IMG/VR virus record: IMGVR_UViG_2974588491_000001
Location: 314,380 to 378,379 of that record
DNA: 64,000 nt
Origin: a virus
Lineage: Duplodnaviria > Heunggongvirae > Uroviricota > Caudoviricetes
Reading direction: 5' to 3' (one strand)
Shown here: positions 1 through 64,000 of the stretch, piece after piece
How the letters are laid out: every line of letters starts with the position of its first letter
How positions within the stretch are numbered: position 1 is the first letter of the stretch
Made by a program: the position numbers and the translations under genes
Notes under the pieces: generated by a model
Told to the model about the DNA's origin: nothing
Database searches by the model: none
The model's input: the letters and a program-made list of their open reading frames with translations, nothing else

Positions 1-3
1 ACG

Positions 4-522
4 ATGACTTTTGAAATGACAGTAGAACAAATTCCGGTATCAATTGGTAGCTCATCCTTAGTTGGGGTTTCATCTGAATTTCCACGTGGTCATGGTAACT
101 ATATTAGTACTTTCAAACGTAGTAATGTAGCTACGACATATGAAATAGTAAATCTATCATATGAAGATTTGGTAGATGCCATTCATAAAGGTATCATCGA
201 CACTAACACAATGGAAGCTGAAGTTTATCACATTTCAGAAACCATGAAAGTTGCTTTTGTTATCGATAAACGTTTTCCTCCAATCTGCTTAACTCCTGAA
301 TGGTTTTATGGTAATCGTTCAAAAGTTAAAGTTGATATTGTGCGGCGGAAATATAATGTACCAGAATTGGTATGTTCGTGTGAATATGAAGATTCACGCA
401 ATGCAGCTATTATGTACAATTATTTTAGCTATAATATCCCTGATTGTATTGATATGAATGGTAAATGTATCGAATGTGGAACTTCCTATCGTTTAGTAAG
501 GAAAAAGAATTATGAAGCCTGA
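4..522 (+). CDS. hypothetical protein (possibly 5'-truncated by window edge)
   Basis: 172-aa ORF in the dominant coding orientation; Cys-rich C-terminus. Confidence 0.5.
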   Translation: MTFEMTVEQIPVSIGSSSLVGVSSEFPRGHGNYISTFKRSNVATTYEIVNLSYEDLVDAIHKGIIDTNTMEAEVYHISETMKVAFVIDKRFPPICLTPEWFYGNRSKVKVDIVRRKYNVPELVCSCEYEDSRNAAIMYNYFSYNIPDCIDMNGKCIECGTSYRLVRKKNYEA

Positions 523-640
523 ACAATGGATAATTGATGATATGCGAGCGATGCGAGCTATCAAAGAACGCACATATGAACAACAAGCGTACCTTGATTT
601 GCTTCAATGGTACTGCTCAGTACTGAACGGGAAAGCATAA
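512..640 (+). CDS. small hypothetical protein (42 aa)
   Basis: ATGA/TAATG overlaps with neighbours; AAGGA RBS. Confidence 0.3.
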   Translation: MKPEQWIIDDMRAMRAIKERTYEQQAYLDLLQWYCSVLNGKA

Positions 641-954
641 TGAGTACTAATATCGTTTTACTTATCGTTTCGGGTATGCTGGTATTTGCTGCACTTCGTG
701 TGTACTTCGGTCATAAGAAGATCGTCAATGAACTGTACGCCCGACTTGTTGAAGATTCAGCAACTGCTGGTACAAAGAAAAGTCCATACACTATTCGCCG
801 CCAACATAGTTCTTATTCTGGACGTGATTACTATTACATCTATGAAGGTGATAATGTAGTTCAGACAAAGAACTTCTACACTGCAAAAGAAGCCCAAGTA
901 TCTATGAACGAATTAGAACAATTGGGTGGATACCAGAAGACGAAGGTGGTATAA
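640..954 (+). CDS. membrane-anchored small protein, 'KSPY' paralog 1
   Basis: N-terminal TM helix; shares the motif SPY...G.W.G(Y/F)C.TK.GE..Y...LEGY with the next three genes. Confidence 0.6.
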   Translation: MSTNIVLLIVSGMLVFAALRVYFGHKKIVNELYARLVEDSATAGTKKSPYTIRRQHSSYSGRDYYYIYEGDNVVQTKNFYTAKEAQVSMNELEQLGGYQKTKVV

Positions 955-1292
955 TGACAGACATTCAAATATTAATGTTTTGTACTATAGTGGTTAGTAT
1001 CTGTGCTTGTGTAATTCATAACAGTACTAAAACAATTGCTGCACGTTTACATTGTCGTGCAATGGGTATTGAGTATGAAGCACCAAAATCTCTACCACAT
1101 AGCCCCTATGGTGTAATTCACACTAATGCTAATGATGGTTCATGGGGATTTTGTGTTACAAAGAATGGAGAAATTTATCGTTCAAGTAAATATGCTTCTG
1201 CTCCAGTGTATAGCAACATTAAAAGTGCTATCACTGTAATGAACACATATGAAAAACTCGAAGGGTACAAAATAACTGTACTGGAGGATTAA
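954..1292 (+). CDS. membrane-anchored small protein, 'KSPY' paralog 2
   Basis: tandem paralog; TAATG-coupled start. Confidence 0.65.
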   Translation: MTDIQILMFCTIVVSICACVIHNSTKTIAARLHCRAMGIEYEAPKSLPHSPYGVIHTNANDGSWGFCVTKNGEIYRSSKYASAPVYSNIKSAITVMNTYEKLEGYKITVLED

Positions 1293-1609
1293 TGACAAGT
1301 ACTTTAATTATTTGCTGTACAATAGCTTTTTGTACTATTTGTTTGATGATTTGTAATGTACGAAAAGTAACAGCTAAGGTATATGCACAAGTTGCAACAT
1401 ACGATGCTTTACCAAAAAGCCCGTACAGTTTAATCCGAACAAAAAGTAGTTCAGGTGGTATTGGTTATAGCATTACAAAAAATGGTGAAATAATCTATAT
1501 TCCTAGTACTGATGATAAACAGTATGAAGTGTTTGGTAGTTTATCTAATGCTATTTTTCATATTAATACCCTAGAAAAAATTGAAGGTTATCGTTTAACT
1601 CAAGTTTAA
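1292..1609 (+). CDS. membrane-anchored small protein, 'KSPY' paralog 3
   Basis: tandem paralog; TAATG-coupled start. Confidence 0.65.
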   Translation: MTSTLIICCTIAFCTICLMICNVRKVTAKVYAQVATYDALPKSPYSLIRTKSSSGGIGYSITKNGEIIYIPSTDDKQYEVFGSLSNAIFHINTLEKIEGYRLTQV

Positions 1610-1618
1610 GGTATCATC

Positions 1619-1918
1619 ATGCAAATTATTGCTAGTATTGTGATCGCTGTGATTGTTATTTGTGTTATGGTGTACATGAACAAACGTACTGCTGCTAAAT
1701 TGTATGCAGATTTAGTACTGGATATTGATAAACCTGCAAGCCCATATGGTGTATCTCGTGAAATCTCTGAAGGTGGTTCATGGGGTTACTGTATCACTAA
1801 AGATGGTGAAGTAATGTATAGTGGTTCTAAAGCTAAGGTTTTTGATTCAGTTAATGCTGCTGTACGTGAAATTAATAAACTGGAAGCAGTACAAGGATTT
1901 AGGAAAACTCGTGTCTAA
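1619..1918 (+). CDS. membrane-anchored small protein, 'KSPY' paralog 4
   Basis: tandem paralog. Confidence 0.65.
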   Translation: MQIIASIVIAVIVICVMVYMNKRTAAKLYADLVLDIDKPASPYGVSREISEGGSWGYCITKDGEVMYSGSKAKVFDSVNAAVREINKLEAVQGFRKTRV

Positions 1919-2114
1919 ATTTAAATTTGGAAAATGCCCTCAGTGTGGCTGTACTGGTATTCATGCTTGCATGGGTAAGCCTTTGAAAAAAGGGGTTGAC
2001 ATGTCAGAGCATTCAATGTATAGTACTTTGGAGGAAGCAATTGACCACATAAGAAAGTCAGAAGCTAAACGAAAAGGGGAACGTAAAAATGGCCGAAATG
2101 GTAGTAGTCGTTGA
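1911..2114 (+). CDS. small Cys-rich protein (CPQCGC motif), GTG start
   Basis: AGGA RBS then GTG in frame with ORF 1821..2114. Confidence 0.4.
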   Translation: MSKFKFGKCPQCGCTGIHACMGKPLKKGVDMSEHSMYSTLEEAIDHIRKSEAKRKGERKNGRNGSSR

Positions 2115-2292
2115 GCACTATGAAACACGGTACGGCTATGAAGAAAAACGTATCTTCAAAGCGTTTACCAACATTGCTTCATTTGAAGATTATTGTATCA
2201 AAAACGGCATCCAAATTTTAAAAGGTGCTTTCGGCACTACTTATTATGACGATGATTATAGTTACATTGTAAATCACGTGGAGTGTTTATAA
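2089..2292 (+). CDS. hypothetical protein
   Basis: ORF overlapping the upstream gene. Confidence 0.45.
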   Translation: MAEMVVVVEHYETRYGYEEKRIFKAFTNIASFEDYCIKNGIQILKGAFGTTYYDDDYSYIVNHVECL

Positions 2293-2327
2293 TGAAAGAT
2301 GAATTTCCTGACTACTAAGAGAAAACA

Positions 2328-2813
2328 ATGAAATTGAATCCAAACACCGTTATTAAAAAAGGTTTTGTAGTTGACATTTTTTCGTGGGAAAACGATGCTG
2401 ACGATTATAAGCATACGATCACTACAAGTCTAACTAAAGCCCAGGCTGATTTTCTGATCAACATTGCTCGTGCATTCATTTCTCGCAATGGTTCACGGAT
2501 CAACCGTAATGCAAGTGGTTTTGGTAATAATGAAATCACTCCTGAAGTTGTTGCGTTTTTGGAAGAACAAGTTGAATCACTTGGTGATGAAAAAGATTCT
2601 ATTATGGAACGCTTCGACCTTGAAGGTTATGAAGAATTCGGTGATTATGAATGGTTGGATTTCCTTCACGATTACGTACTTGGTTCACCAGTACAGTACG
2701 ATGATGATTTTTGTCGTGTAGTTGAAACAATTGAACTGAAAGAACTGACAGAAGATTTTGTTGTTCCTGATTTCAATCCACCGTTCAAACGCATTAGTTC
2801 AGAAACTTTGTAA
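2328..2813 (+). CDS. acidic hypothetical protein
   Basis: 161-aa ORF followed by an intrinsic terminator. Confidence 0.6.
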   Translation: MKLNPNTVIKKGFVVDIFSWENDADDYKHTITTSLTKAQADFLINIARAFISRNGSRINRNASGFGNNEITPEVVAFLEEQVESLGDEKDSIMERFDLEGYEEFGDYEWLDFLHDYVLGSPVQYDDDFCRVVETIELKELTEDFVVPDFNPPFKRISSETL

Positions 2814-2822
2814 TTTCTATAG

Positions 2823-2848
2823 TGCTGCATTATGCAGTACTTTTAATT
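2823..2848 (+). terminator. rho-independent terminator
   Basis: hairpin gtgctgca-tta-tgcagtac followed by a T-run. Confidence 0.5.
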
Positions 2849-2853
2849 AAGAG

Positions 2854-3132
2854 ATGGAACACATCATGTATACACCATTGTCTGAAGAACAGATCCAGAA
2901 AGTTAAGAAGTATAATGTAGATTCTGATTATGAAGCATATAAACGTGCTCAATCGATGATTGGTTGTAAAGTAATTAAAAGTTCCAAACGCCCTTTTAAA
3001 AGTACTTTAATTGTTAACACATGTAAAGGTGTTATTCGTAATCCATATACAAATCTTTGGGGAATAAAGTTCGAAGAAGATGATAGTATTGTGGATGTTA
3101 AACAAGTGAAAATTTACACTGAGACTGAATAA
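2854..3132 (+). CDS. hypothetical protein
   Basis: ORF with GAGATGG RBS. Confidence 0.55.
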   Translation: MEHIMYTPLSEEQIQKVKKYNVDSDYEAYKRAQSMIGCKVIKSSKRPFKSTLIVNTCKGVIRNPYTNLWGIKFEEDDSIVDVKQVKIYTETE

Positions 3133-3578
3133 TGAAAAAACTTCTGTTAGTACTTGCAATTTTTACCCTGATTGGTTGTGATCCTTATCCTGCACAATCT
3201 GCACAACCAGAATCATCTCAACCAAGTGAAAGCACTGCTGCAAATACTGAAGCGGCTCAGGTTGAAACTGAGGTTGATGTAGAAGAAGACACTGATGACA
3301 ATGTTATTCAGATAGCACCTCAAACTAAAGAGCAAAAGAAAGAAGCGAAACGTGTTGATTATAAAGCACAAGAAAACATTCGTGTATCTGACAAAGAAGT
3401 TATTGTGTCCAAAGGTCGCAATGATAACGTACAAACCGTAAAACGTGTTGAAGATAAAGACGCTGTTTGTTGGGTCGTTATGAACACACATGAATGGTCT
3501 GGTTCTATTAGTTGTATCCCACGTGCACAACTTGCACCATCACAATCAACTGAACCTGCACCAGTAGCACAACAATAA
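3132..3578 (+). CDS. lipoprotein (signal peptide + LIGC lipobox)
   Basis: MKKLLLVLAIFTLIGC N-terminus; TAATG coupling. Confidence 0.65.
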   Translation: MKKLLLVLAIFTLIGCDPYPAQSAQPESSQPSESTAANTEAAQVETEVDVEEDTDDNVIQIAPQTKEQKKEAKRVDYKAQENIRVSDKEVIVSKGRNDNVQTVKRVEDKDAVCWVVMNTHEWSGSISCIPRAQLAPSQSTEPAPVAQQ

Positions 3579-3625
3579 TCCAAAAGTACTCCTAAATAAT
3601 TAGCATATACAAATAGGAGTACTTT

Positions 3626-3757
3626 ATGATTCTTTTAAGTAAGATTTGGTCTATTCTAAAATCATTTTGGGCGGCTCTATGTGAAGAACCAGCCAACAAT
3701 GTTTTAGGACAGGATCTTCCACCAGATGAACCTTCAGACGAAGACCAATCACATTAA
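3626..3757 (+). CDS. small acidic protein (43 aa)
   Basis: AGGAG RBS 7 nt upstream; followed by a terminator. Confidence 0.4.
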   Translation: MILLSKIWSILKSFWAALCEEPANNVLGQDLPPDEPSDEDQSH

Positions 3758-3758
3758 T

Positions 3759-3790
3759 AAAAGGGAGCGGATTGCTCCCTGTTTTATAAT
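3759..3790 (+). terminator. rho-independent terminator
   Basis: gggagcggattgctccc hairpin followed by a T-run. Confidence 0.55.
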
Positions 3791-3811
3791 GCATAAGGAA
3801 ATGGATAAGAA

Positions 3812-4435
3812 GTGAGTGATTTAATAAACAGACACAATATTGTTGACCGATTTTTTAACAGTACTTCATTATTATCATTAAGTAAAGAAAGTACTGAAGA
3901 TGTTATGATTTTCGAAGTACCTGAGTTTTTAGAAATACGAAGATACCCTAAAGAAAACCGATATGTATTTTCCATGTTAATTAAAGGTACATTTGAAGAA
4001 GAAGAATATGATCATAACTATAGCCATTTTAATCCAGCTTCAAGGGGTAGGATAATGGTTAAGAAAACTCGTTCTAACTTAGTTGAAGTAATGCGTTATA
4101 CTGATGGTAATTTTAAAATGGTCAGTACTTCATCTGATAGTAAATGGATCGAGTTTGCTCGAAGGGCTATAATGGTTCCTGGCGGTGGCCGTCAAGTAAA
4201 AGAAGAATTAGTCAGTACTTTAGATATGGAATATACTAAGCTTCCATTAACTGAAGAATATCATTTTCAAAGGATGACAACCAATGAAGGTTTAATTCTG
4301 GAGTTAGAGTACTGTTTGAAAGTACAACAAATTATTGAATTCATTGATAGCATTGGTAGTATTATTGCTGTTGATTCAAATAACAATTTAACAATACCTC
4401 TATTGTTCACGGAAAGATTAAGCGGGGATGCCTGA
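3812..4435 (+). CDS. hypothetical protein (GTG start); 3' end overlaps tRNA-Cys
   Basis: 207-aa ORF whose last codons overlap the tRNA acceptor stem. Confidence 0.45.
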   Translation: MSDLINRHNIVDRFFNSTSLLSLSKESTEDVMIFEVPEFLEIRRYPKENRYVFSMLIKGTFEEEEYDHNYSHFNPASRGRIMVKKTRSNLVEVMRYTDGNFKMVSTSSDSKWIEFARRAIMVPGGGRQVKEELVSTLDMEYTKLPLTEEYHFQRMTTNEGLILELEYCLKVQQIIEFIDSIGSIIAVDSNNNLTIPLLFTERLSGDA

Positions 4436-4499
4436 GTTGGCTTAAAGGAGCGGATTGCAAATCCGATGTTCGTGGGTTCGAATCCCACTCCCTGCTCCA
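4422..4499 (+). tRNA. tRNA-Cys (anticodon GCA), CCA encoded
   Basis: cloverleaf with 7-bp acceptor stem (one G-U), anticodon arm GCGGA-UUGCAAA-UCCGA identical to the E. coli tRNA-Cys arm, T-loop TTCGAAT. Confidence 0.8.
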
Positions 4500-4512
4500 A
4501 TTTTGATAAGGA

Positions 4513-4878
4513 ATGTATATGCACCATTTTAATAGTTTAAAAGAAATTGCTCAGTTCTTTGATAAGAACTACTATCACTTTCTCAGATATGAAGATCACA
4601 CCATTGAGTATAACGGTATTACATACCTAATGGAACTTGATGAAGACGCACCAGTACCGCTAGTTAAGATTGGGTACTTTGATGATGAAGGTGATTTGAA
4701 TCTTCTTCTATGTGTTGTGGACTTCGGTTTACTAATCAACACGGATATTACCGATGATGAGCGTCCAGACATTTACGAGTACTGTACTATTATTCGTGAT
4801 GAATTGTTTGATTTAAATCTTTACGATCTTGCTCGCTTCAACTTTGTTTTGGAACGTGCAAAAAAAGATATGGGTTAA
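4513..4878 (+). CDS. acidic hypothetical protein
   Basis: ORF directly after the tRNA. Confidence 0.55.
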   Translation: MYMHHFNSLKEIAQFFDKNYYHFLRYEDHTIEYNGITYLMELDEDAPVPLVKIGYFDDEGDLNLLLCVVDFGLLINTDITDDERPDIYEYCTIIRDELFDLNLYDLARFNFVLERAKKDMG

Positions 4879-4930
4879 ACTGGTGTGGTTTTATACAGTG
4901 CTTAAAGTACTGAAATAAAACCACAAAACA
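4877..4930 (+). other. long hairpin (10-bp stem gtggttttat/ataaaaccac, 19-nt loop)
   Basis: inverted repeat between genes; no T-run follows. Confidence 0.4.
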
Positions 4931-4989
4931 CCTTGACAGTGGCATCCTCTCATGGCAAAATATACGCATGTTGAATGAGAGGACGAGCT

Positions 4990-5178
4990 ATGATGATTAC
5001 TCAGGAACGATTAAACGAGATTGAGCAAGAACTCTTGAAAATTCAGCTTGAACTGAATGAGGCGATTGTAACTGACAACAATTCGAAACAGTTTGGTATT
5101 ACTTTGTTTCAACGTGATTCAGTCAATAGTATTAGTCGTGCTCGTCAACACATTGGTAAGCTCTCAGAATTGTTGTGA
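4990..5178 (+). CDS. small coiled-coil protein, paralog A (ERLNEIEQEL)
   Basis: GAGAGGA RBS; paralogous to the next gene. Confidence 0.5.
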   Translation: MMITQERLNEIEQELLKIQLELNEAIVTDNNSKQFGITLFQRDSVNSISRARQHIGKLSELL

Positions 5179-5185
5179 GGATTAT

Positions 5186-5383
5186 ATGTCAAAAATAACA
5201 CCGGAACGGTTGAATGAACTCGAACAGCAGTTGATGCAAATTCAACATGAATTGCAAACCGTTGTTAGCCCTGTCAATTCAGATAATAATGTATTACTGA
5301 AGTACGCACAGGATCAGGCTGTTGGTCATGCACATAATACTCGTGTATGGGTAGAAGTACTGAAAGGTTATTTGGTCAGTTAG
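5186..5383 (+). CDS. small coiled-coil protein, paralog B (ERLNELEQQL)
   Basis: GAGGA RBS; stop codon abuts tRNA-Met. Confidence 0.5.
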   Translation: MSKITPERLNELEQQLMQIQHELQTVVSPVNSDNNVLLKYAQDQAVGHAHNTRVWVEVLKGYLVS

Positions 5384-5449
5384 TTCAGTTGGTAGAACGC
5401 TGCACTCATAATGCAGAAGTCACTGGATCGTAGCCAGTACTGACCACCA
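5374..5449 (+). tRNA. tRNA with CAU anticodon (Met or Ile-lysidine), CCA encoded
   Basis: perfect 7-bp acceptor stem GGTCAGT/ACTGACC, D-arm gttc/gaac, anticodon loop CUCAUAA; atypical T-loop. Confidence 0.7.
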
Positions 5450-5467
5450 ATTTGACGGAGTGATTAT

Positions 5468-5689
5468 ATGTTTAAAAGTTTATTTTGCAAACATCAATAT
5501 CATATCAATCTAATTTCTGTTAAAAACCACAAAAGTGCTTTTGATGCAGACATTAAGTACAAGATAACGTACAATGCAATATGCACTATATGCAACAAAG
5601 TAAAAATCAATTCATTTAATATCAAAAGTGATGAAGAATTGGTCAACTGTGCTCAATTATCTGACGAACATTTACACGGAGTTAATTAA
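5468..5689 (+). CDS. small Cys-rich protein
   Basis: 73-aa ORF. Confidence 0.45.
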   Translation: MFKSLFCKHQYHINLISVKNHKSAFDADIKYKITYNAICTICNKVKINSFNIKSDEELVNCAQLSDEHLHGVN

Positions 5690-5884
5690 ATGTCTGTATT
5701 CTTAGCAATACTGTTCATGATTATCTGTTGGGTAATTGGTTTACTTGTTTTTGCCAACTTTGGTATTGCTGCACCGCAGTACGGTTCGGATAAGTTTAAA
5801 CGCAATTATTACATAAAGTTTGTTTTGGGTTTGGTAGTACTGTTTATCGGGCTTCCTGGTCTTGGGTTTTATATTGCCCTGTAA
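5690..5884 (+). CDS. small membrane protein
   Basis: hydrophobic 64-aa ORF; TAAATG coupling. Confidence 0.45.
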   Translation: MSVFLAILFMIICWVIGLLVFANFGIAAPQYGSDKFKRNYYIKFVLGLVVLFIGLPGLGFYIAL

Positions 5885-5954
5885 TTAAATTAAAAAATAT
5901 AAAAATAAATGAAACGATAGAAAAAAATGTGGTATAATAATCACATAAAGGAAA

Positions 5955-6032
5955 TGCGGAGTAGAGCAGTCTGGTTAGCTTGCAAGGCTCATAACCTTGA
6001 GGTCGGTGGTTCAAATCCATCCTCCGCATCCA
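5955..6032 (+). tRNA. second tRNA with CAU anticodon (Met/fMet/Ile2), CCA encoded
   Basis: acceptor stem TGCGGAG/CTCCGCA, anticodon arm caagg-CUCAUAA-ccuug, T-loop TTCAAAT. Confidence 0.7.
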
Positions 6033-6098
6033 ATTATTGAGAATCAAGTAGTAGCAATCGACCACTGTATTAACGCAACTCGATGCTTGATTCGATTA

Positions 6099-6171
6099 GG
6101 GGCTATAGCTCAGTTGGGAGAGCGTCTGCCTTGCACGTAGAAGGTCAACGGTTCGAACCCGTTTAGCTCCA
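6099..6171 (+). tRNA. tRNA-Ala (anticodon UGC)
   Basis: near-identical to E. coli tRNA-Ala(UGC) (GGGGCUAUAGCUCAG...), retains the G3:U70 identity pair; 3' CCA not encoded. Confidence 0.85.
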
Positions 6172-6365
6172 CAAAGTACTATATACTTATCGTCTAAAGT
6201 TTAACTTGCATAACAGACAGCACTTGTTGTAATAGTTGAATAGGATACTGATTCGCTCGCAGGAGGTTTCGGGGATACAAGTGAAAGTCTTGTTGAGTAT
6301 ACCAATTTTAAGTAACACAAAAGTAAGTAACTAAGAAACTCAATCAAAAACCAATGAGGTATATC

Positions 6366-7052
6366 ATGCAAGTAGAATTTAAAAACGCACTTTTCGGTCT
6401 GGAAGATTACGATTTCGCAGTAGTATCTGGTGACACTCTTATCATCGCACTGAAAACTCGCGAAATTCATCTGGAATTCGAATCTGAAGAAGAAGCATTT
6501 GATGCTAAATCAGAACTCGCAGTTGTAATTGAAGCTGCAAAAGCCGATTCCATTTCGATCACTGATGTACTGGAAGAAGCAGCAAGCGTAGTAACTGGTC
6601 TGTTCGGTGGTCTGGTTAGCTCTGTAAAAGCTAAAGCTACTAAAGCATCTTCTACTGTAGAAGCTCGTGCTGCTAAAGTTGTTGCGGATCTGGAAGAAGT
6701 ACTGGATACCGTTGCACGTTCTAAAGCTGAACCACGCAATACCGCTAAAGATTCTGCTGATGCAGAAAGCGTATTCGGTACTACTCGCACTGCACGTAAC
6801 TCTGCTGCTGATACTGTAGTATCTGAACTGTCTGATAATGCACTTCGTGTTGCAATTTCTGACAAAGCTGATCATCTGGTAGAAAACGATACTCGCGTTA
6901 AAGCACTTGTTGCACAGCTTCGCACTTTCCACAGCGATGAAGAAGTTGATGACGTGATTCAGCAACATAAAGACCAGATCTTCCGTATTGCTCGTGCAAA
7001 CGACCATCTGACTGTTAACGAAGTCTTTGTTGAACTGCTTCGCGGTCTGTAA
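6366..7052 (+). CDS. Ala/Glu/Val-rich alpha-helical protein with host-optimal codon usage (likely highly expressed)
   Basis: GAGG RBS; codon usage CTG/CGT/GGT/GAA unlike the AT-rich neighbours; strong terminator downstream. Confidence 0.7.
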   Translation: MQVEFKNALFGLEDYDFAVVSGDTLIIALKTREIHLEFESEEEAFDAKSELAVVIEAAKADSISITDVLEEAASVVTGLFGGLVSSVKAKATKASSTVEARAAKVVADLEEVLDTVARSKAEPRNTAKDSADAESVFGTTRTARNSAADTVVSELSDNALRVAISDKADHLVENDTRVKALVAQLRTFHSDEEVDDVIQQHKDQIFRIARANDHLTVNEVFVELLRGL

Positions 7053-7068
7053 TCTGAATTAAAAATAC

Positions 7069-7094
7069 AAGGCAGCCATTGGCTGCCTTTTTTC
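7069..7094 (+). terminator. rho-independent terminator
   Basis: aaggcagcc-att-ggctgcctt followed by a T-run. Confidence 0.7.
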
Positions 7095-7107
7095 GTTTAA
7101 GGACTAT

Positions 7108-7647
7108 ATGAAAATAACAGAACAATATAGAAGTGTTGGTGTACAAGAGTACTATCAAAATGAAGAAACACAACGCACATATGAAAACCCACACGCTGAA
7201 TTCGTAACCAAAAGCTTCCTGACAGCCTTTCATGAGTACTTTACCGAAGATGCTACAGTACTTGATCTATGCTCCGGTAATGGCATTATAAGCTCTGTAC
7301 TGAAGTCCTGTGGAGTACAGAATATAGAGGGTGCAGACAAATATATGTATGAACGGTACACAGAAGAAACTGGTTTCGTTTGTCATCCATATTCGTTTGA
7401 AGATATAGCAGATTTCAATGTGCAATTCGAGAAGTATTATGATGTTATAGTATGTAGTTATGCATTTGATATTGTACCTGATTCATACAGGAATAAACTT
7501 CTGTACGCATTAAGTACTTATGCTGATGCATTGATCCTGATTAGGCCGAACTCACATATTCTAGAATCCGATATGTGGGAATTAAATTTTCGTACAAAAG
7601 TACATAAAAGCACTACCACTGTATACAAGAAAAAAAGGCACTCATAA
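7108..7647 (+). CDS. class I SAM-dependent methyltransferase-like protein
   Basis: motif I VLDLCSGNG; motif II-like DVIVCSYAF. Confidence 0.55.
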   Translation: MKITEQYRSVGVQEYYQNEETQRTYENPHAEFVTKSFLTAFHEYFTEDATVLDLCSGNGIISSVLKSCGVQNIEGADKYMYERYTEETGFVCHPYSFEDIADFNVQFEKYYDVIVCSYAFDIVPDSYRNKLLYALSTYADALILIRPNSHILESDMWELNFRTKVHKSTTTVYKKKRHS

Positions 7648-7664
7648 AGAGTGCCTTTTGTTTT
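7631..7664. terminator. bidirectional intrinsic terminator between convergent genes
   Basis: aaaggcactc-ataaa-gagtgccttt flanked by A-run and T-run. Confidence 0.6.
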
Positions 7665-8796
7665 ACGCTTTACCTGCAATTACAACTTTACCAGTAAAGT
7701 TATCATTACTGATTAGAGTTATATTGTCAGAATCATCAATTTCAATGGTAATAGCAACAAGTTTAGTTCCATCATACACAGACAAAGACGGTGTTGGTTT
7801 GTTGTGAGTACTGAACGGTATTACCATTTCATATTCACTTCCATTTGCAACCCATACTAATGAAGTACTGTAAACTGTAGTTTGGTCAGTTGGTCCAATA
7901 ATTACAACGTCTAAATCTTGTGCAACATCCTGTGTAATTGTAACGTTACCATTTGCATCCACTGATACATCTGGATTATAAATTACACCATTAGGACTTT
8001 GAATTTGAAGTACTAAGTCAGTACCACGATTATGTTCACTTTCATTCAATACATAACTGAATGTACCATCTCCATTATCAACAAACTGACTTGCTGCTAC
8101 TGGAACATGTGTTGTGAAATCTGAATCTGCACCACTAGGTAATACTTCAAATGGAACAGTTGCAGTATTATAATGTGGTGAAGTAACCGTAATCGTACCC
8201 ATTCCTGGAGAAACGAACTGAACATTATCAAATGTAAAGACACGATTATGTACTGTAGTAGTATACTCAACTCCTTCTGGAGTAGTTAATGTCACAATCA
8301 TACCATCTTCATTTAGAGTTCCACTTGCAGCACTTATTGAACCAGTAACAGTTGTACTGTCAACGGTTACGGTATTAACTACAATAGAACCTAAGTCTGG
8401 AGTTGGAATACTACATTCAGGTGTGTACATATCGAATAGATATATACCATTACTTAATACAACTTTATTATACAAGAAACGGATTACAAATCCGTACTGA
8501 GACATAGAATCATTATAACCACGAACAAAGAATGAGTTTACTGGAATAAGATCCAGCAACTGATCATCTGTTAAACTATAGTCAAGAACTCTATTATTTG
8601 TGTTATAACCAGTTAATTGTACTTTTTGATACACCACTTCTGATACTGGATCAATCAAATCAAATACATTAATAGAACGTTGCTTGTAAATCCTTACATT
8701 TTTCAGCTTAGTTCCATTTTTAAGTAATGCACCATCAACAATAAATCCACATATACCATATGGGTAATCATTTATACCAGCGATAGGTTTAGCCAT
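7663..8796 (-). CDS. beta-rich Thr/Ser/Val/Asn-rich protein, putative virion structural or fibre-like protein
   Basis: 377-aa ORF, lone - strand gene among + strand genes; composition typical of Ig-like or fibre domains. Confidence 0.6.
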   Translation of the reverse strand: MAKPIAGINDYPYGICGFIVDGALLKNGTKLKNVRIYKQRSINVFDLIDPVSEVVYQKVQLTGYNTNNRVLDYSLTDDQLLDLIPVNSFFVRGYNDSMSQYGFVIRFLYNKVVLSNGIYLFDMYTPECSIPTPDLGSIVVNTVTVDSTTVTGSISAASGTLNEDGMIVTLTTPEGVEYTTTVHNRVFTFDNVQFVSPGMGTITVTSPHYNTATVPFEVLPSGADSDFTTHVPVAASQFVDNGDGTFSYVLNESEHNRGTDLVLQIQSPNGVIYNPDVSVDANGNVTITQDVAQDLDVVIIGPTDQTTVYSTSLVWVANGSEYEMVIPFSTHNKPTPSLSVYDGTKLVAITIEIDDSDNITLISNDNFTGKVVIAGKA

Positions 8797-8914
8797 ATAT
8801 CACTCCCTAGTTATTATAAAGTATTTATTTTATATGACCTGTTTTTCTTGACATTTTCACCCCCTTCTAGTACTATAAAAACCAAAGAAAACATGTATTA
8901 ACGACAGATTTTGC

Positions 8915-8943
8915 TTGACAAGACGGCATTTTTTGTTTATAAT
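8915..8943 (+). promoter_or_regulatory. sigma70-type promoter (TTGACA-17-TATAAT)
   Basis: consensus hexamers with 17-bp spacer. Confidence 0.6.
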
Positions 8944-8970
8944 ATATGGACATTAATTGAGGTAACATTT

Positions 8971-9546
8971 ATGACACGTTTGATTATTCGTGAAAACAAA
9001 ATGAAGATTCGTTTGCACCAGGATGAAGCAGAATCTTTCATGGCAAAGGCAGCAGCAAAAGCTGACAAGTACAATAAACTTGCACCAGCAGGAAAGTCGC
9101 CATACGGCTTTAACCACGCACATTCACACTTAGTTGGAATGGCAGCAGAACATGCTTCGTGGATTCTGTTCAATGAGGTTGAGGCTCTGGCGGGTATTAA
9201 CCTAAACATCGATCCTGCGTTTCAGGATGACCGCCGTGAAGGTGAATGCGACATTTACGTAGCAGGTAAACGCATTGAAGTAAAGGGTATTAAGTACGGT
9301 TCTTGGTTACGTTTCGGTCCATGTATCAGTGCACGTCAGTTACCTAAAATTCAAAAGAAAGCTGACATTGTTCTTTGGGCGTTGTATAATGAACGTTGTC
9401 AGGAATTCACTTTCGAGGGTTTCAACTACGTTGATGAGATTGCAACCTTAGAAACTGTTATGACAGGTGCAGAAGGTCGTCCACTGATAGAAAACTATCC
9501 AGTACTACCTATCATCAAACCAATGCAATCGCTTAGTTTACATTAA
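8971..9546 (+). CDS. hypothetical protein, weak PD-(D/E)xK nuclease-like motif (D..EVK)
   Basis: GAGG RBS then ATG in frame with ORF 8911..9546. Confidence 0.55.
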   Translation: MTRLIIRENKMKIRLHQDEAESFMAKAAAKADKYNKLAPAGKSPYGFNHAHSHLVGMAAEHASWILFNEVEALAGINLNIDPAFQDDRREGECDIYVAGKRIEVKGIKYGSWLRFGPCISARQLPKIQKKADIVLWALYNERCQEFTFEGFNYVDEIATLETVMTGAEGRPLIENYPVLPIIKPMQSLSLH

Positions 9547-9557
9547 GAGGTCTTAAA

Positions 9558-9863
9558 ATGAAAGTGTTCGGTATTTTGTTTCTCGCGGTAGTAGCGTATA
9601 TTGCTTTTATTCGTTTCGCAGATGCAAGTACTTTACCAACAAACAAATATGCTTTTTGTTCAGGTTACGCAAGTAAAATGCACGAAGTATATCGTTTGAA
9701 ACATTACCAAAAAATGCAAGAATTTTTCGAAGCACTCATTGGTAACAAAACAGATGAATTTACATCAGAGTACTATCAGTCAGGTTCAGAAGTAGTTAAA
9801 ACTGGTCTTTCCATTAAACTGAACGTCAATGATAAGTGCGAGGTGCTTTTCCATAAAGGGTAA
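9558..9863 (+). CDS. small protein with N-terminal signal or TM segment
   Basis: ORF with GAGG RBS. Confidence 0.5.
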   Translation: MKVFGILFLAVVAYIAFIRFADASTLPTNKYAFCSGYASKMHEVYRLKHYQKMQEFFEALIGNKTDEFTSEYYQSGSEVVKTGLSIKLNVNDKCEVLFHKG

Positions 9864-9866
9864 CAC

Positions 9867-10349
9867 ATGACAGAAGGTATTATATTTTTCTTTGCGTTTC
9901 AGGTTTTATTTGCAATTGCCAGTGGTGGCCTTGCACCTCGAATCATGTACGCATTGACAGTAAGTAATGGGTTCTGGAACTTCTTACAGAACTATGCTTT
10001 ATCTTATCAGGTATCATACGATCAGATACATAGTACTGAGAAGTTTCTACCTGAAGTTAATTCTAAGTTAGAGAAACTTTTAACTTTAGCATTAATTAAT
10101 GAAGCAGGTGTCGGTATAAGTACTGACTATCGCCGTGATAATGGTATAATACTTCGCATTGAAAAACCACATACGTTCACTGGTTCTGGATATGGCAATA
10201 CCGTCCATTTTTATATGGACAATGGTATGATTGATGAAGAAAAATATGCACTATCACCAACTGTTTTTATTCTTGCACAAAAAGTGTACAAGCGTGTACT
10301 TGCCGCTAAAGAGCAGGAAAAAATTGAAAAGAAACGAAGTAAAATCTAA
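9867..10349 (+). CDS. hypothetical protein
   Basis: 160-aa ORF. Confidence 0.55.
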   Translation: MTEGIIFFFAFQVLFAIASGGLAPRIMYALTVSNGFWNFLQNYALSYQVSYDQIHSTEKFLPEVNSKLEKLLTLALINEAGVGISTDYRRDNGIILRIEKPHTFTGSGYGNTVHFYMDNGMIDEEKYALSPTVFILAQKVYKRVLAAKEQEKIEKKRSKI

Positions 10350-10408
10350 TTGACTTCAGTTTTAAATTAAGTATAATATTTTAAAATCAAATTGTGCGAG
10401 GATTTAAT

Positions 10409-10930
10409 ATGTCATCTGTACTAGCAACTAAAATCACCAAAGGTATGATCAATCGTGCTGGTTATATTCCGATTGAAACAACGATGGATAATGGTGGTTT
10501 TCTCAGCATCATGGATGATGACTTTATGTATTATACTTTCAAAGATTGTTTGAAGGTTGACCGTACCGATTTCCACAAATGGGTATGTTATTGGGATTCT
10601 TACCCATTTGCAATTGTCTGTGATGTTAAAGCTGACAAACTCGCAAACGGATATACCAAAGTTGCCATTCTCAATAAACAAATTGTTCCGGTTTCTGAAG
10701 TTGGTGAATTCCCTTCTAAACGTAATATTTGTTTTGGTTCGATGATAAAAGGCAAATTCGTAACCAACAAAGGTGTTGAGCAGTACGTTACTGACAACTT
10801 CGGCAATGTTCAGGTTAGCACACGCACCAATGTAAGTACTGGTAAAAAAGAAAAAACTGTACTTTCAAATGATGAAATCAAAAATCTAAAAGAAGAAATG
10901 CAACGCAATTGGGGTTGTACTCTAAAATAA
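10409..10930 (+). CDS. hypothetical protein
   Basis: GAGGA RBS then ATG in frame with ORF 10394..10930. Confidence 0.55.
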   Translation: MSSVLATKITKGMINRAGYIPIETTMDNGGFLSIMDDDFMYYTFKDCLKVDRTDFHKWVCYWDSYPFAIVCDVKADKLANGYTKVAILNKQIVPVSEVGEFPSKRNICFGSMIKGKFVTNKGVEQYVTDNFGNVQVSTRTNVSTGKKEKTVLSNDEIKNLKEEMQRNWGCTLK

Positions 10931-10931
10931 T

Positions 10932-10962
10932 AAATTCGGGGATTAACTATCCCCGAAACTTT
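10932..10962 (+). terminator. rho-independent terminator
   Basis: cggggat-taacta-tccccg followed by aaactttt. Confidence 0.55.
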
Positions 10963-10974
10963 TAATGGTGAAAT

Positions 10975-11445
10975 ATGAAACGTTCAACTTTTCTTGGTAT
11001 TACCTTAGCATTAATTGCAGTTGAAATTGCATATACTACTGCAAGCCTGAATGAAACATATCAATTCATGAATGGTGTACTACAAAATAAGTACTACGCT
11101 CTGTTTGCAATTTCATATATCGGGTTCGTATTATTCTCAGGATGGTTCTTTACTTTTTCAGTACCAACACTTGAGTATAAACGCCAAGTACATGGGTACT
11201 TTGAAGAAGTATTCGGACAAGAGAAATATAGTTTCCTGTATACTTATCACTTCCTTGCATTCGCGGTAGCAACATTTTATCTCAGTGCCTGGCCGTACTT
11301 TATTATGAGTACTGTTATGTGGCTATTCTGGACATGGGTACGTTCTAAGCAGAATGAATATGCGGAAGAATACGAACTCGAACGTAAGAAGGAAGAAGCT
11401 AAACATAAACCAACTGTAGTACTTGATCGTACTGATTTACTATAA
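10975..11445 (+). CDS. membrane protein
   Basis: multiple hydrophobic helices. Confidence 0.55.
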   Translation: MKRSTFLGITLALIAVEIAYTTASLNETYQFMNGVLQNKYYALFAISYIGFVLFSGWFFTFSVPTLEYKRQVHGYFEEVFGQEKYSFLYTYHFLAFAVATFYLSAWPYFIMSTVMWLFWTWVRSKQNEYAEEYELERKKEEAKHKPTVVLDRTDLL

Positions 11446-11454
11446 GAGGGAACT

Positions 11455-11904
11455 ATGTATTCACAAATGTTAACTAAGTTCTTGTTTGGATTCTTTGCTC
11501 TGTACCTTATTGCATTGTACGGTTCAGTAGCAATAACTTACAAAAGCTTACCACTAATCATTGCTTCACAATGGTATACTTTAGCATCAGTCATTGTAGT
11601 ACTTACCGCATTCTGTGCGTTATGTGCAACAGTTTTAAATGTAGGAATTATTTTTGAAGTTGATAATGATTGTAAACGCTTTAAGCTCAAGATATATGAA
11701 ATACTGAACGATAAAGTTATTAGTCCTGTATGGCATTGGATACTTGCAATCAGTATGATTGGTTTATTCCAAATTGGTCATTACGGTGATTCATTAGTAA
11801 CGCTTTGTTTATTTTCATGTATTCTAACTTTCCGTATCGCACATCAAAGTGTTGTGCGAAAAGCGAAAATACAAGTACTGAACGCAGCTATAACTAAAAA
11901 ATAA
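11455..11904 (+). CDS. membrane protein
   Basis: multiple hydrophobic helices; GAGGGA RBS. Confidence 0.55.
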   Translation: MYSQMLTKFLFGFFALYLIALYGSVAITYKSLPLIIASQWYTLASVIVVLTAFCALCATVLNVGIIFEVDNDCKRFKLKIYEILNDKVISPVWHWILAISMIGLFQIGHYGDSLVTLCLFSCILTFRIAHQSVVRKAKIQVLNAAITKK

Positions 11905-11909
11905 ATCAA

Positions 11910-11948
11910 ATACCAGTTGACTCAACGTGGGTTAACTGGTATACTTTT
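11910..11948 (+). promoter_or_regulatory. terminator hairpin carrying a promoter (TTGACT-17-TATACT), PeSL-like
   Basis: taccagtt...aactggta stem, T-run, -35 inside the stem and -10 just downstream. Confidence 0.5.
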
Positions 11949-11975
11949 CAGTATATTAAGTGATGGAGAAATAAA

Positions 11976-12221
11976 ATGAACCAGCAAGAAATTGTACAAA
12001 GCGTCAAGGAAAAAGAAGTACTGATCAACGATCATCATGTTCGCATCAAAGCGTTGTATGAAGAAATCAATACTGGTCTTCAGCAATCCGGTGGTGTACG
12101 TACTTCAGAAGTAGATGAGAAGTATAAAAAGATCGATGCTGCCTTTGGTGCTAAATCAAAACTCGAAGGTGAAGTTCGTAATCTGAAAAAGCAATTGCTA
12201 GAGATGGTACTGAGTGAATAA
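11976..12221 (+). CDS. hypothetical protein
   Basis: 81-aa ORF with GGAG RBS. Confidence 0.5.
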   Translation: MNQQEIVQSVKEKEVLINDHHVRIKALYEEINTGLQQSGGVRTSEVDEKYKKIDAAFGAKSKLEGEVRNLKKQLLEMVLSE

Positions 12222-12939
12222 ATCAAACATTGAAACCTTGATCTATAATCTCAGTGCAGTGAAGTATCAATTTGCAATTGTATGTGAAACTGCACTAGAC
12301 CAGTTGAGCCATTATTTTTGTACAATTGGTAATGCAATTAACTACGATCCTGTTCGTGGTATGATAGACTGTGATCGTTCTGGTAATTATTTTTGTATTA
12401 TCGAAAATCACATCTTCAGTTTCGATGATATTCAGGCACAACGTAAAAAATCATGCGAAGAATTGGAAGTACAGTACAATCGCTTGAAAGAAATTTTTGG
12501 CGATGAAGTACCTGAAAACATGAAGCGTTTGTACGTTGATGAAATTGAAAAACTGAAAAAACCGTTTGAAGTACTAGACGAATCATACTTTTTCAGTTAT
12601 AATGATATTGCACGTGAGATGATAGATGCCGTGCAAAAACGTTTTGAAGAAGATCGTCATCTGCGTTTACAGATTAACACTCCTGTAATCGATGAACAGT
12701 GCTCTATCATCTTTAAAGTAAAGAATACTGACAATCCACTAATTGTTAAATTGGCTATTACTACGTGTAAAGCTTGGATTGAAGTACTGGAGTATTATGT
12801 ACAAGCTGAATGGTACTTTACTGAAGAAGAAATTCAGAAGTATCAGGGAGCATCGCATTACTTTTCGTTAAGTTACATCAATACATGTATTGATAAATTC
12901 AAACAGATTGTTGAAAACCTGGAGAATCAAAATGCTTAA
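12214..12939 (+). CDS. hypothetical protein
   Basis: 241-aa ORF. Confidence 0.6.
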   Translation: MNKSNIETLIYNLSAVKYQFAIVCETALDQLSHYFCTIGNAINYDPVRGMIDCDRSGNYFCIIENHIFSFDDIQAQRKKSCEELEVQYNRLKEIFGDEVPENMKRLYVDEIEKLKKPFEVLDESYFFSYNDIAREMIDAVQKRFEEDRHLRLQINTPVIDEQCSIIFKVKNTDNPLIVKLAITTCKAWIEVLEYYVQAEWYFTEEEIQKYQGASHYFSLSYINTCIDKFKQIVENLENQNA

Positions 12940-13053
12940 ACCAATTATTCTGCTGATCGTTGTTCTCGGTATTGGTGCTGCTGGTGGTTATACTTATGGC
13001 ACAAAACATCCTACAATGGGTGATTGTGTAAATTCGGTTATTGGGAGTTAAAA

Positions 13054-13488
13054 ATGGAAATCAGTCGTAAATCCTGGCATTATCGCATGACTGCATGGTG
13101 CTGGGATCATTTTGGGAAAACACCATCTAATTCACTGTGTGGTTATTTCTGGCAGATGGTGTTTTCCCCATTTGTAGTAATTGGTATGTATGCTGCAATT
13201 CTGGTCGTAGCACTTATCATGCTAAGTTGGGGTTTGTATTTCTCTGGTGCAATGCTTTGTAATGTTCTGCACTGGATTAATGTACTTCCTGATTCTTTTG
13301 ATATGGTTCCTGGTGTATTCAACTGGCGACACATGGTAGTTTCAGTACTGATTACATCTGGTATCGCTGCAAAAGTTGCATATTCAATCTATAAAGAAGA
13401 TCATCCAAACAAAGAGCCAAACGTTATATTCGAATTTATTAAAGCGAAGAAACGTAAAATCTGCCCACTGATCGAATTTAAAGATTAA
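13054..13488 (+). CDS. membrane protein
   Basis: GGGAG RBS then ATG in frame with ORF 13024..13488. Confidence 0.5.
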   Translation: MEISRKSWHYRMTAWCWDHFGKTPSNSLCGYFWQMVFSPFVVIGMYAAILVVALIMLSWGLYFSGAMLCNVLHWINVLPDSFDMVPGVFNWRHMVVSVLITSGIAAKVAYSIYKEDHPNKEPNVIFEFIKAKKRKICPLIEFKD

Positions 13489-13494
13489 GTTTTA

Positions 13495-13530
13495 ATGTAC
13501 TACCCATTTAGAGTAGTACATTTTATTTTA
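13495..13530 (+). terminator. rho-independent terminator
   Basis: atgtactac...tagtacat hairpin followed by a T-run. Confidence 0.5.
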
Positions 13531-13541
13531 AGGAAGTTATT

Positions 13542-14069
13542 ATGTTCAAAGTTGGTAATTGGATAGTTCTTACGCTCGAAGATGCATTTAACAGGTGTCA
13601 TGCACAAAATAGGGATATTACTAATATCATTCGTGATACTCCCATTAAAGTACTGCGACTTGATAGTGATGGTGATATACGTGAATGGTGTACTCCTAGT
13701 GGTGTACGTCACTCCATGACAATTACCACACGTGAACAACTTTTTTTCACGTTACATGATAGCAGTTCAGAATATGGTTCTTTCAAAATTATCCTGACTT
13801 ATATCGAAGATGGTAAAACGATTGAAGAAGAAGGTGTAACATTTGTCTCTATGGATCACAATTCCATTGAGTACAAATACAATCGTAAGAAACTTGGCTT
13901 TATCAAATATAAAGGTGAAGTTAAGTTAAACATCGATGAACTAAAACAAATTACGATTAGTACTCCTGAAAACGAACGAGTATATCATATCGAAAATGGC
14001 GTGATTGTGCGTGAACATATTATGTATGATCATGAACGTAAATTTAAACGTTTCAAGCTGGGGAATTAA
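13542..14069 (+). CDS. hypothetical protein
   Basis: 175-aa ORF with AGGAAG RBS. Confidence 0.55.
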   Translation: MFKVGNWIVLTLEDAFNRCHAQNRDITNIIRDTPIKVLRLDSDGDIREWCTPSGVRHSMTITTREQLFFTLHDSSSEYGSFKIILTYIEDGKTIEEEGVTFVSMDHNSIEYKYNRKKLGFIKYKGEVKLNIDELKQITISTPENERVYHIENGVIVREHIMYDHERKFKRFKLGN

Positions 14070-14070
14070 A

Positions 14071-14394
14071 ATGCAAAACAATAATACGATTGGAACACCA
14101 CTGTGGATGCGAAGTCCAATGCATGAGTACTATGTAGTACAGAATGGTGCTAAGTACATTGCTATCGACCAACATAGTGGTGGTTATCCATATGACACTA
14201 ATTTTTCTTCTGCTGAACGTTATTCAACATTAGAACTAGCAGTACAATCAATGAAACGTAATTCAGGTACTGCTGTTGTTCATTGTAAAATTTACGGTGA
14301 AGTTGTTCAGCAATGTGAAATTGATCACCAGTTGCGTTTATCTGCAATTGCAAAACTTACACCTGAAGAAATTCGTGCATTGGGGTTAGGTTAA
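14071..14394 (+). CDS. hypothetical protein
   Basis: ATG after GGGGAA, in frame with ORF 14005..14394. Confidence 0.5.
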   Translation: MQNNNTIGTPLWMRSPMHEYYVVQNGAKYIAIDQHSGGYPYDTNFSSAERYSTLELAVQSMKRNSGTAVVHCKIYGEVVQQCEIDHQLRLSAIAKLTPEEIRALGLG

Positions 14395-14777
14395 TGTTGG
14401 GTTCATTGGGATTGTTCTGGAGTGAAGAAGATGGTACTATGATTCTTTCTCCATGTGATGAATCATTCCAGGAACCTAAAGTGGCGTATTTTTACATTCA
14501 AGTTGAAACTGAATCGGAATATAAGCATATTCGCATAGACAAGTGGAATACTCCTGTGCGAACCAATGACCATTTCGAATGTACCCGCTTCGATACGTAT
14601 GAAGAAGCGTTGGAAGTAGTAAAGACATTTAACCTTGTCAGTACTTCTCATGTACATAAGATTCGTCTTGCTCGTGTAACTGGTACGTACATGTGGGATG
14701 ATATAGTGTACGCTCATTGCTCCTTGAAAAATCTAGGAAATGGTAAATTTGGCCTTGCAATCAGCGAACGCATGTGA
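14394..14777 (+). CDS. hypothetical protein
   Basis: TTAATG coupling. Confidence 0.5.
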   Translation: MLGSLGLFWSEEDGTMILSPCDESFQEPKVAYFYIQVETESEYKHIRIDKWNTPVRTNDHFECTRFDTYEEALEVVKTFNLVSTSHVHKIRLARVTGTYMWDDIVYAHCSLKNLGNGKFGLAISERM

Positions 14778-14834
14778 TATATTATTTTACATCGAGGGGA
14801 GATAACCTTCCCTCCCTATTAAGTGAGAATTCAA

Positions 14835-15026
14835 ATGACAGCATATGAAATGTGTATTGCGAACATTGCTCGTAAAGTCCGTTCTACCAACCATAACACC
14901 GCTGAAGGTGTACAAATGCCATCTGCATTTGAGTATTCAGTCGGTATTGCTGCTGGCTTTTGTAAAGATCCGAAAGAAGTTGTGATGGACATTTTCAACT
15001 TCAGCGAAGATAATCATAATTCCTGA
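14835..15026 (+). CDS. small hypothetical protein
   Basis: ATG 9 nt after the conserved TTAAGTGAGA motif. Confidence 0.4.
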   Translation: MTAYEMCIANIARKVRSTNHNTAEGVQMPSAFEYSVGIAAGFCKDPKEVVMDIFNFSEDNHNS

Positions 15027-15058
15027 AGGTACATTCTAGAGAAATTTAAAAAAAATCC

Positions 15059-15086
15059 TTGACAGTACTAAACAATGTGCTATACT
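15059..15086 (+). promoter_or_regulatory. sigma70-type promoter (TTGACA-16-TATACT) at the start of the 1.2-kb non-coding block
   Basis: hexamer match. Confidence 0.5.
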
Positions 15087-16099
15087 GATAAGGTTCAAGC
15101 GGAAAGACAAGTTTTAAAAATCTTCTCGCTAAAAAGTTTAAAAAAGTACTTGACAACCACTTCGTTAGATAGTACAATGTAGTCTCTGATAAGGAACAAA
15201 GTGTTCCGAAGCTGATAAAGAGTTCAGCGTGTTAAATCTAAAAAGAGGATTGAACGCAAATGTAACAGTTAAATATTAAATTTTATAATATTGATGACTA
15301 GGAACTTTTTTGATTTTTAAATCTGGGCGAATGGTTCCCCCGATAACCGGAAAACTTTGAGGATCGCAATCATGAAGTAATTAACACTAATTGAATCTGA
15401 TCATTTAAAATATTGCCGAGTTATTAGTGGTACGGGGCGGTGTCCAGGCAAAAAACGCCGCTACCTATTATCCACGAATGAATGACATTTTGCAAAGAAC
15501 GAGTACTGCGTAAAGAGTACAAGCTGAGAGGAAACCGATACTCTTGAAATTATCAGTTATCGGCAGAGAATCTATGAAGGCTGTTCTTGTCTGACTTCGC
15601 CGTAGAAAAGTAACGGTACAAGGGTTATGTGAGATGTGTGAATCTTGCTGTAATGATGGATAACGAGTTAAGGCGTTTGATGGCTTACAGTCGGGTGATC
15701 CGGTCACAAATTAGGAGTAGAAACACAACTAACTGATCATGGTTAGATGAAGCTAAGGCAGAGCTTTCTCGTAAGTATTTGGTACGGGTACGGTGAGATG
15801 CATACCGTGAGTGTTTCAAACATGTGCGAACTGTATAGCGTAGATACAGTAACTCTTTCGAGAGTTGTTTGATTAACCGCATATGTCGAACTTTCCGAAC
15901 AAAGTTCAAAACAGAATTGAAGTACTACGAAGTTGCGTGTTATAATCAGTTCGGTGAGGACTAACACGCAGCGATTTAATTACTGTACTGAATTGTATCA
16001 TTCACAGTTTCGAGTTTGTGATGCAATAAGGTGATAGTAATAAGTTCGAGCAAAACATAGGTTGTCTGAGCAGTGAAGCTGTTAACTTCATGATAAGCC

Positions 16100-16129
16100 T
16101 TGACAATTAGGGAATAGCCGACTATAATG
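16100..16129 (+). promoter_or_regulatory. sigma70-type promoter (TTGACA-18-TATAAT) upstream of the XRE gene
   Basis: hexamer match. Confidence 0.55.
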
Positions 16130-16251
16130 TGTTTATAGATTCCCCACTACCTGTAAATGGTTAGCCCAAGTGCAGTAAAGATGTTTCGGTACGGGAGTTC
16201 ACACAAAAAGGACTCCCACCTTTTAAGTTAGCTGATTAAGTGAGAATAATA

Positions 16252-16482
16252 ATGAAAAACGCACTCAAAACCCAATTGTTCAAAATGATTAAGAGCACTG
16301 CATCTGAACGCAATATGTCTCAGCGTGACCTGGGGAAAGCGTTGCAGGTTTCTCAACCACGTATTTCTAACCTTCTTGACGAGCGTCAAGATCTGTTCAG
16401 TATCGATAAACTGCTTGAATTCGTTGATACGTTAGGGTATCATGTAGAAATCAAAGCAGTGGAAAAGGAGACAGTACAATGA
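16252..16482 (+). CDS. XRE-family helix-turn-helix DNA-binding protein
   Basis: SQRDLGKALQVSQPRISNLL HTH; TTAAGTGAGA pre-start motif. Confidence 0.65.
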   Translation: MKNALKTQLFKMIKSTASERNMSQRDLGKALQVSQPRISNLLDERQDLFSIDKLLEFVDTLGYHVEIKAVEKETVQ

Positions 16483-16628
16483 AAGAATATATTGTAGAGT
16501 ACTTCCAGAAAGGCGGTTCTAACCCGTTAGCTACTCGCCAGTTCGCACATAACGAAGCAATGGCTCGTACTAATGCGAAGAACGAAAAAGGCCAGGATAT
16601 TATTATCCGCAGCGTAAAACCTGCATAA
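16479..16628 (+). CDS. small protein (49 aa)
   Basis: ATGA-coupled; host-like codons; terminator follows. Confidence 0.4.
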   Translation: MKEYIVEYFQKGGSNPLATRQFAHNEAMARTNAKNEKGQDIIIRSVKPA

Positions 16629-16654
16629 CAAAAGCCAGTTACCCCACATTCAGA

Positions 16655-16682
16655 AAAGCCAGCTTAGCTCTGGCTTTTTTTA
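16655..16682 (+). terminator. rho-independent terminator
   Basis: aaagccagc-ttagct-ctggcttt followed by a T-run. Confidence 0.65.
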
Positions 16683-16723
16683 TTGGATAATTTTAGTTGT
16701 TGCTATTTTGTACGGAGATAAAA

Positions 16724-17716
16724 GTGAGTCCAAAAAAATTAAACTTAGATGATATTCAGGAAGATATCCTTGACGAATGTTTTGAAAAAGAAGAATTAAC
16801 TTTAGAATCACTTGTGGTAGATGATTCTGACGAGGATACAACTTCTGATGCTGATGATGTACATCACGGTTTAACAATGGATCAGATTAAAACACAAATT
16901 AAAGCTGACCAGTACATTAGCAACGAAGATCTAGTACGAAAAGTACAATCCGGCGTAGATGTAGAAGAATCAAAGAAACTACTTGTTATGTTCAACAGTG
17001 GTTTAGTGTACAACGAAGCGAAAAATTGTACTTGTAATATTCCATTCCAGGATAAAGTACAATATGGTTTCGAAGGTTTAATGAAAGCTATCTATGGTTT
17101 CAATACAACTTTCCGTACAATGTTTAGTACTTATGCAACAACTACGATCCGTCAACATATGTATCGTAACGGCAATAACGATGTTCGTATGGTAGCTCTA
17201 CCTGAACATCTGTCGGTTAACAACATTCGTATACAATCTTTTATCGAACGTTATATGAATGATAATACTGGCTATCCAACTAATGAGCAAATTGCTGAAA
17301 GTACTGGAATTGATATTCGTTCAGTAAAACGTATCATGAACTATAACAGTAATACTTTTAGTATTGATACGCCAATGAACAAAGGCGACGAAGGTTCAGA
17401 ACAAACACTAAAAGATATTATCCCTGGTGAAAGTGCTGATTATGTGGTTGATGAACGTTGTGTTGCAAAAGACTTTGTAAGTACAATGGAAGAAATCATG
17501 AATGAACTTGAAGAACATGAACGTGTTCTACTTGGATTAGTTCACGGTTTAGATGGTTATCGTATCCATACGTTTGATGAAATTATTAACACTGGATACA
17601 TTGATGGTAAAGGAAAGTTCGTAACTTCTAAAGCTACACTATCTCGTCGTTACAATGATATGATGGATAAAGTACGTCGTATTGTTGAACGTAAACAAAT
17701 CAACTTTGATCTTTAA
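16724..17716 (+). CDS. sigma-70 family RNA polymerase sigma factor (phage-encoded)
   Basis: region 2 FSTYATTTIRQ (cf. RpoD FSTYATWWIRQ); region-4-like HTH near the C-terminus; GGAGA RBS then GTG. Confidence 0.8.
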   Translation: MSPKKLNLDDIQEDILDECFEKEELTLESLVVDDSDEDTTSDADDVHHGLTMDQIKTQIKADQYISNEDLVRKVQSGVDVEESKKLLVMFNSGLVYNEAKNCTCNIPFQDKVQYGFEGLMKAIYGFNTTFRTMFSTYATTTIRQHMYRNGNNDVRMVALPEHLSVNNIRIQSFIERYMNDNTGYPTNEQIAESTGIDIRSVKRIMNYNSNTFSIDTPMNKGDEGSEQTLKDIIPGESADYVVDERCVAKDFVSTMEEIMNELEEHERVLLGLVHGLDGYRIHTFDEIINTGYIDGKGKFVTSKATLSRRYNDMMDKVRRIVERKQINFDL

Positions 17717-17728
17717 AGGTACTATTTA

Positions 17729-18439
17729 ATGACACATAAAGATAAACGTTCAGTTAGTACTGATGCACTTGATACGCTCGGTACTATCCATACTCGCGAA
17801 GAACATCGGGATGCAATTCACTTAGGTGTAGAACCAGTTATTGCTGGTGAAGATATTGCTGTAGGTGCAAACATTGGTATTGGTAAAGATGGTTTTGCAT
17901 ATGCTACCGATTACCGTTCTGATATTAAAGCAGTTGGTATTGCAGATCCATTTCTTGCGAATCGTATTCAAAAAGGTGAATCTTTCTGGCTCGTAGTATA
18001 TCCACGTAAGATTACTTCGCTACGCCATGTTTGGACTCATCCTGATTTTGATTCTGAAGAAGATCAGAAAGTACTTGACATTGCAGAAGTCTCAAGCGAT
18101 GATTTAATGGTAGAGATCCAACGCCGTTTAGCTACTAATAACATTGTACAAACGGTTCAGGAGCCGCAGCAGAAAGCCGCTGACAGCGATGAAAAGGCTA
18201 AGGCATGGGCTTGGATTAACGAATACGCAGACGGCTTAGGGCTTGATACAGACGAACTGATGGACTACGCCGATATGTGGGTTTCCTCTGAACGTCGCGG
18301 AACCTGGGGTGATTACCTTTGCAAAGGTGGTGATCTCGAAGGTGAATATGTCTCTGACGAATTTTGGGATAACTACGATATTGTCCGTGATGAAAGTACT
18401 GATACCGAACGTGGTTCCTTCTTCACGTGTTCTTGTTAA
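17729..18439 (+). CDS. acidic hypothetical protein ending FFTCSC
   Basis: 236-aa ORF immediately after the sigma gene. Confidence 0.6.
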   Translation: MTHKDKRSVSTDALDTLGTIHTREEHRDAIHLGVEPVIAGEDIAVGANIGIGKDGFAYATDYRSDIKAVGIADPFLANRIQKGESFWLVVYPRKITSLRHVWTHPDFDSEEDQKVLDIAEVSSDDLMVEIQRRLATNNIVQTVQEPQQKAADSDEKAKAWAWINEYADGLGLDTDELMDYADMWVSSERRGTWGDYLCKGGDLEGEYVSDEFWDNYDIVRDESTDTERGSFFTCSC

Positions 18440-18447
18440 GGTGTTAA

Positions 18448-18639
18448 ATGAAAGAAGAACACAAAGGAATCATTTCTGTTGGTAAAATTTTAAATCGTAA
18501 TCTGTTTGGTTTAAAAGGAAGTCGTCAGGGTTTTGGTAGTTTAGGTTTAGAGAATTTCAAAACTGAAACTATTGTTGATACTACAAAGATGACACCAGAA
18601 GAAAAGAAAGAATATTTGAAGAATTTCAACAAACAATAA
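18448..18639 (+). CDS. small hypothetical protein
   Basis: 63-aa ORF. Confidence 0.4.
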   Translation: MKEEHKGIISVGKILNRNLFGLKGSRQGFGSLGLENFKTETIVDTTKMTPEEKKEYLKNFNKQ

Positions 18640-18645
18640 TTCATA

Positions 18646-18690
18646 GGGTTGACTTCGGTCAGCCCTTTATTTTAATTAAATTTTATAATT
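18646..18690 (+). promoter_or_regulatory. PeSL-like cassette (GGGTTGACTTCGGTCAGCCC hairpin, T-run, -10)
   Basis: UUCG-tetraloop hairpin containing the -35 TTGACT. Confidence 0.55.
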
Positions 18691-18693
18691 ATT

Positions 18694-19668
18694 ATGGTTG
18701 CTAAGTTAACACAAAAAGAAGTTGAAAAGAAAGTCCAAAATAAATGCAAAAAACTGAATTATAAAGTTGAAAAGTTTGTATATACAACTGCTAAAAAAAC
18801 TAAACTATTACTTACATGCGATAATGGACATACATGGAATAGTACTTCGGTTGAAAACTTTTTAAGACTTTCTACTGGATGCCCCAAATGCAGTGGTACT
18901 AAGAAGCTGTCTCAGACTGAAGCAGAAGAAAATGTCAAATTAAAATGTTTAGAACTTAACTATACATGTGAACCATTCGATTACATATCTTCTAGAAAAA
19001 CTTTATTGACACTGACTTGTAATAACGGGCATACATGGAATACTACTACATATCACAAATTACTACAGGCAAACATAAATTATGGTTGTTGTAAAAAATG
19101 TGGTTCAATGAAATCTTCTGAAAAAATGAGGTTTGATAAAAATGATGTTCTACAAAAAATTAATTTAAGGTGTAAAGAATTAAATTATAAATGTGGTGAA
19201 TTTGAATACATTAGTAGTGTTAAAACTAAACTTCCATTAACGTGCAATAAAGGACATTCATGGAATACTACTATTTGTAGAGATTTTTTAAATGGTTCAT
19301 TATGTCCTATATGTAAAGGGCATTCACAAAAGATTGCATACATTAATTTAATAAGTGATGGTGATATTTCTATAGGATTAAAATATGGAATTGAAAGCAC
19401 TAAAGGTAGGAGATGTAAACAACAAAATTACAGTAGTTCTTTTAACATAAAAAGGATCAAAAGTTTTGAATTCGAAACTGTCGATCTTTGCAAAAATGCC
19501 GAAAGCGAATGTAAAAAAATGTTCCAAGCAGAAAACATACGTCTTATTAAGAAAAAAGGAATTTTTACAAAAAAAGAATTACCTGATGGCTATACTGAAA
19601 CTACTTATATTAAAAATATAGACAAAATAATAGAAATTTATAAAAAATACGGCGGTGTTGAAATATGA
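18694..19668 (+). CDS. protein with three tandem ~70-aa repeats, each (L/F)TC(D/N)NGH(T/S)WN...C(P/K)(K/I)C
   Basis: internal triplication visible in the translation; Cys spacing suggests zinc-ribbon units. Confidence 0.6.
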   Translation: MVAKLTQKEVEKKVQNKCKKLNYKVEKFVYTTAKKTKLLLTCDNGHTWNSTSVENFLRLSTGCPKCSGTKKLSQTEAEENVKLKCLELNYTCEPFDYISSRKTLLTLTCNNGHTWNTTTYHKLLQANINYGCCKKCGSMKSSEKMRFDKNDVLQKINLRCKELNYKCGEFEYISSVKTKLPLTCNKGHSWNTTICRDFLNGSLCPICKGHSQKIAYINLISDGDISIGLKYGIESTKGRRCKQQNYSSSFNIKRIKSFEFETVDLCKNAESECKKMFQAENIRLIKKKGIFTKKELPDGYTETTYIKNIDKIIEIYKKYGGVEI

Positions 19669-19723
19669 AATACAGTTATGATTCATTGGATTTTAATAAC
19701 GACCTTAAAAATGTATGATAAAA

Positions 19724-19756
19724 ATATTGACTTCGGTCAGCCCTTTTTGTTATAAT
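19724..19756 (+). promoter_or_regulatory. degenerate PeSL (TTGACTTCGGTCAGCCC, T-run, TATAAT)
   Basis: 18-bp spacer promoter. Confidence 0.5.
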
Positions 19757-19783
19757 GAACCTATCATATATAGAGATACAATT

Positions 19784-20080
19784 ATGTTAGATGAAATTTA
19801 TTTAAAACTGTTGAAGAATCCACAAAATGGATTAAACATTGATATTCATTTTCAAAATGGAAACAATGTTAATATTCTGTTTATCGATAACCTGTATCAT
19901 ATTTTCAGTACTAATGGTATTGTTATGTTGGATCATTGGTATAGCCGTCGATTATTGAATATCAAAAAACGATTAGAAAAACTTTATAATGAGTTTGGTG
20001 AATCGGGTGCAGTAATTACTAAAATCAATAATGATGTACTAGCCAGTTATTATCAAATAAAAGAACAAGTTGGAGTTTAA
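19784..20080 (+). CDS. hypothetical protein
   Basis: ATG downstream of the PeSL; the ORF-track N-terminus LTSVSPF is just the translated PeSL. Confidence 0.5.
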   Translation: MLDEIYLKLLKNPQNGLNIDIHFQNGNNVNILFIDNLYHIFSTNGIVMLDHWYSRRLLNIKKRLEKLYNEFGESGAVITKINNDVLASYYQIKEQVGV

Positions 20081-20255
20081 TATGAAAGATGAAAATGTTA
20101 AGAAAGGTTTAGTAGTTTCCTATAGTGTTGTTACTAAAATGAATCCTATTGAAACAAAAGTAGAGACGCTACTCTTTGAAGATATTGAAGAAGGTCGTGA
20201 GTTCGCAAAGAACCACACTACTATCAGTAAAGAAATTGTTCAGTTCGTTAAATGA
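20070..20255 (+). CDS. small hypothetical protein
   Basis: 61-aa ORF. Confidence 0.4.
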
Positions 20256-20257
20256 AA

Positions 20258-20293
20258 AAAGGGTTGACTTCGGTCAGCCCTTTTTTGTATAAT
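20258..20293 (+). promoter_or_regulatory. PeSL cassette (hairpin/terminator + TTGACT-18-TATAAT)
   Basis: GGGTTGACTTCGGTCAGCCC TTTTTTG TATAAT. Confidence 0.65.
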
Positions 20294-20320
20294 ACGGCAA
20301 TGAAATCAGGGAGTTCCACA

Positions 20321-20755
20321 ATGACACGTATTAATTTAGTTCCAGTACAAGAATTAGCCGATCAACATTTGATGGCCGAATATCGTGAATTGCCACGTGT
20401 GTTCGGTGCAGTTCAAAAGCATATTGATGCTGGTAAGAAAATTAAAGATTTTAAAATCAACCAAACTTATATTCTTGGTACTGGTCATGTAACATTCTTC
20501 TATGATAAATTGCTATTCTTATCTTTACGACATGAACAAATAGTACTTGAATGTTTAAAACGTGGAATAAAAATTAGTAATATCGATAAGTATGATGTTT
20601 CTAGTTTTCCTTCTGTGTGGTGTAATGATTATATTCCAACAGAAGCAGAAATAAGTATTTCACGTACTCGTTTGATTGAAAAGTTAAAAATTAAACCTTC
20701 TTGGTACAGGTTCAGTACTGATTCAGTTCCTAAGTATTTTGAAGAAATGCTATAA
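20321..20755 (+). CDS. denV: pyrimidine-dimer DNA glycosylase / endonuclease V
   Basis: N-terminus [34 protein letters not shown] nearly identical to T4 endonuclease V ([34 protein letters not shown]); [10 protein letters not shown] also conserved. Confidence 0.85.
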
Positions 20756-20818
20756 CTTTGACTTTTTCTCAGCACTGTCTACTATATTAATTCCTTGCAG
20801 AAAAACAGTAGGTATATT

Positions 20819-21004
20819 ATGATAAGTCAATATCTAGTAGATCGCCTGAAAGAAAAAGGTTTTAAAATTGTCAGCCAGGATGATAGTGAAGTTGTGGTGA
20901 AAGGTACACTTCATGGTTCATCCGTAGGAAACTGGACAACTGAAGAAGACGTACCACTGTACAACGACCGTGAAATTCGTAAGTTTCTGGAAGTTCACGG
21001 ATAA
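20819..21004 (+). CDS. small hypothetical protein
   Basis: ATG after AGGTA, in frame with ORF 20795..21004. Confidence 0.45.
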   Translation: MISQYLVDRLKEKGFKIVSQDDSEVVVKGTLHGSSVGNWTTEEDVPLYNDREIRKFLEVHG

Positions 21005-21014
21005 TTTTAAGAAA

Positions 21015-21049
21015 AGGGTTGACTTCGGTCAGCCCTTTTTGCTATACTC
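21015..21049 (+). promoter_or_regulatory. PeSL cassette
   Basis: GGGTTGACTTCGGTCAGCCC TTTTTGC TATACT. Confidence 0.6.
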
Positions 21050-21078
21050 TCTGTACTGTATAGTCAGAGGAAAATAAG

Positions 21079-21474
21079 ATGATTAGTACTTCTATCAATC
21101 ATGAATCGGCAATGCGTGTTCACGGTGTATTGAAAGGTAAACCAAATCTATTCATCAACGAAGAATTGCTTTTTGAAATATCAGAAGCAACTAAAATTTT
21201 AATTGAGGCTTATGCGAATCGCAACAACTCGCGTAAAGAGTACGATTACTATATCAGTATGGTAGAAACTTATCTGGTAGATTATCATCGTACTACACCA
21301 GAAGCATTCGTACATTTCATTCGTTCGATCACCGATAATAACATTTGTATTCGGTACGATGATGTACCATATTTTCGTGAAATTGTTCGGATGTATGGTC
21401 CGTTAATTCGTTATGCTCGTTGTATCAAATGGGATGAATATGAAAGTTTTGAAATGGGAGTACTAGGAGCATGA
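21079..21474 (+). CDS. hypothetical protein
   Basis: 131-aa ORF with GAGGAAAA RBS. Confidence 0.55.
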   Translation: MISTSINHESAMRVHGVLKGKPNLFINEELLFEISEATKILIEAYANRNNSRKEYDYYISMVETYLVDYHRTTPEAFVHFIRSITDNNICIRYDDVPYFREIVRMYGPLIRYARCIKWDEYESFEMGVLGA

Positions 21475-21665
21475 CTTCATTTCGTCGATTTACTATAGCC
21501 TTTTGGGGCGGTCATGTTATCGGTGCAGTTGGGTTAATCGTTGGTATGATTCTGATGGTGCAACATCAAGATTTTACATACTTAATTGGTTCAGCGATAT
21601 GTGGATTGATTGTTGCATTCTCATACGTACAACTTATGTTTAAATTCGTAAAGGTGAAATCATGA
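21471..21665 (+). CDS. small membrane protein
   Basis: two hydrophobic helices; ATGA coupling. Confidence 0.45.
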   Translation: MTSFRRFTIAFWGGHVIGAVGLIVGMILMVQHQDFTYLIGSAICGLIVAFSYVQLMFKFVKVKS

Positions 21666-21895
21666 TTTATCAATATGCTATCGTCGATGAAGAATCAGAA
21701 GAAGTAATTGGTAAGTATGTTAATACTGTTAAACCTTTTAAAATGCGTAACGTGATTTATACCCTGAAATCGCCCGATGGTGAAGTACTGTCACAAGGTA
21801 AAGCATTTCTTTCCAGGGCTGAAAAGTTTTGGGATCAGGTGAAAGATCCTCTGTACAGTGCGAATCAGAAAAACAATCTGATTATCGGTGGTTAA
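21662..21895 (+). CDS. small hypothetical protein
   Basis: ATGA coupling. Confidence 0.45.
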   Translation: MIYQYAIVDEESEEVIGKYVNTVKPFKMRNVIYTLKSPDGEVLSQGKAFLSRAEKFWDQVKDPLYSANQKNNLIIGG

Positions 21896-22569
21896 TTAAA
21901 TGAAACCACGGATTTTTTTATGGTATAATCATATAGACAATCCTGCTTGATAGGGAGAGAAATCTTCCTAATGATTGAATCCCTACTTCGATGAAAATGT
22001 AATTGGAGAGTTGAGAAGTTCAGGCAGTTCGGAGAGCAAAAGAAACCCGTTAGGAGATGGCATAGTTTGTACCACCCACGGCAATGCGGCTCTATAAAGA
22101 AGTACATCTAATCGTTACCAGTACTTCCTCGATAGACATATAAGTGCAACCTTACCAAAAACGATAAGGGAGAATATGCACCAATTTTGTACAATATAGA
22201 TCCGTCCAAAATTTGTGAATCATATTCAAGTACTTTGTTTGATTGTATAGACAAGTATTAAGTGAGCTAAGACCTCGACCGTTGTTAGAACTGAAATAGG
22301 AAGAAACAGGACAACCCGCTTCCGTGCTGAAAAGTAATTTTCAATACAATTGCCGACGACTATCATCGTCAGTTTTCATCCTCCTGCGGGGGGATGAAAT
22401 TGCCTCTACAAATCTCGTCAGTAATAAATGTGTTGAACAGTACAACGATTGAATTTTAAATATGATTTTCTTGCAGCGAAGCGTAAGAAAATCCTTGACT
22501 TGCTTCAGCAAGGCGAGTACACTACTCGAATTGAAGCATAAACAAATCATAAAATATGAGGTACATCTG

Positions 22570-23373
22570 ATGGGTACAATCCTGATGAAAGCAGAACTGC
22601 AAGATGTTTCGGTTGATAATATTAAGCAGTACTGCTTCGATCATTTAAATGGTCGTGAAGTTGAATTCTTTGCAACTCGCCCACAATTGCGTGAAGCTTT
22701 GGTCAAAGCTGACATTAGTCCATCTTTGCAGCATAGCTTGAATAGTTATAAAACTCTCACACGTGATGAGTGTATTTCTATTTTGGAAAATAGCTCGCAA
22801 ATCTGGAATTCGATTGTAACTGATTACCAGTACGATCTCGATCTTCTGTATAAAGTTGCAAATAAAATCAATTTGTCATACGTGGATTGTCAGGAAAGTC
22901 TTGACGTTGCATTTGTTAAACAATACGCAGATTCAATGGACATTTCTGATTTTGTTTCTCGCCGTATTAATAACGGCACGATTGAACAATTCTTTGAAGT
23001 TCCACAAGTAATGAACCGTTATATGCGTACTGCGGTTCGTTGGAGCATTAGCCGTCCTGAACTGGTAAGTTTTATTGCTCGTCATAAAACTGATATTCAG
23101 CGTACAGAAATTGAAAAATTTGTTGATGAACTGTATAATAAGCCGGTTAGTGAAGAAACATTGACTGCTGCATATTCAGATCATCGCCGTGCTTCTCACA
23201 GTGTTGATACTGTAGTTAGCTACTTCAAACGTAATCGTACTAAAGTTGAATACGCTACGTGGGATGATTATGTACTGGATTGTCAACGTACTGGTGATGA
23301 TGGCCTGGCTGATTGCTGGTTCCGTGATTTCTTCCGTCCAGAAATTTGTGAGTACGCTGGCATCCAAATTTAA
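22570..23373 (+). CDS. acidic protein, member 1 of a four-gene paralog family
   Basis: GAGG RBS; shares ESLDVAFVKQYADSMDISDFVSRR-type motif with 24520..25044. Confidence 0.6.
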   Translation: MGTILMKAELQDVSVDNIKQYCFDHLNGREVEFFATRPQLREALVKADISPSLQHSLNSYKTLTRDECISILENSSQIWNSIVTDYQYDLDLLYKVANKINLSYVDCQESLDVAFVKQYADSMDISDFVSRRINNGTIEQFFEVPQVMNRYMRTAVRWSISRPELVSFIARHKTDIQRTEIEKFVDELYNKPVSEETLTAAYSDHRRASHSVDTVVSYFKRNRTKVEYATWDDYVLDCQRTGDDGLADCWFRDFFRPEICEYAGIQI

Positions 23374-23382
23374 AAAATACAT

Positions 23383-23410
23383 TGACGTGGCACATTTTTT
23401 GTGCCATAAT
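23383..23410 (+). promoter_or_regulatory. promoter with hairpin in the spacer (TTGACG...CATAAT)
   Basis: gtggcacattttttgtgccat stem-loop between -35 and -10. Confidence 0.45.
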
Positions 23411-23442
23411 ATCGGTACTTTCTTAGAACAAGGCAAAAAAAC

Positions 23443-24453
23443 ATGTTAACCATTAAGTCCGAAAAAACTTCTCTCATGGATCTGAGCATCAATGAACTTT
23501 CAAATGTTGCATGGGAATATCTTGAAGTTGAAGAATTCGTTGATGATTTGAATAATCCGAACTTCCTCGCACGTATGATGTACGGCAAAAATAAAGAAGT
23601 ACTTGCATCTTTGACGAAGTGCGACAACTTCATTGCTTATGTACCAGAAGCATTTCTGGCGAAAATGATCGATGCCCGTAAAATTCAAACTGAACATTTT
23701 AAAATCGGTTCATCGATGTTCTATGATGGAAAACAATACTCAATCGAATTTCTCAATAAGTACGGTGCACACATTGACATGTACCATGTTGAAAATCAGA
23801 AAAGTATTACTCCTGAATTCCTTGAGAAATACCATGATGAAATCGATGTAAGTTCATTCTGGTCACGTTTTGATCGTACCTTTGGTATCGAAAATTTGAA
23901 ACATTTCGCTACTTATAAAAATGGTATGTTCCTTGAAGAAATTCAAGAATCTGAAGCAATTCGTTATTTGACTATTAGCGATCTCGAAAGTCTCGATATG
24001 CCAGTACCGGATTATTACCATAACGTAATGACTGAACAGCGTGTCATGAGTGGTGATCCATGTAATGATGGTCAACGTTCATTCAGTATTTGGTTGCGTA
24101 AGTATCGCCGTGTTTCAAATAATCCAACTGGATTCCCAACATGGAATGATCTTCTGGAACTTTATAAAAAGTACCCACGAATGAATCAGCACAACTATGT
24201 TGATTGGCTTCATGATCGTGCAGTAACTAATCGCGAAGATTACGTTAACGAATATCCAGAACATTTGTCCTATTCACCAAGTAATATTTCGTTCGGTGAG
24301 TATCGTGATATTGCGGGTGAAGATCATAAAGAAGAAGATTATGCCATTGAGTTTTCTGACGTACTTCAACCGGAAATTACACCGGATGTACAAGTTGCTC
24401 GCCGTGTTCCTGCACGTGATCCGGTAACTGGTCGCTTTGTTTCAGCAAACTAA
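23443..24453 (+). CDS. acidic protein, paralog family member 2
   Basis: 336-aa ORF; IDVSSFWSRFDRT motif. Confidence 0.6.
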   Translation: MLTIKSEKTSLMDLSINELSNVAWEYLEVEEFVDDLNNPNFLARMMYGKNKEVLASLTKCDNFIAYVPEAFLAKMIDARKIQTEHFKIGSSMFYDGKQYSIEFLNKYGAHIDMYHVENQKSITPEFLEKYHDEIDVSSFWSRFDRTFGIENLKHFATYKNGMFLEEIQESEAIRYLTISDLESLDMPVPDYYHNVMTEQRVMSGDPCNDGQRSFSIWLRKYRRVSNNPTGFPTWNDLLELYKKYPRMNQHNYVDWLHDRAVTNREDYVNEYPEHLSYSPSNISFGEYRDIAGEDHKEEDYAIEFSDVLQPEITPDVQVARRVPARDPVTGRFVSAN

Positions 24454-24473
24454 AAAACTAACTTAGTACTATA

Positions 24474-24503
24474 TAATGCCAAACATCGTGTTTGGCATTT
24501 TTT
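24474..24503 (+). terminator. rho-independent terminator
   Basis: atgccaaacatcgtgtttggcat followed by a T-run. Confidence 0.6.
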
Positions 24504-24519
24504 ATTAAAAGGTATTTGT

Positions 24520-25044
24520 ATGTCAACAATTACAGCAACAAAACATGTTTCAATCGATACACTCAGTGAATTACTGAATGCAATCAAAACTTATGGTAAA
24601 GATAAGGTAAGTGCTGATAATATGTATGAACTGTTTCGTGCAAGCATTAACAACATTAACACTGCCGAATGGTATGAACTAATTGAAATCGGTAGCGATG
24701 ATTTAGTTGCCAGTACTATCAGTGAACTCTTTGCACATAATCATTTCCGTACACCATTCGTAAATGCTTTTGGTGTAACTGAAGAAGAATTTACTTCTCG
24801 TCTAATCAATATTGCATTAGAACGTGATCTACATTTGTCTCGTGTTCCACCTTGCACTACAATTGAACAGCTTAATGATTTGGCTGAGCGTGACTTAGTA
24901 TCTTTGTATTTTGTTGAACATGTTGAATCAATTGATCTTGACTTTGTTCGCAAATATGCTGATGGTCTAGATTTGGGTGCTGTTGCTCGCCATTCTAATA
25001 AGCAAGATGTACGTGAATTTGCACAAGAACTATATTACAATTAA
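24520..25044 (+). CDS. acidic protein, paralog family member 3
   Basis: ESIDLDFVRKYADGLDLGAVARHS motif. Confidence 0.6.
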   Translation: MSTITATKHVSIDTLSELLNAIKTYGKDKVSADNMYELFRASINNINTAEWYELIEIGSDDLVASTISELFAHNHFRTPFVNAFGVTEEEFTSRLINIALERDLHLSRVPPCTTIEQLNDLAERDLVSLYFVEHVESIDLDFVRKYADGLDLGAVARHSNKQDVREFAQELYYN

Positions 25045-25053
25045 GGATTACTG

Positions 25054-25848
25054 ATGTATATTGAAATTACACACGATTACGATGTTAAAGAAGTTGCAAA
25101 GGATATTCGTAGTTTCTGCTTCCGTGATGATATTACAGTAAAAGATTTCATTGCTTTAGTGGAAGAACTGGAACCAGAACGTTATCTTGAATTGTTTTAT
25201 CGCAATGTTCTTGAGAATGTTAAAGGTGAGCTTCCAGATGATTTGGTTGAACTACTACTAACGTCACAACTTACTGTGGGTCATATTATTGGTTCATGTA
25301 AAGTATCCGATGCTATGGTTCAAAACATCATTGATAACCGTCTACGTGAAGTTGATAGCGAAAAACTTATCAGTACTCAAAATCTAACTTTCGAACAGTT
25401 TGAAACTGTTCTCAAAAATGGTTCAGACATTTATACTAGTTCACTTGGTTCTATGCTTGGTGATCTACGTAATGTAGAATATGCATTGTATGTAATTGAT
25501 AATTGGGATCAAATTCCATCTATTGCAGATGAAGATATTGCTGAATTCCGTTATTATCTTTTCAATGGCTTTGGTTCAGTACTGCTTTCTGATGAAGAAT
25601 GTCTGAAACTATTTGGATTTGTGCGTCCAGCATTTAGCTCCGAAGAACTTCGTGAACATGAACCATGTACAGAAGGCTGGAAACGTGCATACAAATGGGC
25701 TGGTCGTAGTGATACGAAGTACACATGGAACGAATTTATCGCCCGTCATATTCTTGCGAACCAGAATAACGTTGAAGGTGCAAAATCAGATCTAGAGTGG
25801 TTAGCTGAATCTTTATCTGATGAGCAGGATTATTTTGATCACTGGTAA
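25054..25848 (+). CDS. acidic protein, probable paralog family member 4
   Basis: 264-aa ORF in the same array. Confidence 0.55.
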   Translation: MYIEITHDYDVKEVAKDIRSFCFRDDITVKDFIALVEELEPERYLELFYRNVLENVKGELPDDLVELLLTSQLTVGHIIGSCKVSDAMVQNIIDNRLREVDSEKLISTQNLTFEQFETVLKNGSDIYTSSLGSMLGDLRNVEYALYVIDNWDQIPSIADEDIAEFRYYLFNGFGSVLLSDEECLKLFGFVRPAFSSEELREHEPCTEGWKRAYKWAGRSDTKYTWNEFIARHILANQNNVEGAKSDLEWLAESLSDEQDYFDHW

Positions 25849-25914
25849 AAGTACTTGACTTAGGTCATAAGATTTGATAGACTGGATTCCTATAATTGAA
25901 AGGAGTCCAGTTTA

Positions 25915-26481
25915 ATGTTTAAGTTAGATAATGTGTACAAAAACACATGTTGTATGTGTTGTGGTATTCCACAGGAAAGTCCACGTTTTTTTGTAAAAGA
26001 AGATGGAACTAAAGTTCGTGTAACAGTAGATCATGTTCTTTTGCGTTCACTTGATGGACCAAATACAGCAGACAACTTAGTACTTATGTGTCATGATTGT
26101 AATCAGATGCGTGGTAACTTGTTCGCTGAACTTTCGGAATTCATTGATTGGTACTGGAGCGATACTCCTTTGCCTAAAGAAAAGAACTTTTCATATTTGC
26201 GTGGTAAACATCGTGTGAATAGTAAGTTCGATAGGTATACGTTTAAAGGTAATAACTTTGTAAAATCATCTACTCGTATCTTAGATGAAAATGATAATAC
26301 TATTCGTATACAACAAAAGAATATAAATTCTAAACAAGTAATTCCAGTACTTAAACCAAAATCATCTTCGTCAGTTCTTATAGGAACGATTGAACTCAAT
26401 GGTTATGTGTACGAACAATATAAACATCCTTTATTCGGAACAAGTCTGGTGAAAGTAGAATCTCACCAACAGGAACAATAA
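25915..26481 (+). CDS. HNH endonuclease-like protein (paralog of 29038..29958)
   Basis: TVDHVLLRSLDGPNTADNLVLMCHDCNQMRGN HNH core; Cys cluster CCMCCG. Confidence 0.65.
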   Translation: MFKLDNVYKNTCCMCCGIPQESPRFFVKEDGTKVRVTVDHVLLRSLDGPNTADNLVLMCHDCNQMRGNLFAELSEFIDWYWSDTPLPKEKNFSYLRGKHRVNSKFDRYTFKGNNFVKSSTRILDENDNTIRIQQKNINSKQVIPVLKPKSSSSVLIGTIELNGYVYEQYKHPLFGTSLVKVESHQQEQ

Positions 26482-26482
26482 T

Positions 26483-26803
26483 ATGAACGCATTTGGATTT
26501 ATGGTTGGAACAGTACTGGTTAATACCTTATTCGTATTTGATGTATTCATTTCCAAATACCAACGTCGCTGGTCACTTTGGGGTTCAACAATGACTGTTA
26601 TTGTTGAGAGCTATAATGTATTCCTCGTTACTCCAATATGGACACTAATTAGTTTATGGTTCAGTGGTTTGATCTTTGGTGATTCGGTAAACATTGTGCA
26701 AGTATGTGTGAGTGTAATGTTTTGGGTATACATTGTAGTACTGTACGGTTTTAGTACTCACAAATATTACGAATGGAAAGTACCGGAGATGAAAAAAGAG
26801 TAA
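26483..26803 (+). CDS. membrane protein
   Basis: three hydrophobic helices. Confidence 0.45.
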   Translation: MNAFGFMVGTVLVNTLFVFDVFISKYQRRWSLWGSTMTVIVESYNVFLVTPIWTLISLWFSGLIFGDSVNIVQVCVSVMFWVYIVVLYGFSTHKYYEWKVPEMKKE

Positions 26804-27990
26804 TGACTTATAAAATATGGCAACCCAGGATAACCTCAATTGAAGTTCTTGGTAGCATAACTACAACAAATCATACAACAACTGATACAACACCAATACC
26901 TGTTATTAAAAGGAATAATATGATCGCGATTACCGATCCAGTTCGTTTGCAAGTAGAAGATATTCTACGTGCAAGTTTGAAATACGCTTCAAATCTACGT
27001 GTTAAAGATGTAGTACGTTATAAACTTGCCGAGAAGTTTATGAATACTCACAGCGATACTGAGTATTATGTGAATGAAAATGAAAAAGAAGGTAAGAGTA
27101 CTTTCAAACAAGTAGTTAGTACATTTTGTGAGAAACACAATTTGGGTACTATTAGTATGGGATACCAAGAACTTGTATTCAATGAAGAACAAGTAATTGG
27201 TTCAATTTCATTTGTATTCTATACTGATAAAACCTTCGGGTTTGATTACATTATGGATGAAACTCTTGTTGATGATTTCAAACTTTGCATCAAGAATCGT
27301 GAGAACTGTAATAACACTCCTATTCTTAATCGTTTGAGTCTGGACAACATGGGTCGTATGAACGAGAATAACATTCTGTTCAATCCACCTAAGATCAATA
27401 TGCCATCAGAGATCATGTATCCGTGGTTTGATTTTACACCTGAAGAACTTGCAAAAAACTTCATGGATAGTACTGCGAATGTTCTAGTACTATACGGTGA
27501 TCCAGGTACAGGTAAGACTACGTTTATTAAACGTATGTTGCAGGGTGTTGGTTTTGAAGAGAACCGTTCTATTACGGTCGTTGATACACCAGCAGTAATG
27601 CAATCACCAGAACTGGTTAATAATATCTATACGTCTAAACACAAAGATATTTTCATCTTTGAAGATGTTGACCGTCACCTTTATTCACGTGAAGAAGGTA
27701 ATGATATTATGGCTGGTCTATTGAACGCAGCAGAAGGTTTAGCATCACCTGATGTTAAGATCATTATCAGTACTAACATTAAGAATCTTAATGATATTGA
27801 TAGTGCATTGATTCGTCCAGGTCGTTGTTTCAAAACTCTTGAGTTCTTGAAACTACAAAAAGAAGAACAGATTAATGTTCGTAACTTCTTAGGTCTTGAT
27901 GTAGAAGTATGTACTTCTGCAACACAATCTCTTGCAGAAGTAATGAATGAACGTGCAACTACCGGAATGGTTGGTTCAGGTTTTCTGTAA
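26803..27990 (+). CDS. AAA+ ATPase, classic clade
   Basis: Walker A GDPGTGKTT, Walker B IFIFEDVD, second region of homology ending ALIRPGRCF (BCS1/FtsH-like). Confidence 0.7.
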   Translation: MTYKIWQPRITSIEVLGSITTTNHTTTDTTPIPVIKRNNMIAITDPVRLQVEDILRASLKYASNLRVKDVVRYKLAEKFMNTHSDTEYYVNENEKEGKSTFKQVVSTFCEKHNLGTISMGYQELVFNEEQVIGSISFVFYTDKTFGFDYIMDETLVDDFKLCIKNRENCNNTPILNRLSLDNMGRMNENNILFNPPKINMPSEIMYPWFDFTPEELAKNFMDSTANVLVLYGDPGTGKTTFIKRMLQGVGFEENRSITVVDTPAVMQSPELVNNIYTSKHKDIFIFEDVDRHLYSREEGNDIMAGLLNAAEGLASPDVKIIISTNIKNLNDIDSALIRPGRCFKTLEFLKLQKEEQINVRNFLGLDVEVCTSATQSLAEVMNERATTGMVGSGFL

Positions 27991-28001
27991 TTAATTTGGG
28001 A

Positions 28002-28026
28002 TGCTTCGGCATCCCTTTTTTCGTTT
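28002..28026 (+). terminator. rho-independent terminator (UUCG tetraloop)
   Basis: gggatgc-ttcg-gcatccc followed by a T-run. Confidence 0.65.
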
Positions 28027-28044
28027 GACATTTGGGAGTATTTC

Positions 28045-28233
28045 ATGTTATCATATGATGTAGTACTGAAAGGATTAAAAGATGGTGAAGACGTATATGA
28101 AACTATCGAACTCAAAATTGAAGCCGAAACCGAAGTTGAAGTAGATGCATTGATCGCAGATGCTATCTATCAGGTTCGTTTAGATAATATGTATTATAAA
28201 ATGAAATATGTATCTAAGGTAAAATGTGAATGA
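28045..28233 (+). CDS. small acidic protein
   Basis: 62-aa ORF. Confidence 0.45.
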   Translation: MLSYDVVLKGLKDGEDVYETIELKIEAETEVEVDALIADAIYQVRLDNMYYKMKYVSKVKCE

Positions 28234-28487
28234 CCCGAAGTGTACAATCCTATATCAATCGTTATAAAGCATCCTGGAAAACTCGTCGGGATGTAAACAG
28301 TACTATCAAACAATTGCAAGATAAATTGAACTGTCTGATGAAAACACGCTCGAAAGATTTAAGGAACTCTAAGAATCTGGATGAGAAAGTAGCAGTACGC
28401 AATCGTTATGATAACGATATTAAATTTTATGATTACCTTCTGTACATTATTAAGTTAGACTATTATGAGATTGTGAGTGAGTTATGA
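28230..28487 (+). CDS. small basic protein
   Basis: ATGA coupling. Confidence 0.45.
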   Translation: MTRSVQSYINRYKASWKTRRDVNSTIKQLQDKLNCLMKTRSKDLRNSKNLDEKVAVRNRYDNDIKFYDYLLYIIKLDYYEIVSEL

Positions 28488-28651
28488 TTTATCAAATGAT
28501 TGTAAAAGCATTGAAAGAGCTACAGGCATCCGGTACTGACATTGGAAATGCAGTTAAGTACTGTTCAGATAACGCATTCGACCTTGTGCAAAAATATGAG
28601 GAAGGAACAACTATTGATGAATTGTTAATGATTTGTATGAATCATAAATAA
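28484..28651 (+). CDS. small protein (55 aa)
   Basis: ATGA coupling. Confidence 0.4.
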   Translation: MIYQMIVKALKELQASGTDIGNAVKYCSDNAFDLVQKYEEGTTIDELLMICMNHK

Positions 28652-28683
28652 ATGAAAGGAAATCATTTATAAGGATATAAACC

Positions 28684-28956
28684 ATGATTCATCCAGATAT
28701 GAACGTCATTAAGAAATGGAATACAGTTAAAATTTCCCAGCTTGGCGACTTGCTTAAATCACAAGGTTTTCACTTTGTTAAATCATTCAGTACTGATGAG
28801 CACCGTATTTTCGTTAGCGAAGACAATTCACTAATGATTATATTTGAGCGTAATGTTGGTAAAGTGTACAATACAAAAGACCGTAAAACTGCTTTACATT
28901 CTTTTAGTGCCGTTCCTGACATGCCAAAATTAAATGACGTTAAGCGTCCACAATAA
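28684..28956 (+). CDS. hypothetical protein
   Basis: 90-aa ORF. Confidence 0.5.
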   Translation: MIHPDMNVIKKWNTVKISQLGDLLKSQGFHFVKSFSTDEHRIFVSEDNSLMIIFERNVGKVYNTKDRKTALHSFSAVPDMPKLNDVKRPQ

Positions 28957-28962
28957 CCAAAA

Positions 28963-28996
28963 AGGGGTTGACTTCGGTCAGCCCCTTTGCTATTAT
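28963..28996 (+). promoter_or_regulatory. PeSL cassette
   Basis: GGGGTTGACTTCGGTCAGCCCC TTTGC TATTAT. Confidence 0.6.
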
Positions 28997-29037
28997 GGCG
29001 GTACTGAAGCGAAAAACAACTTTTAAGAGAGAAGAAA

Positions 29038-29958
29038 ATGGAAGTACGTAACTGCCGTAACGTTAAATTCAATGGTCAATTCGTTCTTAAAAACCTGCAA
29101 GTATTACGTAAACAATATAAATTCAAATCTGGAGTTTTAACTTTAATTTCAGTTGCAACTCGTGATGGATTAAAATGCGATACTTGTCAGAATGATAAGA
29201 TTCATTTCGAATTGCACCCTGAATACGGTATGGCAATGTATGCTGGGTCAGTACGCATGACTAAGGATCATGATCTTCTTAATTCACTCGAAGGTTCAGA
29301 TGGTGCAGATAACCAGCATCTTCTTTGTGAAACTTGCAATACTTTGCGTGGGAATCGTTTTGCTGAATATAAAGAATTTAAAGATTGGTACGATTCAGTA
29401 CTGGCAAAAGGTCTTAATCCACATACTGCAATTAATAAAGTAAAACGTAATTTCTCTTATATGGATTTCCATAAGAACGGATATTCAGAATCACAACTTC
29501 CAGAAATTTTAGGTACTATTGATATAATTCCTGTTGATGTTAAAAATTCTTTAACTGAACATTTCCTAAAACACCAGGCATTCAAAGCAATTAAAGGTAT
29601 GTTTAGTTTTCACACATTACTATCATATTCTGAGAAAGCATGGAATGATTACCTTAATGAACTGATGGTTATTTTGGTAAAAACTCGTACTAAACAAGAT
29701 ATTCAAATGCGTAATACCAATTTTAATATCTACAAATACAAAAAAAGTAAAAAGAAAATTACAACATTCTTCGTTCATATTAATGAAACTATTAAAGTCG
29801 AATATCAAAAAGTTAAAAAAGACGCACACAAAGTTGGTATTCAAAAACAAATTAAAGAAGTACTGAACAACCAAGAACAATCATTTAAAGTTATTCCTGT
29901 TCGTCCGAACTTCTTCCAGCGTTTGAAGAATGCATTTCAAGTACTGGTAGCAGCATAA
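29038..29958 (+). CDS. HNH endonuclease-like protein (paralog of 25915..26481)
   Basis: MTKDHDLLNSLEGSDGADNQHLLCETCNTLRGN. Confidence 0.65.
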   Translation: MEVRNCRNVKFNGQFVLKNLQVLRKQYKFKSGVLTLISVATRDGLKCDTCQNDKIHFELHPEYGMAMYAGSVRMTKDHDLLNSLEGSDGADNQHLLCETCNTLRGNRFAEYKEFKDWYDSVLAKGLNPHTAINKVKRNFSYMDFHKNGYSESQLPEILGTIDIIPVDVKNSLTEHFLKHQAFKAIKGMFSFHTLLSYSEKAWNDYLNELMVILVKTRTKQDIQMRNTNFNIYKYKKSKKKITTFFVHINETIKVEYQKVKKDAHKVGIQKQIKEVLNNQEQSFKVIPVRPNFFQRLKNAFQVLVAA

Positions 29959-29988
29959 ATCAAAAGGGAGCCAATTGCTCCCTTTCTA

Positions 29989-30648
29989 TTATAGTAATTG
30001 TCTAACTTCGAACTCATAAATTTTGCCGTTAAAGAATGGTGTAGCAGCAGTTCCACTAAAAGCATTCTTACCTACAGTGTAGTTTTGTAGGGTATTGATA
30101 TTAAAAACTTGTGAACTTGATTGAAAAAGAACATCGTTGATGTAAACAAATGAACCTGTACTCAAAAGTTGAATTCTAATTTCCATTGGAGTATTGGCAT
30201 CATTTGTGAATGTTGATGTACTGTAGTTGTCACCTGTATTATTAATACTCATATATGTTTTAAATGGGGCTACTGCGTTTGATGTGTACCCAAATAAAAA
30301 ATAATTTCCGTTGGTTTGTATCGGTCTAGTATCCATTAGAAGTGTAAGATATTGTCCACCTCTATATACTAACCCTGATATTTTATAATAAATTTCCATA
30401 TTAGTTCCAATGGCTAATTTATTATCCTTGAAGTTAAAGTATGAAGAAGCACTCCCGTTAAAATTCATATATGTTCCATATTGGTTTAGACCAACTGTAA
30501 CATCGGCTCCACGGTTTATAGTTATATTATTATCACTTTTGTCTTTAATGTCAGAAATAGTATTAAACTCATGCATACTAAGAAGTACTTTATAGTTCGG
30601 TGGTATGATTACGTTTGCGTATTCAAATAATCTTGGGAATGGTAACAT
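29989..30648 (-). CDS. MLPF-family protein (MLPFPRLFEYAN...), jelly-roll/lectin-like body
   Basis: AAGGA RBS; conserved N-terminal dodecapeptide. Confidence 0.75.
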   Translation of the reverse strand: MLPFPRLFEYANVIIPPNYKVLLSMHEFNTISDIKDKSDNNITINRGADVTVGLNQYGTYMNFNGSASSYFNFKDNKLAIGTNMEIYYKISGLVYRGGQYLTLLMDTRPIQTNGNYFLFGYTSNAVAPFKTYMSINNTGDNYSTSTFTNDANTPMEIRIQLLSTGSFVYINDVLFQSSSQVFNINTLQNYTVGKNAFSGTAATPFFNGKIYEFEVRQLL

Positions 30649-30662
30649 GTGAATAGTTTTCC

Positions 30663-31310
30663 TTATGTTGGTCTACGAATTTCAAAACGGTAAATTTTAC
30701 CATATAAGTACGGTGCTGATGGTGCACCATTGTTAACCCACGCATTCTTACCAATTTTATATTGTTGGTTAACCATACTTATTGCTGCGGTAGTGCTAAA
30801 AAATAATGAGTCATTAACAAATAATTGTGTACCAGTACTCCTTATTTTAAATAGCATTTCAATTGGCTCAGCAGATGTGTCAGGGAATGTATTAGTACTT
30901 TGTAATTCACCAGCACTTTGATAATACATCCAAAGAGTATAAGGTGCTGGGGCGTTAGATGAATATCCAGCAACAAAATATTGCCCATTAGTACCTGCTG
31001 GTCTACAATCTATGATTTGATTTGAATATATTCCACTTCTATATGTGAAGTTGCTTATTTTAATATAAATGTCAAGTTCTCCTAAATCCAACAAACTAGA
31101 GTTAAACTCTACCCATTGTGCTTGACCAGTGAAGTTCATATAAGTACCGTATGCATCAACACCAACAGGCAAATAACCAAAAGCAGATACTGGAATTTTA
31201 TTAGGACTTCTATCAACTATGTCAGACGTACTAATAAAATCATATAAAGCAAAAACTGGAACAGAACTAAGATCATTTCCATATTGAAGCATTCTTGTAA
31301 ATGGAAGCAT
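30663..31310 (-). CDS. MLPF-family protein (MLPFTRMLQYGN...), jelly-roll/lectin-like body
   Basis: paralogous to 29989..30648 over the whole length. Confidence 0.75.
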   Translation of the reverse strand: MLPFTRMLQYGNDLSSVPVFALYDFISTSDIVDRSPNKIPVSAFGYLPVGVDAYGTYMNFTGQAQWVEFNSSLLDLGELDIYIKISNFTYRSGIYSNQIIDCRPAGTNGQYFVAGYSSNAPAPYTLWMYYQSAGELQSTNTFPDTSAEPIEMLFKIRSTGTQLFVNDSLFFSTTAAISMVNQQYKIGKNAWVNNGAPSAPYLYGKIYRFEIRRPT

Positions 31311-31353
31311 ATTATAATAACCTCATATTTTTAAAATTATTAATTATTTAGGC

Positions 31354-31382
31354 TTGACACGATGTTAAATCTTTGATATAAT
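31354..31382 (+). promoter_or_regulatory. sigma70-type promoter (TTGACA-17-TATAAT)
   Basis: consensus hexamers. Confidence 0.6.
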
Positions 31383-31409
31383 GTCAGTATTAAGTGCGAG
31401 AGGTAGAAA

Positions 31410-32192
31410 ATGATTAGTCGTCGCGAAGTACTGAAACTGCGTATCGCTGAGAATTTTGATGCGATGATGGATACGCTTGAGTGCATCCTGAATCCGTTGA
31501 ACCCAATCAAGGCTATGACCGTGACTGGAGCGAGTGGTATTGGTAAATCTTATAACCTGATTAAACGGTTAGAAGATGCTCATGATCATGGTTATTGTAA
31601 CTTCCACTATCTTAACGGTAAATGTACTGGACTTGGTTTGTATCAGGCATTATATAATGCTCGTCACTTAGGTTCAGTACTGCTGATGGATGACGTTGAC
31701 GTATTTGATACAGAAGATAAGTTGAACCTTCTGAAAGCATCTCTTGAATCTGATGATAATCGAATCATCACTTACATGAGTTCTTCACGTCACTTAGCTG
31801 ATAACGGAATTCCTACTCAGTTCGAGTTCTGTGGTAAGGTTATCTTTATCACGAACAAAGACCTAGTGAAAATTTCCGAAGCTAACTCAGCATTGTCTCC
31901 ACATGTTGAGGCATTGATGACTCGTGGTGCATTCATTGACCTTGAGATCCATGATAACGAAAGTGTTATGGTTCACATTGAGAACATCATGCGTAGTACT
32001 AACATTGTTAAAGGTCTTGGTGTTAGCAGCGATGGTGCAGAGAAGATACTGAACTTCATGTTGAAGAACAGTGCTAATCTCCGTAAGCCATCATTGCGTA
32101 TGCCAGTTCAATTGGCAGGGCTGTACTTGCAGTTCCCTGATAAATGGGAGCAACATGCAATGAAAGTATGTGTTAAATCTGTAAAGGTGTAG
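31410..32192 (+). CDS. P-loop NTPase
   Basis: Walker A TGASGIGKS, Walker B LLMDDVD. Confidence 0.65.
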   Translation: MISRREVLKLRIAENFDAMMDTLECILNPLNPIKAMTVTGASGIGKSYNLIKRLEDAHDHGYCNFHYLNGKCTGLGLYQALYNARHLGSVLLMDDVDVFDTEDKLNLLKASLESDDNRIITYMSSSRHLADNGIPTQFEFCGKVIFITNKDLVKISEANSALSPHVEALMTRGAFIDLEIHDNESVMVHIENIMRSTNIVKGLGVSSDGAEKILNFMLKNSANLRKPSLRMPVQLAGLYLQFPDKWEQHAMKVCVKSVKV

Positions 32193-32199
32193 TGTAACG

Positions 32200-32523
32200 A
32201 TGGAAATCATAGCAGTACTATCAATTATAGTTTTTATTATCATGTTCGTCGGGTACTGGACATATGCTGATTACTATACTAATTTAAAAATAGATATACG
32301 CCGAATGTATTGGGTGACTCATGTAATTATGTACGGCATTGCTGCTGAATGTATATTACTTTCAATGGGTGAACCTGAACCACTTAAAGCTGCGATAAAA
32401 GCGTGTTCCGCAGTTATAGGTTATGGTACTATTATAATTGTTGCGTCCAGTTTTGGTGCTGCACTTATTTTGTTTTTTGGTGAATCTCGTAAGTACTTTG
32501 GTCGCAAAAGAAATAAACTTTAG
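32200..32523 (+). CDS. small membrane protein, C-terminal YFGRKRNKL family
   Basis: two TM helices; conserved C-terminal motif. Confidence 0.55.
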   Translation: MEIIAVLSIIVFIIMFVGYWTYADYYTNLKIDIRRMYWVTHVIMYGIAAECILLSMGEPEPLKAAIKACSAVIGYGTIIIVASSFGAALILFFGESRKYFGRKRNKL

Positions 32524-32531
32524 GTGGTGTA

Positions 32532-32884
32532 ATGTTTCATGATTTTATGTACATCAATGGTGTATTGTGGGCTGTAGTTGGTATTATCATGATAATCGGA
32601 AATTTAACTTATGCCGATTATTATACAAAGTTGAATGAAAAATTCGTATCAAACTTTTGGGGTACTTATGCTATTTGTATGGGTGCAGCAATAGTTAACT
32701 TCGTTTTACTTTTGTTATAACGTTGGCGGTTGGTAAAACTGATGGACCAGAACCATTGAATTATGGATTAGGTTGGCTTGCAGTACTGTCCATTATAGTG
32801 TATAGTATCGGTGTTATTTGGGCTATCTGTATCGGATTTTGTAATTTAAAACAATATTTCGGTCGTAAACGTAATAAAATTTAA
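32532..32884 (+). pseudogene. frameshifted paralog of 32200..32523 (or two tiny genes)
   Basis: first ORF ends at TAA 32718-32720 and homology (DGPEPLN...QYFGRKRNKI) resumes in the -1 frame. Confidence 0.4.
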
Positions 32885-32897
32885 GGTATCAATTAAA

Positions 32898-33668
32898 ATG
32901 ATTAAACTTTGTATTGAAGATATTACACTGAATCAGTTAGAACCTAAACTGCTTCCTTTTGTTCAATGGAAATCTCTGAAAGTTTCCGATCTCGAAGGTG
33001 TCAGTGACGAAATCATTTCGAAGTACATCTTCCAAATGGCACGTCCAGTTATCAAATCTATGATCAAAAATAAGAATATAGATTTTAGTCATCTTACTGA
33101 CGATCAATGGGTTGACCTGGTACATGAAGCATACAACGATGACTATTCATTGTTTGACTACTTCCAGCTTCCGTACAGTGCATTGATGAAATTACTGGAA
33201 TCGGATCGTAATGTTAATCGCTATGCTAGTGCAATGGCAAAAACACAAAAGAATATGCCAGTACAAGAAGCATTACGTCATGCTAGTAATAGTTTCTTAA
33301 ACCATATTCTTCTGACGAATAGCAATCCTGCTCTTATGGATTATATGTTCTCTGAAGAAGGTATTGCACAACTGAAAGAGAAACGCCATTCACAGTATCT
33401 TCAGTATTTGACTTCAGAAGAAGCAAAAAAGATCGGTGCACGTAATATTAAGAACCGTCGCATTAGTCCTGAGCTTCTTCGTCGTGCTGGTGCTTGCCAT
33501 AATGGTGTTTCGTACTGTTCTAAAATGCTTAAAGAACTGAATCTGGAACAGATTACATGGGATGAAGCAATTCATACAATCCGTAATAATCCTAAACTTC
33601 AGAAACGTTCTTCACTTCTGGACTATATGGAATGGATCTATCAACGTAGCTCACACCTTCCAGAATAA
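32898..33668 (+). CDS. hypothetical protein
   Basis: 256-aa ORF. Confidence 0.6.
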   Translation: MIKLCIEDITLNQLEPKLLPFVQWKSLKVSDLEGVSDEIISKYIFQMARPVIKSMIKNKNIDFSHLTDDQWVDLVHEAYNDDYSLFDYFQLPYSALMKLLESDRNVNRYASAMAKTQKNMPVQEALRHASNSFLNHILLTNSNPALMDYMFSEEGIAQLKEKRHSQYLQYLTSEEAKKIGARNIKNRRISPELLRRAGACHNGVSYCSKMLKELNLEQITWDEAIHTIRNNPKLQKRSSLLDYMEWIYQRSSHLPE

Positions 33669-33714
33669 ATTATAAATTAAAACTCCCTACGGGGAGTTTT
33701 TTATTGAGGCTCTT

Positions 33715-34065
33715 ATGGTTCTACCTAACGTATTATATAATATTGCAGTACTTCTATTTGTACTTAATCTTTCAACATTAGTAGTACTCTTTGTTGGTTG
33801 GTTAACTCACGCTAATTACTACTATAAACTTTACGAAACTGTTGATGACGTTGCAATTTTTGTACATAGTTTATTCACTGCAATCTTTGGCTTTATTGGA
33901 ATTATTGGTTATCTAGTTGATGATAGCAAACCTCGTCTATTTGATGCAATCATTTCATTAAATGGGTTGTATGTAGCTGCTATACTATTGGTTATAGTAC
34001 TAGGCTATCTTCAAGGTTATATAATGAAGGTGCATAATTACTTCGGTAATAAAAGGGGAAGGTAA
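33715..34065 (+). CDS. small membrane protein, C-terminal YFGNKRGR family
   Basis: TM helices plus motif. Confidence 0.55.
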   Translation: MVLPNVLYNIAVLLFVLNLSTLVVLFVGWLTHANYYYKLYETVDDVAIFVHSLFTAIFGFIGIIGYLVDDSKPRLFDAIISLNGLYVAAILLVIVLGYLQGYIMKVHNYFGNKRGR

Positions 34066-34403
34066 TGGAAGCGTTACTAAGTATATCTGAATATGTTGTG
34101 TATCCATCATTAATATACATGGCACTGTATGTGTTCATCTTTGTTATGTGGTTGTTCGCAACGGACTTTTACGATGTTGTAGAAGATGTAATCGGTGATG
34201 GTAAAGCATTCTTCACTACGATGTTTGTAATAAGTATACTGAACTATATTATTGGTAAGTTCATATGGTCATGGGCTAACCCAATAAACTACTTGTTTAA
34301 CGGCATTCTCTGCATTATCCTATTGCTCATTATCGGTATTCTGTTTCTAACATTTTGTGAATCATTCAACCAGTACTGCCGAGAAAAACGAGGAAAAGAT
34401 TAA
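34065..34403 (+). CDS. small membrane protein (same family, ends CREKRGKD)
   Basis: TAATG coupling. Confidence 0.5.
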   Translation: MEALLSISEYVVYPSLIYMALYVFIFVMWLFATDFYDVVEDVIGDGKAFFTTMFVISILNYIIGKFIWSWANPINYLFNGILCIILLLIIGILFLTFCESFNQYCREKRGKD

Positions 34404-34753
34404 TGTTATATATTTTTATTAACGGTTACACAATAGTATTTTTAACATTTATTATTGTTACAGTACTGGATTGGGTTTTGGGTATTGATAAACTTAACCC
34501 ATATTTGAATGAAAAGCTTGAAGGTGTAAGTAAGAAAAACGCAGAAGTATTCTTTCCTACAATTGCTTTAACTTTATTGGGTATATTTTCTGCACTCATG
34601 TATTTGTGTACTGGATTTATATTCTTCCACGTTATATACTTCTTTGTAGTCTTTTGTGGCTTAGTGATTTTGGGAATAATAATTGCAGTTTGGGCGATCT
34701 TTAAAGTACTGTCCAGTATTCGGAACTTTATTATTTCCAAGAAAAAACAGTAA
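34403..34753 (+). CDS. small membrane protein
   Basis: TAATG coupling; several TM helices. Confidence 0.5.
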   Translation: MLYIFINGYTIVFLTFIIVTVLDWVLGIDKLNPYLNEKLEGVSKKNAEVFFPTIALTLLGIFSALMYLCTGFIFFHVIYFFVVFCGLVILGIIIAVWAIFKVLSSIRNFIISKKKQ

Positions 34754-34759
34754 TTTGGC

Positions 34760-34788
34760 TTGACTTAGGCTTTCGAACTCCGTATAAT
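34760..34788 (+). promoter_or_regulatory. sigma70-type promoter (TTGACT-17-TATAAT)
   Basis: consensus hexamers. Confidence 0.6.
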
Positions 34789-34819
34789 AGCTCCATCAAA
34801 TGATGACGAGGATTTAGAA

Positions 34820-35116
34820 ATGAACAAAGAAGATATGATTGTTGAAGCTGCAAAACGTACTCTTGTTGAACTTAAAAAACAAGTTAAGTCTACACCTCCG
34901 ATGGTTGTACCATTTGCTGTAGTCGGTCTGATTGTAGGCCATTGGTGGGCTACTGTAGTTGTGATCATTCTTATGCTTGTATGGGAAGGTTATGAGCACT
35001 ACAACGATGTAGTTGCAGAAGAAGTTGCAGGTATCAAATCTGCTTCTAAAGAAGCAGCAGACTCTGCCAACAATGTACAGTCTGAAGAAGTCAGTACTGA
35101 AAACAAAGAACAATAA
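34820..35116 (+). CDS. membrane protein
   Basis: 98-aa ORF with central TM hairpin; terminator follows. Confidence 0.55.
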   Translation: MNKEDMIVEAAKRTLVELKKQVKSTPPMVVPFAVVGLIVGHWWATVVVIILMLVWEGYEHYNDVVAEEVAGIKSASKEAADSANNVQSEEVSTENKEQ

Positions 35117-35124
35117 TAATTATA

Positions 35125-35150
35125 CCCGCCAGCATTGTTGGCGGTTTTTT
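35125..35150 (+). terminator. rho-independent terminator
   Basis: ccgcca-gcattgt-tggcgg followed by a T-run. Confidence 0.6.
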
Positions 35151-35167
35151 AATTGCGAGGAAAACAA

Positions 35168-35791
35168 ATGAAACGTACTAAAAATATTAATAAAGACCGT
35201 TTCCGTAAAGTTCATACATTCTGGAAATATAGTGCATTATTCCTGGCTATCTCAGGTAGTACTTTATTTCTGACAGGTTGCGACGATACTGAAAACGTAT
35301 CAGTTTATCAAACGATTCAGGACTGTGAACGTTCTGCTGCGAATGATAAAGCTAAAGAACAATGTGCTTTGGATTACCAAAATGCATTAGCACAAAATAA
35401 AAGTACTGCACCTAAGTACAGTTCACAACGTGATTGTGAAGATGAATTCGGTGCGAATCAGTGTACTACCACGAATAGTACTCATAGTTCTATGATGTGG
35501 TTCCCATTAATGAGCGGTTATAGTTCTTCTCATGCGAACTATCCGAGCCAGCCATTATATTCAAGTACACGTTATAGTTCACCAATGCACGGAAAATTTG
35601 TAGATGCAAAAGGTAATTCATTTGGTTCCTTTAAACCATCTGGTACTTCTTCTGTATCTCGATCAGCACTGTCAAGCAAACCAGCGGTAACAACTACAAC
35701 AACTCGTGGTGGATTTGGTAGTACTGTTTCAACTCATGCTGCACGTGCATCATCATCACATTCTTCCGGTGGTCACAGTTTCGGTGGATAA
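35168..35791 (+). CDS. lipoprotein (LTGC lipobox), Ser/Thr-rich C-terminus
   Basis: GAGGAAAA RBS then ATG in frame with ORF 35153..35791. Confidence 0.6.
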   Translation: MKRTKNINKDRFRKVHTFWKYSALFLAISGSTLFLTGCDDTENVSVYQTIQDCERSAANDKAKEQCALDYQNALAQNKSTAPKYSSQRDCEDEFGANQCTTTNSTHSSMMWFPLMSGYSSSHANYPSQPLYSSTRYSSPMHGKFVDAKGNSFGSFKPSGTSSVSRSALSSKPAVTTTTTRGGFGSTVSTHAARASSSHSSGGHSFGG

Positions 35792-35794
35792 AAG

Positions 35795-35818
35795 AAAAGC
35801 CCCAAAAGGGGCTTTTTT
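35795..35818. terminator. bidirectional terminator between convergent genes
   Basis: aaaagcccc-aaaa-ggggctttt. Confidence 0.65.
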
Positions 35819-36470
35819 AATTTGTGAGATTTAATGGTGGTGTCGGAACTGTAATAGTACTGCCACCATTATATAATGCTTTATTTGTAATCCGTATTTG
35901 ATCATAGTACGCAAGTGAATTTGTTTCATATCCACCAATGCGTAACGGAGTATTATTATCTCCCCAAATATCAGATGTTAAAGTAATTTTAAGTATACCA
36001 TTGATGTACAAATAAACATTACCTGAATGTTGAAGGATACAGAAATGTGTCCATGTGTTTAATGGTATGTTAGCACTTGACGAAACTGAACCACCTTTTG
36101 CTCTACCTTGTAGGTATAGACTTCCACTGTATATTTTCAAACCACTAGTGGTTCCTGTTCCTGAACTCATGTACCAGTTGTTTGATGTATTGTTTGTGCA
36201 ATACGCATACCATTCAAGTGTGAAATCCTGACCAGTACCAATAGTTGTATCAGCACGATCCACAGCACTGATTGTATAGTACCCGTAACGAAAATCATAG
36301 CTGTTCCCAATAATAGCGGGTGTTGTTGGTACAGGAACAGAGCCAACAGTATTAATAACCCTTGTTGGTTTAGCAATATCAATTTTGCCGTTGTTTGCAT
36401 GTAATAGGAATTTTGTAGCGTATTCAACTATTACATTTGCATATTTTATGATTCTTGCGAATGGTAACAT
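35817..36470 (-). CDS. MLPF-family protein (MLPFARIIKYAN...), ConA/LamG-like
   Basis: WTHFCILQHSGNVYLYINGILK-type laminin-G motif. Confidence 0.75.
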   Translation of the reverse strand: MLPFARIIKYANVIVEYATKFLLHANNGKIDIAKPTRVINTVGSVPVPTTPAIIGNSYDFRYGYYTISAVDRADTTIGTGQDFTLEWYAYCTNNTSNNWYMSSGTGTTSGLKIYSGSLYLQGRAKGGSVSSSANIPLNTWTHFCILQHSGNVYLYINGILKITLTSDIWGDNNTPLRIGGYETNSLAYYDQIRITNKALYNGGSTITVPTPPLNLTN

Positions 36471-36479
36471 AATAGTTCC

Positions 36480-37151
36480 TTATTTTATCTCTGTTATTTT
36501 TAATTTAGCAAGTGAACCACCAAAATAATATGGTTGCCCACCAACTTCAGCACTAACATATGATCCACCAATAGATAGCTTATATCCAATTCCGTATGGA
36601 TATAGAGGAAATGTTTGTGTATTATTGTAATAAGAACTTTTCACCGTAATACCAGAATTCTTTATATATGTGAATGTCATAGTTTCCCACGACATATGGT
36701 TAGTTCCATTCATTAAAACTCTATTATATGTTTCCCCGCTATCTAAAAAGTACTGGAAATATGTTGATGGAAATTGGTTTAATGCACATGTGATTCCTGG
36801 AATTCTTTGTGAGCTATAATTACCAGTTTCCCATAAACCTTCCATCACTGAAGTTCTGTTAGTTTTAAACTGTATTACTACCTCAAAACTTCTATTAGTA
36901 AGATCTAGTTTTGAACCACTTATAATTGGTGGTGTTACATAATATCCTGCACCACTAAATTTAAAAACGTTTTGTCCTAATTGTGGATCGTATTGGACAG
37001 AGCCAGCAGTTCCAATTGTACTAAATTGTGCTCCTGCATTATCTCTGATAAAATTGTCACCAATTGTTTGTGTACTGAAATCAATATCTAACAGTACTGT
37101 ATTTGGAGGTAAAATATTTGCATATTCTACCAATCTTGGAAATGGTAACAT
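36480..37151 (-). CDS. MLPF-family protein (MLPFPRLVEYAN...), jelly-roll-like
   Basis: conserved N-terminus. Confidence 0.75.
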   Translation of the reverse strand: MLPFPRLVEYANILPPNTVLLDIDFSTQTIGDNFIRDNAGAQFSTIGTAGSVQYDPQLGQNVFKFSGAGYYVTPPIISGSKLDLTNRSFEVVIQFKTNRTSVMEGLWETGNYSSQRIPGITCALNQFPSTYFQYFLDSGETYNRVLMNGTNHMSWETMTFTYIKNSGITVKSSYYNNTQTFPLYPYGIGYKLSIGGSYVSAEVGGQPYYFGGSLAKLKITEIK

Positions 37152-37159
37152 AATATCCT

Positions 37160-38017
37160 CTATTGAAATCTATATTGTGAATTTATTGGTGAAGTTGAAT
37201 ATCCATACATACTATATACTTTAACGCCATCTAATGATGTATATAATGCTCCGCGAGATATACCAACTGAAGTGTTAAAACCGACTTGCGACCAAGTATT
37301 AGTACTAATACTATATTTGTACAATCTTTCAGCATTAACACAGTAGATGGCATCATTATATTCATTATAAGTCATTCTACCTTGCATTGATGCCATAGAA
37401 CTCCATGTTCCAGTAGAAATTAAAAATTTCTGACCACTAGAACCTTGACAGTACAAATAATTTCCATCAGTTGTCATATCACCAGCCAACGAATTAGTAA
37501 TACTAGAACTTGTTAGTGTAGTCCATGCATTAGATGCAATGTCATATGAAAATAATTGTGAACCGCCGTCACTACCCCATAGATATAGCTTTCCATTATT
37601 TGTACTTACAAACCTACAATGGTGTCTAGCTGATGGCTTATTAGTACTCGTTGTATTTTCAGACCAAGTATTAGATGATATATCGTATATAAAAAATCTG
37701 TTTTGCATGGAACCAGTATATCCACCAAACATATATATTTTTCCATTATATCCAGCTAAACCTGAACCATGCATTGCTAATGTTCCATTAGCTAATGGTT
37801 CCCATGTTTCAGTACGAGTGTCAAATCTCCAAAATTCATTATTATAATCACTGCCAACTACTGCACCACCATACATATAACCATAGTTATCTAAACTAGT
37901 ATATCCAAAAGAAAATCGTGCACTAGGGGAAATAGTAGGTGAAATTTGGATTCTTGTTCCGGTATTATTTTCTTTTCTGATATTTCCATATTCTATCAAT
38001 CTTGGGAATGGTAACAT
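37160..38017 (-). CDS. MLPF-family protein (MLPFPRLIEYGN...), Kelch-type beta-propeller
   Basis: repeated YMYGG / IYMFGG / LYLWGS blades. Confidence 0.75.
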   Translation of the reverse strand: MLPFPRLIEYGNIRKENNTGTRIQISPTISPSARFSFGYTSLDNYGYMYGGAVVGSDYNNEFWRFDTRTETWEPLANGTLAMHGSGLAGYNGKIYMFGGYTGSMQNRFFIYDISSNTWSENTTSTNKPSARHHCRFVSTNNGKLYLWGSDGGSQLFSYDIASNAWTTLTSSSITNSLAGDMTTDGNYLYCQGSSGQKFLISTGTWSSMASMQGRMTYNEYNDAIYCVNAERLYKYSISTNTWSQVGFNTSVGISRGALYTSLDGVKVYSMYGYSTSPINSQYRFQ

Positions 38018-38721
38018 TATACTTCTCCGCTTAATTCATGTGTATATATTTTTGCAATTGTCGCATTATCTAATAGATAATCATACATCCTGTGTCCAGC
38101 AATTCCCCCAGCTAACGGTGTAGCGGTTGGGTTACTTGGATAGTACCCTAAACCAACACTACGTGCTGTTGTTGTACCAGTACCGTAACCAGTAAATGTA
38201 GGACTTACTGACTGAGTTTTTATCAATACTCCATCAGCATAAAAACGTAAAGTATTAGTACTCCTATCATAAGAATATACAGCATGTACCCATGTATTAA
38301 CAGGCATTGAGTACTGACCAAAATAAGAATTAGTAGTACTCGCAGTATTCACACAATAAAAATTCCGTACTAACGATGGAGAACCACCAGTATTGTAACT
38401 GAACCCAATATTACCAGATGCATTTATGTATGCCTTTGCAGCAGTACTAGTAGTGTATACCCAATTCATTGCAGTCCATGATGAATTTGCATAAACTATT
38501 TCATCATAGTATAATCTCTGTGCTCCATTACATACAAGAGCTTGTTTACCACCAACTGTACCTATTGTACCAGATGTATAAGTGAAGTTCGCTTGTGTAA
38601 ATTTAGGATTTGTGGTATCACCATGATTAGCAATATCAGCACGTAAGGGTAAGTACACCAATGGTGCTGGAAGAATATTTGCAGCATTTCCATATTCTAA
38701 CATTCTTGAAAAAGGTAACAT
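38017..38721 (-). CDS. MLPF-family protein (MLPFSRMLEYGN...), ConA/LamG-like
   Basis: NTWVHAVYSYDRSTNTLRFYADGVLIK motif. Confidence 0.75.
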   Translation of the reverse strand: MLPFSRMLEYGNAANILPAPLVYLPLRADIANHGDTTNPKFTQANFTYTSGTIGTVGGKQALVCNGAQRLYYDEIVYANSSWTAMNWVYTTSTAAKAYINASGNIGFSYNTGGSPSLVRNFYCVNTASTTNSYFGQYSMPVNTWVHAVYSYDRSTNTLRFYADGVLIKTQSVSPTFTGYGTGTTTARSVGLGYYPSNPTATPLAGGIAGHRMYDYLLDNATIAKIYTHELSGEV

Positions 38722-38730
38722 AATATCTCC

Positions 38731-39573
38731 CTATTTGATTTTGTAAAATTTAGTTCCGTTTACTGTCCAACCTGTATCATATGAACATGCTATAGCAACT
38801 TCATTTCCACCAGCAGGAGCAGTATTGTTAATTTTTGTCCATACATTAGTGTTTATACTGTACTGCCATAAACCCGCCGTTGGCCCAACTGCATAAATGT
38901 AATTACCCATTCTACTTATTTTATTACGTGTTCCAATTCCTGCACATGATGCAAGGGTTTGCCATGTATTACTTTCTATATGATAACGTGCAAATGAAGT
39001 ACTGTACATCATATACAAATAACCAGAACTATAAATTAAACCTACCTCATCACCATTACTGCTACCAAAAGGTAAAGTTGCTAAACCTGTGGTACTCCAT
39101 GTATTTTGTAACACACTATATCTCCACATAGCTGAACCTTTAACTGCATAAACATAATCACTATTATCATAGTTCATCGCAATACTTAAATCATACGTGC
39201 TTTGTGGTAGTACTGCCATCTGACTCCAAGTATTCAAGATTGTATCATATCTGTCAAATCTGTTCGTACTACTATATCCACCAGCACAATAGATATATCT
39301 GCTATCAGCACATATTCCAATGTTTCTAACATTTATTGGTCTTGTTGTAAGTAAGGTGACTGCACCTGAAACTGGATTCAGTTTATATATTTGGCTTGTC
39401 TGGTTAATGAAATATATATTGTCTCTGTATGTACAAGATCTTGACCCATATGTTCCAAAGGTTGAAACGGTGGTATATTCTTGTACTGTTCCTGATAATT
39501 TATTTGGGTTTGAATCATCATAATTAAACACTACTGTATTTCCGTACTCATTGATTATAGAAAAAGGTAACAT
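38731..39573 (-). CDS. MLPF-family protein (MLPFSIINEYGN...), beta-propeller-like
   Basis: repeated IYxxGG blades. Confidence 0.75.
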   Translation of the reverse strand: MLPFSIINEYGNTVVFNYDDSNPNKLSGTVQEYTTVSTFGTYGSRSCTYRDNIYFINQTSQIYKLNPVSGAVTLLTTRPINVRNIGICADSRYIYCAGGYSSTNRFDRYDTILNTWSQMAVLPQSTYDLSIAMNYDNSDYVYAVKGSAMWRYSVLQNTWSTTGLATLPFGSSNGDEVGLIYSSGYLYMMYSTSFARYHIESNTWQTLASCAGIGTRNKISRMGNYIYAVGPTAGLWQYSINTNVWTKINNTAPAGGNEVAIACSYDTGWTVNGTKFYKIK

Positions 39574-39619
39574 TTCAATCCCTCAAATTTATTAATATTA
39601 TGTATTTACTTACAAAAAC

Positions 39620-39647
39620 AGAAAAAGCCCAACCTAAGTTGAGCTTA
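39620..39647 (-). terminator. intrinsic terminator inside the MLPF array (- strand)
   Basis: agctcaac-tta-ggttgggct followed by a T-run on the - strand. Confidence 0.55.
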
Positions 39648-39650
39648 TAA

Positions 39651-40322
39651 TTAACTTATAATCTTTAATTTTAAATACTTCATGTACCCATAAAAATTAG
39701 TTGCCGTAGGAGTTTTGAAATAACCACCTACACCAAAAGACTGTCCATTAGAACATTCAAATGCAGTATACGTGGACTGATTGGCAATAACACCATTTAC
39801 ATATCTGGTAATAGTTACATTTGAATCAACTTTTCTGTACACAACTCTTTGCCAATCACTTACTAACTGACCATCAACAAAATGTCGAACAAATGTACTA
39901 GCGTTCTGTAGAAAGTACTGATCATTTCCTGCGTACTGTAATATCTGATGAGCAAATCCAGGTATGTTATTCGTTACATCTGGATAATATCCTGTACCAT
40001 AAAGTAATTGAATTGCGTTAACCGCAGAGTTTCTTTTGTACATAACATCGAACTCATAATTCTTCCCGTTCAATGAGATAGATGCATCTAGCGGGGTACT
40101 GAAAACTGCACCATTGAAATACATAACATTTGCATTCAACATATTATCCAGTACGATTTTACCCTCCAAAGAATTTAACTTAGTGAAAAGTCTATTCTTA
40201 TAACTATAATCAATTATATTAGTATCACCCAATGCTTGTCGAGAAAAATCTAAATTTATTTCATACTCATTGGAAACTACTTTTTTATTACCGTACTGTA
40301 ATAATCTTGGAAATGGTAACAT
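39651..40322 (-). CDS. MLPF-family protein (MLPFPRLLQYGN...), jelly-roll-like
   Basis: conserved N-terminus. Confidence 0.75.
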   Translation of the reverse strand: MLPFPRLLQYGNKKVVSNEYEINLDFSRQALGDTNIIDYSYKNRLFTKLNSLEGKIVLDNMLNANVMYFNGAVFSTPLDASISLNGKNYEFDVMYKRNSAVNAIQLLYGTGYYPDVTNNIPGFAHQILQYAGNDQYFLQNASTFVRHFVDGQLVSDWQRVVYRKVDSNVTITRYVNGVIANQSTYTAFECSNGQSFGVGGYFKTPTATNFYGYMKYLKLKIIS

Positions 40323-41085
40323 ATAAATTCCCCTCTATATCTTTTAATATCCTGTATTTACCATTGTTATAACTATATAAATATCTACTATCCGCACATA
40401 ACATAGAATTGTTTAATTCAGATGTTCCTAATGATGCAGTACTCCATGTGTCACTTAACATATCATATATGTACAGATTACTATTACCTATACCATATAA
40501 CTTGTAATTGTTATACGCCGTGCCAGTACTATAACTCAACTTCAACGGAGGAAATGTAAGTTCTTCCCAGGTCCACGTACTTATATCTATCCGATACATA
40601 CCATTGTATAAATCAGCAGCCCATATGTAAAAGTAATTAGTCTCACCAATATTAACAAAATATATCATCGCTTGTGATAATTTTCCTGGAGAATTCGTAG
40701 TAACAATAACATCCCATGTGTCAGATTCAATACTATATCTATACAACTTATCACTTACCTGTGTGCCATTACTATCCTTTACACCACCGTACAAGTATAT
40801 GTGAGAATTATAATACGTACTCGTTGTACCATATAAAACTTCAGGCATAGATGATAATTGATGCATGGTATTATCTATAGTACTGTACCTGTACAAATTA
40901 TTAGTTACCTGTGTACCATTCCATCCACCACATATGTATATGTCTGACTGTACTGAACATACCATATGACCATATAATTGTGTGCCACCTAGTGTAATTC
41001 CTTGCGGTTCTACAACTTCCATATCTCCATCAATAATACCAGGTGCTGAATTTCCATAAGCACTTACTATACTAAACGGTAACAT
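40288..41085 (-). CDS. MLPF-family protein (MLPFSIVSAYGN...), beta-propeller-like
   Basis: IYICGG / IYLYGG repeats; 35-nt overlap with the downstream gene. Confidence 0.7.
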   Translation of the reverse strand: MLPFSIVSAYGNSAPGIIDGDMEVVEPQGITLGGTQLYGHMVCSVQSDIYICGGWNGTQVTNNLYRYSTIDNTMHQLSSMPEVLYGTTSTYYNSHIYLYGGVKDSNGTQVSDKLYRYSIESDTWDVIVTTNSPGKLSQAMIYFVNIGETNYFYIWAADLYNGMYRIDISTWTWEELTFPPLKLSYSTGTAYNNYKLYGIGNSNLYIYDMLSDTWSTASLGTSELNNSMLCADSRYLYSYNNGKYRILKDIEGNLYVTISKIITVR

Positions 41086-41151
41086 TTTAAATCTCCTATT
41101 GATTATTTGTTAATGTATTAGGGAATGAACGATCATCTCCATAAATTATTC

Positions 41152-41184
41152 TTACAGCACCACCAATTGCGGAAAAGGTAACAT
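41152..41184 (-). pseudogene. 10-codon remnant of an MLPF-family gene (MLPFPQLVVL*)
   Basis: AAGGAGAT RBS, ATG and 10 codons of the family N-terminus, then TAA. Confidence 0.45.
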
Positions 41185-42214
41185 ACTTTTATCTCCTTCT
41201 TATTTTTTTATACGTCTCTATTATACTATGATAGAAACTAATATAGGTATTTACCCACTTTATCATTCCTAGACACTCCTTAGAACACATGCTATAATCC
41301 CCCTAGAAGCTCGTAGAACGCTCTACAACGCACGTGTTTGATTCCTGTAGTATCGCTATTGCGATATCGAAAGGATTCAAACTAGCTAAAATAGCGTTCA
41401 CGATATTCTATGTATTAATATACAGTACTGTAATAATACACAATATGGATAAGTTATCAGTACTATATGTTTGTACAGGAAAAGATAGGTTCTATCTTAT
41501 AGTACTATAGAAGTACAGTTCAGTACTGTTGACCCCTTCCGCTATATCCGTTCCTGAAGTCGAATGCGAATAGCACAAAAAGTACAGCAACCTTTTTTCA
41601 AAAATGATAACATGAGGTTGGGAAAAATCTGGAGTGATCGTGAAATCAAATACGAATCAAGGAAATTTTGGAGTACCCTTCAGACTTTTTCTGAGATCTC
41701 GAAAGTACACCAAAGTAAAGACGCATCGTAGAAATTACGTTCAATACTATAATACAAATACAAAGTACTGAAAATTTATACAGTACTGTTATTATGCACA
41801 GTGCAATATAAATTTTAAAATCAGATGAAAAAAGTACTTGACGAGGGATGATGGAATTGATACTATAGCTACAAGTTAAGGAGACAGGCAACGGTCAAGC
41901 CTCTCAGCCACGTAGCCTGGAACCTTAACAGTACTGCAATGATGGTTGCCCCCTGATTTGCAGTCCTCTTACCAGAGGTGTTCTCTTCATTGCTTAGGAA
42001 ACATTAAGTACTAAGCGTGTTAAAAATTTGAAGTACTTTATAGTACTATGCAGTGTACATTCTACTAAGTCATCCTGCCAATAACTTTTGAATGTATAGT
42101 GCTAGTACTATATCTTTTTAAGTGAGAATATTAGTACTGTATAAGTACTGATGAATTACCAAAGTACAGATACAATGAGGGTATATGTTGTCTGAATTTT
42201 GGGTGTACTATCCC

Positions 42215-42360
42215 TATCTGCTATCTTCAGATGGATAGACTTCTGGCGGTGTAGATGGCTGGATGTTTAAACGTCTAGACTGCTATCCTTCTGGATGGCT
42301 AAAAGGCTAGATGGCTATCCGTATAGATGGATAGACGTTTAGACGGCTAAATGATTTTTT
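42215..42360. repeat. iteron-like cluster (AGATGG(A/C)TA(G/T)AC and inverted variants, at least 6 copies)
   Basis: e.g. agatggatagac x2, agatggctgga, ctagatggctatcc in the 2.2-kb non-coding region. Confidence 0.55.
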
Positions 42361-42530
42361 CTGTCAAAATTCCATTAGCTCCCCTTCCGCGACTGGATAG
42401 AACCAGGCAGAATCGAAAGTCGTCTTTTCGTGTTGACAGGGATATAATACCACACTGAAAAACAATTGCAAGGGATTTTTTGCAGAAAAATAAATTTGAC
42501 AAGTGAACCAGGATTATAGTACTATATAAG

Positions 42531-42643
42531 CAAGCCAGAGAAATGGCCTAGCCCACAGGGTGCGGAGATCCGTCTATTGCTTTTTATTTGAATTTTGGAC
42601 ACAATTCCGCACCCTGTGGGTCAAGGAGTTTCGCCTCCATGTA
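42531..42643 (+). repeat. inverted-repeat element copy A (CCCACAGGGTGCGGAG...CTCCGCACCCTGTGGG), ends AAGGAG-N8-ATGTAA start-stop
   Basis: 16-bp arms with ~38-bp spacer. Confidence 0.6.
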
Positions 42644-43254
42644 AAGTATTATGCCAGTACTGCGAACATAATGCAAGGACTTTTTACGATTTTCTTTAAA
42701 AAAGTTTCCCCTTCTATATACGTATAAAGGAAGCGTTTAGAGCGTGTCAGATCCTGGGGCTTACAGTTTTGTACTTTATACTTTATAAAGCCGTGTAAAG
42801 CGTCCTATGCGTTCCTTGTACGTGTATACGTATATAGAGAAGGAAAAGCCTGTTAGAAAGAATCTTATAAAAACTTATATAAAGTACTTGCAAAGGTTTT
42901 TTGGTGTGATAGTATTAATCCCGTCGAACAGGACAACGCTCTTTAAAAACTTGCTGGTGAATACTTAAACATGCCTCCAGGTACTTTGAAAAAAGAATCT
43001 GAGAGAATGAAAAAGTACTTGACAGCAAGAATAGAAAGTGTAGAATGTTCAATATCGAAAGGCGGTAAGGTTCGCCGGATGGTAGGAAGCGGTAGCAGGG
43101 CGATAAAGTACTGCTACAGTGATAAGCCGGAAGTGCTATCACAGCGTTATAAAGGTTAACATAACTGTTAACGTCCTATCTACTGCCTTTTGATTCTTTC
43201 AGTACGGTAAAAGGTACGAAAGAATAAAGATTCAGAAAGTTATCAAAAAGTACT

Positions 43255-43282
43255 TGACGGACTGAATCGCACGATGTAAGAT
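43255..43282 (+). promoter_or_regulatory. promoter (TTGACG-16-TAAGAT) for 43344..44021
   Basis: hexamers plus upstream AAAAGTACT. Confidence 0.5.
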
Positions 43283-43343
43283 GTTAAGTAAGCCGAGTGG
43301 CTAACCCAAAATTCAAAATTTAACTTTTAAGAAGGTATATATC

Positions 43344-44021
43344 ATGACTACTACTAACAACGCTAAAGCTACCAAAGTTACCCTGAACTCTATCGTTTTC
43401 GCTCCGGCTCCGGTACTGCGTGAACTGAAAGAAGGTGAAAACTACACCAAAACCGAACTGAAAGCCCACGAAAAAGAAATGGGCGAATATCTCCGCACCA
43501 CGTCGCACGATTTGGCGATGTACCTGGTAAACAAAACCGACAATACTGATACCATTGTCAAACTGTTTGCCGCTACCGCCGAAGCGATCCCTACAGTACT
43601 GGCCGAAGTACTGAAACAGCGTGAAGAAGAAGAAGCCGCTAAACAGGCTGAACGCGAAAAAGCGGAAGAAGAAAAACGTCGCCTCGCTGAACAGGAAGAA
43701 AAAGAACTGCAAGCGAAGAAAGATGAAATGCTTAAACACATGACCGATGTTCTGGGGCTGGATCTGGATGTTGCGAAAGCTGCGGTTGAAACGGTGGCGA
43801 AAAAGCTGAACGTTGGCAACCATACTAAAAACTCTTATGAGCGTGTAACCTGCACCATTGAAGGCAATCAGTACGATGTTCCGGTGCGTGGTAATATGTC
43901 TCAGGCACTGAAAGATCTGGCGGCGAAATATGGTTTCGCTGATGACCGCGATGGATTCATCGAAAAATTCCGCGATGAACCTGCAACTGCTGATGCTGAC
44001 AAAGATACCGCCGAAGCGTAA
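43344..44021 (+). CDS. abundant-type protein of unknown function (host-optimal codons, central charged coiled coil)
   Basis: AAGG RBS; codon usage CTG/CGT/GGT/AAA/GAA; EEEAAKQAEREKAEEEKRRLAEQEEKEL segment. Confidence 0.75.
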   Translation: MTTTNNAKATKVTLNSIVFAPAPVLRELKEGENYTKTELKAHEKEMGEYLRTTSHDLAMYLVNKTDNTDTIVKLFAATAEAIPTVLAEVLKQREEEEAAKQAEREKAEEEKRRLAEQEEKELQAKKDEMLKHMTDVLGLDLDVAKAAVETVAKKLNVGNHTKNSYERVTCTIEGNQYDVPVRGNMSQALKDLAAKYGFADDRDGFIEKFRDEPATADADKDTAEA

Positions 44022-44170
44022 TATCAAAAGTAATGCGGCAAGGGGGCTAGAAAGCCCCCTGAGCCTTTCTAACAGTACTGTAATACCTTTCCTCAAAGTA
44101 CTATTAGAAACGCTTAGAATCAATCCTACAGCGTTTTAAGATGTATACTTATTAAGTGAGAATAAACGCT

Positions 44171-44440
44171 ATGGAACTAAAACCACTTTCTGAACTCCGC
44201 GATAAAAAAACCATTGTCGCCAGGACAATGATCCACACTTCCCCACGTCAAAAGGTTTTATCTGGCTATCTGGTTTTTGTGCTGGATGGTAAACTAATAC
44301 AACGTCGGATCTATGATATGGCCTATAATAGTACTTTTATGAGTGCTATGTATATAGTTTACAAAGGCGTTAACTATGCCGTAGATCTTGCATGTAAGAC
44401 GATTAGCGGGGCTTTCAGCGTCGAAACGTTGAAAGTATAA
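44171..44440 (+). CDS. hypothetical protein
   Basis: ATG after TTAAGTGAGA motif, in frame with ORF 44156..44440. Confidence 0.5.
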   Translation: MELKPLSELRDKKTIVARTMIHTSPRQKVLSGYLVFVLDGKLIQRRIYDMAYNSTFMSAMYIVYKGVNYAVDLACKTISGAFSVETLKV

Positions 44441-44449
44441 GCCTACAAT

Positions 44450-44485
44450 CAAAAGCCCTTAGAAACGTTTCTAGGGGCTTTATAT
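44450..44485 (+). terminator. rho-independent terminator
   Basis: agcccttagaaacg/cgtttctaggggct stem followed by a T-rich tail. Confidence 0.55.
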
Positions 44486-44575
44486 TTGATTTTAAAAAGT
44501 ACTAAGAAAGTACTTGCAATTTATTTTTGAATCTGTAGAATACTCGTTATTGAAACACGTAACGAGATTTAAGAA

Positions 44576-44860
44576 ATGCAAGTAACACTGAACGGATTTA
44601 CTTTTACAAAGAATGTTGATGGTACTGATAACATTCAGTCAGTACTTAAAAACAAAGATAATAAAGCATTAGGCGGGATTGTCAAAGATGCTAAGAAGAT
44701 GGCAAACTTACAACGCCTGAAACGTTCGCCTGATGTTCTGGTATTCCTGGCTAAAGTACAGGAAGAAACTGAAAAAGTTTACTTTGAACAAAAGAAACCA
44801 AAACCTTACAATAAGTACAAAAGGAAATTTAATCCTTGCATTCATTCTATAAATGTGTAG
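44576..44860 (+). CDS. hypothetical protein
   Basis: 94-aa ORF after promoter AGTACTTGCAA...TAGAAT. Confidence 0.5.
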   Translation: MQVTLNGFTFTKNVDGTDNIQSVLKNKDNKALGGIVKDAKKMANLQRLKRSPDVLVFLAKVQEETEKVYFEQKKPKPYNKYKRKFNPCIHSINV

Positions 44861-44895
44861 AATGTCTTATATCGAAACGCGACGGAGTAAACAAG

Positions 44896-45285
44896 ATGGA
44901 AAGTAAAGCGAAGTTAGAACAATACAGATTAGTACTTGATGTACTGATTCAAATGAAAGATTGTATTGACAAAGATGATACTTATACTACAGTACTGAAT
45001 AAGTCATTCAATCTTTCTCGCTCCCTGGGTATCTGCTGGCATGTATATGTTCACACTCCACCAGCGGAGATCACTGGTATCGGATCGGACTATCTTGAAC
45101 CTGCATTCATTGCGTTAGGGCTTGATCGTGAATATCCGGTTGAATGCCAGGTTGATACTGATTCGCCGCGAATCCTGCACTTTACACAACGTAACCTTTA
45201 CGATCCTGATAACGAGTGCGGAAAGTTGCGGATCAAGTTGGTTAATGATTTGATTCAGTACTTTGAACAAAAGTTATCGCAGTAA
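44896..45285 (+). CDS. hypothetical protein
   Basis: GGAG RBS then ATG in frame with ORF 44836..45285. Confidence 0.5.
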   Translation: MESKAKLEQYRLVLDVLIQMKDCIDKDDTYTTVLNKSFNLSRSLGICWHVYVHTPPAEITGIGSDYLEPAFIALGLDREYPVECQVDTDSPRILHFTQRNLYDPDNECGKLRIKLVNDLIQYFEQKLSQ

Positions 45286-45300
45286 AAATCTTTACAAAAA

Positions 45301-45339
45301 AGAGGTTGACTTCGGTTGGCCTCTTATAGTACTATATTA
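45301..45339 (+). promoter_or_regulatory. PeSL cassette variant
   Basis: GAGGTTGACTTCGGTTGGCCTC hairpin followed by TATAGTACTATATTA. Confidence 0.5.
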
Positions 45340-45340
45340 A

Positions 45341-45451
45341 TAAGCCAGAACAAAGGCGTGACCCACAGGGTGCGGAGATCCGTTCAGTGAAAAGATAATG
45401 AATTTTAGATATAACTCCGCACCCTGTGGGTTAAGGAATTTCGCTTCCATG
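45341..45451 (+). repeat. inverted-repeat element copy B, ends AAGGAATTTCGCTTCC-ATG
   Basis: arms 45362-45377 and 45415-45430. Confidence 0.6.
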
Positions 45452-45661
45452 AATAATAATATACCACTGCTGGAAAGTACTGTCAAGGAAAAAAACAGGG
45501 GAACTTTCATGTTCCCCCTAAATGCGACAAAGGCATATATCGGACTTTGTGCGAGCTTCGTTGATCGCATGAGTACTATATCACAACGGCCAGGCGAGTG
45601 CAACTATTTGATCTGTGATAAAAATATACTTTCAAACGTGAAAAGTACTTGCAAAGAATGA
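45449..45661 (+). CDS. hypothetical protein starting at the ATG built into the IR element
   Basis: ATG in frame with ORF 45398..45661. Confidence 0.35.
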   Translation: MNNNIPLLESTVKEKNRGTFMFPLNATKAYIGLCASFVDRMSTISQRPGECNYLICDKNILSNVKSTCKE

Positions 45662-45708
45662 TTAAAGGAGTATACTTAACTTATCGAAACGAACAAGAGG
45701 ATTTAAAA

Positions 45709-45981
45709 ATGGCTAGTTACAGTGCGTCAATGATTGTTAAGGATTTAGCAGGAAAGCCGTGTTTAGCTTGCGGTTCCTTTGGTAACATTGCGATAGATGG
45801 TAGATTATCTATTTCCAGGGCGATAGAGATAGCGGAGGAAAGTTTTAAGAAAGAATCCAAATTTCAAAACAGCGAATACTTGGGATTTGTAATTGAGAAA
45901 ACTTCTCGATTCGTTGAATATCGTAATCCGAGTATTATCGGTAATAAAGAAGTAAAAACTTTTAAAGAACTTGAACGATAA
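45709..45981 (+). CDS. hypothetical protein
   Basis: GAGGA RBS then ATG in frame with ORF 45649..45981. Confidence 0.5.
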   Translation: MASYSASMIVKDLAGKPCLACGSFGNIAIDGRLSISRAIEIAEESFKKESKFQNSEYLGFVIEKTSRFVEYRNPSIIGNKEVKTFKELER

Positions 45982-46044
45982 TACTTGCAAAGTGGGTAAT
46001 GGTTTAGTACTATTACCCTATCGAAACGAACTGAGGATTTAAAG

Positions 46045-46491
46045 ATGGGAACTCCAGCATGTATCGCAGTAATGAACGACAATAAAGAAGTTACTTGGAC
46101 TTATGTTAACTATGACGGTTATTTAAACGGCGTAGGTAGAATGTTGATCGAGCATTACAACGATCTGTCAATAGCTAAAAAATTAATTTCAATGGGTGAT
46201 ATTTCAACATTGAAGCGAACGATGGATTGCCCCGTTGGTCACTCATTCGCTACACCTGCACCAAATTGCACAGTATTCTATGAGCGGGATCGTGGTGAAG
46301 ATAATGTAAAACCACGTCACGGCGATTATGCTATGTTCCTGCGTTGTAATAAAGGTACAATTAGTTATATCTACACGGATGGACAATGGCACATAGTACG
46401 GGAAACAAGTAAACGCGGTGCAATTTTAGACCGTCATAAATTGTTAGTACTTGGCGAAGTGTTATCCGGTTTATATGATTTTTCGCGTTAA
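46045..46491 (+). CDS. hypothetical protein
   Basis: 148-aa ORF. Confidence 0.55.
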   Translation: MGTPACIAVMNDNKEVTWTYVNYDGYLNGVGRMLIEHYNDLSIAKKLISMGDISTLKRTMDCPVGHSFATPAPNCTVFYERDRGEDNVKPRHGDYAMFLRCNKGTISYIYTDGQWHIVRETSKRGAILDRHKLLVLGEVLSGLYDFSR

Positions 46492-46509
46492 TTAAATTGT
46501 ATATAGTAC

Positions 46510-46537
46510 TTGCAAAATTCTGCGAGTACTATATAAT
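46510..46537 (+). promoter_or_regulatory. early promoter cassette (AGTACTTGCAA-N-GAGTACTATATAAT)
   Basis: conserved extended promoter family. Confidence 0.55.
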
Positions 46538-46567
46538 TACTTATATCTTAAACGGGAGAACAAAGAA

Positions 46568-47023
46568 ATGAAAGCTATCGAATTTGAACAGAAAGTAAGA
46601 GAATCCTTTTTGAAGTACTTCCCGAACGGGCATATTCGTTTATCTAAACTTGCTTTAGGTGGCGGCTTACATATTGCTTGCGGCCTGATTGCAAACGTTA
46701 AAGAGATCACCGCAACGATCAGACAAAACGACCCGTTAAACGTTTCTATCTTTATTCATGATAACTATGTATTCAATGATTCAGAAACGGATCTTGATAA
46801 TGTAGTACTTGAATTTGATAATTCTCATGTATCGGTTATTCCTGATAATCCGCACATGTACAGCCAATCGCACAAGATCGCAGCACGTAAAATTAACGCT
46901 GCACCAGAAAAAGCACTGGTAAACCTGGATAAGTATTTTAAACGTGTTAAAGATGTTGTCACAGAGCAAGCGGCATTAAACCGGATTATCAAACAAGATA
47001 CAATCGATCCTAAGTATCTGTAA
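46568..47023 (+). CDS. hypothetical protein
   Basis: 151-aa ORF with GGGAGAA RBS. Confidence 0.55.
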   Translation: MKAIEFEQKVRESFLKYFPNGHIRLSKLALGGGLHIACGLIANVKEITATIRQNDPLNVSIFIHDNYVFNDSETDLDNVVLEFDNSHVSVIPDNPHMYSQSHKIAARKINAAPEKALVNLDKYFKRVKDVVTEQAALNRIIKQDTIDPKYL

Positions 47024-47103
47024 AATTATTATCAAAAGTACTTGCAAAATGAATGCGAGTACTTTATAATAAAGTTACATTATTAATCAAGAGGAAGTAA
47101 CAA

Positions 47104-47229
47104 ATGGTCACTATCGAAAAAGTAAAAGAAATGCTGGAAGAACTCCGCGATCAGGGTTTTGTTGTTGCTGATACTGATGACGAATTAGAAGCAGCGGCAG
47201 AAATAGCATTGACCGTTTTAAATAGCTAA
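47104..47229 (+). CDS. small acidic protein (41 aa)
   Basis: AGAGGAAG RBS with own promoter cassette upstream. Confidence 0.4.
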   Translation: MVTIEKVKEMLEELRDQGFVVADTDDELEAAAEIALTVLNS

Positions 47230-47301
47230 TTAAAAATAGTACTTGCATTAATTTGTGAGTACTATATAATTACTTATATCGAAACAGCGGAGTAACTTGC
47301 A

Positions 47302-47529
47302 ATGATTGAATTTCGCAGAACTATGGAAATGTCTATCACTATCACTGACCCACGTTATACTGAGAAAGAGATCGCGGAAGGGTTATCTGACGGCTCAATG
47401 AATATGGGCGAAGAAGATGGCGAAGATGCAGGAAAGATTTTTAATAGTGCATGGGATGAAATCGCTACTATTGATGATCTTCATGTATCGGATGTTATGA
47501 CGCCGGATGTTCAATTTTCAGTGATTTAA
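47302..47529 (+). CDS. small acidic protein
   Basis: 75-aa ORF. Confidence 0.5.
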   Translation: MIEFRRTMEMSITITDPRYTEKEIAEGLSDGSMNMGEEDGEDAGKIFNSAWDEIATIDDLHVSDVMTPDVQFSVI

Positions 47530-47543
47530 TTATCAAAAGTACT

Positions 47544-47572
47544 TTGACAATTTTGTTAGAGTACTTTATAAT
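47544..47572 (+). promoter_or_regulatory. early promoter cassette (AAAAGTACTTTGACAA-N-GAGTACTTTATAAT)
   Basis: TTGACA-17-TATAAT. Confidence 0.6.
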
Positions 47573-47602
47573 TAACTTACATTAAGCGAGAGGATTTTAA
47601 AA

Positions 47603-48025
47603 ATGTTACAAGTCAGAGGTTATGCGGAAGGTGGTTTCTGTTTCATGTTGGATGATAAAGCGGTATCAGTACATGAAGCATTATTAGCGAATGGGGGTAA
47701 GTTTCATAAGAGAACCATTAACGCTCTTAATCGTAATAACCTGGCGAACGAACAAGATCTGGCAGAGTTTGAAAAGCTGGTAAAGGTTTTACATACTGGC
47801 TTAGATGCCTTTAATGCTCGTAAAGTACTGCGTGATCATTTCAATATTGATGTATTGAAGATTGAGAACTATTATATTTTAACTAGTTCTGAAATTTATG
47901 ATCTCATGAAAGTATATGAGATCTGTAAGTACAAAGTAAGTGTAAAAAGTCCTGCACACTCAACGATGTACTATTTCTTTGAGTACTTAAACCGGAAAGA
48001 TGTTCGCCGCCTGGAAAGAACATAA
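47603..48025 (+). CDS. hypothetical protein
   Basis: 140-aa ORF after TTAAGCGAGA motif. Confidence 0.55.
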   Translation: MLQVRGYAEGGFCFMLDDKAVSVHEALLANGGKFHKRTINALNRNNLANEQDLAEFEKLVKVLHTGLDAFNARKVLRDHFNIDVLKIENYYILTSSEIYDLMKVYEICKYKVSVKSPAHSTMYYFFEYLNRKDVRRLERT

Positions 48026-48033
48026 TTCAAGAA

Positions 48034-48067
48034 AGGGGTTGACTTCGGTTAGCCCCTTCTGTATACT
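48034..48067 (+). promoter_or_regulatory. PeSL cassette
   Basis: GGGGTTGACTTCGGTTAGCCCC followed by TATACT at 17 bp. Confidence 0.6.
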
Positions 48068-48074
48068 GTATTCA

Positions 48075-48112
48075 TTGGCAGATAAAGCCGCAAGCCCATA
48101 GGGTGCGGAGGT
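48075..48112 (+). repeat. IR-element half copy (GCCGCAAGCCCATAGGGTGCGGAG)
   Basis: left arm only. Confidence 0.5.
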
Positions 48113-48206
48113 ATGTCTGTAAGAATATAAATTTGAATAAAGTACTTGCAATCTATTTTAAAAGGCGTATACTTATCTATATCGAAACAACACAGAGGAA
48201 AACGAA

Positions 48207-48542
48207 ATGGAACAGACTACCCTGGTAAATGAAGATGCAATCATTGATTGTCTCCTGAATGTAATCCTTAACGCTGGCTATTGTGTAAGCGTGAATGATG
48301 GGGAATGTACTGTTATTAATCGCAGTACTGACAAAGAAGAGATTATGTCTGAGCTTCGCGGTACAGACAGCGATTGGATCAGAATTTATAAACCTGGTGA
48401 AGCCTACCATGTTGGATCTGTTGAACTGATTTACAACAATGGATCGGACGGATTAGATCTTATCAGTAATACAGCGGCAAGTGATTTAGAAGCCCTGGAT
48501 GAATTACTTATTCCAGTATATGAATTGATTGATACGCTGTAA
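48207..48542 (+). CDS. acidic hypothetical protein
   Basis: 111-aa ORF. Confidence 0.55.
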   Translation: MEQTTLVNEDAIIDCLLNVILNAGYCVSVNDGECTVINRSTDKEEIMSELRGTDSDWIRIYKPGEAYHVGSVELIYNNGSDGLDLISNTAASDLEALDELLIPVYELIDTL

Positions 48543-48558
48543 ACATTATCAAAAGTAC

Positions 48559-48587
48559 TTGCAATTAGAAAGCGAGTACTTTATAAT
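48559..48587 (+). promoter_or_regulatory. early promoter cassette (TTGCAA-17-TATAAT)
   Basis: ACATTATCAAAAGTACTTGCAA...GAGTACTTTATAAT. Confidence 0.6.
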
Positions 48588-48611
48588 GATTATATTAAAT
48601 CAGGAGGATAT

Positions 48612-48779
48612 ATGGACGAACTTTTAAAACTCTGGCAACAATTCAGTACTGTATCAGTTAACGATGATGATGAAATTGAAGAATCATTTTTGCACTTTGA
48701 AAAGGGAACAGACAGATTAGAAGTGTGGAAATGGTTTGAGAATCAGAATCCTGATTTTAAAGTATCTGATTTAGTTTAA
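48612..48779 (+). CDS. small acidic protein (55 aa)
   Basis: AGGAGGA RBS. Confidence 0.45.
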   Translation: MDELLKLWQQFSTVSVNDDDEIEESFLHFEKGTDRLEVWKWFENQNPDFKVSDLV

Positions 48780-48862
48780 TGTAAACATTATCAAAAGTAC
48801 TTTACTTATTTTGTAGAGTACTTTATAATGATTATAGTTAATTAAGAGAGAGGGTTTAAGAA

Positions 48863-49042
48863 ATGAAATTATATGCTTATGCGTCTAATAGTGGTGAAGC
48901 TATTGCAGTTGGTAGATCTGAGCGTGGTGCTAAATCTACTGCTACTAAAAACAAAAGTACTGAAATAGGTTATATCAGTACTATTAACAATATGTACATT
49001 CCTACTCATAAAAAAATTAATAATAAGTGGGTATCAATTTAA
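48863..49042 (+). CDS. small protein (59 aa)
   Basis: GAGAGGG RBS with own promoter cassette. Confidence 0.4.
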   Translation: MKLYAYASNSGEAIAVGRSERGAKSTATKNKSTEIGYISTINNMYIPTHKKINNKWVSI

Positions 49043-49114
49043 TGTATATAAGTACTTGCAAGTTATTTGTGAGTACTATATAATGATTGTACTTTAAGTG
49101 AGAGGAAAGAAAAC

Positions 49115-49486
49115 ATGAATCCAGTATATGAAATCCAGGCAGATATTTTCAACACGTTCTCTGAGATCGTTACACGTGGTCATGATGAGGAATCATACAA
49201 AAGAGAACAGGCCAGAATCCAGAATGATATTAACCGCCTTAAATTAGTGCGGGATCGTTATGCCTGTAATACTCTTATGACTAGCATGTTTTGCAATGTC
49301 ATGTTGCGTAAAATGTGCCTGGCTTATCGTTATGAGGGTATTCTTTATTGTACGGCTAATAATGTCCCTGGCCGTCCAAATACTGACTACTTACATACAT
49401 TAAACTTAACATCGGATCAATGGGATAGTTTAAAACAATTCCATGTATGGATCAGTACTGGCGATGTATACGCTCCAGTGCCTTAA
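49115..49486 (+). CDS. hypothetical protein
   Basis: TTAAGTGAGAGGAAAG pre-start; terminator follows. Confidence 0.55.
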   Translation: MNPVYEIQADIFNTFSEIVTRGHDEESYKREQARIQNDINRLKLVRDRYACNTLMTSMFCNVMLRKMCLAYRYEGILYCTANNVPGRPNTDYLHTLNLTSDQWDSLKQFHVWISTGDVYAPVP

Positions 49487-49493
49487 TTAACTA

Positions 49494-49518
49494 TAGGGGA
49501 ACATTGTTCCCCTTTTTA
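49494..49518 (+). terminator. rho-independent terminator
   Basis: agggaacattgttcccct followed by a T-run. Confidence 0.6.
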
Positions 49519-49532
49519 AGTGAGATCCGCCT

Positions 49533-49787
49533 ATGAATATTTTTTATCAAACTAACAGGTTATGCGTTGCATTTGATTGTGATTCTGATAAAATACAATG
49601 CGTAATCTACCGGAAAGGAACGGCGGTATATGATAACTGGAAAGTACTACAATCATATACAATGCGGCGTAAAGGTTTTAAACGCCTGGATAATCGAACA
49701 CAGAAAGCGGCCTTGCGACAAATGATCAAAGCAATGCGGAACCGTCAAACAATGGCTTTAAACATTGCACTTAACAGTAAGGAATGA
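49533..49787 (+). CDS. small basic protein
   Basis: 84-aa ORF. Confidence 0.45.
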   Translation: MNIFYQTNRLCVAFDCDSDKIQCVIYRKGTAVYDNWKVLQSYTMRRKGFKRLDNRTQKAALRQMIKAMRNRQTMALNIALNSKE

Positions 49788-49791
49788 TACA

Positions 49792-49950
49792 ATGATTCAT
49801 GATGTGGTTATTACTCTGACAGTACAATCTGATAATGAAGTACTGACTAACGACGAAATTATAAAGGCGATGGAAGAAAAACTATCCCTGATGAAAGCCG
49901 AACCGCAAATGGTTAAAGAGCTTGCGGAATCCGCAGAAGTGTTTGATTAA
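49792..49950 (+). CDS. small acidic protein (52 aa)
   Basis: AAGGAATG RBS then ATG in frame with ORF 49765..49950. Confidence 0.4.
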   Translation: MIHDVVITLTVQSDNEVLTNDEIIKAMEEKLSLMKAEPQMVKELAESAEVFD

Positions 49951-49957
49951 TTAAAAA

Positions 49958-49991
49958 AGGGGTTGACATATGTTAGCCCCTTCTGTATACT
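49958..49991 (+). promoter_or_regulatory. PeSL cassette
   Basis: GGGGTTGACATATGTTAGCCCC followed by TATACT at 17 bp. Confidence 0.6.
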
Positions 49992-50002
49992 GTATTCATT
50001 GA

Positions 50003-50031
50003 AATAAATTAGCCCACAGGGTGCGGAGATG
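50003..50031 (+). repeat. IR-element half copy
   Basis: AGCCCACAGGGTGCGGAG. Confidence 0.5.
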
Positions 50032-50239
50032 TATCTATTAAAAAAGTACTGTATACTTAACCAGTACCTATCAAATATAAATTCAAACGAAAAAAGTACT
50101 TGCAATGGATGATAAAAGGAGTATAATTGTTTACATGGAAGGGCAAGAGGTGAAAGGTAATGAGTCGCAGTACTGAAATAGTTCTGTTTATCTTTGTACT
50201 AGTAGCACTATCTATTAATTTTAATTGAGAGGATTCAAA

Positions 50240-50473
50240 ATGTCTTTATATGATGTAACTGTAAACAGTACTGGTATTGGTCGTTCTGGTACTACTAAGA
50301 TGCTGGCTGTTGCTTTCTTTCCTCATATGAATGAAGCAAGACAAGGTATCAATGAGTGGGTATCAGAGAACTTTGTTGCTCCGGTAACTGTGAGTGTTGA
50401 ATTAAAATCTCACTCAAATATTATCTATCCATCAGAAGTCCAGGGATATGAGCGTATTGTAATTATTGAATAA
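50240..50473 (+). CDS. small hypothetical protein
   Basis: GAGAGGA RBS then ATG in frame with ORF 50225..50473. Confidence 0.5.
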   Translation: MSLYDVTVNSTGIGRSGTTKMLAVAFFPHMNEARQGINEWVSENFVAPVTVSVELKSHSNIIYPSEVQGYERIVIIE

Positions 50474-50488
50474 TTCATTAAAAGTACT

Positions 50489-50517
50489 TTGACAAAATGG
50501 TTAGAGTACTTTATAAT
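50489..50517 (+). promoter_or_regulatory. early promoter cassette (TTGACA-17-TATAAT)
   Basis: AAAAGTACTTTGACAAAATGGTTAGAGTACTTTATAAT. Confidence 0.6.
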
Positions 50518-50544
50518 GTAGTTATTGAGTGGGGAGGAAACAAA

Positions 50545-50655
50545 ATGCAATTTGTTTTCGGTGCAATTAGTGGTGTACTGATTTATCTGAATTGGGATGT
50601 TATCAGTCCCTGGATTGAATCAGTACTGAAATTTACATTAACCTTTTTTAATTGA
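50545..50655 (+). CDS. tiny hydrophobic peptide (36 aa)
   Basis: GGGGAGGA RBS. Confidence 0.35.
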   Translation: MQFVFGAISGVLIYLNWDVISPWIESVLKFTLTFFN

Positions 50656-50666
50656 GAGAAACAAAA

Positions 50667-50870
50667 ATGGCACAGAAAGATCGTCGTTATGCTATCGCTG
50701 CTGAGTTCACTGGTCACGCTTCTGGTAAGAAACGTTTTGTACTGCGTTTTGAAGGTACTCGCGTATCCGATCATGGTTCCCGTTATGAAGCGGAACAGGA
50801 GATCGCGAAGTACAAGAAAGCGGGTACTATCCCTAACGTGAATGGTTCACGTTTGCTGGTGGAGGCGTAA
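50667..50870 (+). CDS. small basic protein
   Basis: GAGAGAAA RBS then ATG in frame with ORF 50652..50870. Confidence 0.5.
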   Translation: MAQKDRRYAIAAEFTGHASGKKRFVLRFEGTRVSDHGSRYEAEQEIAKYKKAGTIPNVNGSRLLVEA

Positions 50871-51046
50871 TGCGGGAGTTTGCATTGTATGACAAGGTAC
50901 ACATGGAAAGGGAATATCCGTTAAGTACTAAGAAAGTACTTGATACTGTACCCGATATTTCTGATCATGAAGTTGAACGTATTATCAACATGAATGTATC
51001 AGAAAGTATTGAGATTGATAATACTATTATCATTCGTACACTGTAA
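50870..51046 (+). CDS. small protein (58 aa)
   Basis: TAATG coupling. Confidence 0.4.
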   Translation: MREFALYDKVHMEREYPLSTKKVLDTVPDISDHEVERIINMNVSESIEIDNTIIIRTL

Positions 51047-51065
51047 AAAAACATTATCAAAAGTA

Positions 51066-51095
51066 CTTGCTAATAGAATGCGAGTACTTTATAAT
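51066..51095 (+). promoter_or_regulatory. early promoter cassette (TTGCTA-18-TATAAT), copy 1 of an exact ~50-bp duplicate
   Basis: ATTATCAAAAGTACTTGCTAATAGAATGCGAGTACTTTATAATGTA. Confidence 0.55.
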
Positions 51096-51124
51096 GTACT
51101 TATATTAAGCGAGAGAATAAAGAA

Positions 51125-51328
51125 ATGAAAAGACTTCAAATTGACGTATCGGAACAAGCATTCAATCAATTGAAAGAATTGAAGGGTAAATGTGAAAGTG
51201 CTAGTTACGCAGATGTTACCCAAAAAGCATATAAAGTACTCGACTTCTTTATGAATGCAAAAGCTGATGGCAAATCTATAATTGTCGTAGATAAAGATGG
51301 TAAAGAAACGATAGTAGAAATGCTTTAA
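51125..51328 (+). CDS. small hypothetical protein
   Basis: 67-aa ORF after TTAAGCGAGA. Confidence 0.5.
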   Translation: MKRLQIDVSEQAFNQLKELKGKCESASYADVTQKAYKVLDFFMNAKADGKSIIVVDKDGKETIVEML

Positions 51329-51378
51329 CTATATTATCAAAAGTACTTGCTAATAGAATGCGAGTACTTTATAATGTA
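51329..51378 (+). repeat. exact duplicate of promoter cassette 51048-51097
   Basis: identical ~50-bp string 280 bp apart. Confidence 0.6.
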
Positions 51379-51405
51379 GTTATTGAATCAAACAGAGATA
51401 AAGAA

Positions 51406-51708
51406 ATGAAAACTCCACATCATAAAGCGTATGAATATCATTATTACTTTGTTGGTAAAGATGGTATTCCTTATGTAGCAAAAAACTATCTCGCTGTAGT
51501 TCCTGGCGTTAATGTTGAAATGCTGATTAAACGCTGGAACCTTGCTGCTGGTCATGGTCGGAAGTATGTTCTTAAAGGTGAGGTGGATCTTAAAACAGCT
51601 TTATATACTCGCGGCAGTACTGGAACTATGATTGCGAATGATTGGAAGTTACTCGATCATATGCAATTCCACGGTATTGAATTTGAAGTAAAACAAATCG
51701 CAGCATAA
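51406..51708 (+). CDS. hypothetical protein
   Basis: ATG in frame with ORF 51358..51708. Confidence 0.5.
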   Translation: MKTPHHKAYEYHYYFVGKDGIPYVAKNYLAVVPGVNVEMLIKRWNLAAGHGRKYVLKGEVDLKTALYTRGSTGTMIANDWKLLDHMQFHGIEFEVKQIAA

Positions 51709-51770
51709 TTACAAAGTACTGGTGAAATATCCAGTACTGTTTTTATGTACAGTACTATATCCATTGAATA

Positions 51771-51790
51771 CATCTCCGCACCCTGTGGGC
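51771..51790 (+). repeat. IR-element right-arm copy (CTCCGCACCCTGTGGG)
   Basis: isolated arm. Confidence 0.45.
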
Positions 51791-51934
51791 TGTAGCATTG
51801 TTCTTGCTATGTGATAATAATATACTAGTACTTATATAATGTCAAGGAAATAATTATACTTTCAAACGTGAATTTGTCCTTGCATTTATTAATTAGTACT
51901 GTATAATACTTGTATTGAATCGGGAGAACGAACA

Positions 51935-52186
51935 ATGAACAAAGATTTAGTACTGTATTCGATTGCAATGATACTGTCAAGCATAGTAGTATACGTTGGT
52001 ATCGATGAAGCAAGATCCGGTATCTTCTGGCAAGCTACGGTCATTGCAGAAAACATCAACGATACATGGTTTAACTTTATAACTCATGGTATCAATTCGT
52101 TGTTCTTTATGGTGGTATGGATCGGCGTTGGTTCAATGATTGCATTTGTTTTTCATTTAGTGTTTGACAACGAGCAAGAGTCCTGA
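51935..52186 (+). CDS. small membrane protein
   Basis: two TM helices. Confidence 0.45.
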   Translation: MNKDLVLYSIAMILSSIVVYVGIDEARSGIFWQATVIAENINDTWFNFITHGINSLFFMVVWIGVGSMIAFVFHLVFDNEQES

Positions 52187-52217
52187 TATAGTACACGAAT
52201 TGAAACGGAGAGATACT

Positions 52218-52376
52218 ATGAGAGTTCAACCGATTGCACCAATTTTTAAGTTAGCCAGCAGTACTGTTAAAGATGAATATCCGAAACATATTGTTGACAA
52301 TCCTTGTAGTACTGTAGTATCTTTGGGTCAGAAAACTTTTGCACAGTTATATGACAAACAATGTAAAATCAAATGA
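52218..52376 (+). CDS. small protein (52 aa)
   Basis: GGAGAGA RBS. Confidence 0.4.
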   Translation: MRVQPIAPIFKLASSTVKDEYPKHIVDNPCSTVVSLGQKTFAQLYDKQCKIK

Positions 52377-52384
52377 GGTTTTAA

Positions 52385-53260
52385 ATGGGTAAGTATATTT
52401 CGTGGGGTATCTTTGGGGTTATCGCCCTTGCAGTAATGGCAGCGGTATTTGGTGCATCATTCACAGTAAAAGAAACTGAGCGTACTGTACTGTTGCGTAA
52501 TGGTAAGTTCGTGGAAGTAGCACAGCCGGGTTTTCACCTTAAAATGCCTTTCATTACTGACACAAAAGCAATTCAGGTAACAGGCGAATCCCGCCGTTGG
52601 GAAAAGCTACAAGCATATTCACGCGATCAACAACCTGCGGATATGGCTGTATCTGTATCTTTCAACGTACAGCCTGGACAAGTCGAACAGTTATATAAAA
52701 AGTATAACAGCATTGACGCGATGATTTCACGTGTAATTGATCGCCAGGTGCCGCAAGCACTGGAAAACGTTTTCGGCAAGTACACAGCAATTTCAGCAGT
52801 ACAAGATCGTACTAAGCTGGTGGCTGATGTTAATAAAGCCGTTAAAGAAGCAATGGCTGATGAACCGGTAACAGTATCGAGCGTACAGATCGAAGGTCTA
52901 TCCTTCTCTGATGCATACGATAAAGCAGTTGAAGATCGTATGACTGCACAGGTTGCGGTTGAACAATCCCAGCAAGATCTGGAAAAAGCTAAGATCACTT
53001 CACAGATTGCACTGACTAACGCTAAAGCCGAAGCTGATGCAAACTTTGCGAAGTTAGACGCCGAAGCGAAAGGTATCAAAGCAAAAGGTGACGCCGAAGC
53101 ATCTGCGATTAAAGCGAAAGGTGAAGCCCTTAAACAAGCTGGTGATACTTTAGTAGCATATATTTACGCTACTACGTGGAAAGGTAATTCACCTACTACC
53201 GTAGTGCCTAATACCTCCATCACTGGCTTGAGTCTGCCAGGGCAGCAAAAGCCGCAATAA
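52385..53260 (+). CDS. SPFH/band-7 (HflK/HflC/prohibitin-like) membrane protein
   Basis: N-terminal TM anchor, SPFH core (ERTVLLRNGKF...QVPQALENVFG), C-terminal Ala/Lys coiled coil; GC-richer codon usage than neighbours. Confidence 0.75.
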   Translation: MGKYISWGIFGVIALAVMAAVFGASFTVKETERTVLLRNGKFVEVAQPGFHLKMPFITDTKAIQVTGESRRWEKLQAYSRDQQPADMAVSVSFNVQPGQVEQLYKKYNSIDAMISRVIDRQVPQALENVFGKYTAISAVQDRTKLVADVNKAVKEAMADEPVTVSSVQIEGLSFSDAYDKAVEDRMTAQVAVEQSQQDLEKAKITSQIALTNAKAEADANFAKLDAEAKGIKAKGDAEASAIKAKGEALKQAGDTLVAYIYATTWKGNSPTTVVPNTSITGLSLPGQQKPQ

Positions 53261-53275
53261 GTACTGAATACTACA

Positions 53276-53302
53276 AAAGCCTAGCAATGTCTAGGCTTTT
53301 TT
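53276..53302 (+). terminator. rho-independent terminator
   Basis: aagcctagcaatgtctaggctt followed by a T-run. Confidence 0.65.
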
Positions 53303-53399
53303 ATATTTCGAAAAATATACTTTCAAACGTGAAAAGTACTTGCACAAAATGATCTGATGTAGTATTATCTTTATATCGACAACGAACAAGGAGAAACAA

Positions 53400-53597
53400 A
53401 TGGAACAACATTATGTACATATCCCTAGCCCTCTGTTGTTTTCGAGAGAAGCTAGATTGTCTCGCATTAAGTACTTGAGCAAGGCAAAGGCAAGTACTGA
53501 GAAAGAAGATCGTGAATGGAACTTGATTATGGCGAAGATGATGAAGCGTCATGAAAAGCAATGGATGGAAGTTTACAAAGAAGACTTTCTGAAGTAA
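53400..53597 (+). CDS. small basic protein
   Basis: 65-aa ORF with AAGGAGAA RBS. Confidence 0.45.
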   Translation: MEQHYVHIPSPLLFSREARLSRIKYLSKAKASTEKEDREWNLIMAKMMKRHEKQWMEVYKEDFLK

Positions 53598-53614
53598 ACA
53601 TTATCAAAAGTACT

Positions 53615-53643
53615 TTGACAAAATGGTTAGAGTACTTTATAAT
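53615..53643 (+). promoter_or_regulatory. early promoter cassette (TTGACA-17-TATAAT)
   Basis: conserved cassette. Confidence 0.6.
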
Positions 53644-53675
53644 GATTACATCAACCACTAAGAAGGAATGTACAA

Positions 53676-53870
53676 ATGACTACTGAAGAATGGCGTAAAC
53701 TTTCTCTGCAAACATCAATAACTGAGAAAGAAAAACAGCAGAAGACTATGTTTAATAGACGTTTGAAGTATCCCCCAAGAAGTGAATTACGTCGCTTGTG
53801 CGTTCAATATTCATGGTGGTTTCGTCACGAATTAAATGATTTTCGTGTACGTTTGGCAAAAATTCAGTAA
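53676..53870 (+). CDS. small basic protein
   Basis: 64-aa ORF. Confidence 0.45.
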   Translation: MTTEEWRKLSLQTSITEKEKQQKTMFNRRLKYPPRSELRRLCVQYSWWFRHELNDFRVRLAKIQ

Positions 53871-53943
53871 ACATTATCAAAAGTACTTTACTTAATTGAT
53901 AGAGTACTTTATAATGATTACATCAAATAATGAGGAAATTGAA

Positions 53944-54267
53944 ATGAGAAATTTATTATTAGTACTGGCGGCATTTGGTACAGGTTTAATGTGTGGGAAG
54001 TTTATCTACAAAGAGAATATCTCGTTTGACTTGTTTAGTGAAACAAAGTATACTTGTTCATACAAAGCTTACAGTGAAGAATTACTTCCAATATCAGACA
54101 GTAATACTTATACTGAAAAAGAGTTGAAGAAGTATCAAGAAGGTGATAGTATTATGGGAATGAAGATTGTTAGATTGTTTCCATTCCCTGATGCGTACAG
54201 TATGTTTGTACAATCAAATACGAATCCTGAACACAGTATTTTAATTAAGTGCGAGAAGAAAAAATGA
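53944..54267 (+). CDS. secreted or membrane-anchored small protein
   Basis: signal-like N-terminus MRNLLLVLAAFGTGLMCG. Confidence 0.5.
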   Translation: MRNLLLVLAAFGTGLMCGKFIYKENISFDLFSETKYTCSYKAYSEELLPISDSNTYTEKELKKYQEGDSIMGMKIVRLFPFPDAYSMFVQSNTNPEHSILIKCEKKK

Positions 54268-54653
54268 AAACTTACGAACAACTGAAAGGTGTAGCTGGTA
54301 AGATTGTTGACAACATTCAAAAGAACAGAATCAATGAAGCAGTATTCACTACTGTAACAGGCCGCAAAACTAAAGCTATAGAGTTGGGTACTTTGGTCGG
54401 TATGGTATCTGCGGCATGTTGTGAACGCAAGATTGATACTGCGATCTTGGAATTGTACTTGCGTAATGTTCATGGGTTTGAATATCGCGGTGTCCGTAAC
54501 ATGAGCAATGCAATGTTGGACGCATACGCAATTAAAGTACTTTCACATTGTGGTGATAAAGTTTTACGGTCTGGACACTTCAAAAAGATTGAAGAACTCG
54601 CCGCACAAAATACACCAGTAGATGAAGCAGCAAAAATCATCTTAGCAATGTAA
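54264..54653 (+). CDS. hypothetical protein
   Basis: ATGA coupling. Confidence 0.55.
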   Translation: MKTYEQLKGVAGKIVDNIQKNRINEAVFTTVTGRKTKAIELGTLVGMVSAACCERKIDTAILELYLRNVHGFEYRGVRNMSNAMLDAYAIKVLSHCGDKVLRSGHFKKIEELAAQNTPVDEAAKIILAM

Positions 54654-54670
54654 TTATTATCAAAAGTACT

Positions 54671-54699
54671 TTGACAAATAAGTTAGAGTACTTTATAAT
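54671..54699 (+). promoter_or_regulatory. early promoter cassette (TTGACA-17-TATAAT)
   Basis: conserved cassette. Confidence 0.6.
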
Positions 54700-54724
54700 G
54701 ATTATATTCAACGAGGGGAATATA

Positions 54725-54916
54725 ATGAGCAAACAATTTACTCATGCACCAAAAGCTGGTGGTGGTTATGAAATCATGTTCGGTAATAATGTGATCGATA
54801 GTGCTGATACTTTAAAAGAAGCACGTAATAAAATTGCAAAGTTCAAACGTGAAATGAAATTTTCTAATCTGGTGAATAAGTACTTTAATTATTCAGACAA
54901 CTTAAAGAAAAAATAG
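54725..54916 (+). CDS. small basic protein
   Basis: GAGGGGAA RBS. Confidence 0.45.
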   Translation: MSKQFTHAPKAGGGYEIMFGNNVIDSADTLKEARNKIAKFKREMKFSNLVNKYFNYSDNLKKK

Positions 54917-54978
54917 CTTGCATCACTCGTAATTATGAAGTATAATCTTTACATCAACCACTAAGAAGGAACAACAAA

Positions 54979-55365
54979 ATGTTTACTACTCATTACTTTG
55001 AAACAAGAACCCTGGCTCGTAACAACGTTGCTGTACTGAACGGTAAATTCAAAGACTTCGGTACTGATGCACCGAAAGGCCAGCGTTGGGCTGTATTGGT
55101 TGAAGCACAAGAAGCACAACCAGTGCCGGAAGTCAAAGAAGAAATTAAAATCGAACAAGCAACAACTGATAATTCTTCTGTCAGTACTTCCATCAAAGAT
55201 CTGCATGTTGCCGCCATTGCAAATGCTATGCCAAACGTATCCTTTACGCCAGGTATGAAACGCCGCGACGATCTGAAAACGCCTAATGGTAAGCCTGTAC
55301 GCCTCATGGTACGTCGTTCGATGGTGGCTGTACGGTTGGCTCAACATATGGCTAACTACGCTTAA
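54979..55365 (+). CDS. hypothetical protein (host-like codon usage)
   Basis: 128-aa ORF with AAGGAACAA RBS. Confidence 0.55.
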   Translation: MFTTHYFETRTLARNNVAVLNGKFKDFGTDAPKGQRWAVLVEAQEAQPVPEVKEEIKIEQATTDNSSVSTSIKDLHVAAIANAMPNVSFTPGMKRRDDLKTPNGKPVRLMVRRSMVAVRLAQHMANYA

Positions 55366-55484
55366 AATTCGATTGGGGGCTTATATGCCCCCATAATTAA
55401 GTAAGGATAATACCATATGCCAATTACTCCAGTTGTTTTGTTAATTGTGGTGTGTATAATAATTTTTATATTGTTGAGGCCGCG

Positions 55485-55727
55485 ATGAAAAAGATGGTAA
55501 TTGATAATACACAATTACGCATACACTTTAAAGCAAGTACTAAAGTACTGGACAAAGCATTAAGGGTTGTGCGAGAATATACAAAAGGTGAAGTTAGACC
55601 GAGGCGATTAGGTTGTGGATTGTTTGAAGTACTGGACGTTTCGCATAATGAGCGAATCGTAATTCAAAACAGTAAACTTAACTTAATGACTCATGAACAA
55701 TATAATAAGTTCGTTGAACGCCGTTGA
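55485..55727 (+). CDS. small hypothetical protein
   Basis: GAGG RBS then ATG in frame with ORF 55452..55727. Confidence 0.45.
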   Translation: MKKMVIDNTQLRIHFKASTKVLDKALRVVREYTKGEVRPRRLGCGLFEVLDVSHNERIVIQNSKLNLMTHEQYNKFVERR

Positions 55728-55739
55728 CATAATCCCCTA

Positions 55740-55783
55740 AATATGATTATAATAAATTTATAGTCATTAGGGGATTTTTTATT
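55740..55783 (+). terminator. intrinsic terminator (long-loop hairpin aatcccctaa...ttaggggatt followed by a T-run)
   Basis: 10-bp stem. Confidence 0.5.
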
Positions 55784-56302
55784 ATGCCAGGAACATTCCG
55801 CAGTAAAAATAGTGCTACCCTAGCAGGTCACTCTGATAAATGGAGTAACTCTAATCGTAGTGCGTCAAGTCATGATGCTGGTCAAGGTAGTAGAGGAAGC
55901 CGAAACCAGGGAACAGGTATTCAAGGGAAACTAAACACTATGCCATCACAAGGCGTAGACACTTCCAAAATGAAACCAGAAGAAAAGTTAAAGTACTTTA
56001 AATCGTTGGGGTTAATGCCTGGTGCAGAACCTACACCAGAACCAGAAGTACAACCTGAACCAAAACCAGAACGTAACAAAGTACAAGCATTAACGCAAGA
56101 CCTACAGAAAGTATTTGCTAACACTCCAAACTATCTGCATAGTATTGTACAGCAGCTTAAAGAAGTGCCACCAGCACAATTTAAAAAAGCTGTATTCGCG
56201 GCGTATCGTGCAATGCAAGAAGCTACAGCACAAGCAAACGTAGATCCTAAAGCAGTACTTAAACATATAGAAGATGCAATTAACCAAAGTATCTACGATT
56301 AA
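55784..56302 (+). CDS. Pro/Glu-rich low-complexity protein
   Basis: 172-aa ORF. Confidence 0.5.
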   Translation: MPGTFRSKNSATLAGHSDKWSNSNRSASSHDAGQGSRGSRNQGTGIQGKLNTMPSQGVDTSKMKPEEKLKYFKSLGLMPGAEPTPEPEVQPEPKPERNKVQALTQDLQKVFANTPNYLHSIVQQLKEVPPAQFKKAVFAAYRAMQEATAQANVDPKAVLKHIEDAINQSIYD

Positions 56303-56365
56303 TATTTGACAGTACTCAATTCATCTGATAGTATTAAGTTATTCCAAACAACAAGGTACTATCAA

Positions 56366-56704
56366 ATGAAAAGAATTTTATTAGTCGGACTTCTGTTTGC
56401 AAGTACTGTTAACGCTCAAATGTTAACTTGCTCTAACAGTACTCTTTCTTTTCGTAATAACGATGGAAGTTATAGCGAAAAGGTAGCAACAAAACTTTCA
56501 AACATCAACGTAGAAGTACTGGAACAAGCTATAACGTTCTATGCTGGTGGAATTGATAAACTGGAATTTTGGAAAGATTACAATGAGTATCGTAATGATA
56601 CTGGTAAGGTAGTTCGCTCAGGTGATACTTTTTCATTGTATACCACTATTCCAACTGATACAAATAAAATGCAGCCTGTTAAAGTTGATTATGTCTGCAA
56701 ATAA
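56366..56704 (+). CDS. secreted small protein (signal peptide MKRILLVGLLFASTVNA)
   Basis: ATG in frame with ORF 56306..56704. Confidence 0.5.
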   Translation: MKRILLVGLLFASTVNAQMLTCSNSTLSFRNNDGSYSEKVATKLSNINVEVLEQAITFYAGGIDKLEFWKDYNEYRNDTGKVVRSGDTFSLYTTIPTDTNKMQPVKVDYVCK

Positions 56705-56714
56705 ATTCAAATAA

Positions 56715-56749
56715 AAGGTTGACTTCGGTCGGCCTTTTTTGTTATACTT
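56715..56749 (+). promoter_or_regulatory. PeSL cassette
   Basis: AGGTTGACTTCGGTCGGCCTTTTTTGTTATACT. Confidence 0.6.
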
Positions 56750-56762
56750 ACTTTATTGGCAG

Positions 56763-56792
56763 ATAAGCCGTTAGCCCATTGGGTGCGGAGTT
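56763..56792 (+). repeat. IR-element half copy (GCCGTTAGCCCATTGGGTGCGGAG)
   Basis: left arm only. Confidence 0.5.
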
Positions 56793-56946
56793 ATGTCATT
56801 TTTAAGTACTTTCTATTTTGAAAATATTATACAAAAACTTATAAAAAGTCCTTGCAGATAATTCTGATTCTGCTATTATAACCACATCAAGACGGGGCAA
56901 CGTCTTAGAAAACAAAATTCAAATATTAAGTGAGAGGCAGTACAAA

Positions 56947-57294
56947 ATGACTAAATCAATCAAAGTTAAAGCTACTAAATCAGTTCAGGCAAACAACGTA
57001 GAAAACATTAAAAGACTGCCTATTGGTACTGTAGTAGTTCATAACTATGGTGAGTTTACCCACGGTGTAATTGTAGGTCATGCAGAACATGCTTACCAGG
57101 TTTATTTTAGTGCTGATATGTCACCGATGCTTCCAAAGTATCAGGCTAATACCGATGAAGCAATTAAAGCACGTATGCGTACTATTACCCTGGGCAAAGG
57201 ATTCTTTGTAAGTCGCTTCAAAACAATTGAAGCAGTTCGTGAAGCACAACGCAAATATAAAAATCGTGGTCTGGATCTCGAATCAGCAGCGTAA
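56947..57294 (+). CDS. hypothetical protein
   Basis: TTAAGTGAGAGG pre-start. Confidence 0.55.
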   Translation: MTKSIKVKATKSVQANNVENIKRLPIGTVVVHNYGEFTHGVIVGHAEHAYQVYFSADMSPMLPKYQANTDEAIKARMRTITLGKGFFVSRFKTIEAVREAQRKYKNRGLDLESAA

Positions 57295-57306
57295 TTGAAT
57301 TTAAAA

Positions 57307-57340
57307 AGGAGTTGACAACAGTTGGCTCCTTTGCTATACT
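57307..57340 (+). promoter_or_regulatory. PeSL cassette variant (TTGACA-17-TATACT)
   Basis: AGGAGTTGACAACAGTTGGCTCCT hairpin. Confidence 0.55.
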
Positions 57341-57384
57341 ACCCATAAGAACTTAATTGAAGTACTTTTTAAAGGCATATCATC

Positions 57385-57603
57385 ATGAGAAACATTTTAG
57401 AAGAACTCCTTAAAGAACCAACCGAAGAAGAAATGCAAGCCAGTGCAGTACTGCGTGATCTCTGTATTCAAAATGAGCTTGAGTTTCCTGAACAATTGTT
57501 CATGTTGCAGTATTTTGCAGGTATTGAACCAGGTCTGATCGTTTCAAAGGTGAACGCATTAAACACGCCTTTGATTGAAAATGCAATACACGTAATGCAC
57601 TAA
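57385..57603 (+). CDS. small acidic protein
   Basis: 72-aa ORF. Confidence 0.45.
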   Translation: MRNILEELLKEPTEEEMQASAVLRDLCIQNELEFPEQLFMLQYFAGIEPGLIVSKVNALNTPLIENAIHVMH

Positions 57604-57611
57604 TTAATTCT

Positions 57612-57649
57612 ACAAAGTACTTGACTCCGGTTGAGTACTTTAGTATTAT
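57612..57649 (+). promoter_or_regulatory. PeSL variant with AGTACT in the stem (TTGACT-17-TATTAT)
   Basis: AGTACTTGACTCCGGTTGAGTACT. Confidence 0.55.
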
Positions 57650-57811
57650 ATATTCATTGGCAGATAAGCCGTTACCTACAAGGTGCATAATTGTATCTGT
57701 ATAAAAGAAAATATAAATTCAAATAAAAAACTTGCATTTATCCGTCAGTACTGTATAATGATTTACATGGATTAGGGAATGGCCTTAATCATTTTAAGTG
57801 AGAATACTATC

Positions 57812-58381
57812 ATGAAATTTGAAGAACTGAACGAGCAACAAAAAGCTAGAGCACTTGACAAACATCGTTATATTAACGTTGATTATGACGAATGGCATGA
57901 TTTTGTCAAAGACGATCATCATTCGAAACTGGAAGCCGTTGGTTTTGAAGGCGTAGAGTCGCGTTACAGTGGTTTTTGTTCCCAGGGCGACGGGGCAAGT
58001 TTTCTTGCAAGTAACGTTGACATTGAGAAGTTTCTGCGTTCACAAAAACGTTGGACGCATTATCGTGCCTTGCATGAGTTTATTCGTATCAATGAGATCA
58101 CGGCGAAAGTAGTTGCGTTACCTTCTCATTACGTACACTACAATACAACTCAAGCGGAGTTATCAGGCGATTGGTATATTGATTTTACTCCTAAGCAGGA
58201 AGCACTATATAAAGAACTCGAAGAAGAGATCGACGCATATATCACACAAGCGGGTAAAGATTATTACGCTGATCTTGAAACTGCGTACTACGATCTTACC
58301 AGTGACGAACAAGTAGAACAAACAATCATCGCGAATGATTTAGATTTTGAAGAAACAGATCATTCAGTAACTTATCTTTGA
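57812..58381 (+). CDS. hypothetical protein
   Basis: ATG after TTAAGTGAGA, in frame with ORF 57779..58381. Confidence 0.55.
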   Translation: MKFEELNEQQKARALDKHRYINVDYDEWHDFVKDDHHSKLEAVGFEGVESRYSGFCSQGDGASFLASNVDIEKFLRSQKRWTHYRALHEFIRINEITAKVVALPSHYVHYNTTQAELSGDWYIDFTPKQEALYKELEEEIDAYITQAGKDYYADLETAYYDLTSDEQVEQTIIANDLDFEETDHSVTYL

Positions 58382-58585
58382 CAAGTACTAAAACTTTATG
58401 ATATAGTACTCGCATAGAAAAAAACACGAGCAAACAACTATGCGAGTACTTAAATCACATAACGATATAATTTTCGCTACTTATGGCGATTGTTATATGG
58501 TTAAAAAAGGGAGGATGAAAATAGTTTGTAATAATCCCGTAATTGCTTTATACTATTACTGTAAACTTTTAAGTGAGAATATAAA

Positions 58586-58918
58586 ATGAGAAAACCTAAC
58601 GTAGAAATTCTTTGTGATTCGCATCATGGTGTACATATCCCGTCCATCATGATTCAACGTCTGGTAGATGCAGGTTGGCGAAACATTCCCGCCGATGCCG
58701 TAGAAGTACTTTCTTCCGTAGACAATGAAGGTTATTGGGATTGTTGGGAAGAAGTACTTAACAATGCAGAATGGCATGATGCAAGTACTGGTCAAGTATT
58801 CAAGTTGCACCAGGACGGCGATCTGTTTGCTTATTGCAAGGATAGTATGACTCCGCAAGAGTATCATCATATGTTTGGTGAATATCCAGACTGGTACAAT
58901 CAGGAAGAAGAAGCATAA
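58586..58918 (+). CDS. hypothetical protein
   Basis: TTTTAAGTGAGAATATAAAATG. Confidence 0.5.
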   Translation: MRKPNVEILCDSHHGVHIPSIMIQRLVDAGWRNIPADAVEVLSSVDNEGYWDCWEEVLNNAEWHDASTGQVFKLHQDGDLFAYCKDSMTPQEYHHMFGEYPDWYNQEEEA

Positions 58919-58930
58919 TTAAATTTAAAA

Positions 58931-58964
58931 AGTACTTGACTCCGGTCAGGTACTTTGCTATTAT
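58931..58964 (+). promoter_or_regulatory. PeSL variant (AGTACTTGACTCCGGTCAGGTACT, TATTAT at 17 bp)
   Basis: hairpin plus hexamers. Confidence 0.55.
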
Positions 58965-58975
58965 GTATACATAGC

Positions 58976-59006
58976 AAGAACAATGCTTTAGCCCATAGGG
59001 TGCAGG
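58976..59006 (+). repeat. IR-element half copy (GCTTTAGCCCATAGGGTGCAGGAG)
   Basis: degenerate left arm. Confidence 0.45.
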
Positions 59007-59127
59007 AGTGTAGTTATAGTATAAGGATGTAGTACTGAAAGAAATATAAAGTTAAATGAAAAATTCCCTTGCTTTCTTTCTTTCGTGTGGTATACTTTAG
59101 TTATTGAAACAGAGCGGAGTTTGAAAA

Positions 59128-59370
59128 ATGTCTAAATCAGGAATCGAATTTAAAGTGCGGAAATGGTCTGAGCATGGTGCAAGACGCCCATTCGATGTAG
59201 TAGCACTGGATCACGACAACAACAAACAGCACTACCAGCCAGGCTGCACTTTCAGTACTGAGGATGGGGCAGAGCGTCACGCTCAAGTACTGGCACAGCG
59301 TATTAAAGACAATGCAAACACTATTAAGTTTATTCGTGATTGCTGGCCTGTAGACGGCGGGATCGAATAA
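59128..59370 (+). CDS. small hypothetical protein
   Basis: 80-aa ORF with GGAG RBS. Confidence 0.5.
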   Translation: MSKSGIEFKVRKWSEHGARRPFDVVALDHDNNKQHYQPGCTFSTEDGAERHAQVLAQRIKDNANTIKFIRDCWPVDGGIE

Positions 59371-59449
59371 AAATTCAAATGAAAAAGTACTGGACAATCT
59401 AAGTTTAGTACTTTATAATTTAAATACAAAACGAATTGAGGAACTGATT

Positions 59450-60337
59450 ATGTTGAAAATGTATAAAGGTATCAATGGCTTGGCACTGAAAGCTAACCGT
59501 CCACTGAACAGAACTGAACTGTTAGAAGTTGTACCTTCAATTTTCGCTATCGAAGGGCATTCTTCACGTAGTTCACGTTTTGCACCAGTTGCTACTATCG
59601 ACGTGGTAGACCGCCTGGCACAAGAAAACTACTTCCCGATGTACGCGATTCAATCGCAGACTCGCGATGTATCTAAACGTGATTATACTAAACATATGAT
59701 CCGTTTTCGTAAGCCTGGCGATCGTGAAGGTGAAGCAAATGAAATCATCCTGGTTAACGCCAACGATGGTACAAGTGCGTATCAGTTAATGGCAGGTCAA
59801 TTCCGTTTTGTTTGTTCGAACGGTTTAGTTATGGGTGAAATGTCTCATAACACTAAGATCTACCATAAAGGTACTGACATTATGGATGATGTTATTGAAG
59901 GCGTTTATACAGTAGTTAAAGACTTTGACGAAATCGAACGTTATAAAAAGGAAATGAAACAGATCCAGTTAAGTACTGCACAACGTGATTCATTCGCAAT
60001 GACGGCGTACATCATGAAAGAAGGTTTACCAGAAAACGGTGATTGGGCGAATGCTGTATATCAACCACGTTTGTTACTTTCTGGTAAAGATCTTAACACG
60101 GATGATCGTTATGATAACAGTCTGTATAGTACTTTTAACACTGTACAGCAACACATGATGGCTGGTGGTCAGCGTGGATATAACCCGCAAACTGGTCGCC
60201 GTCGCTCAAGCCGTGAAGTAACTAACATCGATAAAAACATCGAACTGAATAGTAACTTATGGAAAGCTGCAATGAACATGGTTGACCAGTACGATTTACT
60301 GAAAAACGCAGATCCAGAAGAGATTCTGCAATTTTAA
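59450..60337 (+). CDS. hypothetical protein (295 aa, host-like codon usage)
   Basis: GAGGAA RBS. Confidence 0.65.
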   Translation: MLKMYKGINGLALKANRPLNRTELLEVVPSIFAIEGHSSRSSRFAPVATIDVVDRLAQENYFPMYAIQSQTRDVSKRDYTKHMIRFRKPGDREGEANEIILVNANDGTSAYQLMAGQFRFVCSNGLVMGEMSHNTKIYHKGTDIMDDVIEGVYTVVKDFDEIERYKKEMKQIQLSTAQRDSFAMTAYIMKEGLPENGDWANAVYQPRLLLSGKDLNTDDRYDNSLYSTFNTVQQHMMAGGQRGYNPQTGRRRSSREVTNIDKNIELNSNLWKAAMNMVDQYDLLKNADPEEILQF

Positions 60338-60345
60338 AAGCTAAA

Positions 60346-60380
60346 AGGGGTTGACAATTGGTTAGCCCCTAAGCTATACT
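60346..60380 (+). promoter_or_regulatory. PeSL cassette (TTGACA-18-TATACT)
   Basis: GGGGTTGACAATTGGTTAGCCCCT. Confidence 0.55.
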
Positions 60381-60412
60381 CATATCTGACAAGTAAACGG
60401 AGTAACGGAACC

Positions 60413-60751
60413 ATGAGCATGAATTTTTTCATCATGACCAATACAACGAAAGACGGTCACACAGAGTACGGCAATACTGAGTATGTAATTGTAGGGCAGG
60501 ATCGTTTAGGTCGCCGTTACCGTCTGGATTCATCAGCATTGACGAACGCAGATAAAACTGATCGTGAATGCCGTGATATACAGAACCGTCGCATTATGCG
60601 TATGCTTCAAAGTATCGCGTATGGTCAGAAGGTCGATCTTAATAACTGGACTGAGATCGAACCAGCATACGAATCTGAGGCTTTCTATAAGTTAGATACT
60701 AAGAAGCGTATCACGCTGGAACAAAAACACGTTGAGATGTACGGTGTTTAA
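60413..60751 (+). CDS. hypothetical protein, paralog of 61269..61616
   Basis: TEYVIVGQDRLGRRYRLDS ~ TEYYIIAESETGQRLRLES. Confidence 0.5.
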   Translation: MSMNFFIMTNTTKDGHTEYGNTEYVIVGQDRLGRRYRLDSSALTNADKTDRECRDIQNRRIMRMLQSIAYGQKVDLNNWTEIEPAYESEAFYKLDTKKRITLEQKHVEMYGV

Positions 60752-60775
60752 CTTATAGTACTGCAAGATCCATGC

Positions 60776-60798
60776 CAGGGCAACCAAATAACGGTTGC
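60776..60798 (+). terminator. rho-independent terminator
   Basis: gggcaaccaaataacggttgccc followed by a T-run. Confidence 0.65.
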
Positions 60799-60954
60799 CC
60801 TTTTTTGTATTCAGCGTATAATAAATTTCGGTTAAATGTTGATTTATATCAAGTTTCTTATTGCAGGTTTTGTAAATCATGCTACGGTGCTATTGACAGA
60901 TTAGGAGTAGTCTGAGATAATAGCCCTACGTTGAGCGAAGCGAGTAATAATAAT

Positions 60955-61185
60955 ATGATCAGTGTTGGCAGCAGTGAATTAGAAGCATTAAAGATCCGTT
61001 GGTATCAATTAGCCATTGACGGCAAGCCAGTTATCGGAGAAGATAAGAAGTTGTTCGACTCTTTAAACTGTTACGTACAGGACGAATTAAAAAAGGCATA
61101 TCTCTTAGGCGTTGGCGACGAACAAGAAACCTGGATGATACCACAAAATCAATCCAGTACTAATAAAGTTAGTCAAAAACAATAA
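60955..61185 (+). CDS. small protein, paralog of 62077..62253
   Basis: SSELEALKIRWYQLAIDGKPVIGEDKKLFDSL ~ LSELRTKWYNLGKAGTAIAGTDAELFNSL. Confidence 0.4.
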   Translation: MISVGSSELEALKIRWYQLAIDGKPVIGEDKKLFDSLNCYVQDELKKAYLLGVGDEQETWMIPQNQSSTNKVSQKQ

Positions 61186-61202
61186 TCCAAATTCTTCTAA
61201 AA

Positions 61203-61236
61203 AGGGTTGACTTAGGTTAGCCCTTTTTGCTATACT
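61203..61236 (+). promoter_or_regulatory. PeSL cassette (TTGACT-18-TATACT)
   Basis: AGGGTTGACTTAGGTTAGCCCT. Confidence 0.6.
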
Positions 61237-61268
61237 CTTTTTACACCAACAAATAAGAGTACTTGACA

Positions 61269-61616
61269 ATGTTAGACATTTATATCAGAAGTGACTTAGT
61301 GCCAGATGGTTGTGATGAATGCGGTACTCCAAAAGAAAAAACAGAGTACTACATTATTGCTGAATCAGAAACCGGCCAGCGTCTTAGATTAGAAAGTGTT
61401 TCCATTGTGAACCGCGATTATACGGATGAACAATGTGAAGCGTATCTTCAACCAACTGTAGATAAAATTAAAAATCATTTAGCTGGTGGCGGTAAACTTA
61501 ATCCTGATTATTGGTGCGAGATCGATCCACGTTACGGATCTAAACGTTACCAGGATTTAGATAGTACTGGCTTCTTCTATCAACGCGAGAAACGCGAAGA
61601 TACTTATCGCGATTAA
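61269..61616 (+). CDS. hypothetical protein, paralog of 60413..60751
   Basis: ATG in frame with ORF 61263..61616. Confidence 0.5.
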   Translation: MLDIYIRSDLVPDGCDECGTPKEKTEYYIIAESETGQRLRLESVSIVNRDYTDEQCEAYLQPTVDKIKNHLAGGGKLNPDYWCEIDPRYGSKRYQDLDSTGFFYQREKREDTYRD

Positions 61617-61629
61617 GTAAACACCAATT

Positions 61630-61675
61630 CAAGATAATTTCGAGTACTTGACAAATCAAATACCAGTACTCGAAA
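61630..61675 (+). promoter_or_regulatory. hairpin with embedded TTGACA (CGAGTACTTGACAAATCAAATACCAGTACTCG)
   Basis: AGTACT-containing inverted repeat followed by a T-run. Confidence 0.45.
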
Positions 61676-61815
61676 TTTTCATTTAGTGATCAGCAGTTGT
61701 CTAAATTTTCGTGAGTGCGTGAACGTGTATACGAATGCGTATGATATGTGCGTTATATACTTGCATATGTATCTGTATACGTGTATACTATCTATAATGA
61801 ATAAGGAGATACAAC

Positions 61816-62007
61816 ATGACCAAAGCACAGTTTGAAAGTAAAGTCGATGATGTTATCAACTTAGTAACTCATTCCAGTATCACAATACCAGCAGCAGTTG
61901 AAAAGGTATGCGGCGAACCCATCAATAAAGAGAATAGCGAACTGCAATTCTCATTACAAGATGCAGTTGAAAAAGAATTGCATCCTGAATGGTGGATTAA
62001 ACAATAA
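61816..62007 (+). CDS. small acidic protein
   Basis: AAGGAGAT RBS. Confidence 0.5.
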   Translation: MTKAQFESKVDDVINLVTHSSITIPAAVEKVCGEPINKENSELQFSLQDAVEKELHPEWWIKQ

Positions 62008-62076
62008 ACTTTGTACTTGACAACTATATATCAGTACTGATATACTAACCACACATTAAGCGAGAAAGGAAACATC

Positions 62077-62253
62077 ATGGTACAGGTAGATTTGTCAGAA
62101 CTCAGAACGAAATGGTACAACCTGGGGAAAGCGGGTACTGCAATTGCTGGTACTGATGCAGAACTGTTTAACTCACTCGATCCGTGGCAAAAACGGGAAC
62201 TCCGCAACGCCTACGTTGAAGGAACTACGGAAGCCCTTTCAACCGTAGCATAA
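62077..62253 (+). CDS. small protein (58 aa), paralog of 60955..61185
   Basis: TTAAGCGAGAAAGGAAAC pre-start. Confidence 0.4.
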   Translation: MVQVDLSELRTKWYNLGKAGTAIAGTDAELFNSLDPWQKRELRNAYVEGTTEALSTVA

Positions 62254-62276
62254 CTCTAACAGGCTATCTTATCATA

Positions 62277-62305
62277 AAAGTGTTGGCAAAGTCCAGCACT
62301 TTTTT
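62277..62305 (+). terminator. rho-independent terminator
   Basis: agtgttgg-caaagt-ccagcact followed by a T-run. Confidence 0.6.
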
Positions 62306-62364
62306 TCGTTTTGAAGCAAAAAAATTCCTTGACCTTCCCTGCGATATTTGAGAGAATACCTACA

Positions 62365-62465
62365 AGCCAGAACAAAGGCGTAGCCCACCGGGTGCATAGG
62401 CACGTCCAAAATTCAGTACTCAAATTTTAGATAGATCTCCGCACCCTGTGGGTCAGACCGTTACA
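62365..62465 (+). repeat. inverted-repeat element copy C (degenerate left arm, perfect right arm)
   Basis: CCCACCGGGTGCATAG ... CTCCGCACCCTGTGGG. Confidence 0.55.
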
Positions 62466-62656
62466 CCGGTTTATGTACTTATTATACATCAACCACGAAT
62501 CAATGCAATACCCTAGAGAAAATAAAATTATAAATTCAAACGAAAAAATACTTGTATTTGTTTGCTGGTGGAGTTAATATCTATTCATCGAAACAAACAA
62601 CGGCAAGACGAAACAGCCGATAACGTCAAGCCCAACTACGCCTAGAGGAATTCATC

Positions 62657-62926
62657 ATGAGAGTAACAACACTGATTAAAAAACTGTTTGGTGAAGATTC
62701 AATTGCTGATTACATGGAAACGCTTGATTCAGAGGACAAAGAATCAGTACTGGAGTTTTATACTATCCAGCGTGAAGAAGATGCAAGTGAACCAGATTAC
62801 TTTGTAAAACTTTTCACCGATGGTCTGTACCAGGTTAAAGATCTTAAAGGTAATACTATCGTTCACACTTATGATGTGAAAGAATTAAAAAAACAATTAA
62901 AAGTACTTGCACAATCTTCTAACTAA
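62657..62926 (+). CDS. hypothetical protein
   Basis: GAGG RBS. Confidence 0.5.
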   Translation: MRVTTLIKKLFGEDSIADYMETLDSEDKESVLEFYTIQREEDASEPDYFVKLFTDGLYQVKDLKGNTIVHTYDVKELKKQLKVLAQSSN

Positions 62927-62995
62927 TAGTATCTTATCTGTGTCGGACGGGAACAGGGTTACATAGTGTAACCCGCTCGCTCCAGGAGATTCATC

Positions 62996-63553
62996 ATGAC
63001 CATCATCGCCCTTCTTTCTTCTGTTGCTGCTGTTGCTAACCTAGCTGATGTTGATTCCGTTATTATCATGGACGGTGAAAACAACTACTATGATGATTCC
63101 GATTTTTACTATGTTGGTGTTAACATCAAAACAGGTGAATACTTCAAACACTATCATAGTACTACACGTGCTTACGGTTTCAGAGATCTCCCAAAAAGTG
63201 TTTGCATTAATGCCCTGGCTGACAATGTACAGGAAGACGTTAGAGCTATGTATAAACAGGCTTGCATCAATGAAGCACGTCGCCTGATGGATACTGATTA
63301 CGATTATATTATCAGTACTGGTGATACTGTTAAAGTAACAAACACTCGTGCCAGAAAGCACAAAGGAGAAACTTTTGTGGTTACTCATACCAGTACGTAT
63401 GAAGATAACTATGGTCGTACACAGACTGTTTACCTTCACGGCGGTGATGATGTTAAGACTAGCCGCACTAACTGCACTCGTATTGCAGTAGGCGATGCAG
63501 TCATTAACAAAGTAGCAGAACGCTTAGCGGTAGGGCTGGCGATTAAATTCTAA
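62996..63553 (+). CDS. hypothetical protein
   Basis: 185-aa ORF with GGAG RBS. Confidence 0.55.
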   Translation: MTIIALLSSVAAVANLADVDSVIIMDGENNYYDDSDFYYVGVNIKTGEYFKHYHSTTRAYGFRDLPKSVCINALADNVQEDVRAMYKQACINEARRLMDTDYDYIISTGDTVKVTNTRARKHKGETFVVTHTSTYEDNYGRTQTVYLHGGDDVKTSRTNCTRIAVGDAVINKVAERLAVGLAIKF

Positions 63554-63574
63554 AAGTACTAAGTACAATAGTAC

Positions 63575-63604
63575 TTGACAAATACGAAAGGCCGCTGTCA
63601 TAAT
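63575..63604 (+). promoter_or_regulatory. promoter with hairpin in the spacer (TTGACA-18-CATAAT)
   Basis: ggccgctgtcataatgacggcggc stem-loop. Confidence 0.45.
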
Positions 63605-63634
63605 GACGGCGGCTTACTTTATGGGATTAACTTT

Positions 63635-63835
63635 ATGTTTAATGTGATTGGATGTTTAGGCGTCAGTGTTGGACAGGCTGACAGTATTGATATGGCTACG
63701 CTGTTAGTACTGCGACAGATAGCAATAGGAGCTAAGAAGGTACGCACCATGCGTAACGCTCTCTCACGCCTTACCACAGGGCAGGAATACCACGTGGAAT
63801 ACGGTGGCTCAGGCTGTACCATACGCCGCTTATAA
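63635..63835 (+). CDS. small protein (GC-richer codon usage)
   Basis: ATG in frame with ORF 63575..63835. Confidence 0.35.
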   Translation: MFNVIGCLGVSVGQADSIDMATLLVLRQIAIGAKKVRTMRNALSRLTTGQEYHVEYGGSGCTIRRL

Positions 63836-64000
63836 GTGCTTACAGAAAGGATTTAAGTACTTTTATCTAAGGTCAAAAAATATTTGATTCAAAATAAAAG
63901 TACTTGACTTTTAAAATGCATAGGTAATCCCTTCATATTTCTATATGTAACATTGTTGCACTATGAAATAAATTTTTGCTTACTAAAGGCCAGTAACGCT

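What the first reader, a model, noticed from the sequence alone, without database searches (positions are those of the whole stretch)
1..64000. Roughly tenfold excess of the palindromic hexamer AGTACT, in promoters and in coding DNA
AGTACT is visible several times per kb throughout the window. From base composition alone I would expect ~20 copies in 64 kb. By eye there are a few hundred (my rough estimate, not computed).
- It sits at fixed positions in the early promoter cassettes (AAAAGTACTTGACAA ... GAGTACTTTATAAT) and in some PeSL stems.
- It is also enriched inside genes, through Ser-Thr encoded as AGT-ACT, Val-Leu as GTA-CTG and Gln-Tyr as CAG-TAC-TG.

Phages normally deplete palindromes that serve as restriction sites. 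Enrichment therefore implies positive selection, for example a binding site for a phage transcription or nucleoid factor, or a site-specific modification target. A SAM-methyltransferase-like gene at 7108-7647 is a possible partner, but that link is speculative.
Basis: partly seen in the sequence, partly recalled or inferred. Interest (0 to 1): 0.6.

Follow-up and report, generated by a model that had tools for sequence, protein, structure and literature searches.

The report
Hyperabundant AGTACT palindrome in jumbo phage
A 356-kb bacterial virus that has purged nearly half of all six-letter DNA palindromes carries one of them, AGTACT, about ten times too often throughout its genes and control regions; natural selection maintains the excess across a whole clade of giant enterobacterial phages, and what reads the word is unknown.

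Summary
Confirmed. The window is the last 64 kb of Pectobacterium jumbo phage CBB, including its 22.5-kb terminal repeat. AGTACT occurs 276 times against 21.5 expected and is the commonest hexamer. In the whole 356-kb genome the count is 1,092 against 120.

- **Not a repeat or codon effect:** 85% of sites have unique flanks. All three codon phases are enriched 6-10x. Synonymous shuffles give 47±6 coding sites against 179 observed.
- **The unit is 8 bp wide:** CAGTACTG is 34x over expectation and GAGTACTC is at chance. Flank preferences are two-fold symmetric, which implies duplex DNA read by a symmetric protein.
- **Selection:** sites are kept about twice as often as control hexamers between relatives.
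- **Distribution:** the excess is shared by Mimas-, Asterius- and Alcyoneusvirus. It is absent from a close Vibrio-phage sister, PA5oct, XacN1, Atu_ph07, T4 and about 40 environmental relatives.
- **Background:** 28 of 64 hexamer palindromes and GCGC are completely absent from the genome.

The reader protein remains unidentified. The closest analogue is cyanobacterial HIP1. I found no prior description.

The parts
1..64000 (.). 276 dispersed copies of AGTACT: 179 in CDS, 96 non-coding, 1 straddling. The preferred 8-mer context is (C/A)AGTACT(G/T).
46505..59412 (+). Array of about 17 near-identical early promoter/terminator cassettes in the terminal repeat: ATTATCAAA-AGTAC-TTGCAA/TTGACA-N9-10-G-AGTACT-(T/A)-TATAAT. 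The two AGTACT copies lie 21-22 bp apart, at about -40..-35 and -19..-14.
   Evidence: The pattern is found only in this phage clade in IMG/VR.
47033..47070 (+). Example cassette. AGTACT at 47037-47042 shares its T with the -35 hexamer TTGCAA (47042-47047). The second AGTACT is at 47058-47063, and TATAAT is at 47065-47070 with a 17-nt spacer.
57614..57641 (+). PeSL-type hairpin AAAGTACTTGAC-TCCG-GTTGAGTACTTT. The two promoter AGTACT copies form the 12-bp stem. It is followed by a T-rich tail that overlaps the -10 region. Similar hairpins lie at 58929-58956, 46500-46535 and 51715-51738.
41085..42970 (.). 1.9-kb non-coding region spanning the left boundary of the terminal repeat (41545). It holds 17 AGTACT and 27 GTAC, several as CAGTACTG or TATAGTACTATA. 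The repeat boundary itself is not at a site.
7108..7647 (+). It is a generic class-I methyltransferase with no DNA-methyltransferase signature. The link is not supported.
16252..16482 (+). HTH_37 (Xre-like) DNA-binding protein next to the phage sigma-70-like factor (16724-17716). I tested it as a candidate reader and rejected it. Homologues occur only in CBB, GAP32, XbC2 and Kaldavass, not in the other enriched phages.

Best explanation
AGTACT, more exactly the 8-bp palindrome (C/A)AGTACT(G/T), is a positively selected recognition word on duplex DNA. It is kept at about one copy per 330 bp over the whole genome of the enterobacterial RaK2-like jumbo phages. It is read by a two-fold symmetric, sequence-specific protein peculiar to this clade. 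That protein is most likely phage-encoded: either a dimeric DNA-binding protein or an orphan DNA methyltransferase with its reader.

Selection acts mainly on the density of sites, so the word works as a mark of phage DNA, with individual sites turning over. The same word is built twice, two helical turns apart, into the early promoter/terminator cassettes. There it brackets the -35 hexamer, abuts the -10 hexamer and forms the hairpin stem. Whatever reads it can therefore also gate early transcription.

**Shown:** the excess, its independence of reading frame and repeats, the 8-bp symmetric specificity, the conservation of sites, the clade distribution and the promoter geometry.

**Inferred:** that a protein reads the word, that the protein is phage-encoded, and what the consequence is (protection or self-marking, methylation, nucleoid organisation or promoter control).
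For: - **Size of the excess.** The window has 276 against 21.5 expected. The genome has 1,092 against 120, and AGTACT is the commonest hexamer everywhere, at 19-66 copies per 10 kb.
- **Independence of frame and region.** Enrichment over codon-order shuffles is 6.3x, 9x and 9.7x in the three phases, and non-coding DNA is also enriched.
- **Bending of protein sequence.** Ser-Thr is 1.72x over-represented. In core genes, 10 of 13 aligned sites are amino-acid differences from a non-enriched sister phage.
- **8-bp specificity.** CAGTACTG is 34x over expectation, AAGTACTT 13.5x, TAGTACTA 4.6x and GAGTACTC 1.1x. The same pattern holds in RaK2 (13 against 0.2) and 121Q (16 against 0.26).
- **Symmetric flanks.** Preferences at ±1 and ±4 deviate from background (p = 1e-111 and 3e-23). 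The two sides are near mirror images, although almost all genes lie on one strand. At a synonymous third position, G after the site rises from 14% to 51%.
- **Site conservation.** Retention is 53% against 30% for control hexamers in GAP32, 58% against 22% in BF and 45% against 21% in fHe-Yen9-04.
- **Clade distribution.** Enrichment is 6.6-10x in seven relatives. It is 7.1x in RaK2, 9.1x in 121Q and 7.1x in XbC2.
- **Absence elsewhere.** It is absent or depleted in Vibrio phage 2.275.O (major capsid protein 81% identical; 22 against 36.8 in 111 kb), PA5oct, XacN1, Atu_ph07, T4 and about 40 IMG/VR relatives. A clade-specific reader is the simplest account.
- **No neutral drive signature.** One-step neighbours are not depleted.
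- **Density, not position.** Spacing is close to Poisson (CV 0.92), and pair distances are flat apart from the promoter peak.
- **Promoter geometry and hairpins.**
Against: - No reader has been identified.
- The window's only annotated sequence-specific DNA-binding protein (HTH_37) does not track the trait.
- The N4-cytosine methyltransferase has close orthologues only in Mimasvirus-like phages, not in the equally enriched Asterius and Alcyoneus groups.
- The Dam-like PF05869 methyltransferase does track the enriched clade, and it is missing at the syntenic locus of the non-enriched Vibrio phage. Characterised members of that family, as far as I recall, target GATC or are non-specific.
- The excess of conservation would also be produced by a repair process that restores sites.
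- The trait co-varies with enterobacterial hosts, so a host-encoded reader is not excluded.
- Outside the roughly 17-20 cassettes, AGTACT is not tied to -10 elements: 70 cases of AGTACT-N-TANNNT against 68.6 expected.
Confidence: 0.55

Rival explanations
1. A methyltransferase-coupled repair drive, as in the HIP model of Elhai 2015. A phage orphan methyltransferase marks AGTACT or its GTAC core, and a methylation-dependent mismatch-repair activity converts near-cognate sequences into the palindrome. The excess would then be created and maintained by biased repair rather than by a benefit of the sites.
For: - The phage has three orphan DNA methyltransferases: Dam-like PF05869, an N4-C enzyme like M.PvuII, and a C5 enzyme.
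- The Dam-like one is present across the enriched clade and is not detectable at the syntenic locus of the non-enriched Vibrio phage.
- One-nucleotide variants are over-represented at the outer positions (2.1-2.5x) and not at the inner ones (0.5-1.5x). Elhai reported the same pattern for HIP1 (PMC4390886).
- A strict short palindrome is typical of methyltransferase targets.
Against: - There is no depletion of the transition neighbours that a Vsr-type drive would consume. AGTATT/AATACT is 1.12x and AGCACT/AGTGCT is 1.35x.
- No Vsr, MutH or MutS homologue is annotated in the genome.
- The graded 8-bp flank preference and the ±4 signal are unusual for a methyltransferase target.
- Methyltransferase specificities are unknown, and the N4-C enzyme does not track the trait.
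Confidence: 0.15
2. A host-factor word. AGTACT is recognised by a DNA-processing or DNA-binding protein specific to Enterobacterales. The phage accumulates it in the way genomes accumulate Chi, to modulate that host activity. Being palindromic, the word would work from either direction.
For: - Enriched phages infect Klebsiella, Escherichia, Cronobacter, Pectobacterium, Erwinia, Serratia and Yersinia. The similarly related Vibrio phage and the Pseudomonas, Xanthomonas (XacN1) and Agrobacterium phages are not enriched.
- The same genome is also about 10x enriched for the E. coli Chi octamer, with 7 co-oriented copies in the terminal repeat. Adaptive accumulation of a host-enzyme word therefore has a precedent in this genome.
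Against: - T4, another E. coli phage of the same superfamily, is depleted: 4 against 16.6.
- I could name no enterobacterial protein with this specificity.
- SlmA, whose site has an AGTACT core, is excluded. There are 0 full sites, and SBS-type flanks occur 35 times against 69 expected (PMC3020112).
- LexA boxes are at chance, 4 against 3.8.
- Flank preference differs between clades: CAGTACTG is 12% of sites in CBB and about 21% in RaK2 and 121Q. This fits a co-evolving phage reader better.
- XbC2 is enriched although it was isolated on Xanthomonas.
Confidence: 0.12
3. The excess is just a repeated regulatory cassette, that is, early promoter plus stem-loop (PeSL) copies.
For: About 17-20 nearly identical cassettes each carry two copies, and these form the hairpin stems.
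Against: - The cassettes explain about 42 of 276 window sites and about 40 of 1,092 genome sites.
- 179 window sites lie inside genes with unique flanks.
- Late structural genes on the opposite strand carry 2.9 sites per kb.
Confidence: 0.02
4. An RNA-level or translation-level signal: AGUACU in transcripts, or AGU-ACU codon-pair preference.
For: A palindrome appears in mRNA whichever strand is transcribed, and nearly all of the genome is transcribed. The AGT-ACT pair is strongly preferred.
Against: - Enrichment is equal in all three phases and in non-coding DNA.
- Flank preferences are mirror-symmetric despite one-strand gene orientation. This is not expected for a single-stranded reader.
- Copies sit upstream of transcription starts in the promoters.
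Confidence: 0.03
5. A passive by-product of composition, codon usage or the purge of other palindromes. AGTACT would merely be tolerated because ScaI-type restriction is rare in the hosts.
For: Some AT-rich palindromes are not avoided. GAATTC is 1.6x and AACGTT is 1.7x.
Against: - The count is about 55 standard deviations above the composition expectation.
- It far exceeds every synonymous or codon-order shuffle.
- The next palindrome reaches only 2.1x.
- Only two purged palindromes (AGCGCT and AGGCCT, 37 expected each) share the AG..CT frame. They could not supply about 970 extra sites.
- Sister phages of similar composition have no excess.
Confidence: 0.02

Closest known systems
HIP1 and alternate highly iterated palindromes of cyanobacteria (Elhai 2015, PMC4390886; Xu, Lawrence and Durand 2018, PMC5861425)
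   Same: - A short perfect palindrome many-fold over expectation, scattered through genes in all frames and between genes.
- Sites conserved between genomes beyond background.
- One-nucleotide variants biased to the outer positions.
- Orphan methyltransferases present in the genome.
- Function unresolved.
   Different: - An AT-rich word with a 6-bp core and 8-bp context, not the GC-rich octamer GCGATCGC.
- It occurs in a lytic phage clade, not a cellular phylum.
- No cognate methyltransferase is demonstrated.
- No transition-neighbour depletion.
- Short-range spacing is about Poisson. I did not test the 10-90 kb periodicity.
- It sits in a genome that has eliminated 28 other palindromes.
- It is additionally hard-wired into promoter cassettes.
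Chi (GCTGGTGG) and the uptake sequences DUS and USS
   Same: Genome-wide words kept at high density by selection because a DNA-processing machine reads them. Density matters rather than exact position. Chi itself is about 10x enriched in this phage.
   Different: Those words are asymmetric and orientation-dependent, are read on one strand, and have known readers. AGTACT is palindromic with symmetric flanks, and its reader is unknown.
ScaI-type Type II restriction-modification target (AGT^ACT; from my knowledge of REBASE)
   Same: It is the identical hexamer, and a strict short palindrome is typical of a homodimeric enzyme.
   Different: Restriction targets are normally depleted in phages, and this one is depleted in PA5oct, XacN1, Atu_ph07 and T4. 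Here it is 9x enriched, with an 8-bp flank preference. No cognate enzyme has been identified.
SlmA-binding sequence GTGAGTACTCAC of E. coli nucleoid occlusion (Tonthat et al. 2011, PMC3020112)
   Same: It has the same central AGTACT and is restricted to enteric-type hosts.
   Different: The required G1 and T2 flanks are not enriched. There are 0 full sites in 356 kb, and half-extended sites occur 35 times against 69 expected. GAGTACTC is the one 8-mer context that is not enriched.
PeSL promoter-early stem-loop cassettes of T4-type phages (Arbiol et al. 2010; recalled from memory, not read here)
   Same: Repeated cassettes combine a sigma-70-type early promoter with a stem-loop between small early genes.
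   Different: Here the stem is built from two copies of a word that is also hyperabundant in the rest of the genome. The cassettes account for a small minority of the copies.

Membership tests
Highly iterated palindromes (HIP type) | A palindromic oligomer many-fold above expectation over the whole genome | tested here: met
   The genome has 1,092 against 120 (9.1x) and AGTACT is the commonest hexamer. CAGTACTG has 130 against 3.8 (34x).
Highly iterated palindromes (HIP type) | Present within and between ORFs, in all reading frames, and not part of a longer repeat | tested here: met
   Phases are 82, 25 and 72, each 6-10x over shuffles. There are 96 non-coding sites. 85% of sites have unique flanks.
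Highly iterated palindromes (HIP type) | Sites conserved between related genomes more than background sequence | tested here: met
   Retention is 53% against 30% (GAP32), 58% against 22% (BF) and 45% against 21% (fHe-Yen9-04). The more distant metagenomic relatives are weaker, and one shows no excess.
Highly iterated palindromes (HIP type) | One-nucleotide deviations biased to the outermost positions | tested here: met
   NGTACT/AGTACN variants are 2.1-2.5x. Inner-position variants are 0.5-1.5x.
Highly iterated palindromes (HIP type) | A methyltransferase recognising the palindrome or its core is encoded in the genome | tested here: inconclusive
   There are three orphan methyltransferases of unknown specificity. 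The Dam-like one tracks the enriched clade and is absent at the syntenic locus of the non-enriched Vibrio phage. The N4-C one does not track the trait.
Highly iterated palindromes (HIP type) | Long-range (10-90 kb) periodic distribution | not tested
   I examined only short-range spacing, which is about Poisson with CV 0.92.
Type II restriction-modification target (ScaI type) | A cognate methyltransferase (and endonuclease) of AGTACT specificity | not testable with these tools
   Specificity cannot be read from sequence. Neighbours of the methyltransferase genes have no Pfam or NCBIfam hit. No REBASE-type resource was available.
Type II restriction-modification target (ScaI type) | Target avoided in genomes of phages exposed to the system | tested here: not met
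   It is enriched 9x here. It is depleted in PA5oct, XacN1, Atu_ph07 and T4.
SlmA-binding sequence | A 12-bp palindrome GTRAGYRCTYAC with G1, T2, A4 and G5 required (PMC3020112) | tested here: not met
   There are 0 full matches. GT[GA]AGTACT plus its reverse complement occurs 35 times against 69 expected. Positions -2 and -3 show no bias.
PeSL promoter/stem-loop cassette | A repeated intergenic unit with a sigma-70-type early promoter and a stem-loop | tested here: met
   About 17 cassettes lie at 46.5-59.4 kb. Hairpins are at 57614-57641, 58929-58956 and 46500-46535. This applies to the cassettes only, not to the dispersed copies.
Chi-like nuclease-modulating word | An asymmetric word with orientation bias relative to the DNA ends or to replication | tested here: not met
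   The word and its flanks are two-fold symmetric, so no orientation exists.

The most novel reading that the evidence does not exclude
RaK2-like jumbo phages do not hypermodify their DNA. They may instead mark it as self by the sheer density of an 8-bp palindrome. A phage-encoded symmetric reader, possibly together with an orphan methyltransferase, would recognise (C/A)AGTACT(G/T) every 330 bp or so. This would shield or organise phage DNA while host DNA is attacked or silenced. By base composition, host DNA should carry about 14-fold fewer sites. The same reader would switch the early promoters that carry two sites. This would be a sequence-density system for telling self from non-self, a principle not described for viruses.
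Probability: 0.2. Interest if true: 0.85.

Novelty: new variant of a known kind. Interest (0 to 1): 0.7.

Why it matters
- **It reverses the usual rule.** Phage genomes are expected to lose short palindromes because these are restriction targets. This clade does so to an extreme and yet makes one palindrome its commonest word. A strong opposing benefit must exist, large enough to change protein sequences at hundreds of positions.
- **It may help with HIP1.** The only comparable case, cyanobacterial HIP1, has resisted explanation for three decades.
- **Practical uses.** The word is a diagnostic signature for this clade in metagenomes. It predicts that ScaI, TatI or RsaI digestion will be informative about modification. 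It should also be preserved when such phages are recoded or engineered.

Tried and rejected
1. **SAM methyltransferase at 7108-7647 as partner.** It is a generic class-I fold with no DNA-methyltransferase family hit.
2. **HTH_37 protein at 16252-16482 as reader.** It is found in only four of the enriched phages.
3. **N4-C methyltransferase CBB_157 as the cause.** Close orthologues occur in only 18 Mimasvirus-like records, and its best solved relative is M.PvuII. Its flanking genes give no family hits, so no endonuclease partner was seen.
4. **C5 methyltransferase CBB_399.** It is a small Dnmt3/HhaI-like enzyme, and AGTACT has no CpG. RaK2 is reported to be CpG-methylated (PMC3622015).
5. **SlmA titration or avoidance.** There are no SBS sites. 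SlmA tolerates A at position 3, yet A at -1 is favoured here, so avoidance does not explain the flanks either.
6. **LexA boxes.** They are at chance.
7. **Vsr-like repair drive.** Transition neighbours are not depleted.
8. **Genome ends cut at AGTACT.** The terminal-repeat boundaries are not at a site.
9. **General link to -10 elements.** There are 70 cases against 68.6 expected.
10. **Helical or longer periodicity of sites.** None was found apart from the 21-22 bp promoter pairs.
11. **Longer palindrome or hairpin.** Extension beyond 8 bp is at chance.
12. **Phd/YefM, TrpR or SlmA-like proteins in CBB.** I ran phmmer with sequences recalled from memory against all ORFs and found nothing. This is a weak test.
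13. **Alternate hyperabundant palindromes in relatives.** GGGCCC in L084 and CACGTG in L110 turned out to be tandem coding repeats. TGGCCA in L127 (19 against 3.6) and AACGTT in L067 (21 against 5.7) are dispersed but modest.
14. **Literature.** Searches for AGTACT, ScaI, palindromes and these phages found no description. The GAP32 genome paper is not in the library.

Full report
**Identity of the window**

The window matches Pectobacterium phage vB_PcaM_CBB (NC_041878.1) at 99.9-100%. CBB is a Mimasvirus and a RaK2-like jumbo myovirus. The window covers record positions 314,380-378,379. Its first 32 kb equals the fetched record exactly. Positions 41,545-64,000 are the right copy of the 22.5-kb terminal repeat. 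I used the 129 RefSeq CDS as gene calls. All of them translate cleanly.

AGTACT occurs 276 times. Expected counts are 21.5 from base composition and 19.4 under a first-order Markov model. It is the commonest of all hexamers. The next most over-represented palindromic hexamer reaches only 2.3x.

- 179 copies are inside genes (3.5 per kb), 96 are non-coding (7.8 per kb) and 1 straddles a boundary.
- Shuffling synonymous codons within each gene, which keeps protein sequence and codon usage, gives 47±6 coding copies.
- Shuffling codon order gives 23±4.5.
- All three phases are enriched to a similar degree: 6.3x, 9x and 9.7x.
- Ser-Thr is 1.72x over-represented, and 64% of Ser-Thr pairs are AGT-ACT, against about 16% expected from codon usage.
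- GTA-CTN dominates Val-Leu.

The excess is not a repeated element. Only 42 of 276 sites have flanks that resemble those of another site.

**Whole genome**

I fetched the rest of the CBB record. The 355,923-bp unique genome has 1,092 copies against 120 expected (9.1x). AGTACT is again the commonest hexamer. There are 19-66 copies in every 10-kb bin, with the fewest in the late structural genes and the most in the terminal repeat.

The background is striking. 28 of the 64 palindromic hexamers are completely absent, including CTTAAG (0 against 120 expected). GCGC is also absent (0 against 360). The lineage is therefore under very strong pressure against palindromes, and AGTACT runs the other way.

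**Anatomy of the word**

*The unit is 8 bp wide.* Four 8-mer contexts show a graded preference.

| 8-mer | Observed | Expected | Ratio |
|---|---|---|---|
| CAGTACTG | 130 | 3.8 | 34x (the most over-represented 8-mer) |
| AAGTACTT | 166 | 12.3 | 13.5x |
| TAGTACTA | 57 | 12.3 | 4.6x |
| GAGTACTC | 4 | 3.8 | 1.1x |

*The flanks are symmetric.* Flank preferences deviate from background at ±1 (p about 1e-111) and at ±4 (T on the 5' side and A on the 3' side, p about 3e-23). The two sides are near mirror images, although almost all genes lie on one strand.

*Synonymous positions are bent.* At a synonymous third position, G after the site rises from 14% to 51%.

*The motif stops at 8 bp.* Palindromic extension beyond 8 bp is at chance.

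*Sites are scattered.* They are close to Poisson (CV 0.92). Pair distances are flat except for a peak at 21-22 bp.

This is the signature of duplex DNA read by a two-fold symmetric protein. It is not the signature of an RNA or translational signal.

**Promoters and hairpins**

The 21-22 bp peak comes from about 17 near-identical early cassettes at 46.5-59.4 kb. Their form is ATTATCAAA-AGTAC-TTGCAA/TTGACA ... G-AGTACT-(T/A)-TATAAT, with a 17-nt spacer.

- One copy shares its last T with the -35 hexamer.
- The other occupies positions -19 to -14.
- Because the word is self-complementary, the two copies form the stem of a hairpin followed by a T-rich tail. An example is 57614-57641.

The exact cassette pattern occurs in IMG/VR only in 350-370 kb contigs of this clade and in a few fragments. 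Outside the cassettes, AGTACT is not associated with -10-like hexamers (70 against 68.6 expected). The cassettes account for about 15% of window copies and 3-4% of genome copies.

**Selection**

In blastn alignments of the first 32 kb with relatives, CBB sites are retained more often than control hexamers.

| Relative | AGTACT sites retained | Control hexamers retained |
|---|---|---|
| GAP32 | 53% | 30% |
| BF | 58% | 22% |
| fHe-Yen9-04 | 45% | 21% |

About half the sites turn over while density stays the same. This fits selection on density plus weak purifying selection per site.

In the conserved portal, capsid and polymerase genes, CBB still has 14 sites in 9.3 kb, against 0-1 per gene in non-enriched relatives. 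10 of the 13 sites alignable to the Vibrio sister phage are amino-acid differences.

One-step neighbours are not depleted. In particular AGTATT/AATACT is 1.12x, so there is no Vsr-type drive signature. Outer-position variants are 2.1-2.5x, the pattern Elhai reported for HIP1 (PMC4390886).

**Distribution**

*Enriched*
- Seven Mimasvirus-like genomes around the sigma-factor gene: 6.6-10x, with GCGC at 0.
- RaK2 at 7.1x, 121Q at 9.1x and XbC2 at 7.1x.

*Not enriched*

| Genome or locus | Observed | Expected |
|---|---|---|
| PA5oct | 1 | 8.4 |
| XacN1 | 0 | 6.3 |
| Atu_ph07 | 2 | 8.4 |
| T4 | 4 | 16.6 |
| Vibrio phage 2.275.O (349 kb; major capsid protein 81% identical, as close to CBB as RaK2 is) | 22 in 111 kb | 36.8 |

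- About 40 IMG/VR loci whose major capsid protein is 64-70% identical are also not enriched.
- The Vibrio phage has GCGC at 164 against 137 expected and only two palindromes absent.
- One metagenomic relative (L129, capsid 77% identical) is intermediate: 12 against 6.5, with GCGC at 0.

The trait is thus a sharp property of the enterobacterial RaK2-like clade.

**Search for the partner**

It is a generic class-I SAM methyltransferase.
- **HTH_37 protein beside the phage sigma factor.** It occurs in only four of the enriched phages.
- **N4-C methyltransferase CBB_157.** It is M.PvuII-like. Its close orthologues are restricted to 18 Mimasvirus-like records.
- **C5 methyltransferase CBB_399.** It is a small Dnmt3/HhaI-like enzyme.
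- **Dam-like PF05869 methyltransferase CBB_72.** This is the only tested gene that tracks the trait.
  - It is present in RaK2, K64-1, Muenster, Munch, EJP2 and XaC1.
  - It is not detectable in the 111 kb of the Vibrio phage that includes the syntenic locus, although the flanking cytidyltransferase is conserved there.
  - The correlation is suggestive only, and the family's known specificities (from my knowledge) do not include AGTACT.
- **Host SlmA.** Its 12-bp site has an AGTACT core (PMC3020112), but it is excluded by the flanks.
- **LexA boxes.** They are at chance.

**Conclusion**

The most economical reading is a positively selected 8-bp palindromic recognition word for a symmetric, clade-specific reader of duplex DNA. 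The word is kept at high density as a property of the phage chromosome and is also built into the early promoter/terminator cassettes.

The closest precedent is the cyanobacterial highly iterated palindrome HIP1 (PMC4390886, PMC5861425), whose function is also unresolved. I found no description of the phenomenon in the CBB or RaK2 papers, or in any paper retrieved by searches for the word.

Noticed in passing
Whole window and whole CBB genome (L010-L015 plus the window): Palindromes are purged to an extreme degree. 28 of 64 palindromic hexamers have zero copies in 356 kb, including AT-rich CTTAAG (0 against 120). GATATC is 6 against 120, and the tetramer GCGC is 0 against 360. The purge is shared by RaK2, 121Q, XbC2 and the Mimasvirus relatives, but not by the close Vibrio phage 2.275.O, where GCGC is 164 against 137.
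   Followed up: partly
Window 50855, 52816, 54755, 56543, 60161, 61482 and 62564 (+ strand); genome-wide: The E. coli Chi octamer GCTGGTGG is about 10x over-represented: 16 on the + strand and 13 on the - strand, against 1.5 and 0.9 expected from composition, or 6.8 and 4.3 under Markov-4. Seven co-oriented + strand copies cluster in the terminal repeat. From what I know of Chi, that orientation would be met by RecBCD entering from the right genome end.
   Followed up: partly
Window 42552-42620, 45362-45430, 50013, 51775 and 62438: A perfect 15-nt inverted repeat, CCCACAGGGTGCGGA ... TCCGCACCCTGTGGG, recurs in intergenic DNA of the terminal repeat. In two places it forms a stem with a loop of about 39 nt. 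Its function is unknown.
   Followed up: no
Window 42229-42353: There is a cluster of iteron-like direct repeats, (T)AGATGG(A/C)T(A/G)GAC, in the long non-coding region just inside the left end of the terminal repeat. It may be an origin or a protein-binding array.
   Followed up: no
Locus L129 (Logan SRR14424468 contig, 80.8 kb): This relative has a major capsid protein 77% identical to CBB's. It has purged GCGC (0 against 22) and 24 palindromes, but shows only a 1.8x AGTACT excess. It shares 3 CBB sites and has AGTACC at two others. It may be an intermediate or decaying state of the trait.
   Followed up: partly
Loci L127 and L067 (IMG/VR relatives, capsid 64-68% identical): Other palindromes show a dispersed, modest excess in distant relatives. 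TGGCCA is 19 against 3.6 in L127 and AACGTT is 21 against 5.7 in L067. These might be weaker alternate words. GGGCCC in L084 and CACGTG in L110 are artefacts of tandem coding repeats.
   Followed up: partly
L011:15971-16831 and L133:36799-37818: At the position of the CBB N4-cytosine methyltransferase gene, just upstream of the conserved RlaP-type nucleotidyltransferase, the Vibrio sister phage carries a GIY-YIG domain gene instead. This suggests gene replacement at a conserved slot.
   Followed up: no
Window 18694-19668: The protein annotated as 'endonuclease' has two DUF4379 treble-clef zinc-finger hits and no detectable relative among solved structures. Its nuclease domain, if any, is unassigned.
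   Followed up: no

Follow-up and report, generated by a model that had tools for sequence, protein, structure and literature searches.

The window analysed in this study, a stretch of 64,000 nucleotides, is the right end of the Pectobacterium jumbo phage vB_PcaM_CBB (CBB). Positions 15027-16250 of it form the unannotated gap between CBB_510 and CBB_511 (GenBank KU574722, record 329406-330629), a locus which belongs to the early-gene region of CBB according to the published paper on this phage (PMC5259590). The gap is followed by the genes of an XRE/HTH_37 regulator, a conserved 49-aa protein and a sigma factor. The features of the locus are given below; the 5' end of the RNA follows from promoter geometry and its 3' end from the terminator.

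15043..15086, + strand: promoter P1 with upstream A-tract (UP-like), the upstream member of a tandem pair
15134..15178, + strand: promoter P2, AAAAAAGTAC-TTGACA-17-TACAAT, the main conserved promoter of the RNA
15182..16224, + strand: predicted large structured non-coding RNA, ~1,043 nt from P2 or ~1,130 nt if from P1
15245..15268, + strand: invariant 24-nt motif, GAGGAUUGAACGCARAUGUAACAG
15495..15617, + strand: central domain, helix AAGAAC/GUUCUU (15495-15500 with 15583-15588) and internal hairpins
15589-15598, + strand: GUCUGACUUC of the central domain, predicted 5' strand of a long-range helix to 15919-15928
15599-15617, + strand: central-domain hairpin
15618..15714, + strand: variable insertion region, much longer in GAP32 and XbC2, short in CBB
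15715..15975, + strand: 3' core domain, 11 helices
15837-15843 (AGCGUAG), 15895-15900 (CCGAAC) and 15949-15954 (GUUCGG), together with UUCG, + strand: invariant hairpin loops of the 3' core
16100..16128, + strand: promoter P3, TTGACA-17-TATAAT, inside a hairpin of the 3' accessory domain of the RNA
16110..16188, + strand: 3' accessory domain, helix GGGAA/UUCCC (16110-16114 with 16140-16144), inner hairpins and conserved GUAAAGAUGUUUCGG
16193..16224, + strand: terminator-like hairpin, GGGAGU...ACUCCC (16193-16198 with 16212-16217), then a run of four U
16252-16482, + strand: gene of the XRE/HTH_37 regulator
16479-16628, + strand: gene of the conserved 49-aa protein
16724-17716: sigma factor gene, following the 49-aa gene

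An earlier note on this DNA had described the block as free of ORFs above 80 codons, and this was borne out, the longest ORF being at most 79 aa on either strand and at most 41 aa on the + strand. Its estimate of ~45% GC, unlike the flanks, was overstated. The block was found to have 38.0% GC, while the window as a whole has 36.3% and its 1.2-kb flanks have 37.0-37.4%, which puts the block at the 77th percentile of same-size windows; the compositionally distinct part is the core 15420-15990 only, with 42.2% GC (96th percentile) and a GC skew of +0.21. A protein gene, intact in the relatives and disrupted here by frameshifts, had been named as the alternative, and no such gene was found. Small hypothetical ORFs are indeed annotated in the gap of GAP32, BF, Kaldavass and some pEa phages, and stop-free stretches of up to 207 codons (L026) are present on the minus strand. 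However, all three + frames of every homologue carry 8-35 stops, and the relatives have only short ORFs, whose position and frame change from phage to phage and which match no family. The minus-strand open stretches are expected because the complement is C/A-rich, and they shift in frame and position even between the 97%-identical L013 and L026. Those of XbC2, L026 and BF were rejected as genes, having no Pfam match, only a marginal PHROG match (E about 0.07) and unconserved frames. A decayed protein-coding gene is therefore scarcely credible.

The same unannotated gap precedes the sigma gene in GAP32, BF, the pEa_SNUABM phages, XbC2, Kaldavass, fHe-Yen9-03/04 and five metagenomic jumbo-phage contigs. 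We obtained 13 distinct homologues with lengths of 567-1,241 nt (567 nt in L011, 657 nt in Yen9-04). Their sources are phages of Mimasvirus and Eneladusvirus as well as metagenomic contigs ~355-371 kb long, and all have the same layout of a promoter, an ORF-free RNA sequence and a GC hairpin with CUUUUAA; their alignment amounts to only ~8 independent lineages. The RNA gene is present once per genome and its DNA is conserved about as much as the adjoining protein genes. In the more distant Rak2-like phages (Munch, 121Q, Hallingskeid) no homologue was found beside the sigma gene. Scanning IMG/VR for 16-mers yielded 43 loci, of which only the already-known contigs were real. Three motif matches in GTDB, considered as bacterial homologues, were rejected as chance; the R1 model finds nothing in them, and the one that was inspected sits in GC-rich sequence unlike the element. 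Host mimicry was looked for by blastn against 5,426 E. coli genomes and 72,556 plasmids, with no match.

The three rightward sigma-70-type promoters proposed earlier at 15059, 15150 and 16100 are all present at these positions. P1 (TTGACA-16-TATACT with a TG extension, TGnTATACT) and P2 (TTGACA-17-TACAAT) match the consensus at 11/12 positions each, and P3 at 12/12. Sites of this strength number 29 on the + strand of the window, against ~2 per strand in shuffled sequences. By consensus match P2 is kept in 13/13 homologues. An A-tract repeat (D1) lies upstream of P1, and P1 itself also occurs in XbC2 (L004:2464) and BF (L003:2850), so that the tandem P1/P2 arrangement is kept in three lineages. 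P3 is limited to the type represented by CBB, L025, XbC2, Kaldavass, L012, L013 and L026, and presumably gives additional transcription of the XRE gene; BF and pEa44 have the homologous hairpin without the promoter. Two strong promoters ~90-115 bp apart, upstream A-tracts and an untranslated, highly folded product recall the P1-P2 arrangement of rrn operons, and the 5' end of the RNA, G(U/A)CUCU(N)AA, presumably bears a loose likeness to boxA. In contrast to rrn, this RNA has no rRNA or tRNA homology and is a phage early gene. P1 is absent from the promoter tables of the CBB paper (PMC5259590), and the published promoter map has missed three of the strongest early promoters.

Secondary-structure conservation in related phages, which had been suggested as a check, was clearly found, the helices being kept by compensatory changes above the level of the controls. 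The alifold consensus has 189 predicted pairs, which are canonical in 90.5% as compared to 38-43% in slid controls, and compensatory changes occur at 76 pairs (15-31 in slid controls, at most 54 in shuffles). Every domain is supported separately by the pairing statistics; the long-range helices show conserved sequence and just 2 compensatory pairs. The predicted architecture comprises ~30 helices, which fall into 5', central and 3' core domains plus peripheral ones that are optional. G·U accounts for 10.3% of cells and A·C for 1.6%; this excess of G·U, along with the orientation of promoters and terminator, places the RNA on the + strand. The minimum free energy is -266 kcal/mol (z = -2.5 on the + strand), and since the z-score is nearly the same for the other strand (-2.45), the thermodynamic scores cannot identify the strand. 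The earlier idea of a structured non-coding RNA is strongly supported by the synteny, the promoter/terminator architecture and the compensatory changes among 13 homologues. It had been put as one or more RNAs; the data agree with one long multi-domain RNA and not with several small ones.

The pairing evidence also bears on the reading of the block as a replication origin, in which the promoters fire a transcript that primes or opens the origin, as for ColE1 RNA II or the R-loops of T4 oriF and oriG. Strong promoters leading to a long untranslated transcript with positive GC skew would suit such a role. On the other hand, no iterons, tandem repeats or AT-rich unwinding element were found beyond the A-tracts of the promoters, the cumulative GC skew has no inflection here, and selection on RNA pairing, including G·U, over ~30 helices goes far beyond the needs of a primer. 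We consider an origin transcript very unlikely.

Among the domains, the 3' core (A2/R1) has 65 pairs, 95.1% paired, and a CM match of 276.8 bits. Compensatory changes were found at 34/65 of its pairs, as compared to 17.5 in shuffles (0/500 reach 34) and 4-10 in slid controls. Its loops CCGAAC and GUUCGG form a candidate kissing interaction, which becomes CCAAAC·GUUUGG in Yen9-04. The loop-loop complementarity holds in 12/12 sequences with one double change and was reached in 43/500 shuffles, its support coming from one lineage. The central helix reads AUGAAC/GUUCAU in most homologues, AAGAAC/GUUCUU in CBB and GUGAGC/GCUCAU in L009; in this domain the default MAFFT alignment mis-registered L011 and L009, and only two helices were recovered. 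The variable insertion region contributes 24 pairs (87.9% paired) and the 3' accessory domain 15 pairs (92.4% paired), the GGGAA/UUCCC helix of CBB being replaced by GAGCA/UGCUC in BF. The long inverted repeats I5 and I7 are not kept in the relatives.

The 24-nt motif near the 5' end is identical in 12/13 homologues, R being the sole varying position. In the predicted fold its GAGG can pair with the 5'-terminal UCUC, and its GCAAAUGUAACAG forms a long-range helix with 15482-15493. Two reduced elements have lost the RNA body and still keep the motif, exactly in L027 and at 23/24 positions in XaC1, so that the motif, at least, may work independently of the large fold. This persistence of the invariant 24 bp, together with three strong promoters in 1.2 kb, would be in line with a purely DNA-level regulatory region of early promoters and operator sites in which the fold of the transcript has no function. 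Against it, the compensatory substitutions and the asymmetry of G·U and A·C reflect selection on single-stranded RNA and not on duplex DNA, and the motif is non-palindromic and occurs only once in the window. Owing to this single occurrence it was also rejected as a repeated operator or promoter. This reading is highly improbable. The divergent (middle-type) TGAAACG promoter of CBB consists of TGAAACG, 13 nt and TGnTATAAT (PMC5259590, supplementary Table S6). The motif has TGAACG, but TGnTATAAT is missing at the right spacing, and its conserved part falls where the TGAAACG promoters vary; it was rejected as a promoter of this kind.

At the 3' end, the terminator-like hairpin lies 27 nt before the start codon of the XRE gene. 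Every homologue has a GC hairpin of differing sequence with CUUUUAAUUKAG, and the hairpin with CUUUUAAU is present in 13/13. A terminator scan called it in XbC2 and BF; it made no such call in CBB, where the run is limited to 4 U. The XRE and 49-aa genes are reached only by read-through of this terminator. All relatives keep the order of RNA, XRE or membrane protein, 49-aa protein and sigma, and the gene directly after the RNA differs by phage, being that of XRE, a membrane protein or the 49-aa protein. As far as the sequences tell, the RNA is independent of the identity of its next gene. In BF, Yen9-04, L009 and L011 no recognisable promoter was found between the RNA and the next genes, due to which the RNA is there also, physically, a 5' leader.

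These observations call for weighing the RNA as a giant cis-acting leader or attenuator, a 5' UTR sensor of the XRE - 49-aa (- sigma) unit which would set transcription past the 3' hairpin and thereby time the switch from host sigma to phage sigma. In its favour are the hairpin and U-run, which every homologue has at 27-40 nt upstream of the next start codon, the constant linkage to the 49-aa and sigma genes and the lack of a promoter after the RNA in the four relatives, the last of these suiting a cis role equally well. In contrast, all known leaders and riboswitches are exceeded in size 3-10 times by this RNA, and the gene that would be controlled varies. The terminator stems drift freely, no co-varying upstream partner was noticed, and a strong separate terminator stands between the 49-aa gene and sigma (window ~16650-16683). 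Moreover, the terminator hairpin is present in every fold predicted, with or without the upstream domain, including the minimum free energy folds computed for CBB and XbC2 from P3-initiated and from longer 3' segments, and no alternative antiterminator emerges. In CBB, both GGGAAU and GGGAGU are possible partners of AUUCCC; XbC2 does not keep this alternative. Antitermination that depends on the promoter, GGGAAU being absent from transcripts started at P3, was rejected as it is unsupported by folding and not conserved. A leader of this kind is thus rather unlikely. The earlier proposal of a regulatory switch for the XRE/sigma operon is possible: the downstream genes of several relatives do need read-through, but no alternative antiterminator fold was predicted and the next gene is unconserved.

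No Rfam 15 family matches the block, an Rfam scan having been among the checks proposed earlier. The search included GOLLD, ROOL, OLE, HEARO, raiA, RNase P, tmRNA, 6S, group I/II introns, T-box, riboswitches and others. At gathering level the window matches four tRNAs elsewhere only; at relaxed thresholds nothing relevant was found at E<=10 in 14700-16700 and nothing at E<=1 in six homologous loci, and scanning the window and ten related loci at gathering and relaxed thresholds likewise gave nothing for this RNA. Our literature search found no description of it and no transcriptome of a Rak2-like phage. Short identities to what we take to be 16S rRNA (GAUUGAACGC) and the presumed likeness between GAGGAUUGAAC and the P4 strand of RNase P were put down to chance, the expectation being ~1.5 shared 10-mers; GUUCAA, the candidate P4 partner, sits in a hairpin strand that is changed to GACCAA in XbC2. 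A CsrA-type sponge was rejected because the GGA density is unremarkable (11-19 per kb), and neither ToxI-like nor iteron repeats were found in the block.

Among known RNAs, GOLLD and ROOL are similar in being phage-encoded, in exceeding 500 nt and in having invariant loops and conserved helices by the dozen. They often adjoin tRNA genes and are often carried by phages or prophages. Here the nearest tRNA (6099-6172) is ~9 kb upstream, the covariance models give no match even at E<=10, and the RNA has its own tandem sigma-70 promoters, heads an XRE / 49-aa / sigma cluster and occurs in Enterobacterales jumbo phages, whereas GOLLD and ROOL come from Lactobacillales, rumen or lake sequences. Both are reported to form homo-oligomers (PMC12286853), and the complementary hairpin loops modelled for this RNA could likewise mediate RNA-RNA contacts. 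Riboswitch, T-box and attenuator leaders resemble it in that a hairpin with a U-run comes after the structured RNA, directly before an ORF start; they differ in size (<0.3 kb as compared to 0.6-1.2 kb), and here the downstream gene is unconserved, no alternative pairing is predicted and no Rfam match exists. Like 6S RNA, it is a non-coding RNA placed to influence the transition from sigma-70 to phage sigma and is linked to the phage sigma gene. Its fold is multi-branched instead of a rod with a central bubble, it has no match to the 6S model, and any link to RNA polymerase is speculation.

We therefore regard the block as probably, though by no means certainly, the gene of a previously undescribed large structured RNA, which acts as a folded RNA or RNP and whose read-through feeds the downstream genes. 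Host RNA polymerase would transcribe it at high level in the first minutes of infection, as suggested by the early-region locus and the rrn-like tandem promoters. The G-rich, C-poor and tightly folded sequence may help the RNA to escape Rho-dependent termination, and the 3' hairpin may be the end or trimming point of most transcripts. The functional product would be the folded RNA itself, as RNA or as an RNA-protein particle, which could bind or sequester a host or phage factor during takeover, and the RNA may self-associate via its complementary CCGAAC and GUUCGG loops. Read-through of the weak terminator, along with P3 in CBB-type phages, would supply the XRE regulator and the 49-aa protein.

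A more far-reaching possibility, which we put forward tentatively and are inclined to doubt more than to believe, is a new class of giant ornate RNAs (0.6-1.2 kb, ~30 helices, with invariant loops and candidate kissing loops), specific to this jumbo-phage clade and working as a ribozyme or a self-assembling RNA/RNP takeover machine. To our knowledge, very few structured bacterial or phage RNA classes above ~500 nt have been described, and OLE, GOLLD, ROOL and raiA remain open problems. Large RNAs with known function are ribozymes or RNA-protein machines, such as rRNA, RNase P, tmRNA and self-splicing introns. The clear promoters, the size variants of 567-1,241 nt and the fixed place before the sigma module make a new class directly testable, and culturable phage-host pairs are available (CBB/Pectobacterium, GAP32/Cronobacter, BF/Serratia). 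The locus further illustrates that annotation gaps of jumbo phages can hide genes, and another gap of the early region has yielded a second candidate.

21896-22569 of the window: second structured-RNA candidate, ~430 nt, in an unannotated early-region gap

This candidate is conserved across jumbo phages with compensatory pairs, has no Rfam match and is unrelated in sequence to the first RNA. If the reading as an ornate RNA class is true, the two families together would mean that large functional RNAs take up a part of the early programme in Rak2-like jumbo phages. The second candidate is present in 4-5 copies per genome and in all the Rak2-like genera searched, including those without the first RNA.

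The flagged block (window 15027-16250) was found to be 100% identical to record positions 329406-330629 of Pectobacterium phage vB_PcaM_CBB (CBB), a Rak2-like jumbo phage (genus Mimasvirus, 378 kb), and through this match the window is placed at record 314380-378379. The block corresponds to the unannotated GenBank gap between CBB_510 and CBB_511, and the genes on its 3' side are as follows.

CBB_511, next gene 3' of the block: XRE/HTH_37 regulator
CBB_512, 16479-16628, after CBB_511: 49-aa protein (MKEYIVEYF...)
CBB_513, after CBB_512: sigma-70-family factor

The 49-aa protein is without a Pfam match. In all relatives, Xanthomonas phage XaC1 and the metagenomic contig L027 among them, it is encoded between the RNA described here (or the XRE gene) and the gene for the sigma factor, and either the RNA or the sigma factor might be its partner. 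Four tRNA genes (Cys, Met, Met, Ala) are clustered at 4422-6172, some 9 kb upstream of this RNA.

The lack of long reading frames in the block, described in an earlier note, was confirmed, the longest ORF being at most 79 aa on either strand and at most 41 aa on the + strand, and its three promoters were also recovered as consensus matches at 15059 (P1, 11/12), 15150 (P2, 11/12) and 16100 (P3, 12/12). Its GC estimate of about 45% was overstated (38.0% in the block vs 36.3% in the window), and the distinct composition it reported holds for the core 15420-15990 alone (42% GC with a marked excess of G over C) and not for the block as a whole.

A matching ORF-poor gap is present in the same syntenic place in GAP32, XbC2 and Kaldavass, in Serratia phage BF, in six pEa_SNUABM Erwinia phages and in Yersinia phages fHe-Yen9-03 and fHe-Yen9-04, and its alignment at the DNA level is of much the same quality as that of the protein genes beside it. 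Scans of IMG/VR and JGI metagenomes, with the sigma protein and a 24-mer that is invariant as queries, added more contigs; after removal of duplicates the set comprised 13 distinct sequences from about eight lineages, with pairwise identity of 39-97%. All 13 have a TTGACA-17-TAnnAT promoter with an A-tract upstream, a predicted transcript start G(U/A)CUCU, an RNA region of 567-1,241 nt in which no reading frame is conserved, and a 3' end made of a GC-rich hairpin of lineage-variable sequence, then CUUUUAAUUKAG and then the ribosome-binding site of the next gene. A second, upstream promoter (TTGACA-16-TGnTATACT, about 90-115 bp away) is kept in CBB, XbC2 and BF. Large lineage-specific insertions lie between the conserved blocks of the RNA, a pattern matching that of RNase P, group I/II introns and GOLLD and unlike that of an mRNA leader. 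A covariance model built on the 3' core (15715-15975) detects a single copy per genome; next to the sigma gene in Munch, 121Q and Hallingskeid, which are more distant Rak2-like phages, it detects none. In XaC1 (L032:2950-3170) and in a 349-kb metagenomic contig (L027:330-700) a reduced element has a promoter and a nearly unchanged GAGGATTGAACGCAGATGTAAC, the 24-nt motif, with the RNA body missing or much shorter; the motif may have an independent role.

Compensatory hairpins were already visible in the first alignment: GAACUUU-CCGAAC-AAAGUUC of CBB is GGUCUUU...AAAGACC in XbC2, GAACAUC...GAUGUUC in BF and GAACAAU...AUUGUUC in Yen9-04. The test of structure conservation in related phages proposed in the earlier note was made with RNAalifold on a sequence-only E-INS-i alignment of the whole RNA, which gave 189 pairs, canonical in 90.5% of cells vs 38-43% when the partners were slid by 1-3 columns. 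Double changes occur in 76 of these pairs (15-31 for slid partners, at most 54 in column shuffles), and each domain is supported when analysed separately. The 3' core, the best-conserved part, shows 95.1% pairing and compensatory change in 34 of its 65 pairs, compared with 17.5 ± 2.5 in shuffles (0/500 reaching 34) and 4-10 for slid partners. G·U accounts for 10.3% of cells and A·C for 1.6%, therefore selection is acting on the + strand RNA; single-sequence folding is modestly more stable than in shuffles (z = -2.5), and its energy does not tell the two strands apart. Together the shared transcription unit and the compensatory pairs across the 13 homologues strongly support the structured non-coding RNA proposed earlier: they show that the unit is conserved and that its sequence is being selected for an elaborate RNA fold, and we hold it very probable that this is a structured RNA gene. 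The architecture in CBB is listed below.

Predicted features of the CBB RNA (window coordinates, all + strand)
about 15182-16224: whole RNA, 1,043 nt from P2 or about 1,130 nt if from P1, both ends predicted
5'-terminal UCUC with GAGG of the 24-nt motif: possible pairing, both invariant
15256-15268 (GCAAAUGUAACAG) with 15482-15493: helix, from RNAalifold
15495-15500 (AAGAAC) with 15583-15588 (GUUCUU): helix covarying in CBB and the related locus L009
15589-15598 (GUCUGACUUC) with 15919-15928 (GAAGUACUAC): helix closing the large 3' core
15715-15975: 3' core hairpins with invariant loops AGCGUAG, UUCG, CCGAAC and GUUCGG
16110-16188: peripheral 3' domain, in some lineages only

As both UCUC and GAGG are invariant, this pairing displays no covariation. 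The 24-nt motif (15245-15268) resembles a start followed immediately by a stop (GAGG, 11 nt, AUG UAA); a -35-like TTGAAC lies within it as well. In each of the 12 core-bearing sequences the loops CCGAAC (15895-15900) and GUUCGG (15949-15954) are fully complementary, and the sole variation in the 12 loop columns is a matching double change, CCAAAC with GUUUGG, in Yen9-04. This thin evidence from one lineage suggests a kissing interaction, either intra- or intermolecular. P3 doubles as a hairpin of the peripheral domain in CBB-type phages. All three exact copies of GGTACGGG in the 64-kb window (15429, 15781 and 16188; 0.41 expected) fall inside the RNA, at the 5' side of hairpins; as a set of three they are not conserved in relatives.

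The Rfam scan recommended earlier returned no family from Rfam 15 for CBB or its relatives at gathering or relaxed thresholds. A protein gene broken by frameshifts, named in the earlier note as what would refute its proposal, was rejected: all + frames are filled with stops, and the minus-strand open stretches shift frame between near-identical homologues and match no protein family. No similarity to E. coli genomes or plasmids and no repeats or iterons in the block were found; motif matches in GTDB genomes were attributed to chance. No published description of the RNA was found in the literature searched. Large ornate phage-borne RNAs of unknown function have precedents in GOLLD and ROOL; the present RNA is rated as a new class because it could be assigned to no known RNA family and is distinct in its architecture, hosts and genomic setting.

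On the + strand of the window 29 sites match TTGACA/TATAAT at 11/12 or better; the - strand has 5, and about 2 per strand are expected from shuffles. The excess fits the published view of CBB_390-546 as an early region transcribed by the host polymerase (PMC5259590). Many of these 29 share the context AAAAGTAC(T)TTGACA. P1, P2 and P3 are absent from the published list of 18 promoters for the whole genome, since just 100 bp upstream of each ORF was considered (PMC5259590).

Located in the early region, the tandem consensus promoters and their UP-like A-tracts would give strong and immediate transcription by the host polymerase. The G-rich, C-poor and tightly paired RNA would offer few loading sites for Rho, and the 3' hairpin with its four-U run may terminate or stabilise most transcripts, releasing a stable RNA. 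Three features favour the folded RNA itself as the product: its size varies in a modular way, its loops are invariant, and it does not depend on which gene comes next. It would work on some host or phage factor, either as RNA or as an RNA-protein particle; transcription takeover would be a natural, unproven arena, given its fixed place ahead of the genes for the 49-aa protein and the sigma factor of the phage. This full statement, a structured RNA gene with a trans-acting product, is considered moderately probable. In BF, Yen9-04 and the related loci L009 and L011, nothing promoter-like lies between the RNA and the next genes, so these would have to be expressed by read-through, and P3 may have been added for the same purpose in CBB-type phages. 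This dependence makes a giant leader acting mainly in cis a serious rival, but the size of the RNA, the change of downstream gene between phages and the absence of a predicted antiterminator weigh against it, and it is considered rather unlikely.

TTAAGTGAGA is present in the window as 10 exact and 15 one-mismatch copies (7.3 expected), 23 of the 25 on the + strand; copies lie at 14819, 16236, 42118, 44152, 49094, 49516, 56926, 57794 and 58569, among others. At both sites checked (14819 and 16236) it lies 6-8 nt before a start codon, and it has the appearance of a phage-specific motif for ribosome binding or processing in early genes.

While distant relatives were being checked, a second conserved, unannotated and apparently structured element of about 430 nt was met at 21896-22569 (core 22009-22431), in the gap between CBB_523 and CBB_524. 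Its sequence is unrelated to the RNA at 15182-16224 and has no match in Rfam. Records of 62 Rak2-like phages contain it, with 4-5 copies per genome; it is also seen at L030:4995-5520 of phage 121Q and in the loci L038, L039 and L040. It shows compensatory change in 25 of 73 predicted pairs among five sequences only; it is probably another new, multi-copy structured RNA family.

Follow-up and report, generated by a model that had tools for sequence, protein, structure and literature searches.

The 64,000-nt window analysed here matches Pectobacterium phage vB_PcaM_CBB (a 378-kb Mimasvirus; hereafter CBB) with 100% identity, and positions below refer to this window. The locus under study carries, all on the + strand, genes for an XRE-type HTH protein of 76 aa (16252–16482; FDG95_gp468, CBB_511), a basic protein of 49 aa (orf49, 16479–16628; FDG95_gp467, PHROG 36312, pI 9.6) whose start overlaps the XRE stop (ATGA), a sigma-70-family factor of 330 aa with a GTG start (16724–17716; FDG95_gp466, CBB_513), an acidic protein of 236 aa (p236, 17729–18439; FDG95_gp465, PHROG 11912, the Erwinia phage S6 gp057 family) and a further basic protein of 63 aa (orf63, 18448–18639; FDG95_gp464, PHROG 26948). 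The XRE, sigma and 236-aa ORFs were correctly placed in the original prediction made for this DNA, all of whose ORFs agree with the GenBank annotation of CBB; within its own interval it overlooked the 49-aa ORF and an intrinsic terminator at about 16653–16686. The designations CBB_511 and CBB_513 are those of Buttimer et al. 2017 (PMC5259590).

The sigma factor itself is already known, being annotated in GenBank and discussed in both the CBB genome paper (PMC5259590) and a comparative jumbo-phage review (PMC7824862). Such a gene had been called atypical in a T4-like phage, but the sequence belongs to a Rak2-like jumbo phage and not to a Straboviridae relative of T4, and within the Rak2-like group the gene is conserved, annotated and published, with homologues in 99 phage records, essentially all of them Rak2-like jumbo phages (PMC5259590; PMC7824862). 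The Rak2-like (group 2.2) factors GAP32_490, BF_0507, fHe-Yen9-04 g498, 121Q gp167 and RaK2 ORF244 belong to the same family (PHROG 351), are all annotated as sigma and share with the CBB factor the early-region location and a terminator ahead of the gene. With identities of 91% (GAP32), 79% (BF), 34% (121Q) and 32% (RaK2), the CBB gene is a plain member of this family and shows no difference of substance. Group-2 jumbo phages all lack an RNA polymerase of their own and all encode sigma factors (PMC7824862), and the related phage PA5oct relies on rifampicin-sensitive host polymerase (PMC7318152).

Judged by profile and sequence searches, membership of the 16724–17716 product in the sigma-70 family is far above chance. 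PHROG 351 (‘RNA polymerase sigma factor’) matches it with E=1.4e-65, the NCBIfam superfamily model TIGR02937 reaches 47.3 (cut-off 42.9), and phmmer aligns query residues 79–312 with SigA in the PDB (E=3e-18). Profiles, alignment and an AF2 model together identify the protein as a sigma-70-family factor of full length, in which regions 1.2/2, 3 and 4 follow an acidic N-terminus. The N-terminus (19 D+E and 5 K+R in residues 1–60) carries a conserved motif, LNLDxIQDEILDECF. Region 2, the part for core binding and -10 recognition, is recovered by Pfam Sigma70_r2 (28.2 bits; cut-off 24) and bears the signature FSTYATTTIRQ, as originally reported, and region 3, an HTH associated with the extended -10, by Sigma70_r3 (PF04539; 27.5 bits against 25.3, residues 194–241 of the 339-aa ORF); next comes a region-4 fold whose HTH turn holds an insertion. 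The protein contains ...TMFSTYATTTIRQHMYR.... An ECF (group 4) factor, a type that has regions 2 and 4 only, or a truncated one was ruled out, as region 3 scores above its Pfam threshold and the 330 aa hold regions 2, 3 and 4 in collinear order. The group 1/2 equivalog cut-offs are not reached either (RpoD_Cterm, the best, 101.5 bits versus 354; RpoS 86.9 versus 378.7).

The C-terminal HTH proposed originally survives as a fold and not as a profile match. Pfam Sigma70_r4 (PF04545) gave no match in the CBB factor at E<=0.1, and a precomputed match is recorded for 0 of 70 phage homologues, while two bacterial RpoD hits do carry one. The AF2 model (pLDDT 71 overall, 81–90 across the region-4 helices) nevertheless contains the region-4 fold, four helices with a C-terminal HTH, and on these structural grounds absence of region 4 was rejected despite the unmatched profile. 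The turn of this HTH holds a 12-residue insert, GYIDGKGKFVTS, which is found throughout the phage family with D294 and G297 nearly invariant.

Reading the specificity residues by alignment, which had been proposed as a check, was possible for regions 2 and 3, the region-4 residues not being confidently alignable. Thermus SigA has fstyatWWirq where the phage factor has fstyatTTirq, converting the W-dyad from WW to TT, and ripvHmvE where the phage factor has alpeHlsV; a Y stands at the position of T440 and a V at that of E458. The DNA-binding modules are all retained family-wide, among them the region-3 HTH, the region-4 fold and, within FSTYATTTIRQxxYR, Y430, R436-Q437 and R441. Compared with the bacterial group 1/2 factors RpoD, RpoS and SigA, the CBB protein thus differs in its equivalog scores (101 versus 354 bits), the TT, Y and V substitutions, the HTH insert and the unmatched Pfam r4, and its N-terminus is a short acidic segment with a motif of its own in place of region 1.1 plus the non-conserved region.

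Upstream of these genes lie near-consensus host sigma-70 early promoters at 15059, 15150 and 16100, all on the + strand. P1 (15059–15086; TTGACA-16-TATACT, TG-extended, A-rich upstream) and P2 (15150–15178; AAAAAGTACTTGACA-17-TACAAT) each match 11 of the 12 sigma-70 consensus positions, and P3 (16100–16128; TTGACA-17-TATAAT), ahead of the XRE gene, matches 12 of 12. Both hexamers of P1 are kept in GAP32, BF, XbC2 and Kaldavass, P2 is kept in all relatives compared, and P3 in XbC2 and Kaldavass and not in GAP32 or BF. Between P3 and the XRE gene, ahead of its ribosome-binding site, a hairpin followed by CUUUU (16193–16225, + strand; MFE -14.8 kcal/mol) could be a weak terminator or attenuator; an equivalent hairpin with CTTTTAA occurs in GAP32, XbC2, Kaldavass and the homologous locus L032.

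The AGTACT-containing elements, put forward as candidate targets of the phage factor, belong to these host-type promoters. P2 carries the AGTACTTGAC motif, which has 14 exact copies in the window, all on the + strand, and 49 copies on both strands when up to one mismatch is allowed, against 4.7 expected. AGTACT is part of a host-type early promoter consensus, AGTACTTGACA-N17-TAnAAT, in which it forms the 5' extension of TTGACA, and was rejected as a phage-sigma promoter element. In the suggested search for a second promoter class, a scan for TGAAACG-N-TATAAT returned a single site in the window (5910–5938, ahead of a tRNA-Met gene), most of this class lying outside the window.

GenBank annotates no CDS between 15027 and 16251, and conservation and covariation place a structured non-coding RNA of about 0.8 kb within this gap, upstream of the originally flagged interval (15185–15973, + strand; both ends are approximate, since the 5' end is taken from P2 and the 3' end is the end of conserved structure). 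The region is 68–84% conserved at the nucleotide level in 18 phage records, and contig L032 has a near-identical P2 promoter ahead of the RNA. In those 18 records the region has been left empty or given tiny minus-strand ORFs. The RNAalifold consensus has 113 pairs, and compensatory changes occur in 44 of these. In the 3' domain, 97.7% of cells are paired versus 86.5% in shuffles (0/500), and 32 pairs are changed on both sides versus 14.8 in shuffles (0/500), with 3–7 in slid controls. The strand is indicated by a G-U:A-C ratio of 114:15 in predicted pairs on the + strand and by an alifold energy of -87.3 forward versus -68.1 for the reverse complement. A missed coding sequence in the 1.2-kb gap was rejected on the lack of a conserved ORF, the compensatory helix changes and the large excess of G-U over A-C.

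This is very probably a genuine structured RNA absent from Rfam. None of the 4227 families of Rfam 15 matched the CBB region or the homologous loci L002, L003, L004, L022 and L032 at gathering score or E<=1, so known families (GOLLD, ROOL, introns, RNase P, tmRNA, 6S and others) were rejected. GOLLD and ROOL resemble the CBB RNA in being phage-borne, multi-helix and several hundred nucleotides or more in length with strong covariation, but their covariance models do not match it (E<=1, CBB and five homologous loci), and the CBB RNA lies behind tandem early promoters and beside a sigma gene, not beside tRNAs. A covariance model built on its 3' half (R1) found no match in Munch, Hallingskeid, L019 or L022. 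Inside the RNA, at 15245–15268, is an invariant 24-nt block, GAGGAUUGAACGCA(A/G)AUGUAACAG; it could be read as a Shine-Dalgarno sequence together with an AUG-UAA start-stop, and no local consensus fold is predicted around it. This 5' block alone is common to L019, L022 and L032. Literature searches returned no description of the RNA or of orf49, and the RNA appears to be undescribed.

What is conserved immediately beside the sigma gene is orf49 followed by an intrinsic terminator. We found orf49 immediately ahead of the sigma gene in CBB, GAP32, BF, XbC2, Kaldavass, Yen9-04, Hallingskeid and the loci L019, L022, L029/L030, L032 and L033 (the gene is unannotated in Yen9-04, and the Hallingskeid copy is a 48-aa ORF judged by eye), with L026 as the single exception found. 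The orf49 family is tiny, with 10 clusters among 1.84 billion representatives, has no Pfam relative and returned nothing when its profile was searched against PDB sequences; as a neighbour it occurs solely in the sub-clade in which identity to the CBB sigma is about 42% or higher. The predicted intrinsic terminator (16653–16686, + strand) has a 10-bp stem, GAAAAGCCAG/CUGGCUUUUU, a 7-nt loop and then the U-run UUUUUUUAUU, with a z-score of -2.64 and 0 of 200 shuffles folding as well. A hairpin with a U-run occupies the same position in 10 of 10 phages examined, including Munch and Hallingskeid, and, by eye, in L029, L032 and L033 (13 loci in total), and it is kept even in phages with just 42% identity to the CBB sigma. 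A scan for the sigma-70 consensus, to which other promoter types are invisible, found no promoter-like site of at least 9/12 between the terminator and the sigma start, and the GTG start recurs in 9 of 10 phages examined.

Taken together, we read the locus, with a probability of roughly 0.6, as the early transcription-control region of jumbo phage CBB, with the sigma factor as a delayed-early read-through product that redirects host polymerase to a phage promoter class. By gene order, the early promoters would drive the ~0.8-kb RNA, the XRE regulator and orf49, and the sigma factor, p236 and orf63 would be made only through terminator read-through, as delayed-early products. We infer such read-through-only expression of the sigma factor because the terminator stands directly ahead, no promoter-like site lies between and the start codon is GTG. 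The factor would then, by established sigma biology, bind host core RNA polymerase, and its altered DNA-reading parts (TT, Y, V and the 12-residue insert) suggest that it may send the enzyme to a phage-specific promoter class. The CBB genome paper describes three promoter classes together with a separate gp55-like factor, CBB_244 (PMC5259590). Its ‘-35 TGAAACG / -10 TATA’ set, which sits upstream of replication genes (Buttimer et al., PMC5259590), would be the most plausible target, a link that we postulate with one such site in the window; late genes would be left to the gp55-like factor.

The proposed mode, in which an early phage sigma replaces the host sigma and opens middle-class promoters, is shared with SPO1 gp28 and phiEco32 gp36, set beside the CBB factor here by description. 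Both of those are shorter proteins with experimentally defined promoters. T4 gp55 is likewise a phage-encoded specificity subunit for host core polymerase but belongs to a different family: it is a minimal sigma-2-like protein needing gp33 and the sliding clamp, whereas CBB_513 has regions 2, 3 and 4. The PHROG family of CBB_513 is 351 and no gp55 family, gp55-likeness having been assigned to CBB_244 (PMC5259590).

Adding to this reading, orf49 could be a real sigma-linked factor, either a lambda-N-like antiterminator passing the terminator or a small anti-sigma or co-factor that is produced earlier than the sigma factor and in larger amounts. We regard this as an appreciable minority possibility. 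The order promoter, orf49, terminator, sigma is kept in Mimasvirus, Eneladusvirus, Hallingskeid and metagenomic lineages where the sigma is only 42–46% identical to that of CBB and other surroundings change, and the tiny orf49 family stands directly upstream of a sigma gene in all cases examined but one. Lambda N is likewise small and basic, and its gene sits between an early promoter and a terminator (pL-N-tL1). The likeness to lambda N and to HK022 put is in anatomy only, an early promoter, a small basic gene and/or leader RNA, and a terminator gating a regulator gene; no sequence or structural similarity to them was found at the CBB locus and no nut-like site was identified, nor did orf49 resemble a known antiterminator or anti-sigma by structure or sequence. 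Gene order may, moreover, persist among related genomes without a functional link, Munch, 121Q and RaK2 have sigma and terminator but no orf49, and no sigma gene lies within 3 kb of a divergent orf49 homologue (P0208, locus L026).

A broader version, in which tandem host-type promoters, a structured RNA of about 0.3–1 kb with the invariant 24-nt 5' block, orf49, the terminator and the sigma gene form an undescribed conserved early cassette, is somewhat more doubtful still. Here the RNA and/or orf49 would control read-through, by antitermination in a put-like or N-like manner, thereby setting when the phage sigma takes over from host sigma-70.

A role chiefly as a host shut-off decoy, in which the sigma-like protein would compete with sigma-70 for core polymerase and have no promoter class of its own, is improbable. 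Loss of the promoter-melting W-dyad and the atypical region-4 HTH would fit such a role. Group-3 sigmas without WW are, however, fully functional, the DNA-binding modules of the phage factor are all retained and conserved family-wide, and the distinct second promoter class present in CBB and GAP32 needs a reader (PMC5259590).

The arrangement orf49–terminator–sigma, kept where the sigma is only 42% identical, and the covariation-supported large RNA behind the strongest early promoters are both absent from the annotations and papers found. Together orf49, the terminator and the RNA offer testable candidates for early/middle/late timing in jumbo phages without their own RNA polymerase. The analysis also corrects the module first proposed for this locus, none of p236, the XRE protein and the AGTACT elements being specific to sigma.

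The XRE protein upstream is real (HTH_37, PF13744, 65.3 bits against a cut-off of 27; PHROG 18318, E=2e-33; PDB 2a6c, E=1.9e-6) but is not a fixed flank of the sigma gene; a tblastn search returned nothing for it in BF, Yen9-04, Munch, Hallingskeid or L022. Downstream, sigma, p236 and orf63 are separated by gaps of 12 and 8 nt, and an intrinsic terminator (18645–18674, + strand; terminator scan, MFE -14.8 kcal/mol, z -4.9) closes the unit after orf63; we take sigma and p236 to be co-transcribed in CBB because their 12-nt gap holds no terminator. Homologues of orf63 come after p236 in GAP32, BF and L020. In GAP32, BF, XbC2, Kaldavass and several metagenomic contigs, p236 follows the sigma gene at a distance of no more than about 0.5 kb, although a further gene usually separates the two, an HNH endonuclease in GAP32 and a 145–165-aa ORF in BF, XbC2 and Kaldavass.

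The acidic p236 (pI 4.44; 48 D+E versus 24 K+R), which ends ...RGSFFTCSC, had been offered as a candidate anti-sigma or co-factor, and its distribution differs from that of sigma. The family comprises more than 1500 clusters, some from Burkholderia and Paraburkholderia genomes, and has homologues in 66 phage records, many of them N4-like podophages, together with phiM12 and CcrColossus; presence in N4-like phages, phiM12 and Caulobacter phages does not follow that of sigma. It is absent from most phages that have the sigma gene, being missing from those of the 121Q, RaK2, Munch and Yen9 types, and 0 Escherichia, Salmonella or Yersinia jumbo phages with sigma carry it. No anti-sigma family was matched, as no family scored above threshold in Pfam, NCBIfam or PADLOC, and PDB sequences gave no match, profile search included. 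Rejected as an anti-sigma on distribution and family searches, p236 appears, like the XRE protein, to be a lineage-variable neighbour, and a dedicated sigma partnership is not supported for either. That p236 as dedicated anti-sigma or co-factor, XRE as regulator and the sigma gene form one module is, despite the close downstream placement and acidity of p236, very improbable.

In the two cases examined, S6 and phiM12, p236 genes lie amid DNA-metabolism genes. CBB p236 is 44–46% identical over its full length to N4-like phage proteins of the S6 gp057 family (PHROG 11912), with the same invariant His/Cys and C-terminal FFxCSC, and carries, unlike them, an acidic linker of about 40 additional residues. 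This variable linker, which typical members (about 195 aa) do not have, accounts for part of the acidity of CBB p236. The p236-family gene of many N4-like phages is split into two ORFs.

The sigma gene and its surroundings (16000-18700) are 100% identical by megablast to Pectobacterium phage vB_PcaM_CBB (KU574722 / NC_041878; Mimasvirus CBB, 378,379 bp), window coordinates being record coordinates minus 314,379. ORF calling recovered all genes of the original prediction where it had placed them, and the GenBank features match, carrying the XRE gene as FDG95_gp468, the sigma gene as gp466 (labelled 'RNA polymerase sigma factor') and the acidic 236-aa ORF as gp465. The sigma factor is already known: the genome paper (Buttimer et al. 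2017, PMC5259590) names the XRE and sigma proteins CBB_511 and CBB_513, assigns both to the early, host-takeover region, lists InterPro sigma regions 2, 3 and 4 for CBB_513, and describes a separate gp55-like factor, CBB_244. By tblastn the sigma factor was found in 99 phage records, with full-length matches in ~350 kb genomes of the Mimasvirus, Eneladusvirus, Asteriusvirus (121Q/PBECO4) and Alcyoneusvirus (RaK2) groups and their relatives, where nearly all homologues are annotated as sigma factors; the nearest cellular proteins reach E=8e-13 at best. It had been considered atypical for a T4-like phage, a view we do not share, as CBB is not T4-type (Straboviridae) and the gene is typical of its own group. 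According to Iyer et al. 2021 (PMC7824862), no 'group 2' jumbo phage has an RNA polymerase of its own, and every one of them encodes sigma factors, which in some cases are RpoD-like.

Encoded at 16724-17716 on the + strand from a GTG start, the 330-aa protein contains FSTYATTTIRQ, and its identity as a sigma factor is essentially certain. Pfam regions 2 (28.2 bits) and 3 (27.5 bits) exceed their gathering thresholds, PHROG 351 matches at E=1e-65, and residues 79-312 align to Thermus SigA 179-412 (phmmer against PDB, E=3e-18), from region 1.2/2.1 to the end of 4.2. Among NCBIfam models only the superfamily model TIGR02937 is passed, the RpoD, RpoS and SigB equivalogs all falling far under cut-off (for example, 101 vs 354 bits). 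The predicted C-terminal HTH has no Pfam region 4 match in CBB, but an AlphaFold model based on 20 aligned sequences (pLDDT 71, with low confidence at the N-terminus and between domains) places four helices there at pLDDT 81-90 (251-260, 264-274, 284-290 and 303-323), so that region 4 is present as a fold. This structure speaks against a sigma factor without region 4. The HTH is interrupted, however, by a 12-residue insert, GYIDGKGKFVTS, between its first helix and the recognition helix, and it is because of this insert that the region 4 sequence profile fails in every family member; its D294 and G297 are nearly invariant across the family alignment.

Further departures lie elsewhere in the protein. 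In the SigA alignment, TT occupies the position in region 2.3/2.4 where group-1 sigmas carry the WW dyad. In E. coli numbering, Y stands at the T440 position and V at the E458 position, and Y430, R436, Q437, R441 and H455 are retained. Residues 1-60 are strongly acidic (19 D+E, 5 K+R) and include the family-specific motif LNLDxIQDEILDECF. From its sequence, we read the CBB protein as a complete sigma factor whose promoter-reading surfaces are unlike those of sigma-70.

Conservation around the gene was traced by searching the comparison loci by tblastn with the six proteins of this neighbourhood, by ORF reconstruction and by context look-ups. Two elements had been overlooked in the original prediction: a 49-aa basic protein, orf49 (16479-16628, + strand), whose ORF overlaps the stop codon of the XRE gene, and, between it and the sigma gene, a terminator. 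The orf49 family follows the pattern MKEYIVEYF..GxS....R...A.SE..AR...K.EKG.DIIIR and is small, accounting for just 10 clusters out of 1.84 billion protein representatives; it lies directly upstream of sigma in CBB, GAP32, BF, XbC2, Kaldavass, Yen9-04, Hallingskeid (recognised by eye, as an ORF of 48 aa) and the comparison loci L019, L022 (sigma 42% identical), L029/L030, L032 and L033. A divergent copy in locus L026 has no sigma within 3 kb. In Yersinia phage fHe-Yen9-04 the homologue (…MKEYIVEYFMPKSSVPMATRTFAHSEANARAAAKKEKGNDIIIRSTRLV; L013 3321-3485) is unannotated directly upstream of sigma, and the Serratia phage BF record has it as BF_0506, 71 aa, with a probably over-long N-terminus.

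A hairpin with a U-run separates the upstream gene from sigma in every phage examined, including Munch and Hallingskeid, and was seen by eye at the same position in L029, L032 and L033; the CBB hairpin has a z of -2.6. GTG starts nine of ten sigma genes, and in CBB the interval from terminator to start codon contains no sigma-70-like promoter scoring 9/12 or better. Because orf49 is conserved, the hairpin and U-run recur and no such promoter intervenes, the conserved core of the locus is early promoter, orf49, terminator and sigma. From this arrangement, we infer that sigma would be a delayed-early product made by terminator read-through, a timing that suits a factor driving the next temporal class. 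orf49 may act as an antiterminator, an anti-sigma or a co-factor, or its link to sigma may be one of position alone.

The flanking genes originally grouped with sigma fare differently from orf49. The acidic protein (17729-18439, + strand; pI 4.44), which ends in FFTCSC, had been proposed as a partner or anti-sigma; we found nothing in support, as it also occurs in phages of other groups and, where it does follow sigma, a gene usually sits between the two (an HNH endonuclease in GAP32, L003 6183-6692; a 145-165 aa ORF in BF, XbC2 and Kaldavass). At E<=1e-3 the protein has 1524 homologues, typically ~195 aa, some from Burkholderia and Paraburkholderia genomes, with no Pfam domain on any of them. 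Its 66 phage records include many N4-like podophages (S6, KP8, JWAlpha, Zuri), phiM12/phiN3, Caulobacter jumbo phages and similar, and none of the sigma-bearing Escherichia, Salmonella and Yersinia jumbo phages. The S6 homologue has the dUTPase gene on one side and those for helicase and DNA polymerase on the other, and its phiM12 counterpart is found close to gp32 and a deoxyribonucleotidase gene; many N4-like phages have the gene divided into two ORFs. Family alignment shows that the acidic middle part of the CBB protein is a variable linker and that K6, T11-D12-A13-L14, R27-D28-A29-I30-H31-L32, I95-T96-S97-L98, H100, W102, H104, F231-F232, C234 and C236 are invariant. Judging by its His and Cys pattern, the protein may depend on a partner for folding or, speculatively, carry a metal site built on these invariant residues. 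The most conserved parts (TDAL, RDAIHL, ITSLxHxWxH and the C-terminal FFxCSC) fall largely in AlphaFold segments with pLDDT <50. Homing-endonuclease-type genes populate the sigma locus; in CBB a 324-aa endonuclease with DUF4379 zinc-finger repeats and a T5orf172 domain (18694-19668) follows the 63-aa ORF downstream of the acidic protein. The XRE gene (16252-16482, + strand), proposed as the upstream flank, encodes a generic HTH_37 regulator without a tblastn match in BF, Yen9-04, Munch, Hallingskeid and L022.

Three classes of CBB promoter have been described: an RpoD-like one that includes an UP element, one with -35 TGAAACG and -10 TATA, and a late class, ATAAATA (PMC5259590). The element AGTACTTGAC is strongly over-represented in the window (49 sites on both strands with <=1 mismatch, vs 4.7 expected), and its 14 exact copies, among them 15145, 41833, 43014, 43249, 57616, 58931 and 62012+, are all on the + strand. 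An A-run precedes most of these, and about half have a recognisable TAnnnT-type -10 hexamer at the usual spacing downstream. Sites with good hexamers are the published RpoD-like promoters with UP element, hence host sigma-70 targets and not, as the AGTACT motif had suggested, candidate targets of the phage sigma. The extended early-promoter consensus, AAAAAGTACTTGACA, fuses a ScaI-like palindrome to the -35 hexamer, and GAGTACT occurs in the spacer of several promoters (47544, 50489, 53615, 54671). The second class, as TGAAACG-N16-TATAAT, has a single site in the window (5910-5938), 17 nt upstream of tRNA-Met (5955-6032).

In the account we favour, at a probability of roughly 0.6, host sigma-70 polymerase would start transcription at the early promoters, the terminator would delay and limit sigma synthesis, and the phage sigma would then direct host core polymerase to a phage-specific class, probably TGAAACG/TATA of the replication genes, with late genes served by the gp55-like factor. 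Both the timing by read-through and the choice of promoter class are inferences.

The orf49-terminator-sigma cassette and a large structured RNA upstream of it (15185-15973) are the parts deserving follow-up. This non-coding RNA of ~0.8 kb, outside the coordinates of the original prediction, sits within 15027-16251, the longest gap in annotation over the window's first 50 kb. Two tandem near-consensus promoters (15059-15086, 15150-15178) open the gap, and the next ~740 nt share 68-84% nucleotide identity with their counterparts in 18 phage records, which either leave the region empty or place small ORFs there on the minus strand. A ten-homologue alignment yields 113 consensus pairs, 44 with compensatory double changes. 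Within the 61 pairs and 10 helices of the 3' domain, the share of paired cells is 97.7% vs 86.5% in shuffles (0/500), and 32 pairs are changed on both sides vs 14.8 (0/500); sliding the partners by 1-3 columns left 3-7 such pairs. Because G-U exceeds A-C on the + strand (114:15) and this strand folds better than its reverse complement (-87.3 vs -68.1 kcal/mol), the structure belongs to a + strand RNA.

From phage to phage, helices at the periphery come and go, and the RNA measures anything from ~0.33 kb (L032) to ~0.95 kb (XbC2). The RNA is kept in Mimasvirus- and Eneladusvirus-like phages and metagenomic contigs. All variants retain, with <=2 mismatches, a 24-nt block, GAGGATTGAACGCA(A/G)ATGTAACAG (window 15245-15268; L022 438-461; L032 2217-2240), even in contigs with sigma only 42-46% identical. 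No consensus local structure is predicted for the block in its AU-rich context; our reading is that it may comprise a Shine-Dalgarno sequence, 10 nt and an AUG-UAA start-stop. Rfam returned no family at E<=1 for CBB or five homologous loci, a covariance model of the 3' half matches the close group only, and a literature search found no description of this RNA; the abundant non-coding RNAs seen by RNA-seq in the related phage PA5oct (PMC7318152) are unrelated to it. The loci of 121Q (L035) and RaK2 (L036) lack the CBB-type block and have unannotated gaps directly downstream of sigma (720 nt, L035 2963-3686; 370 nt, L036 2768-3138), which may be other non-coding elements. Two more large gene-free stretches occur in the window, at 21896-22569 (674 nt) and 41086-42970 (1.9 kb), the latter spanning the terminal repeat start (41545) and carrying promoter-like sites at 41834 and 42496.
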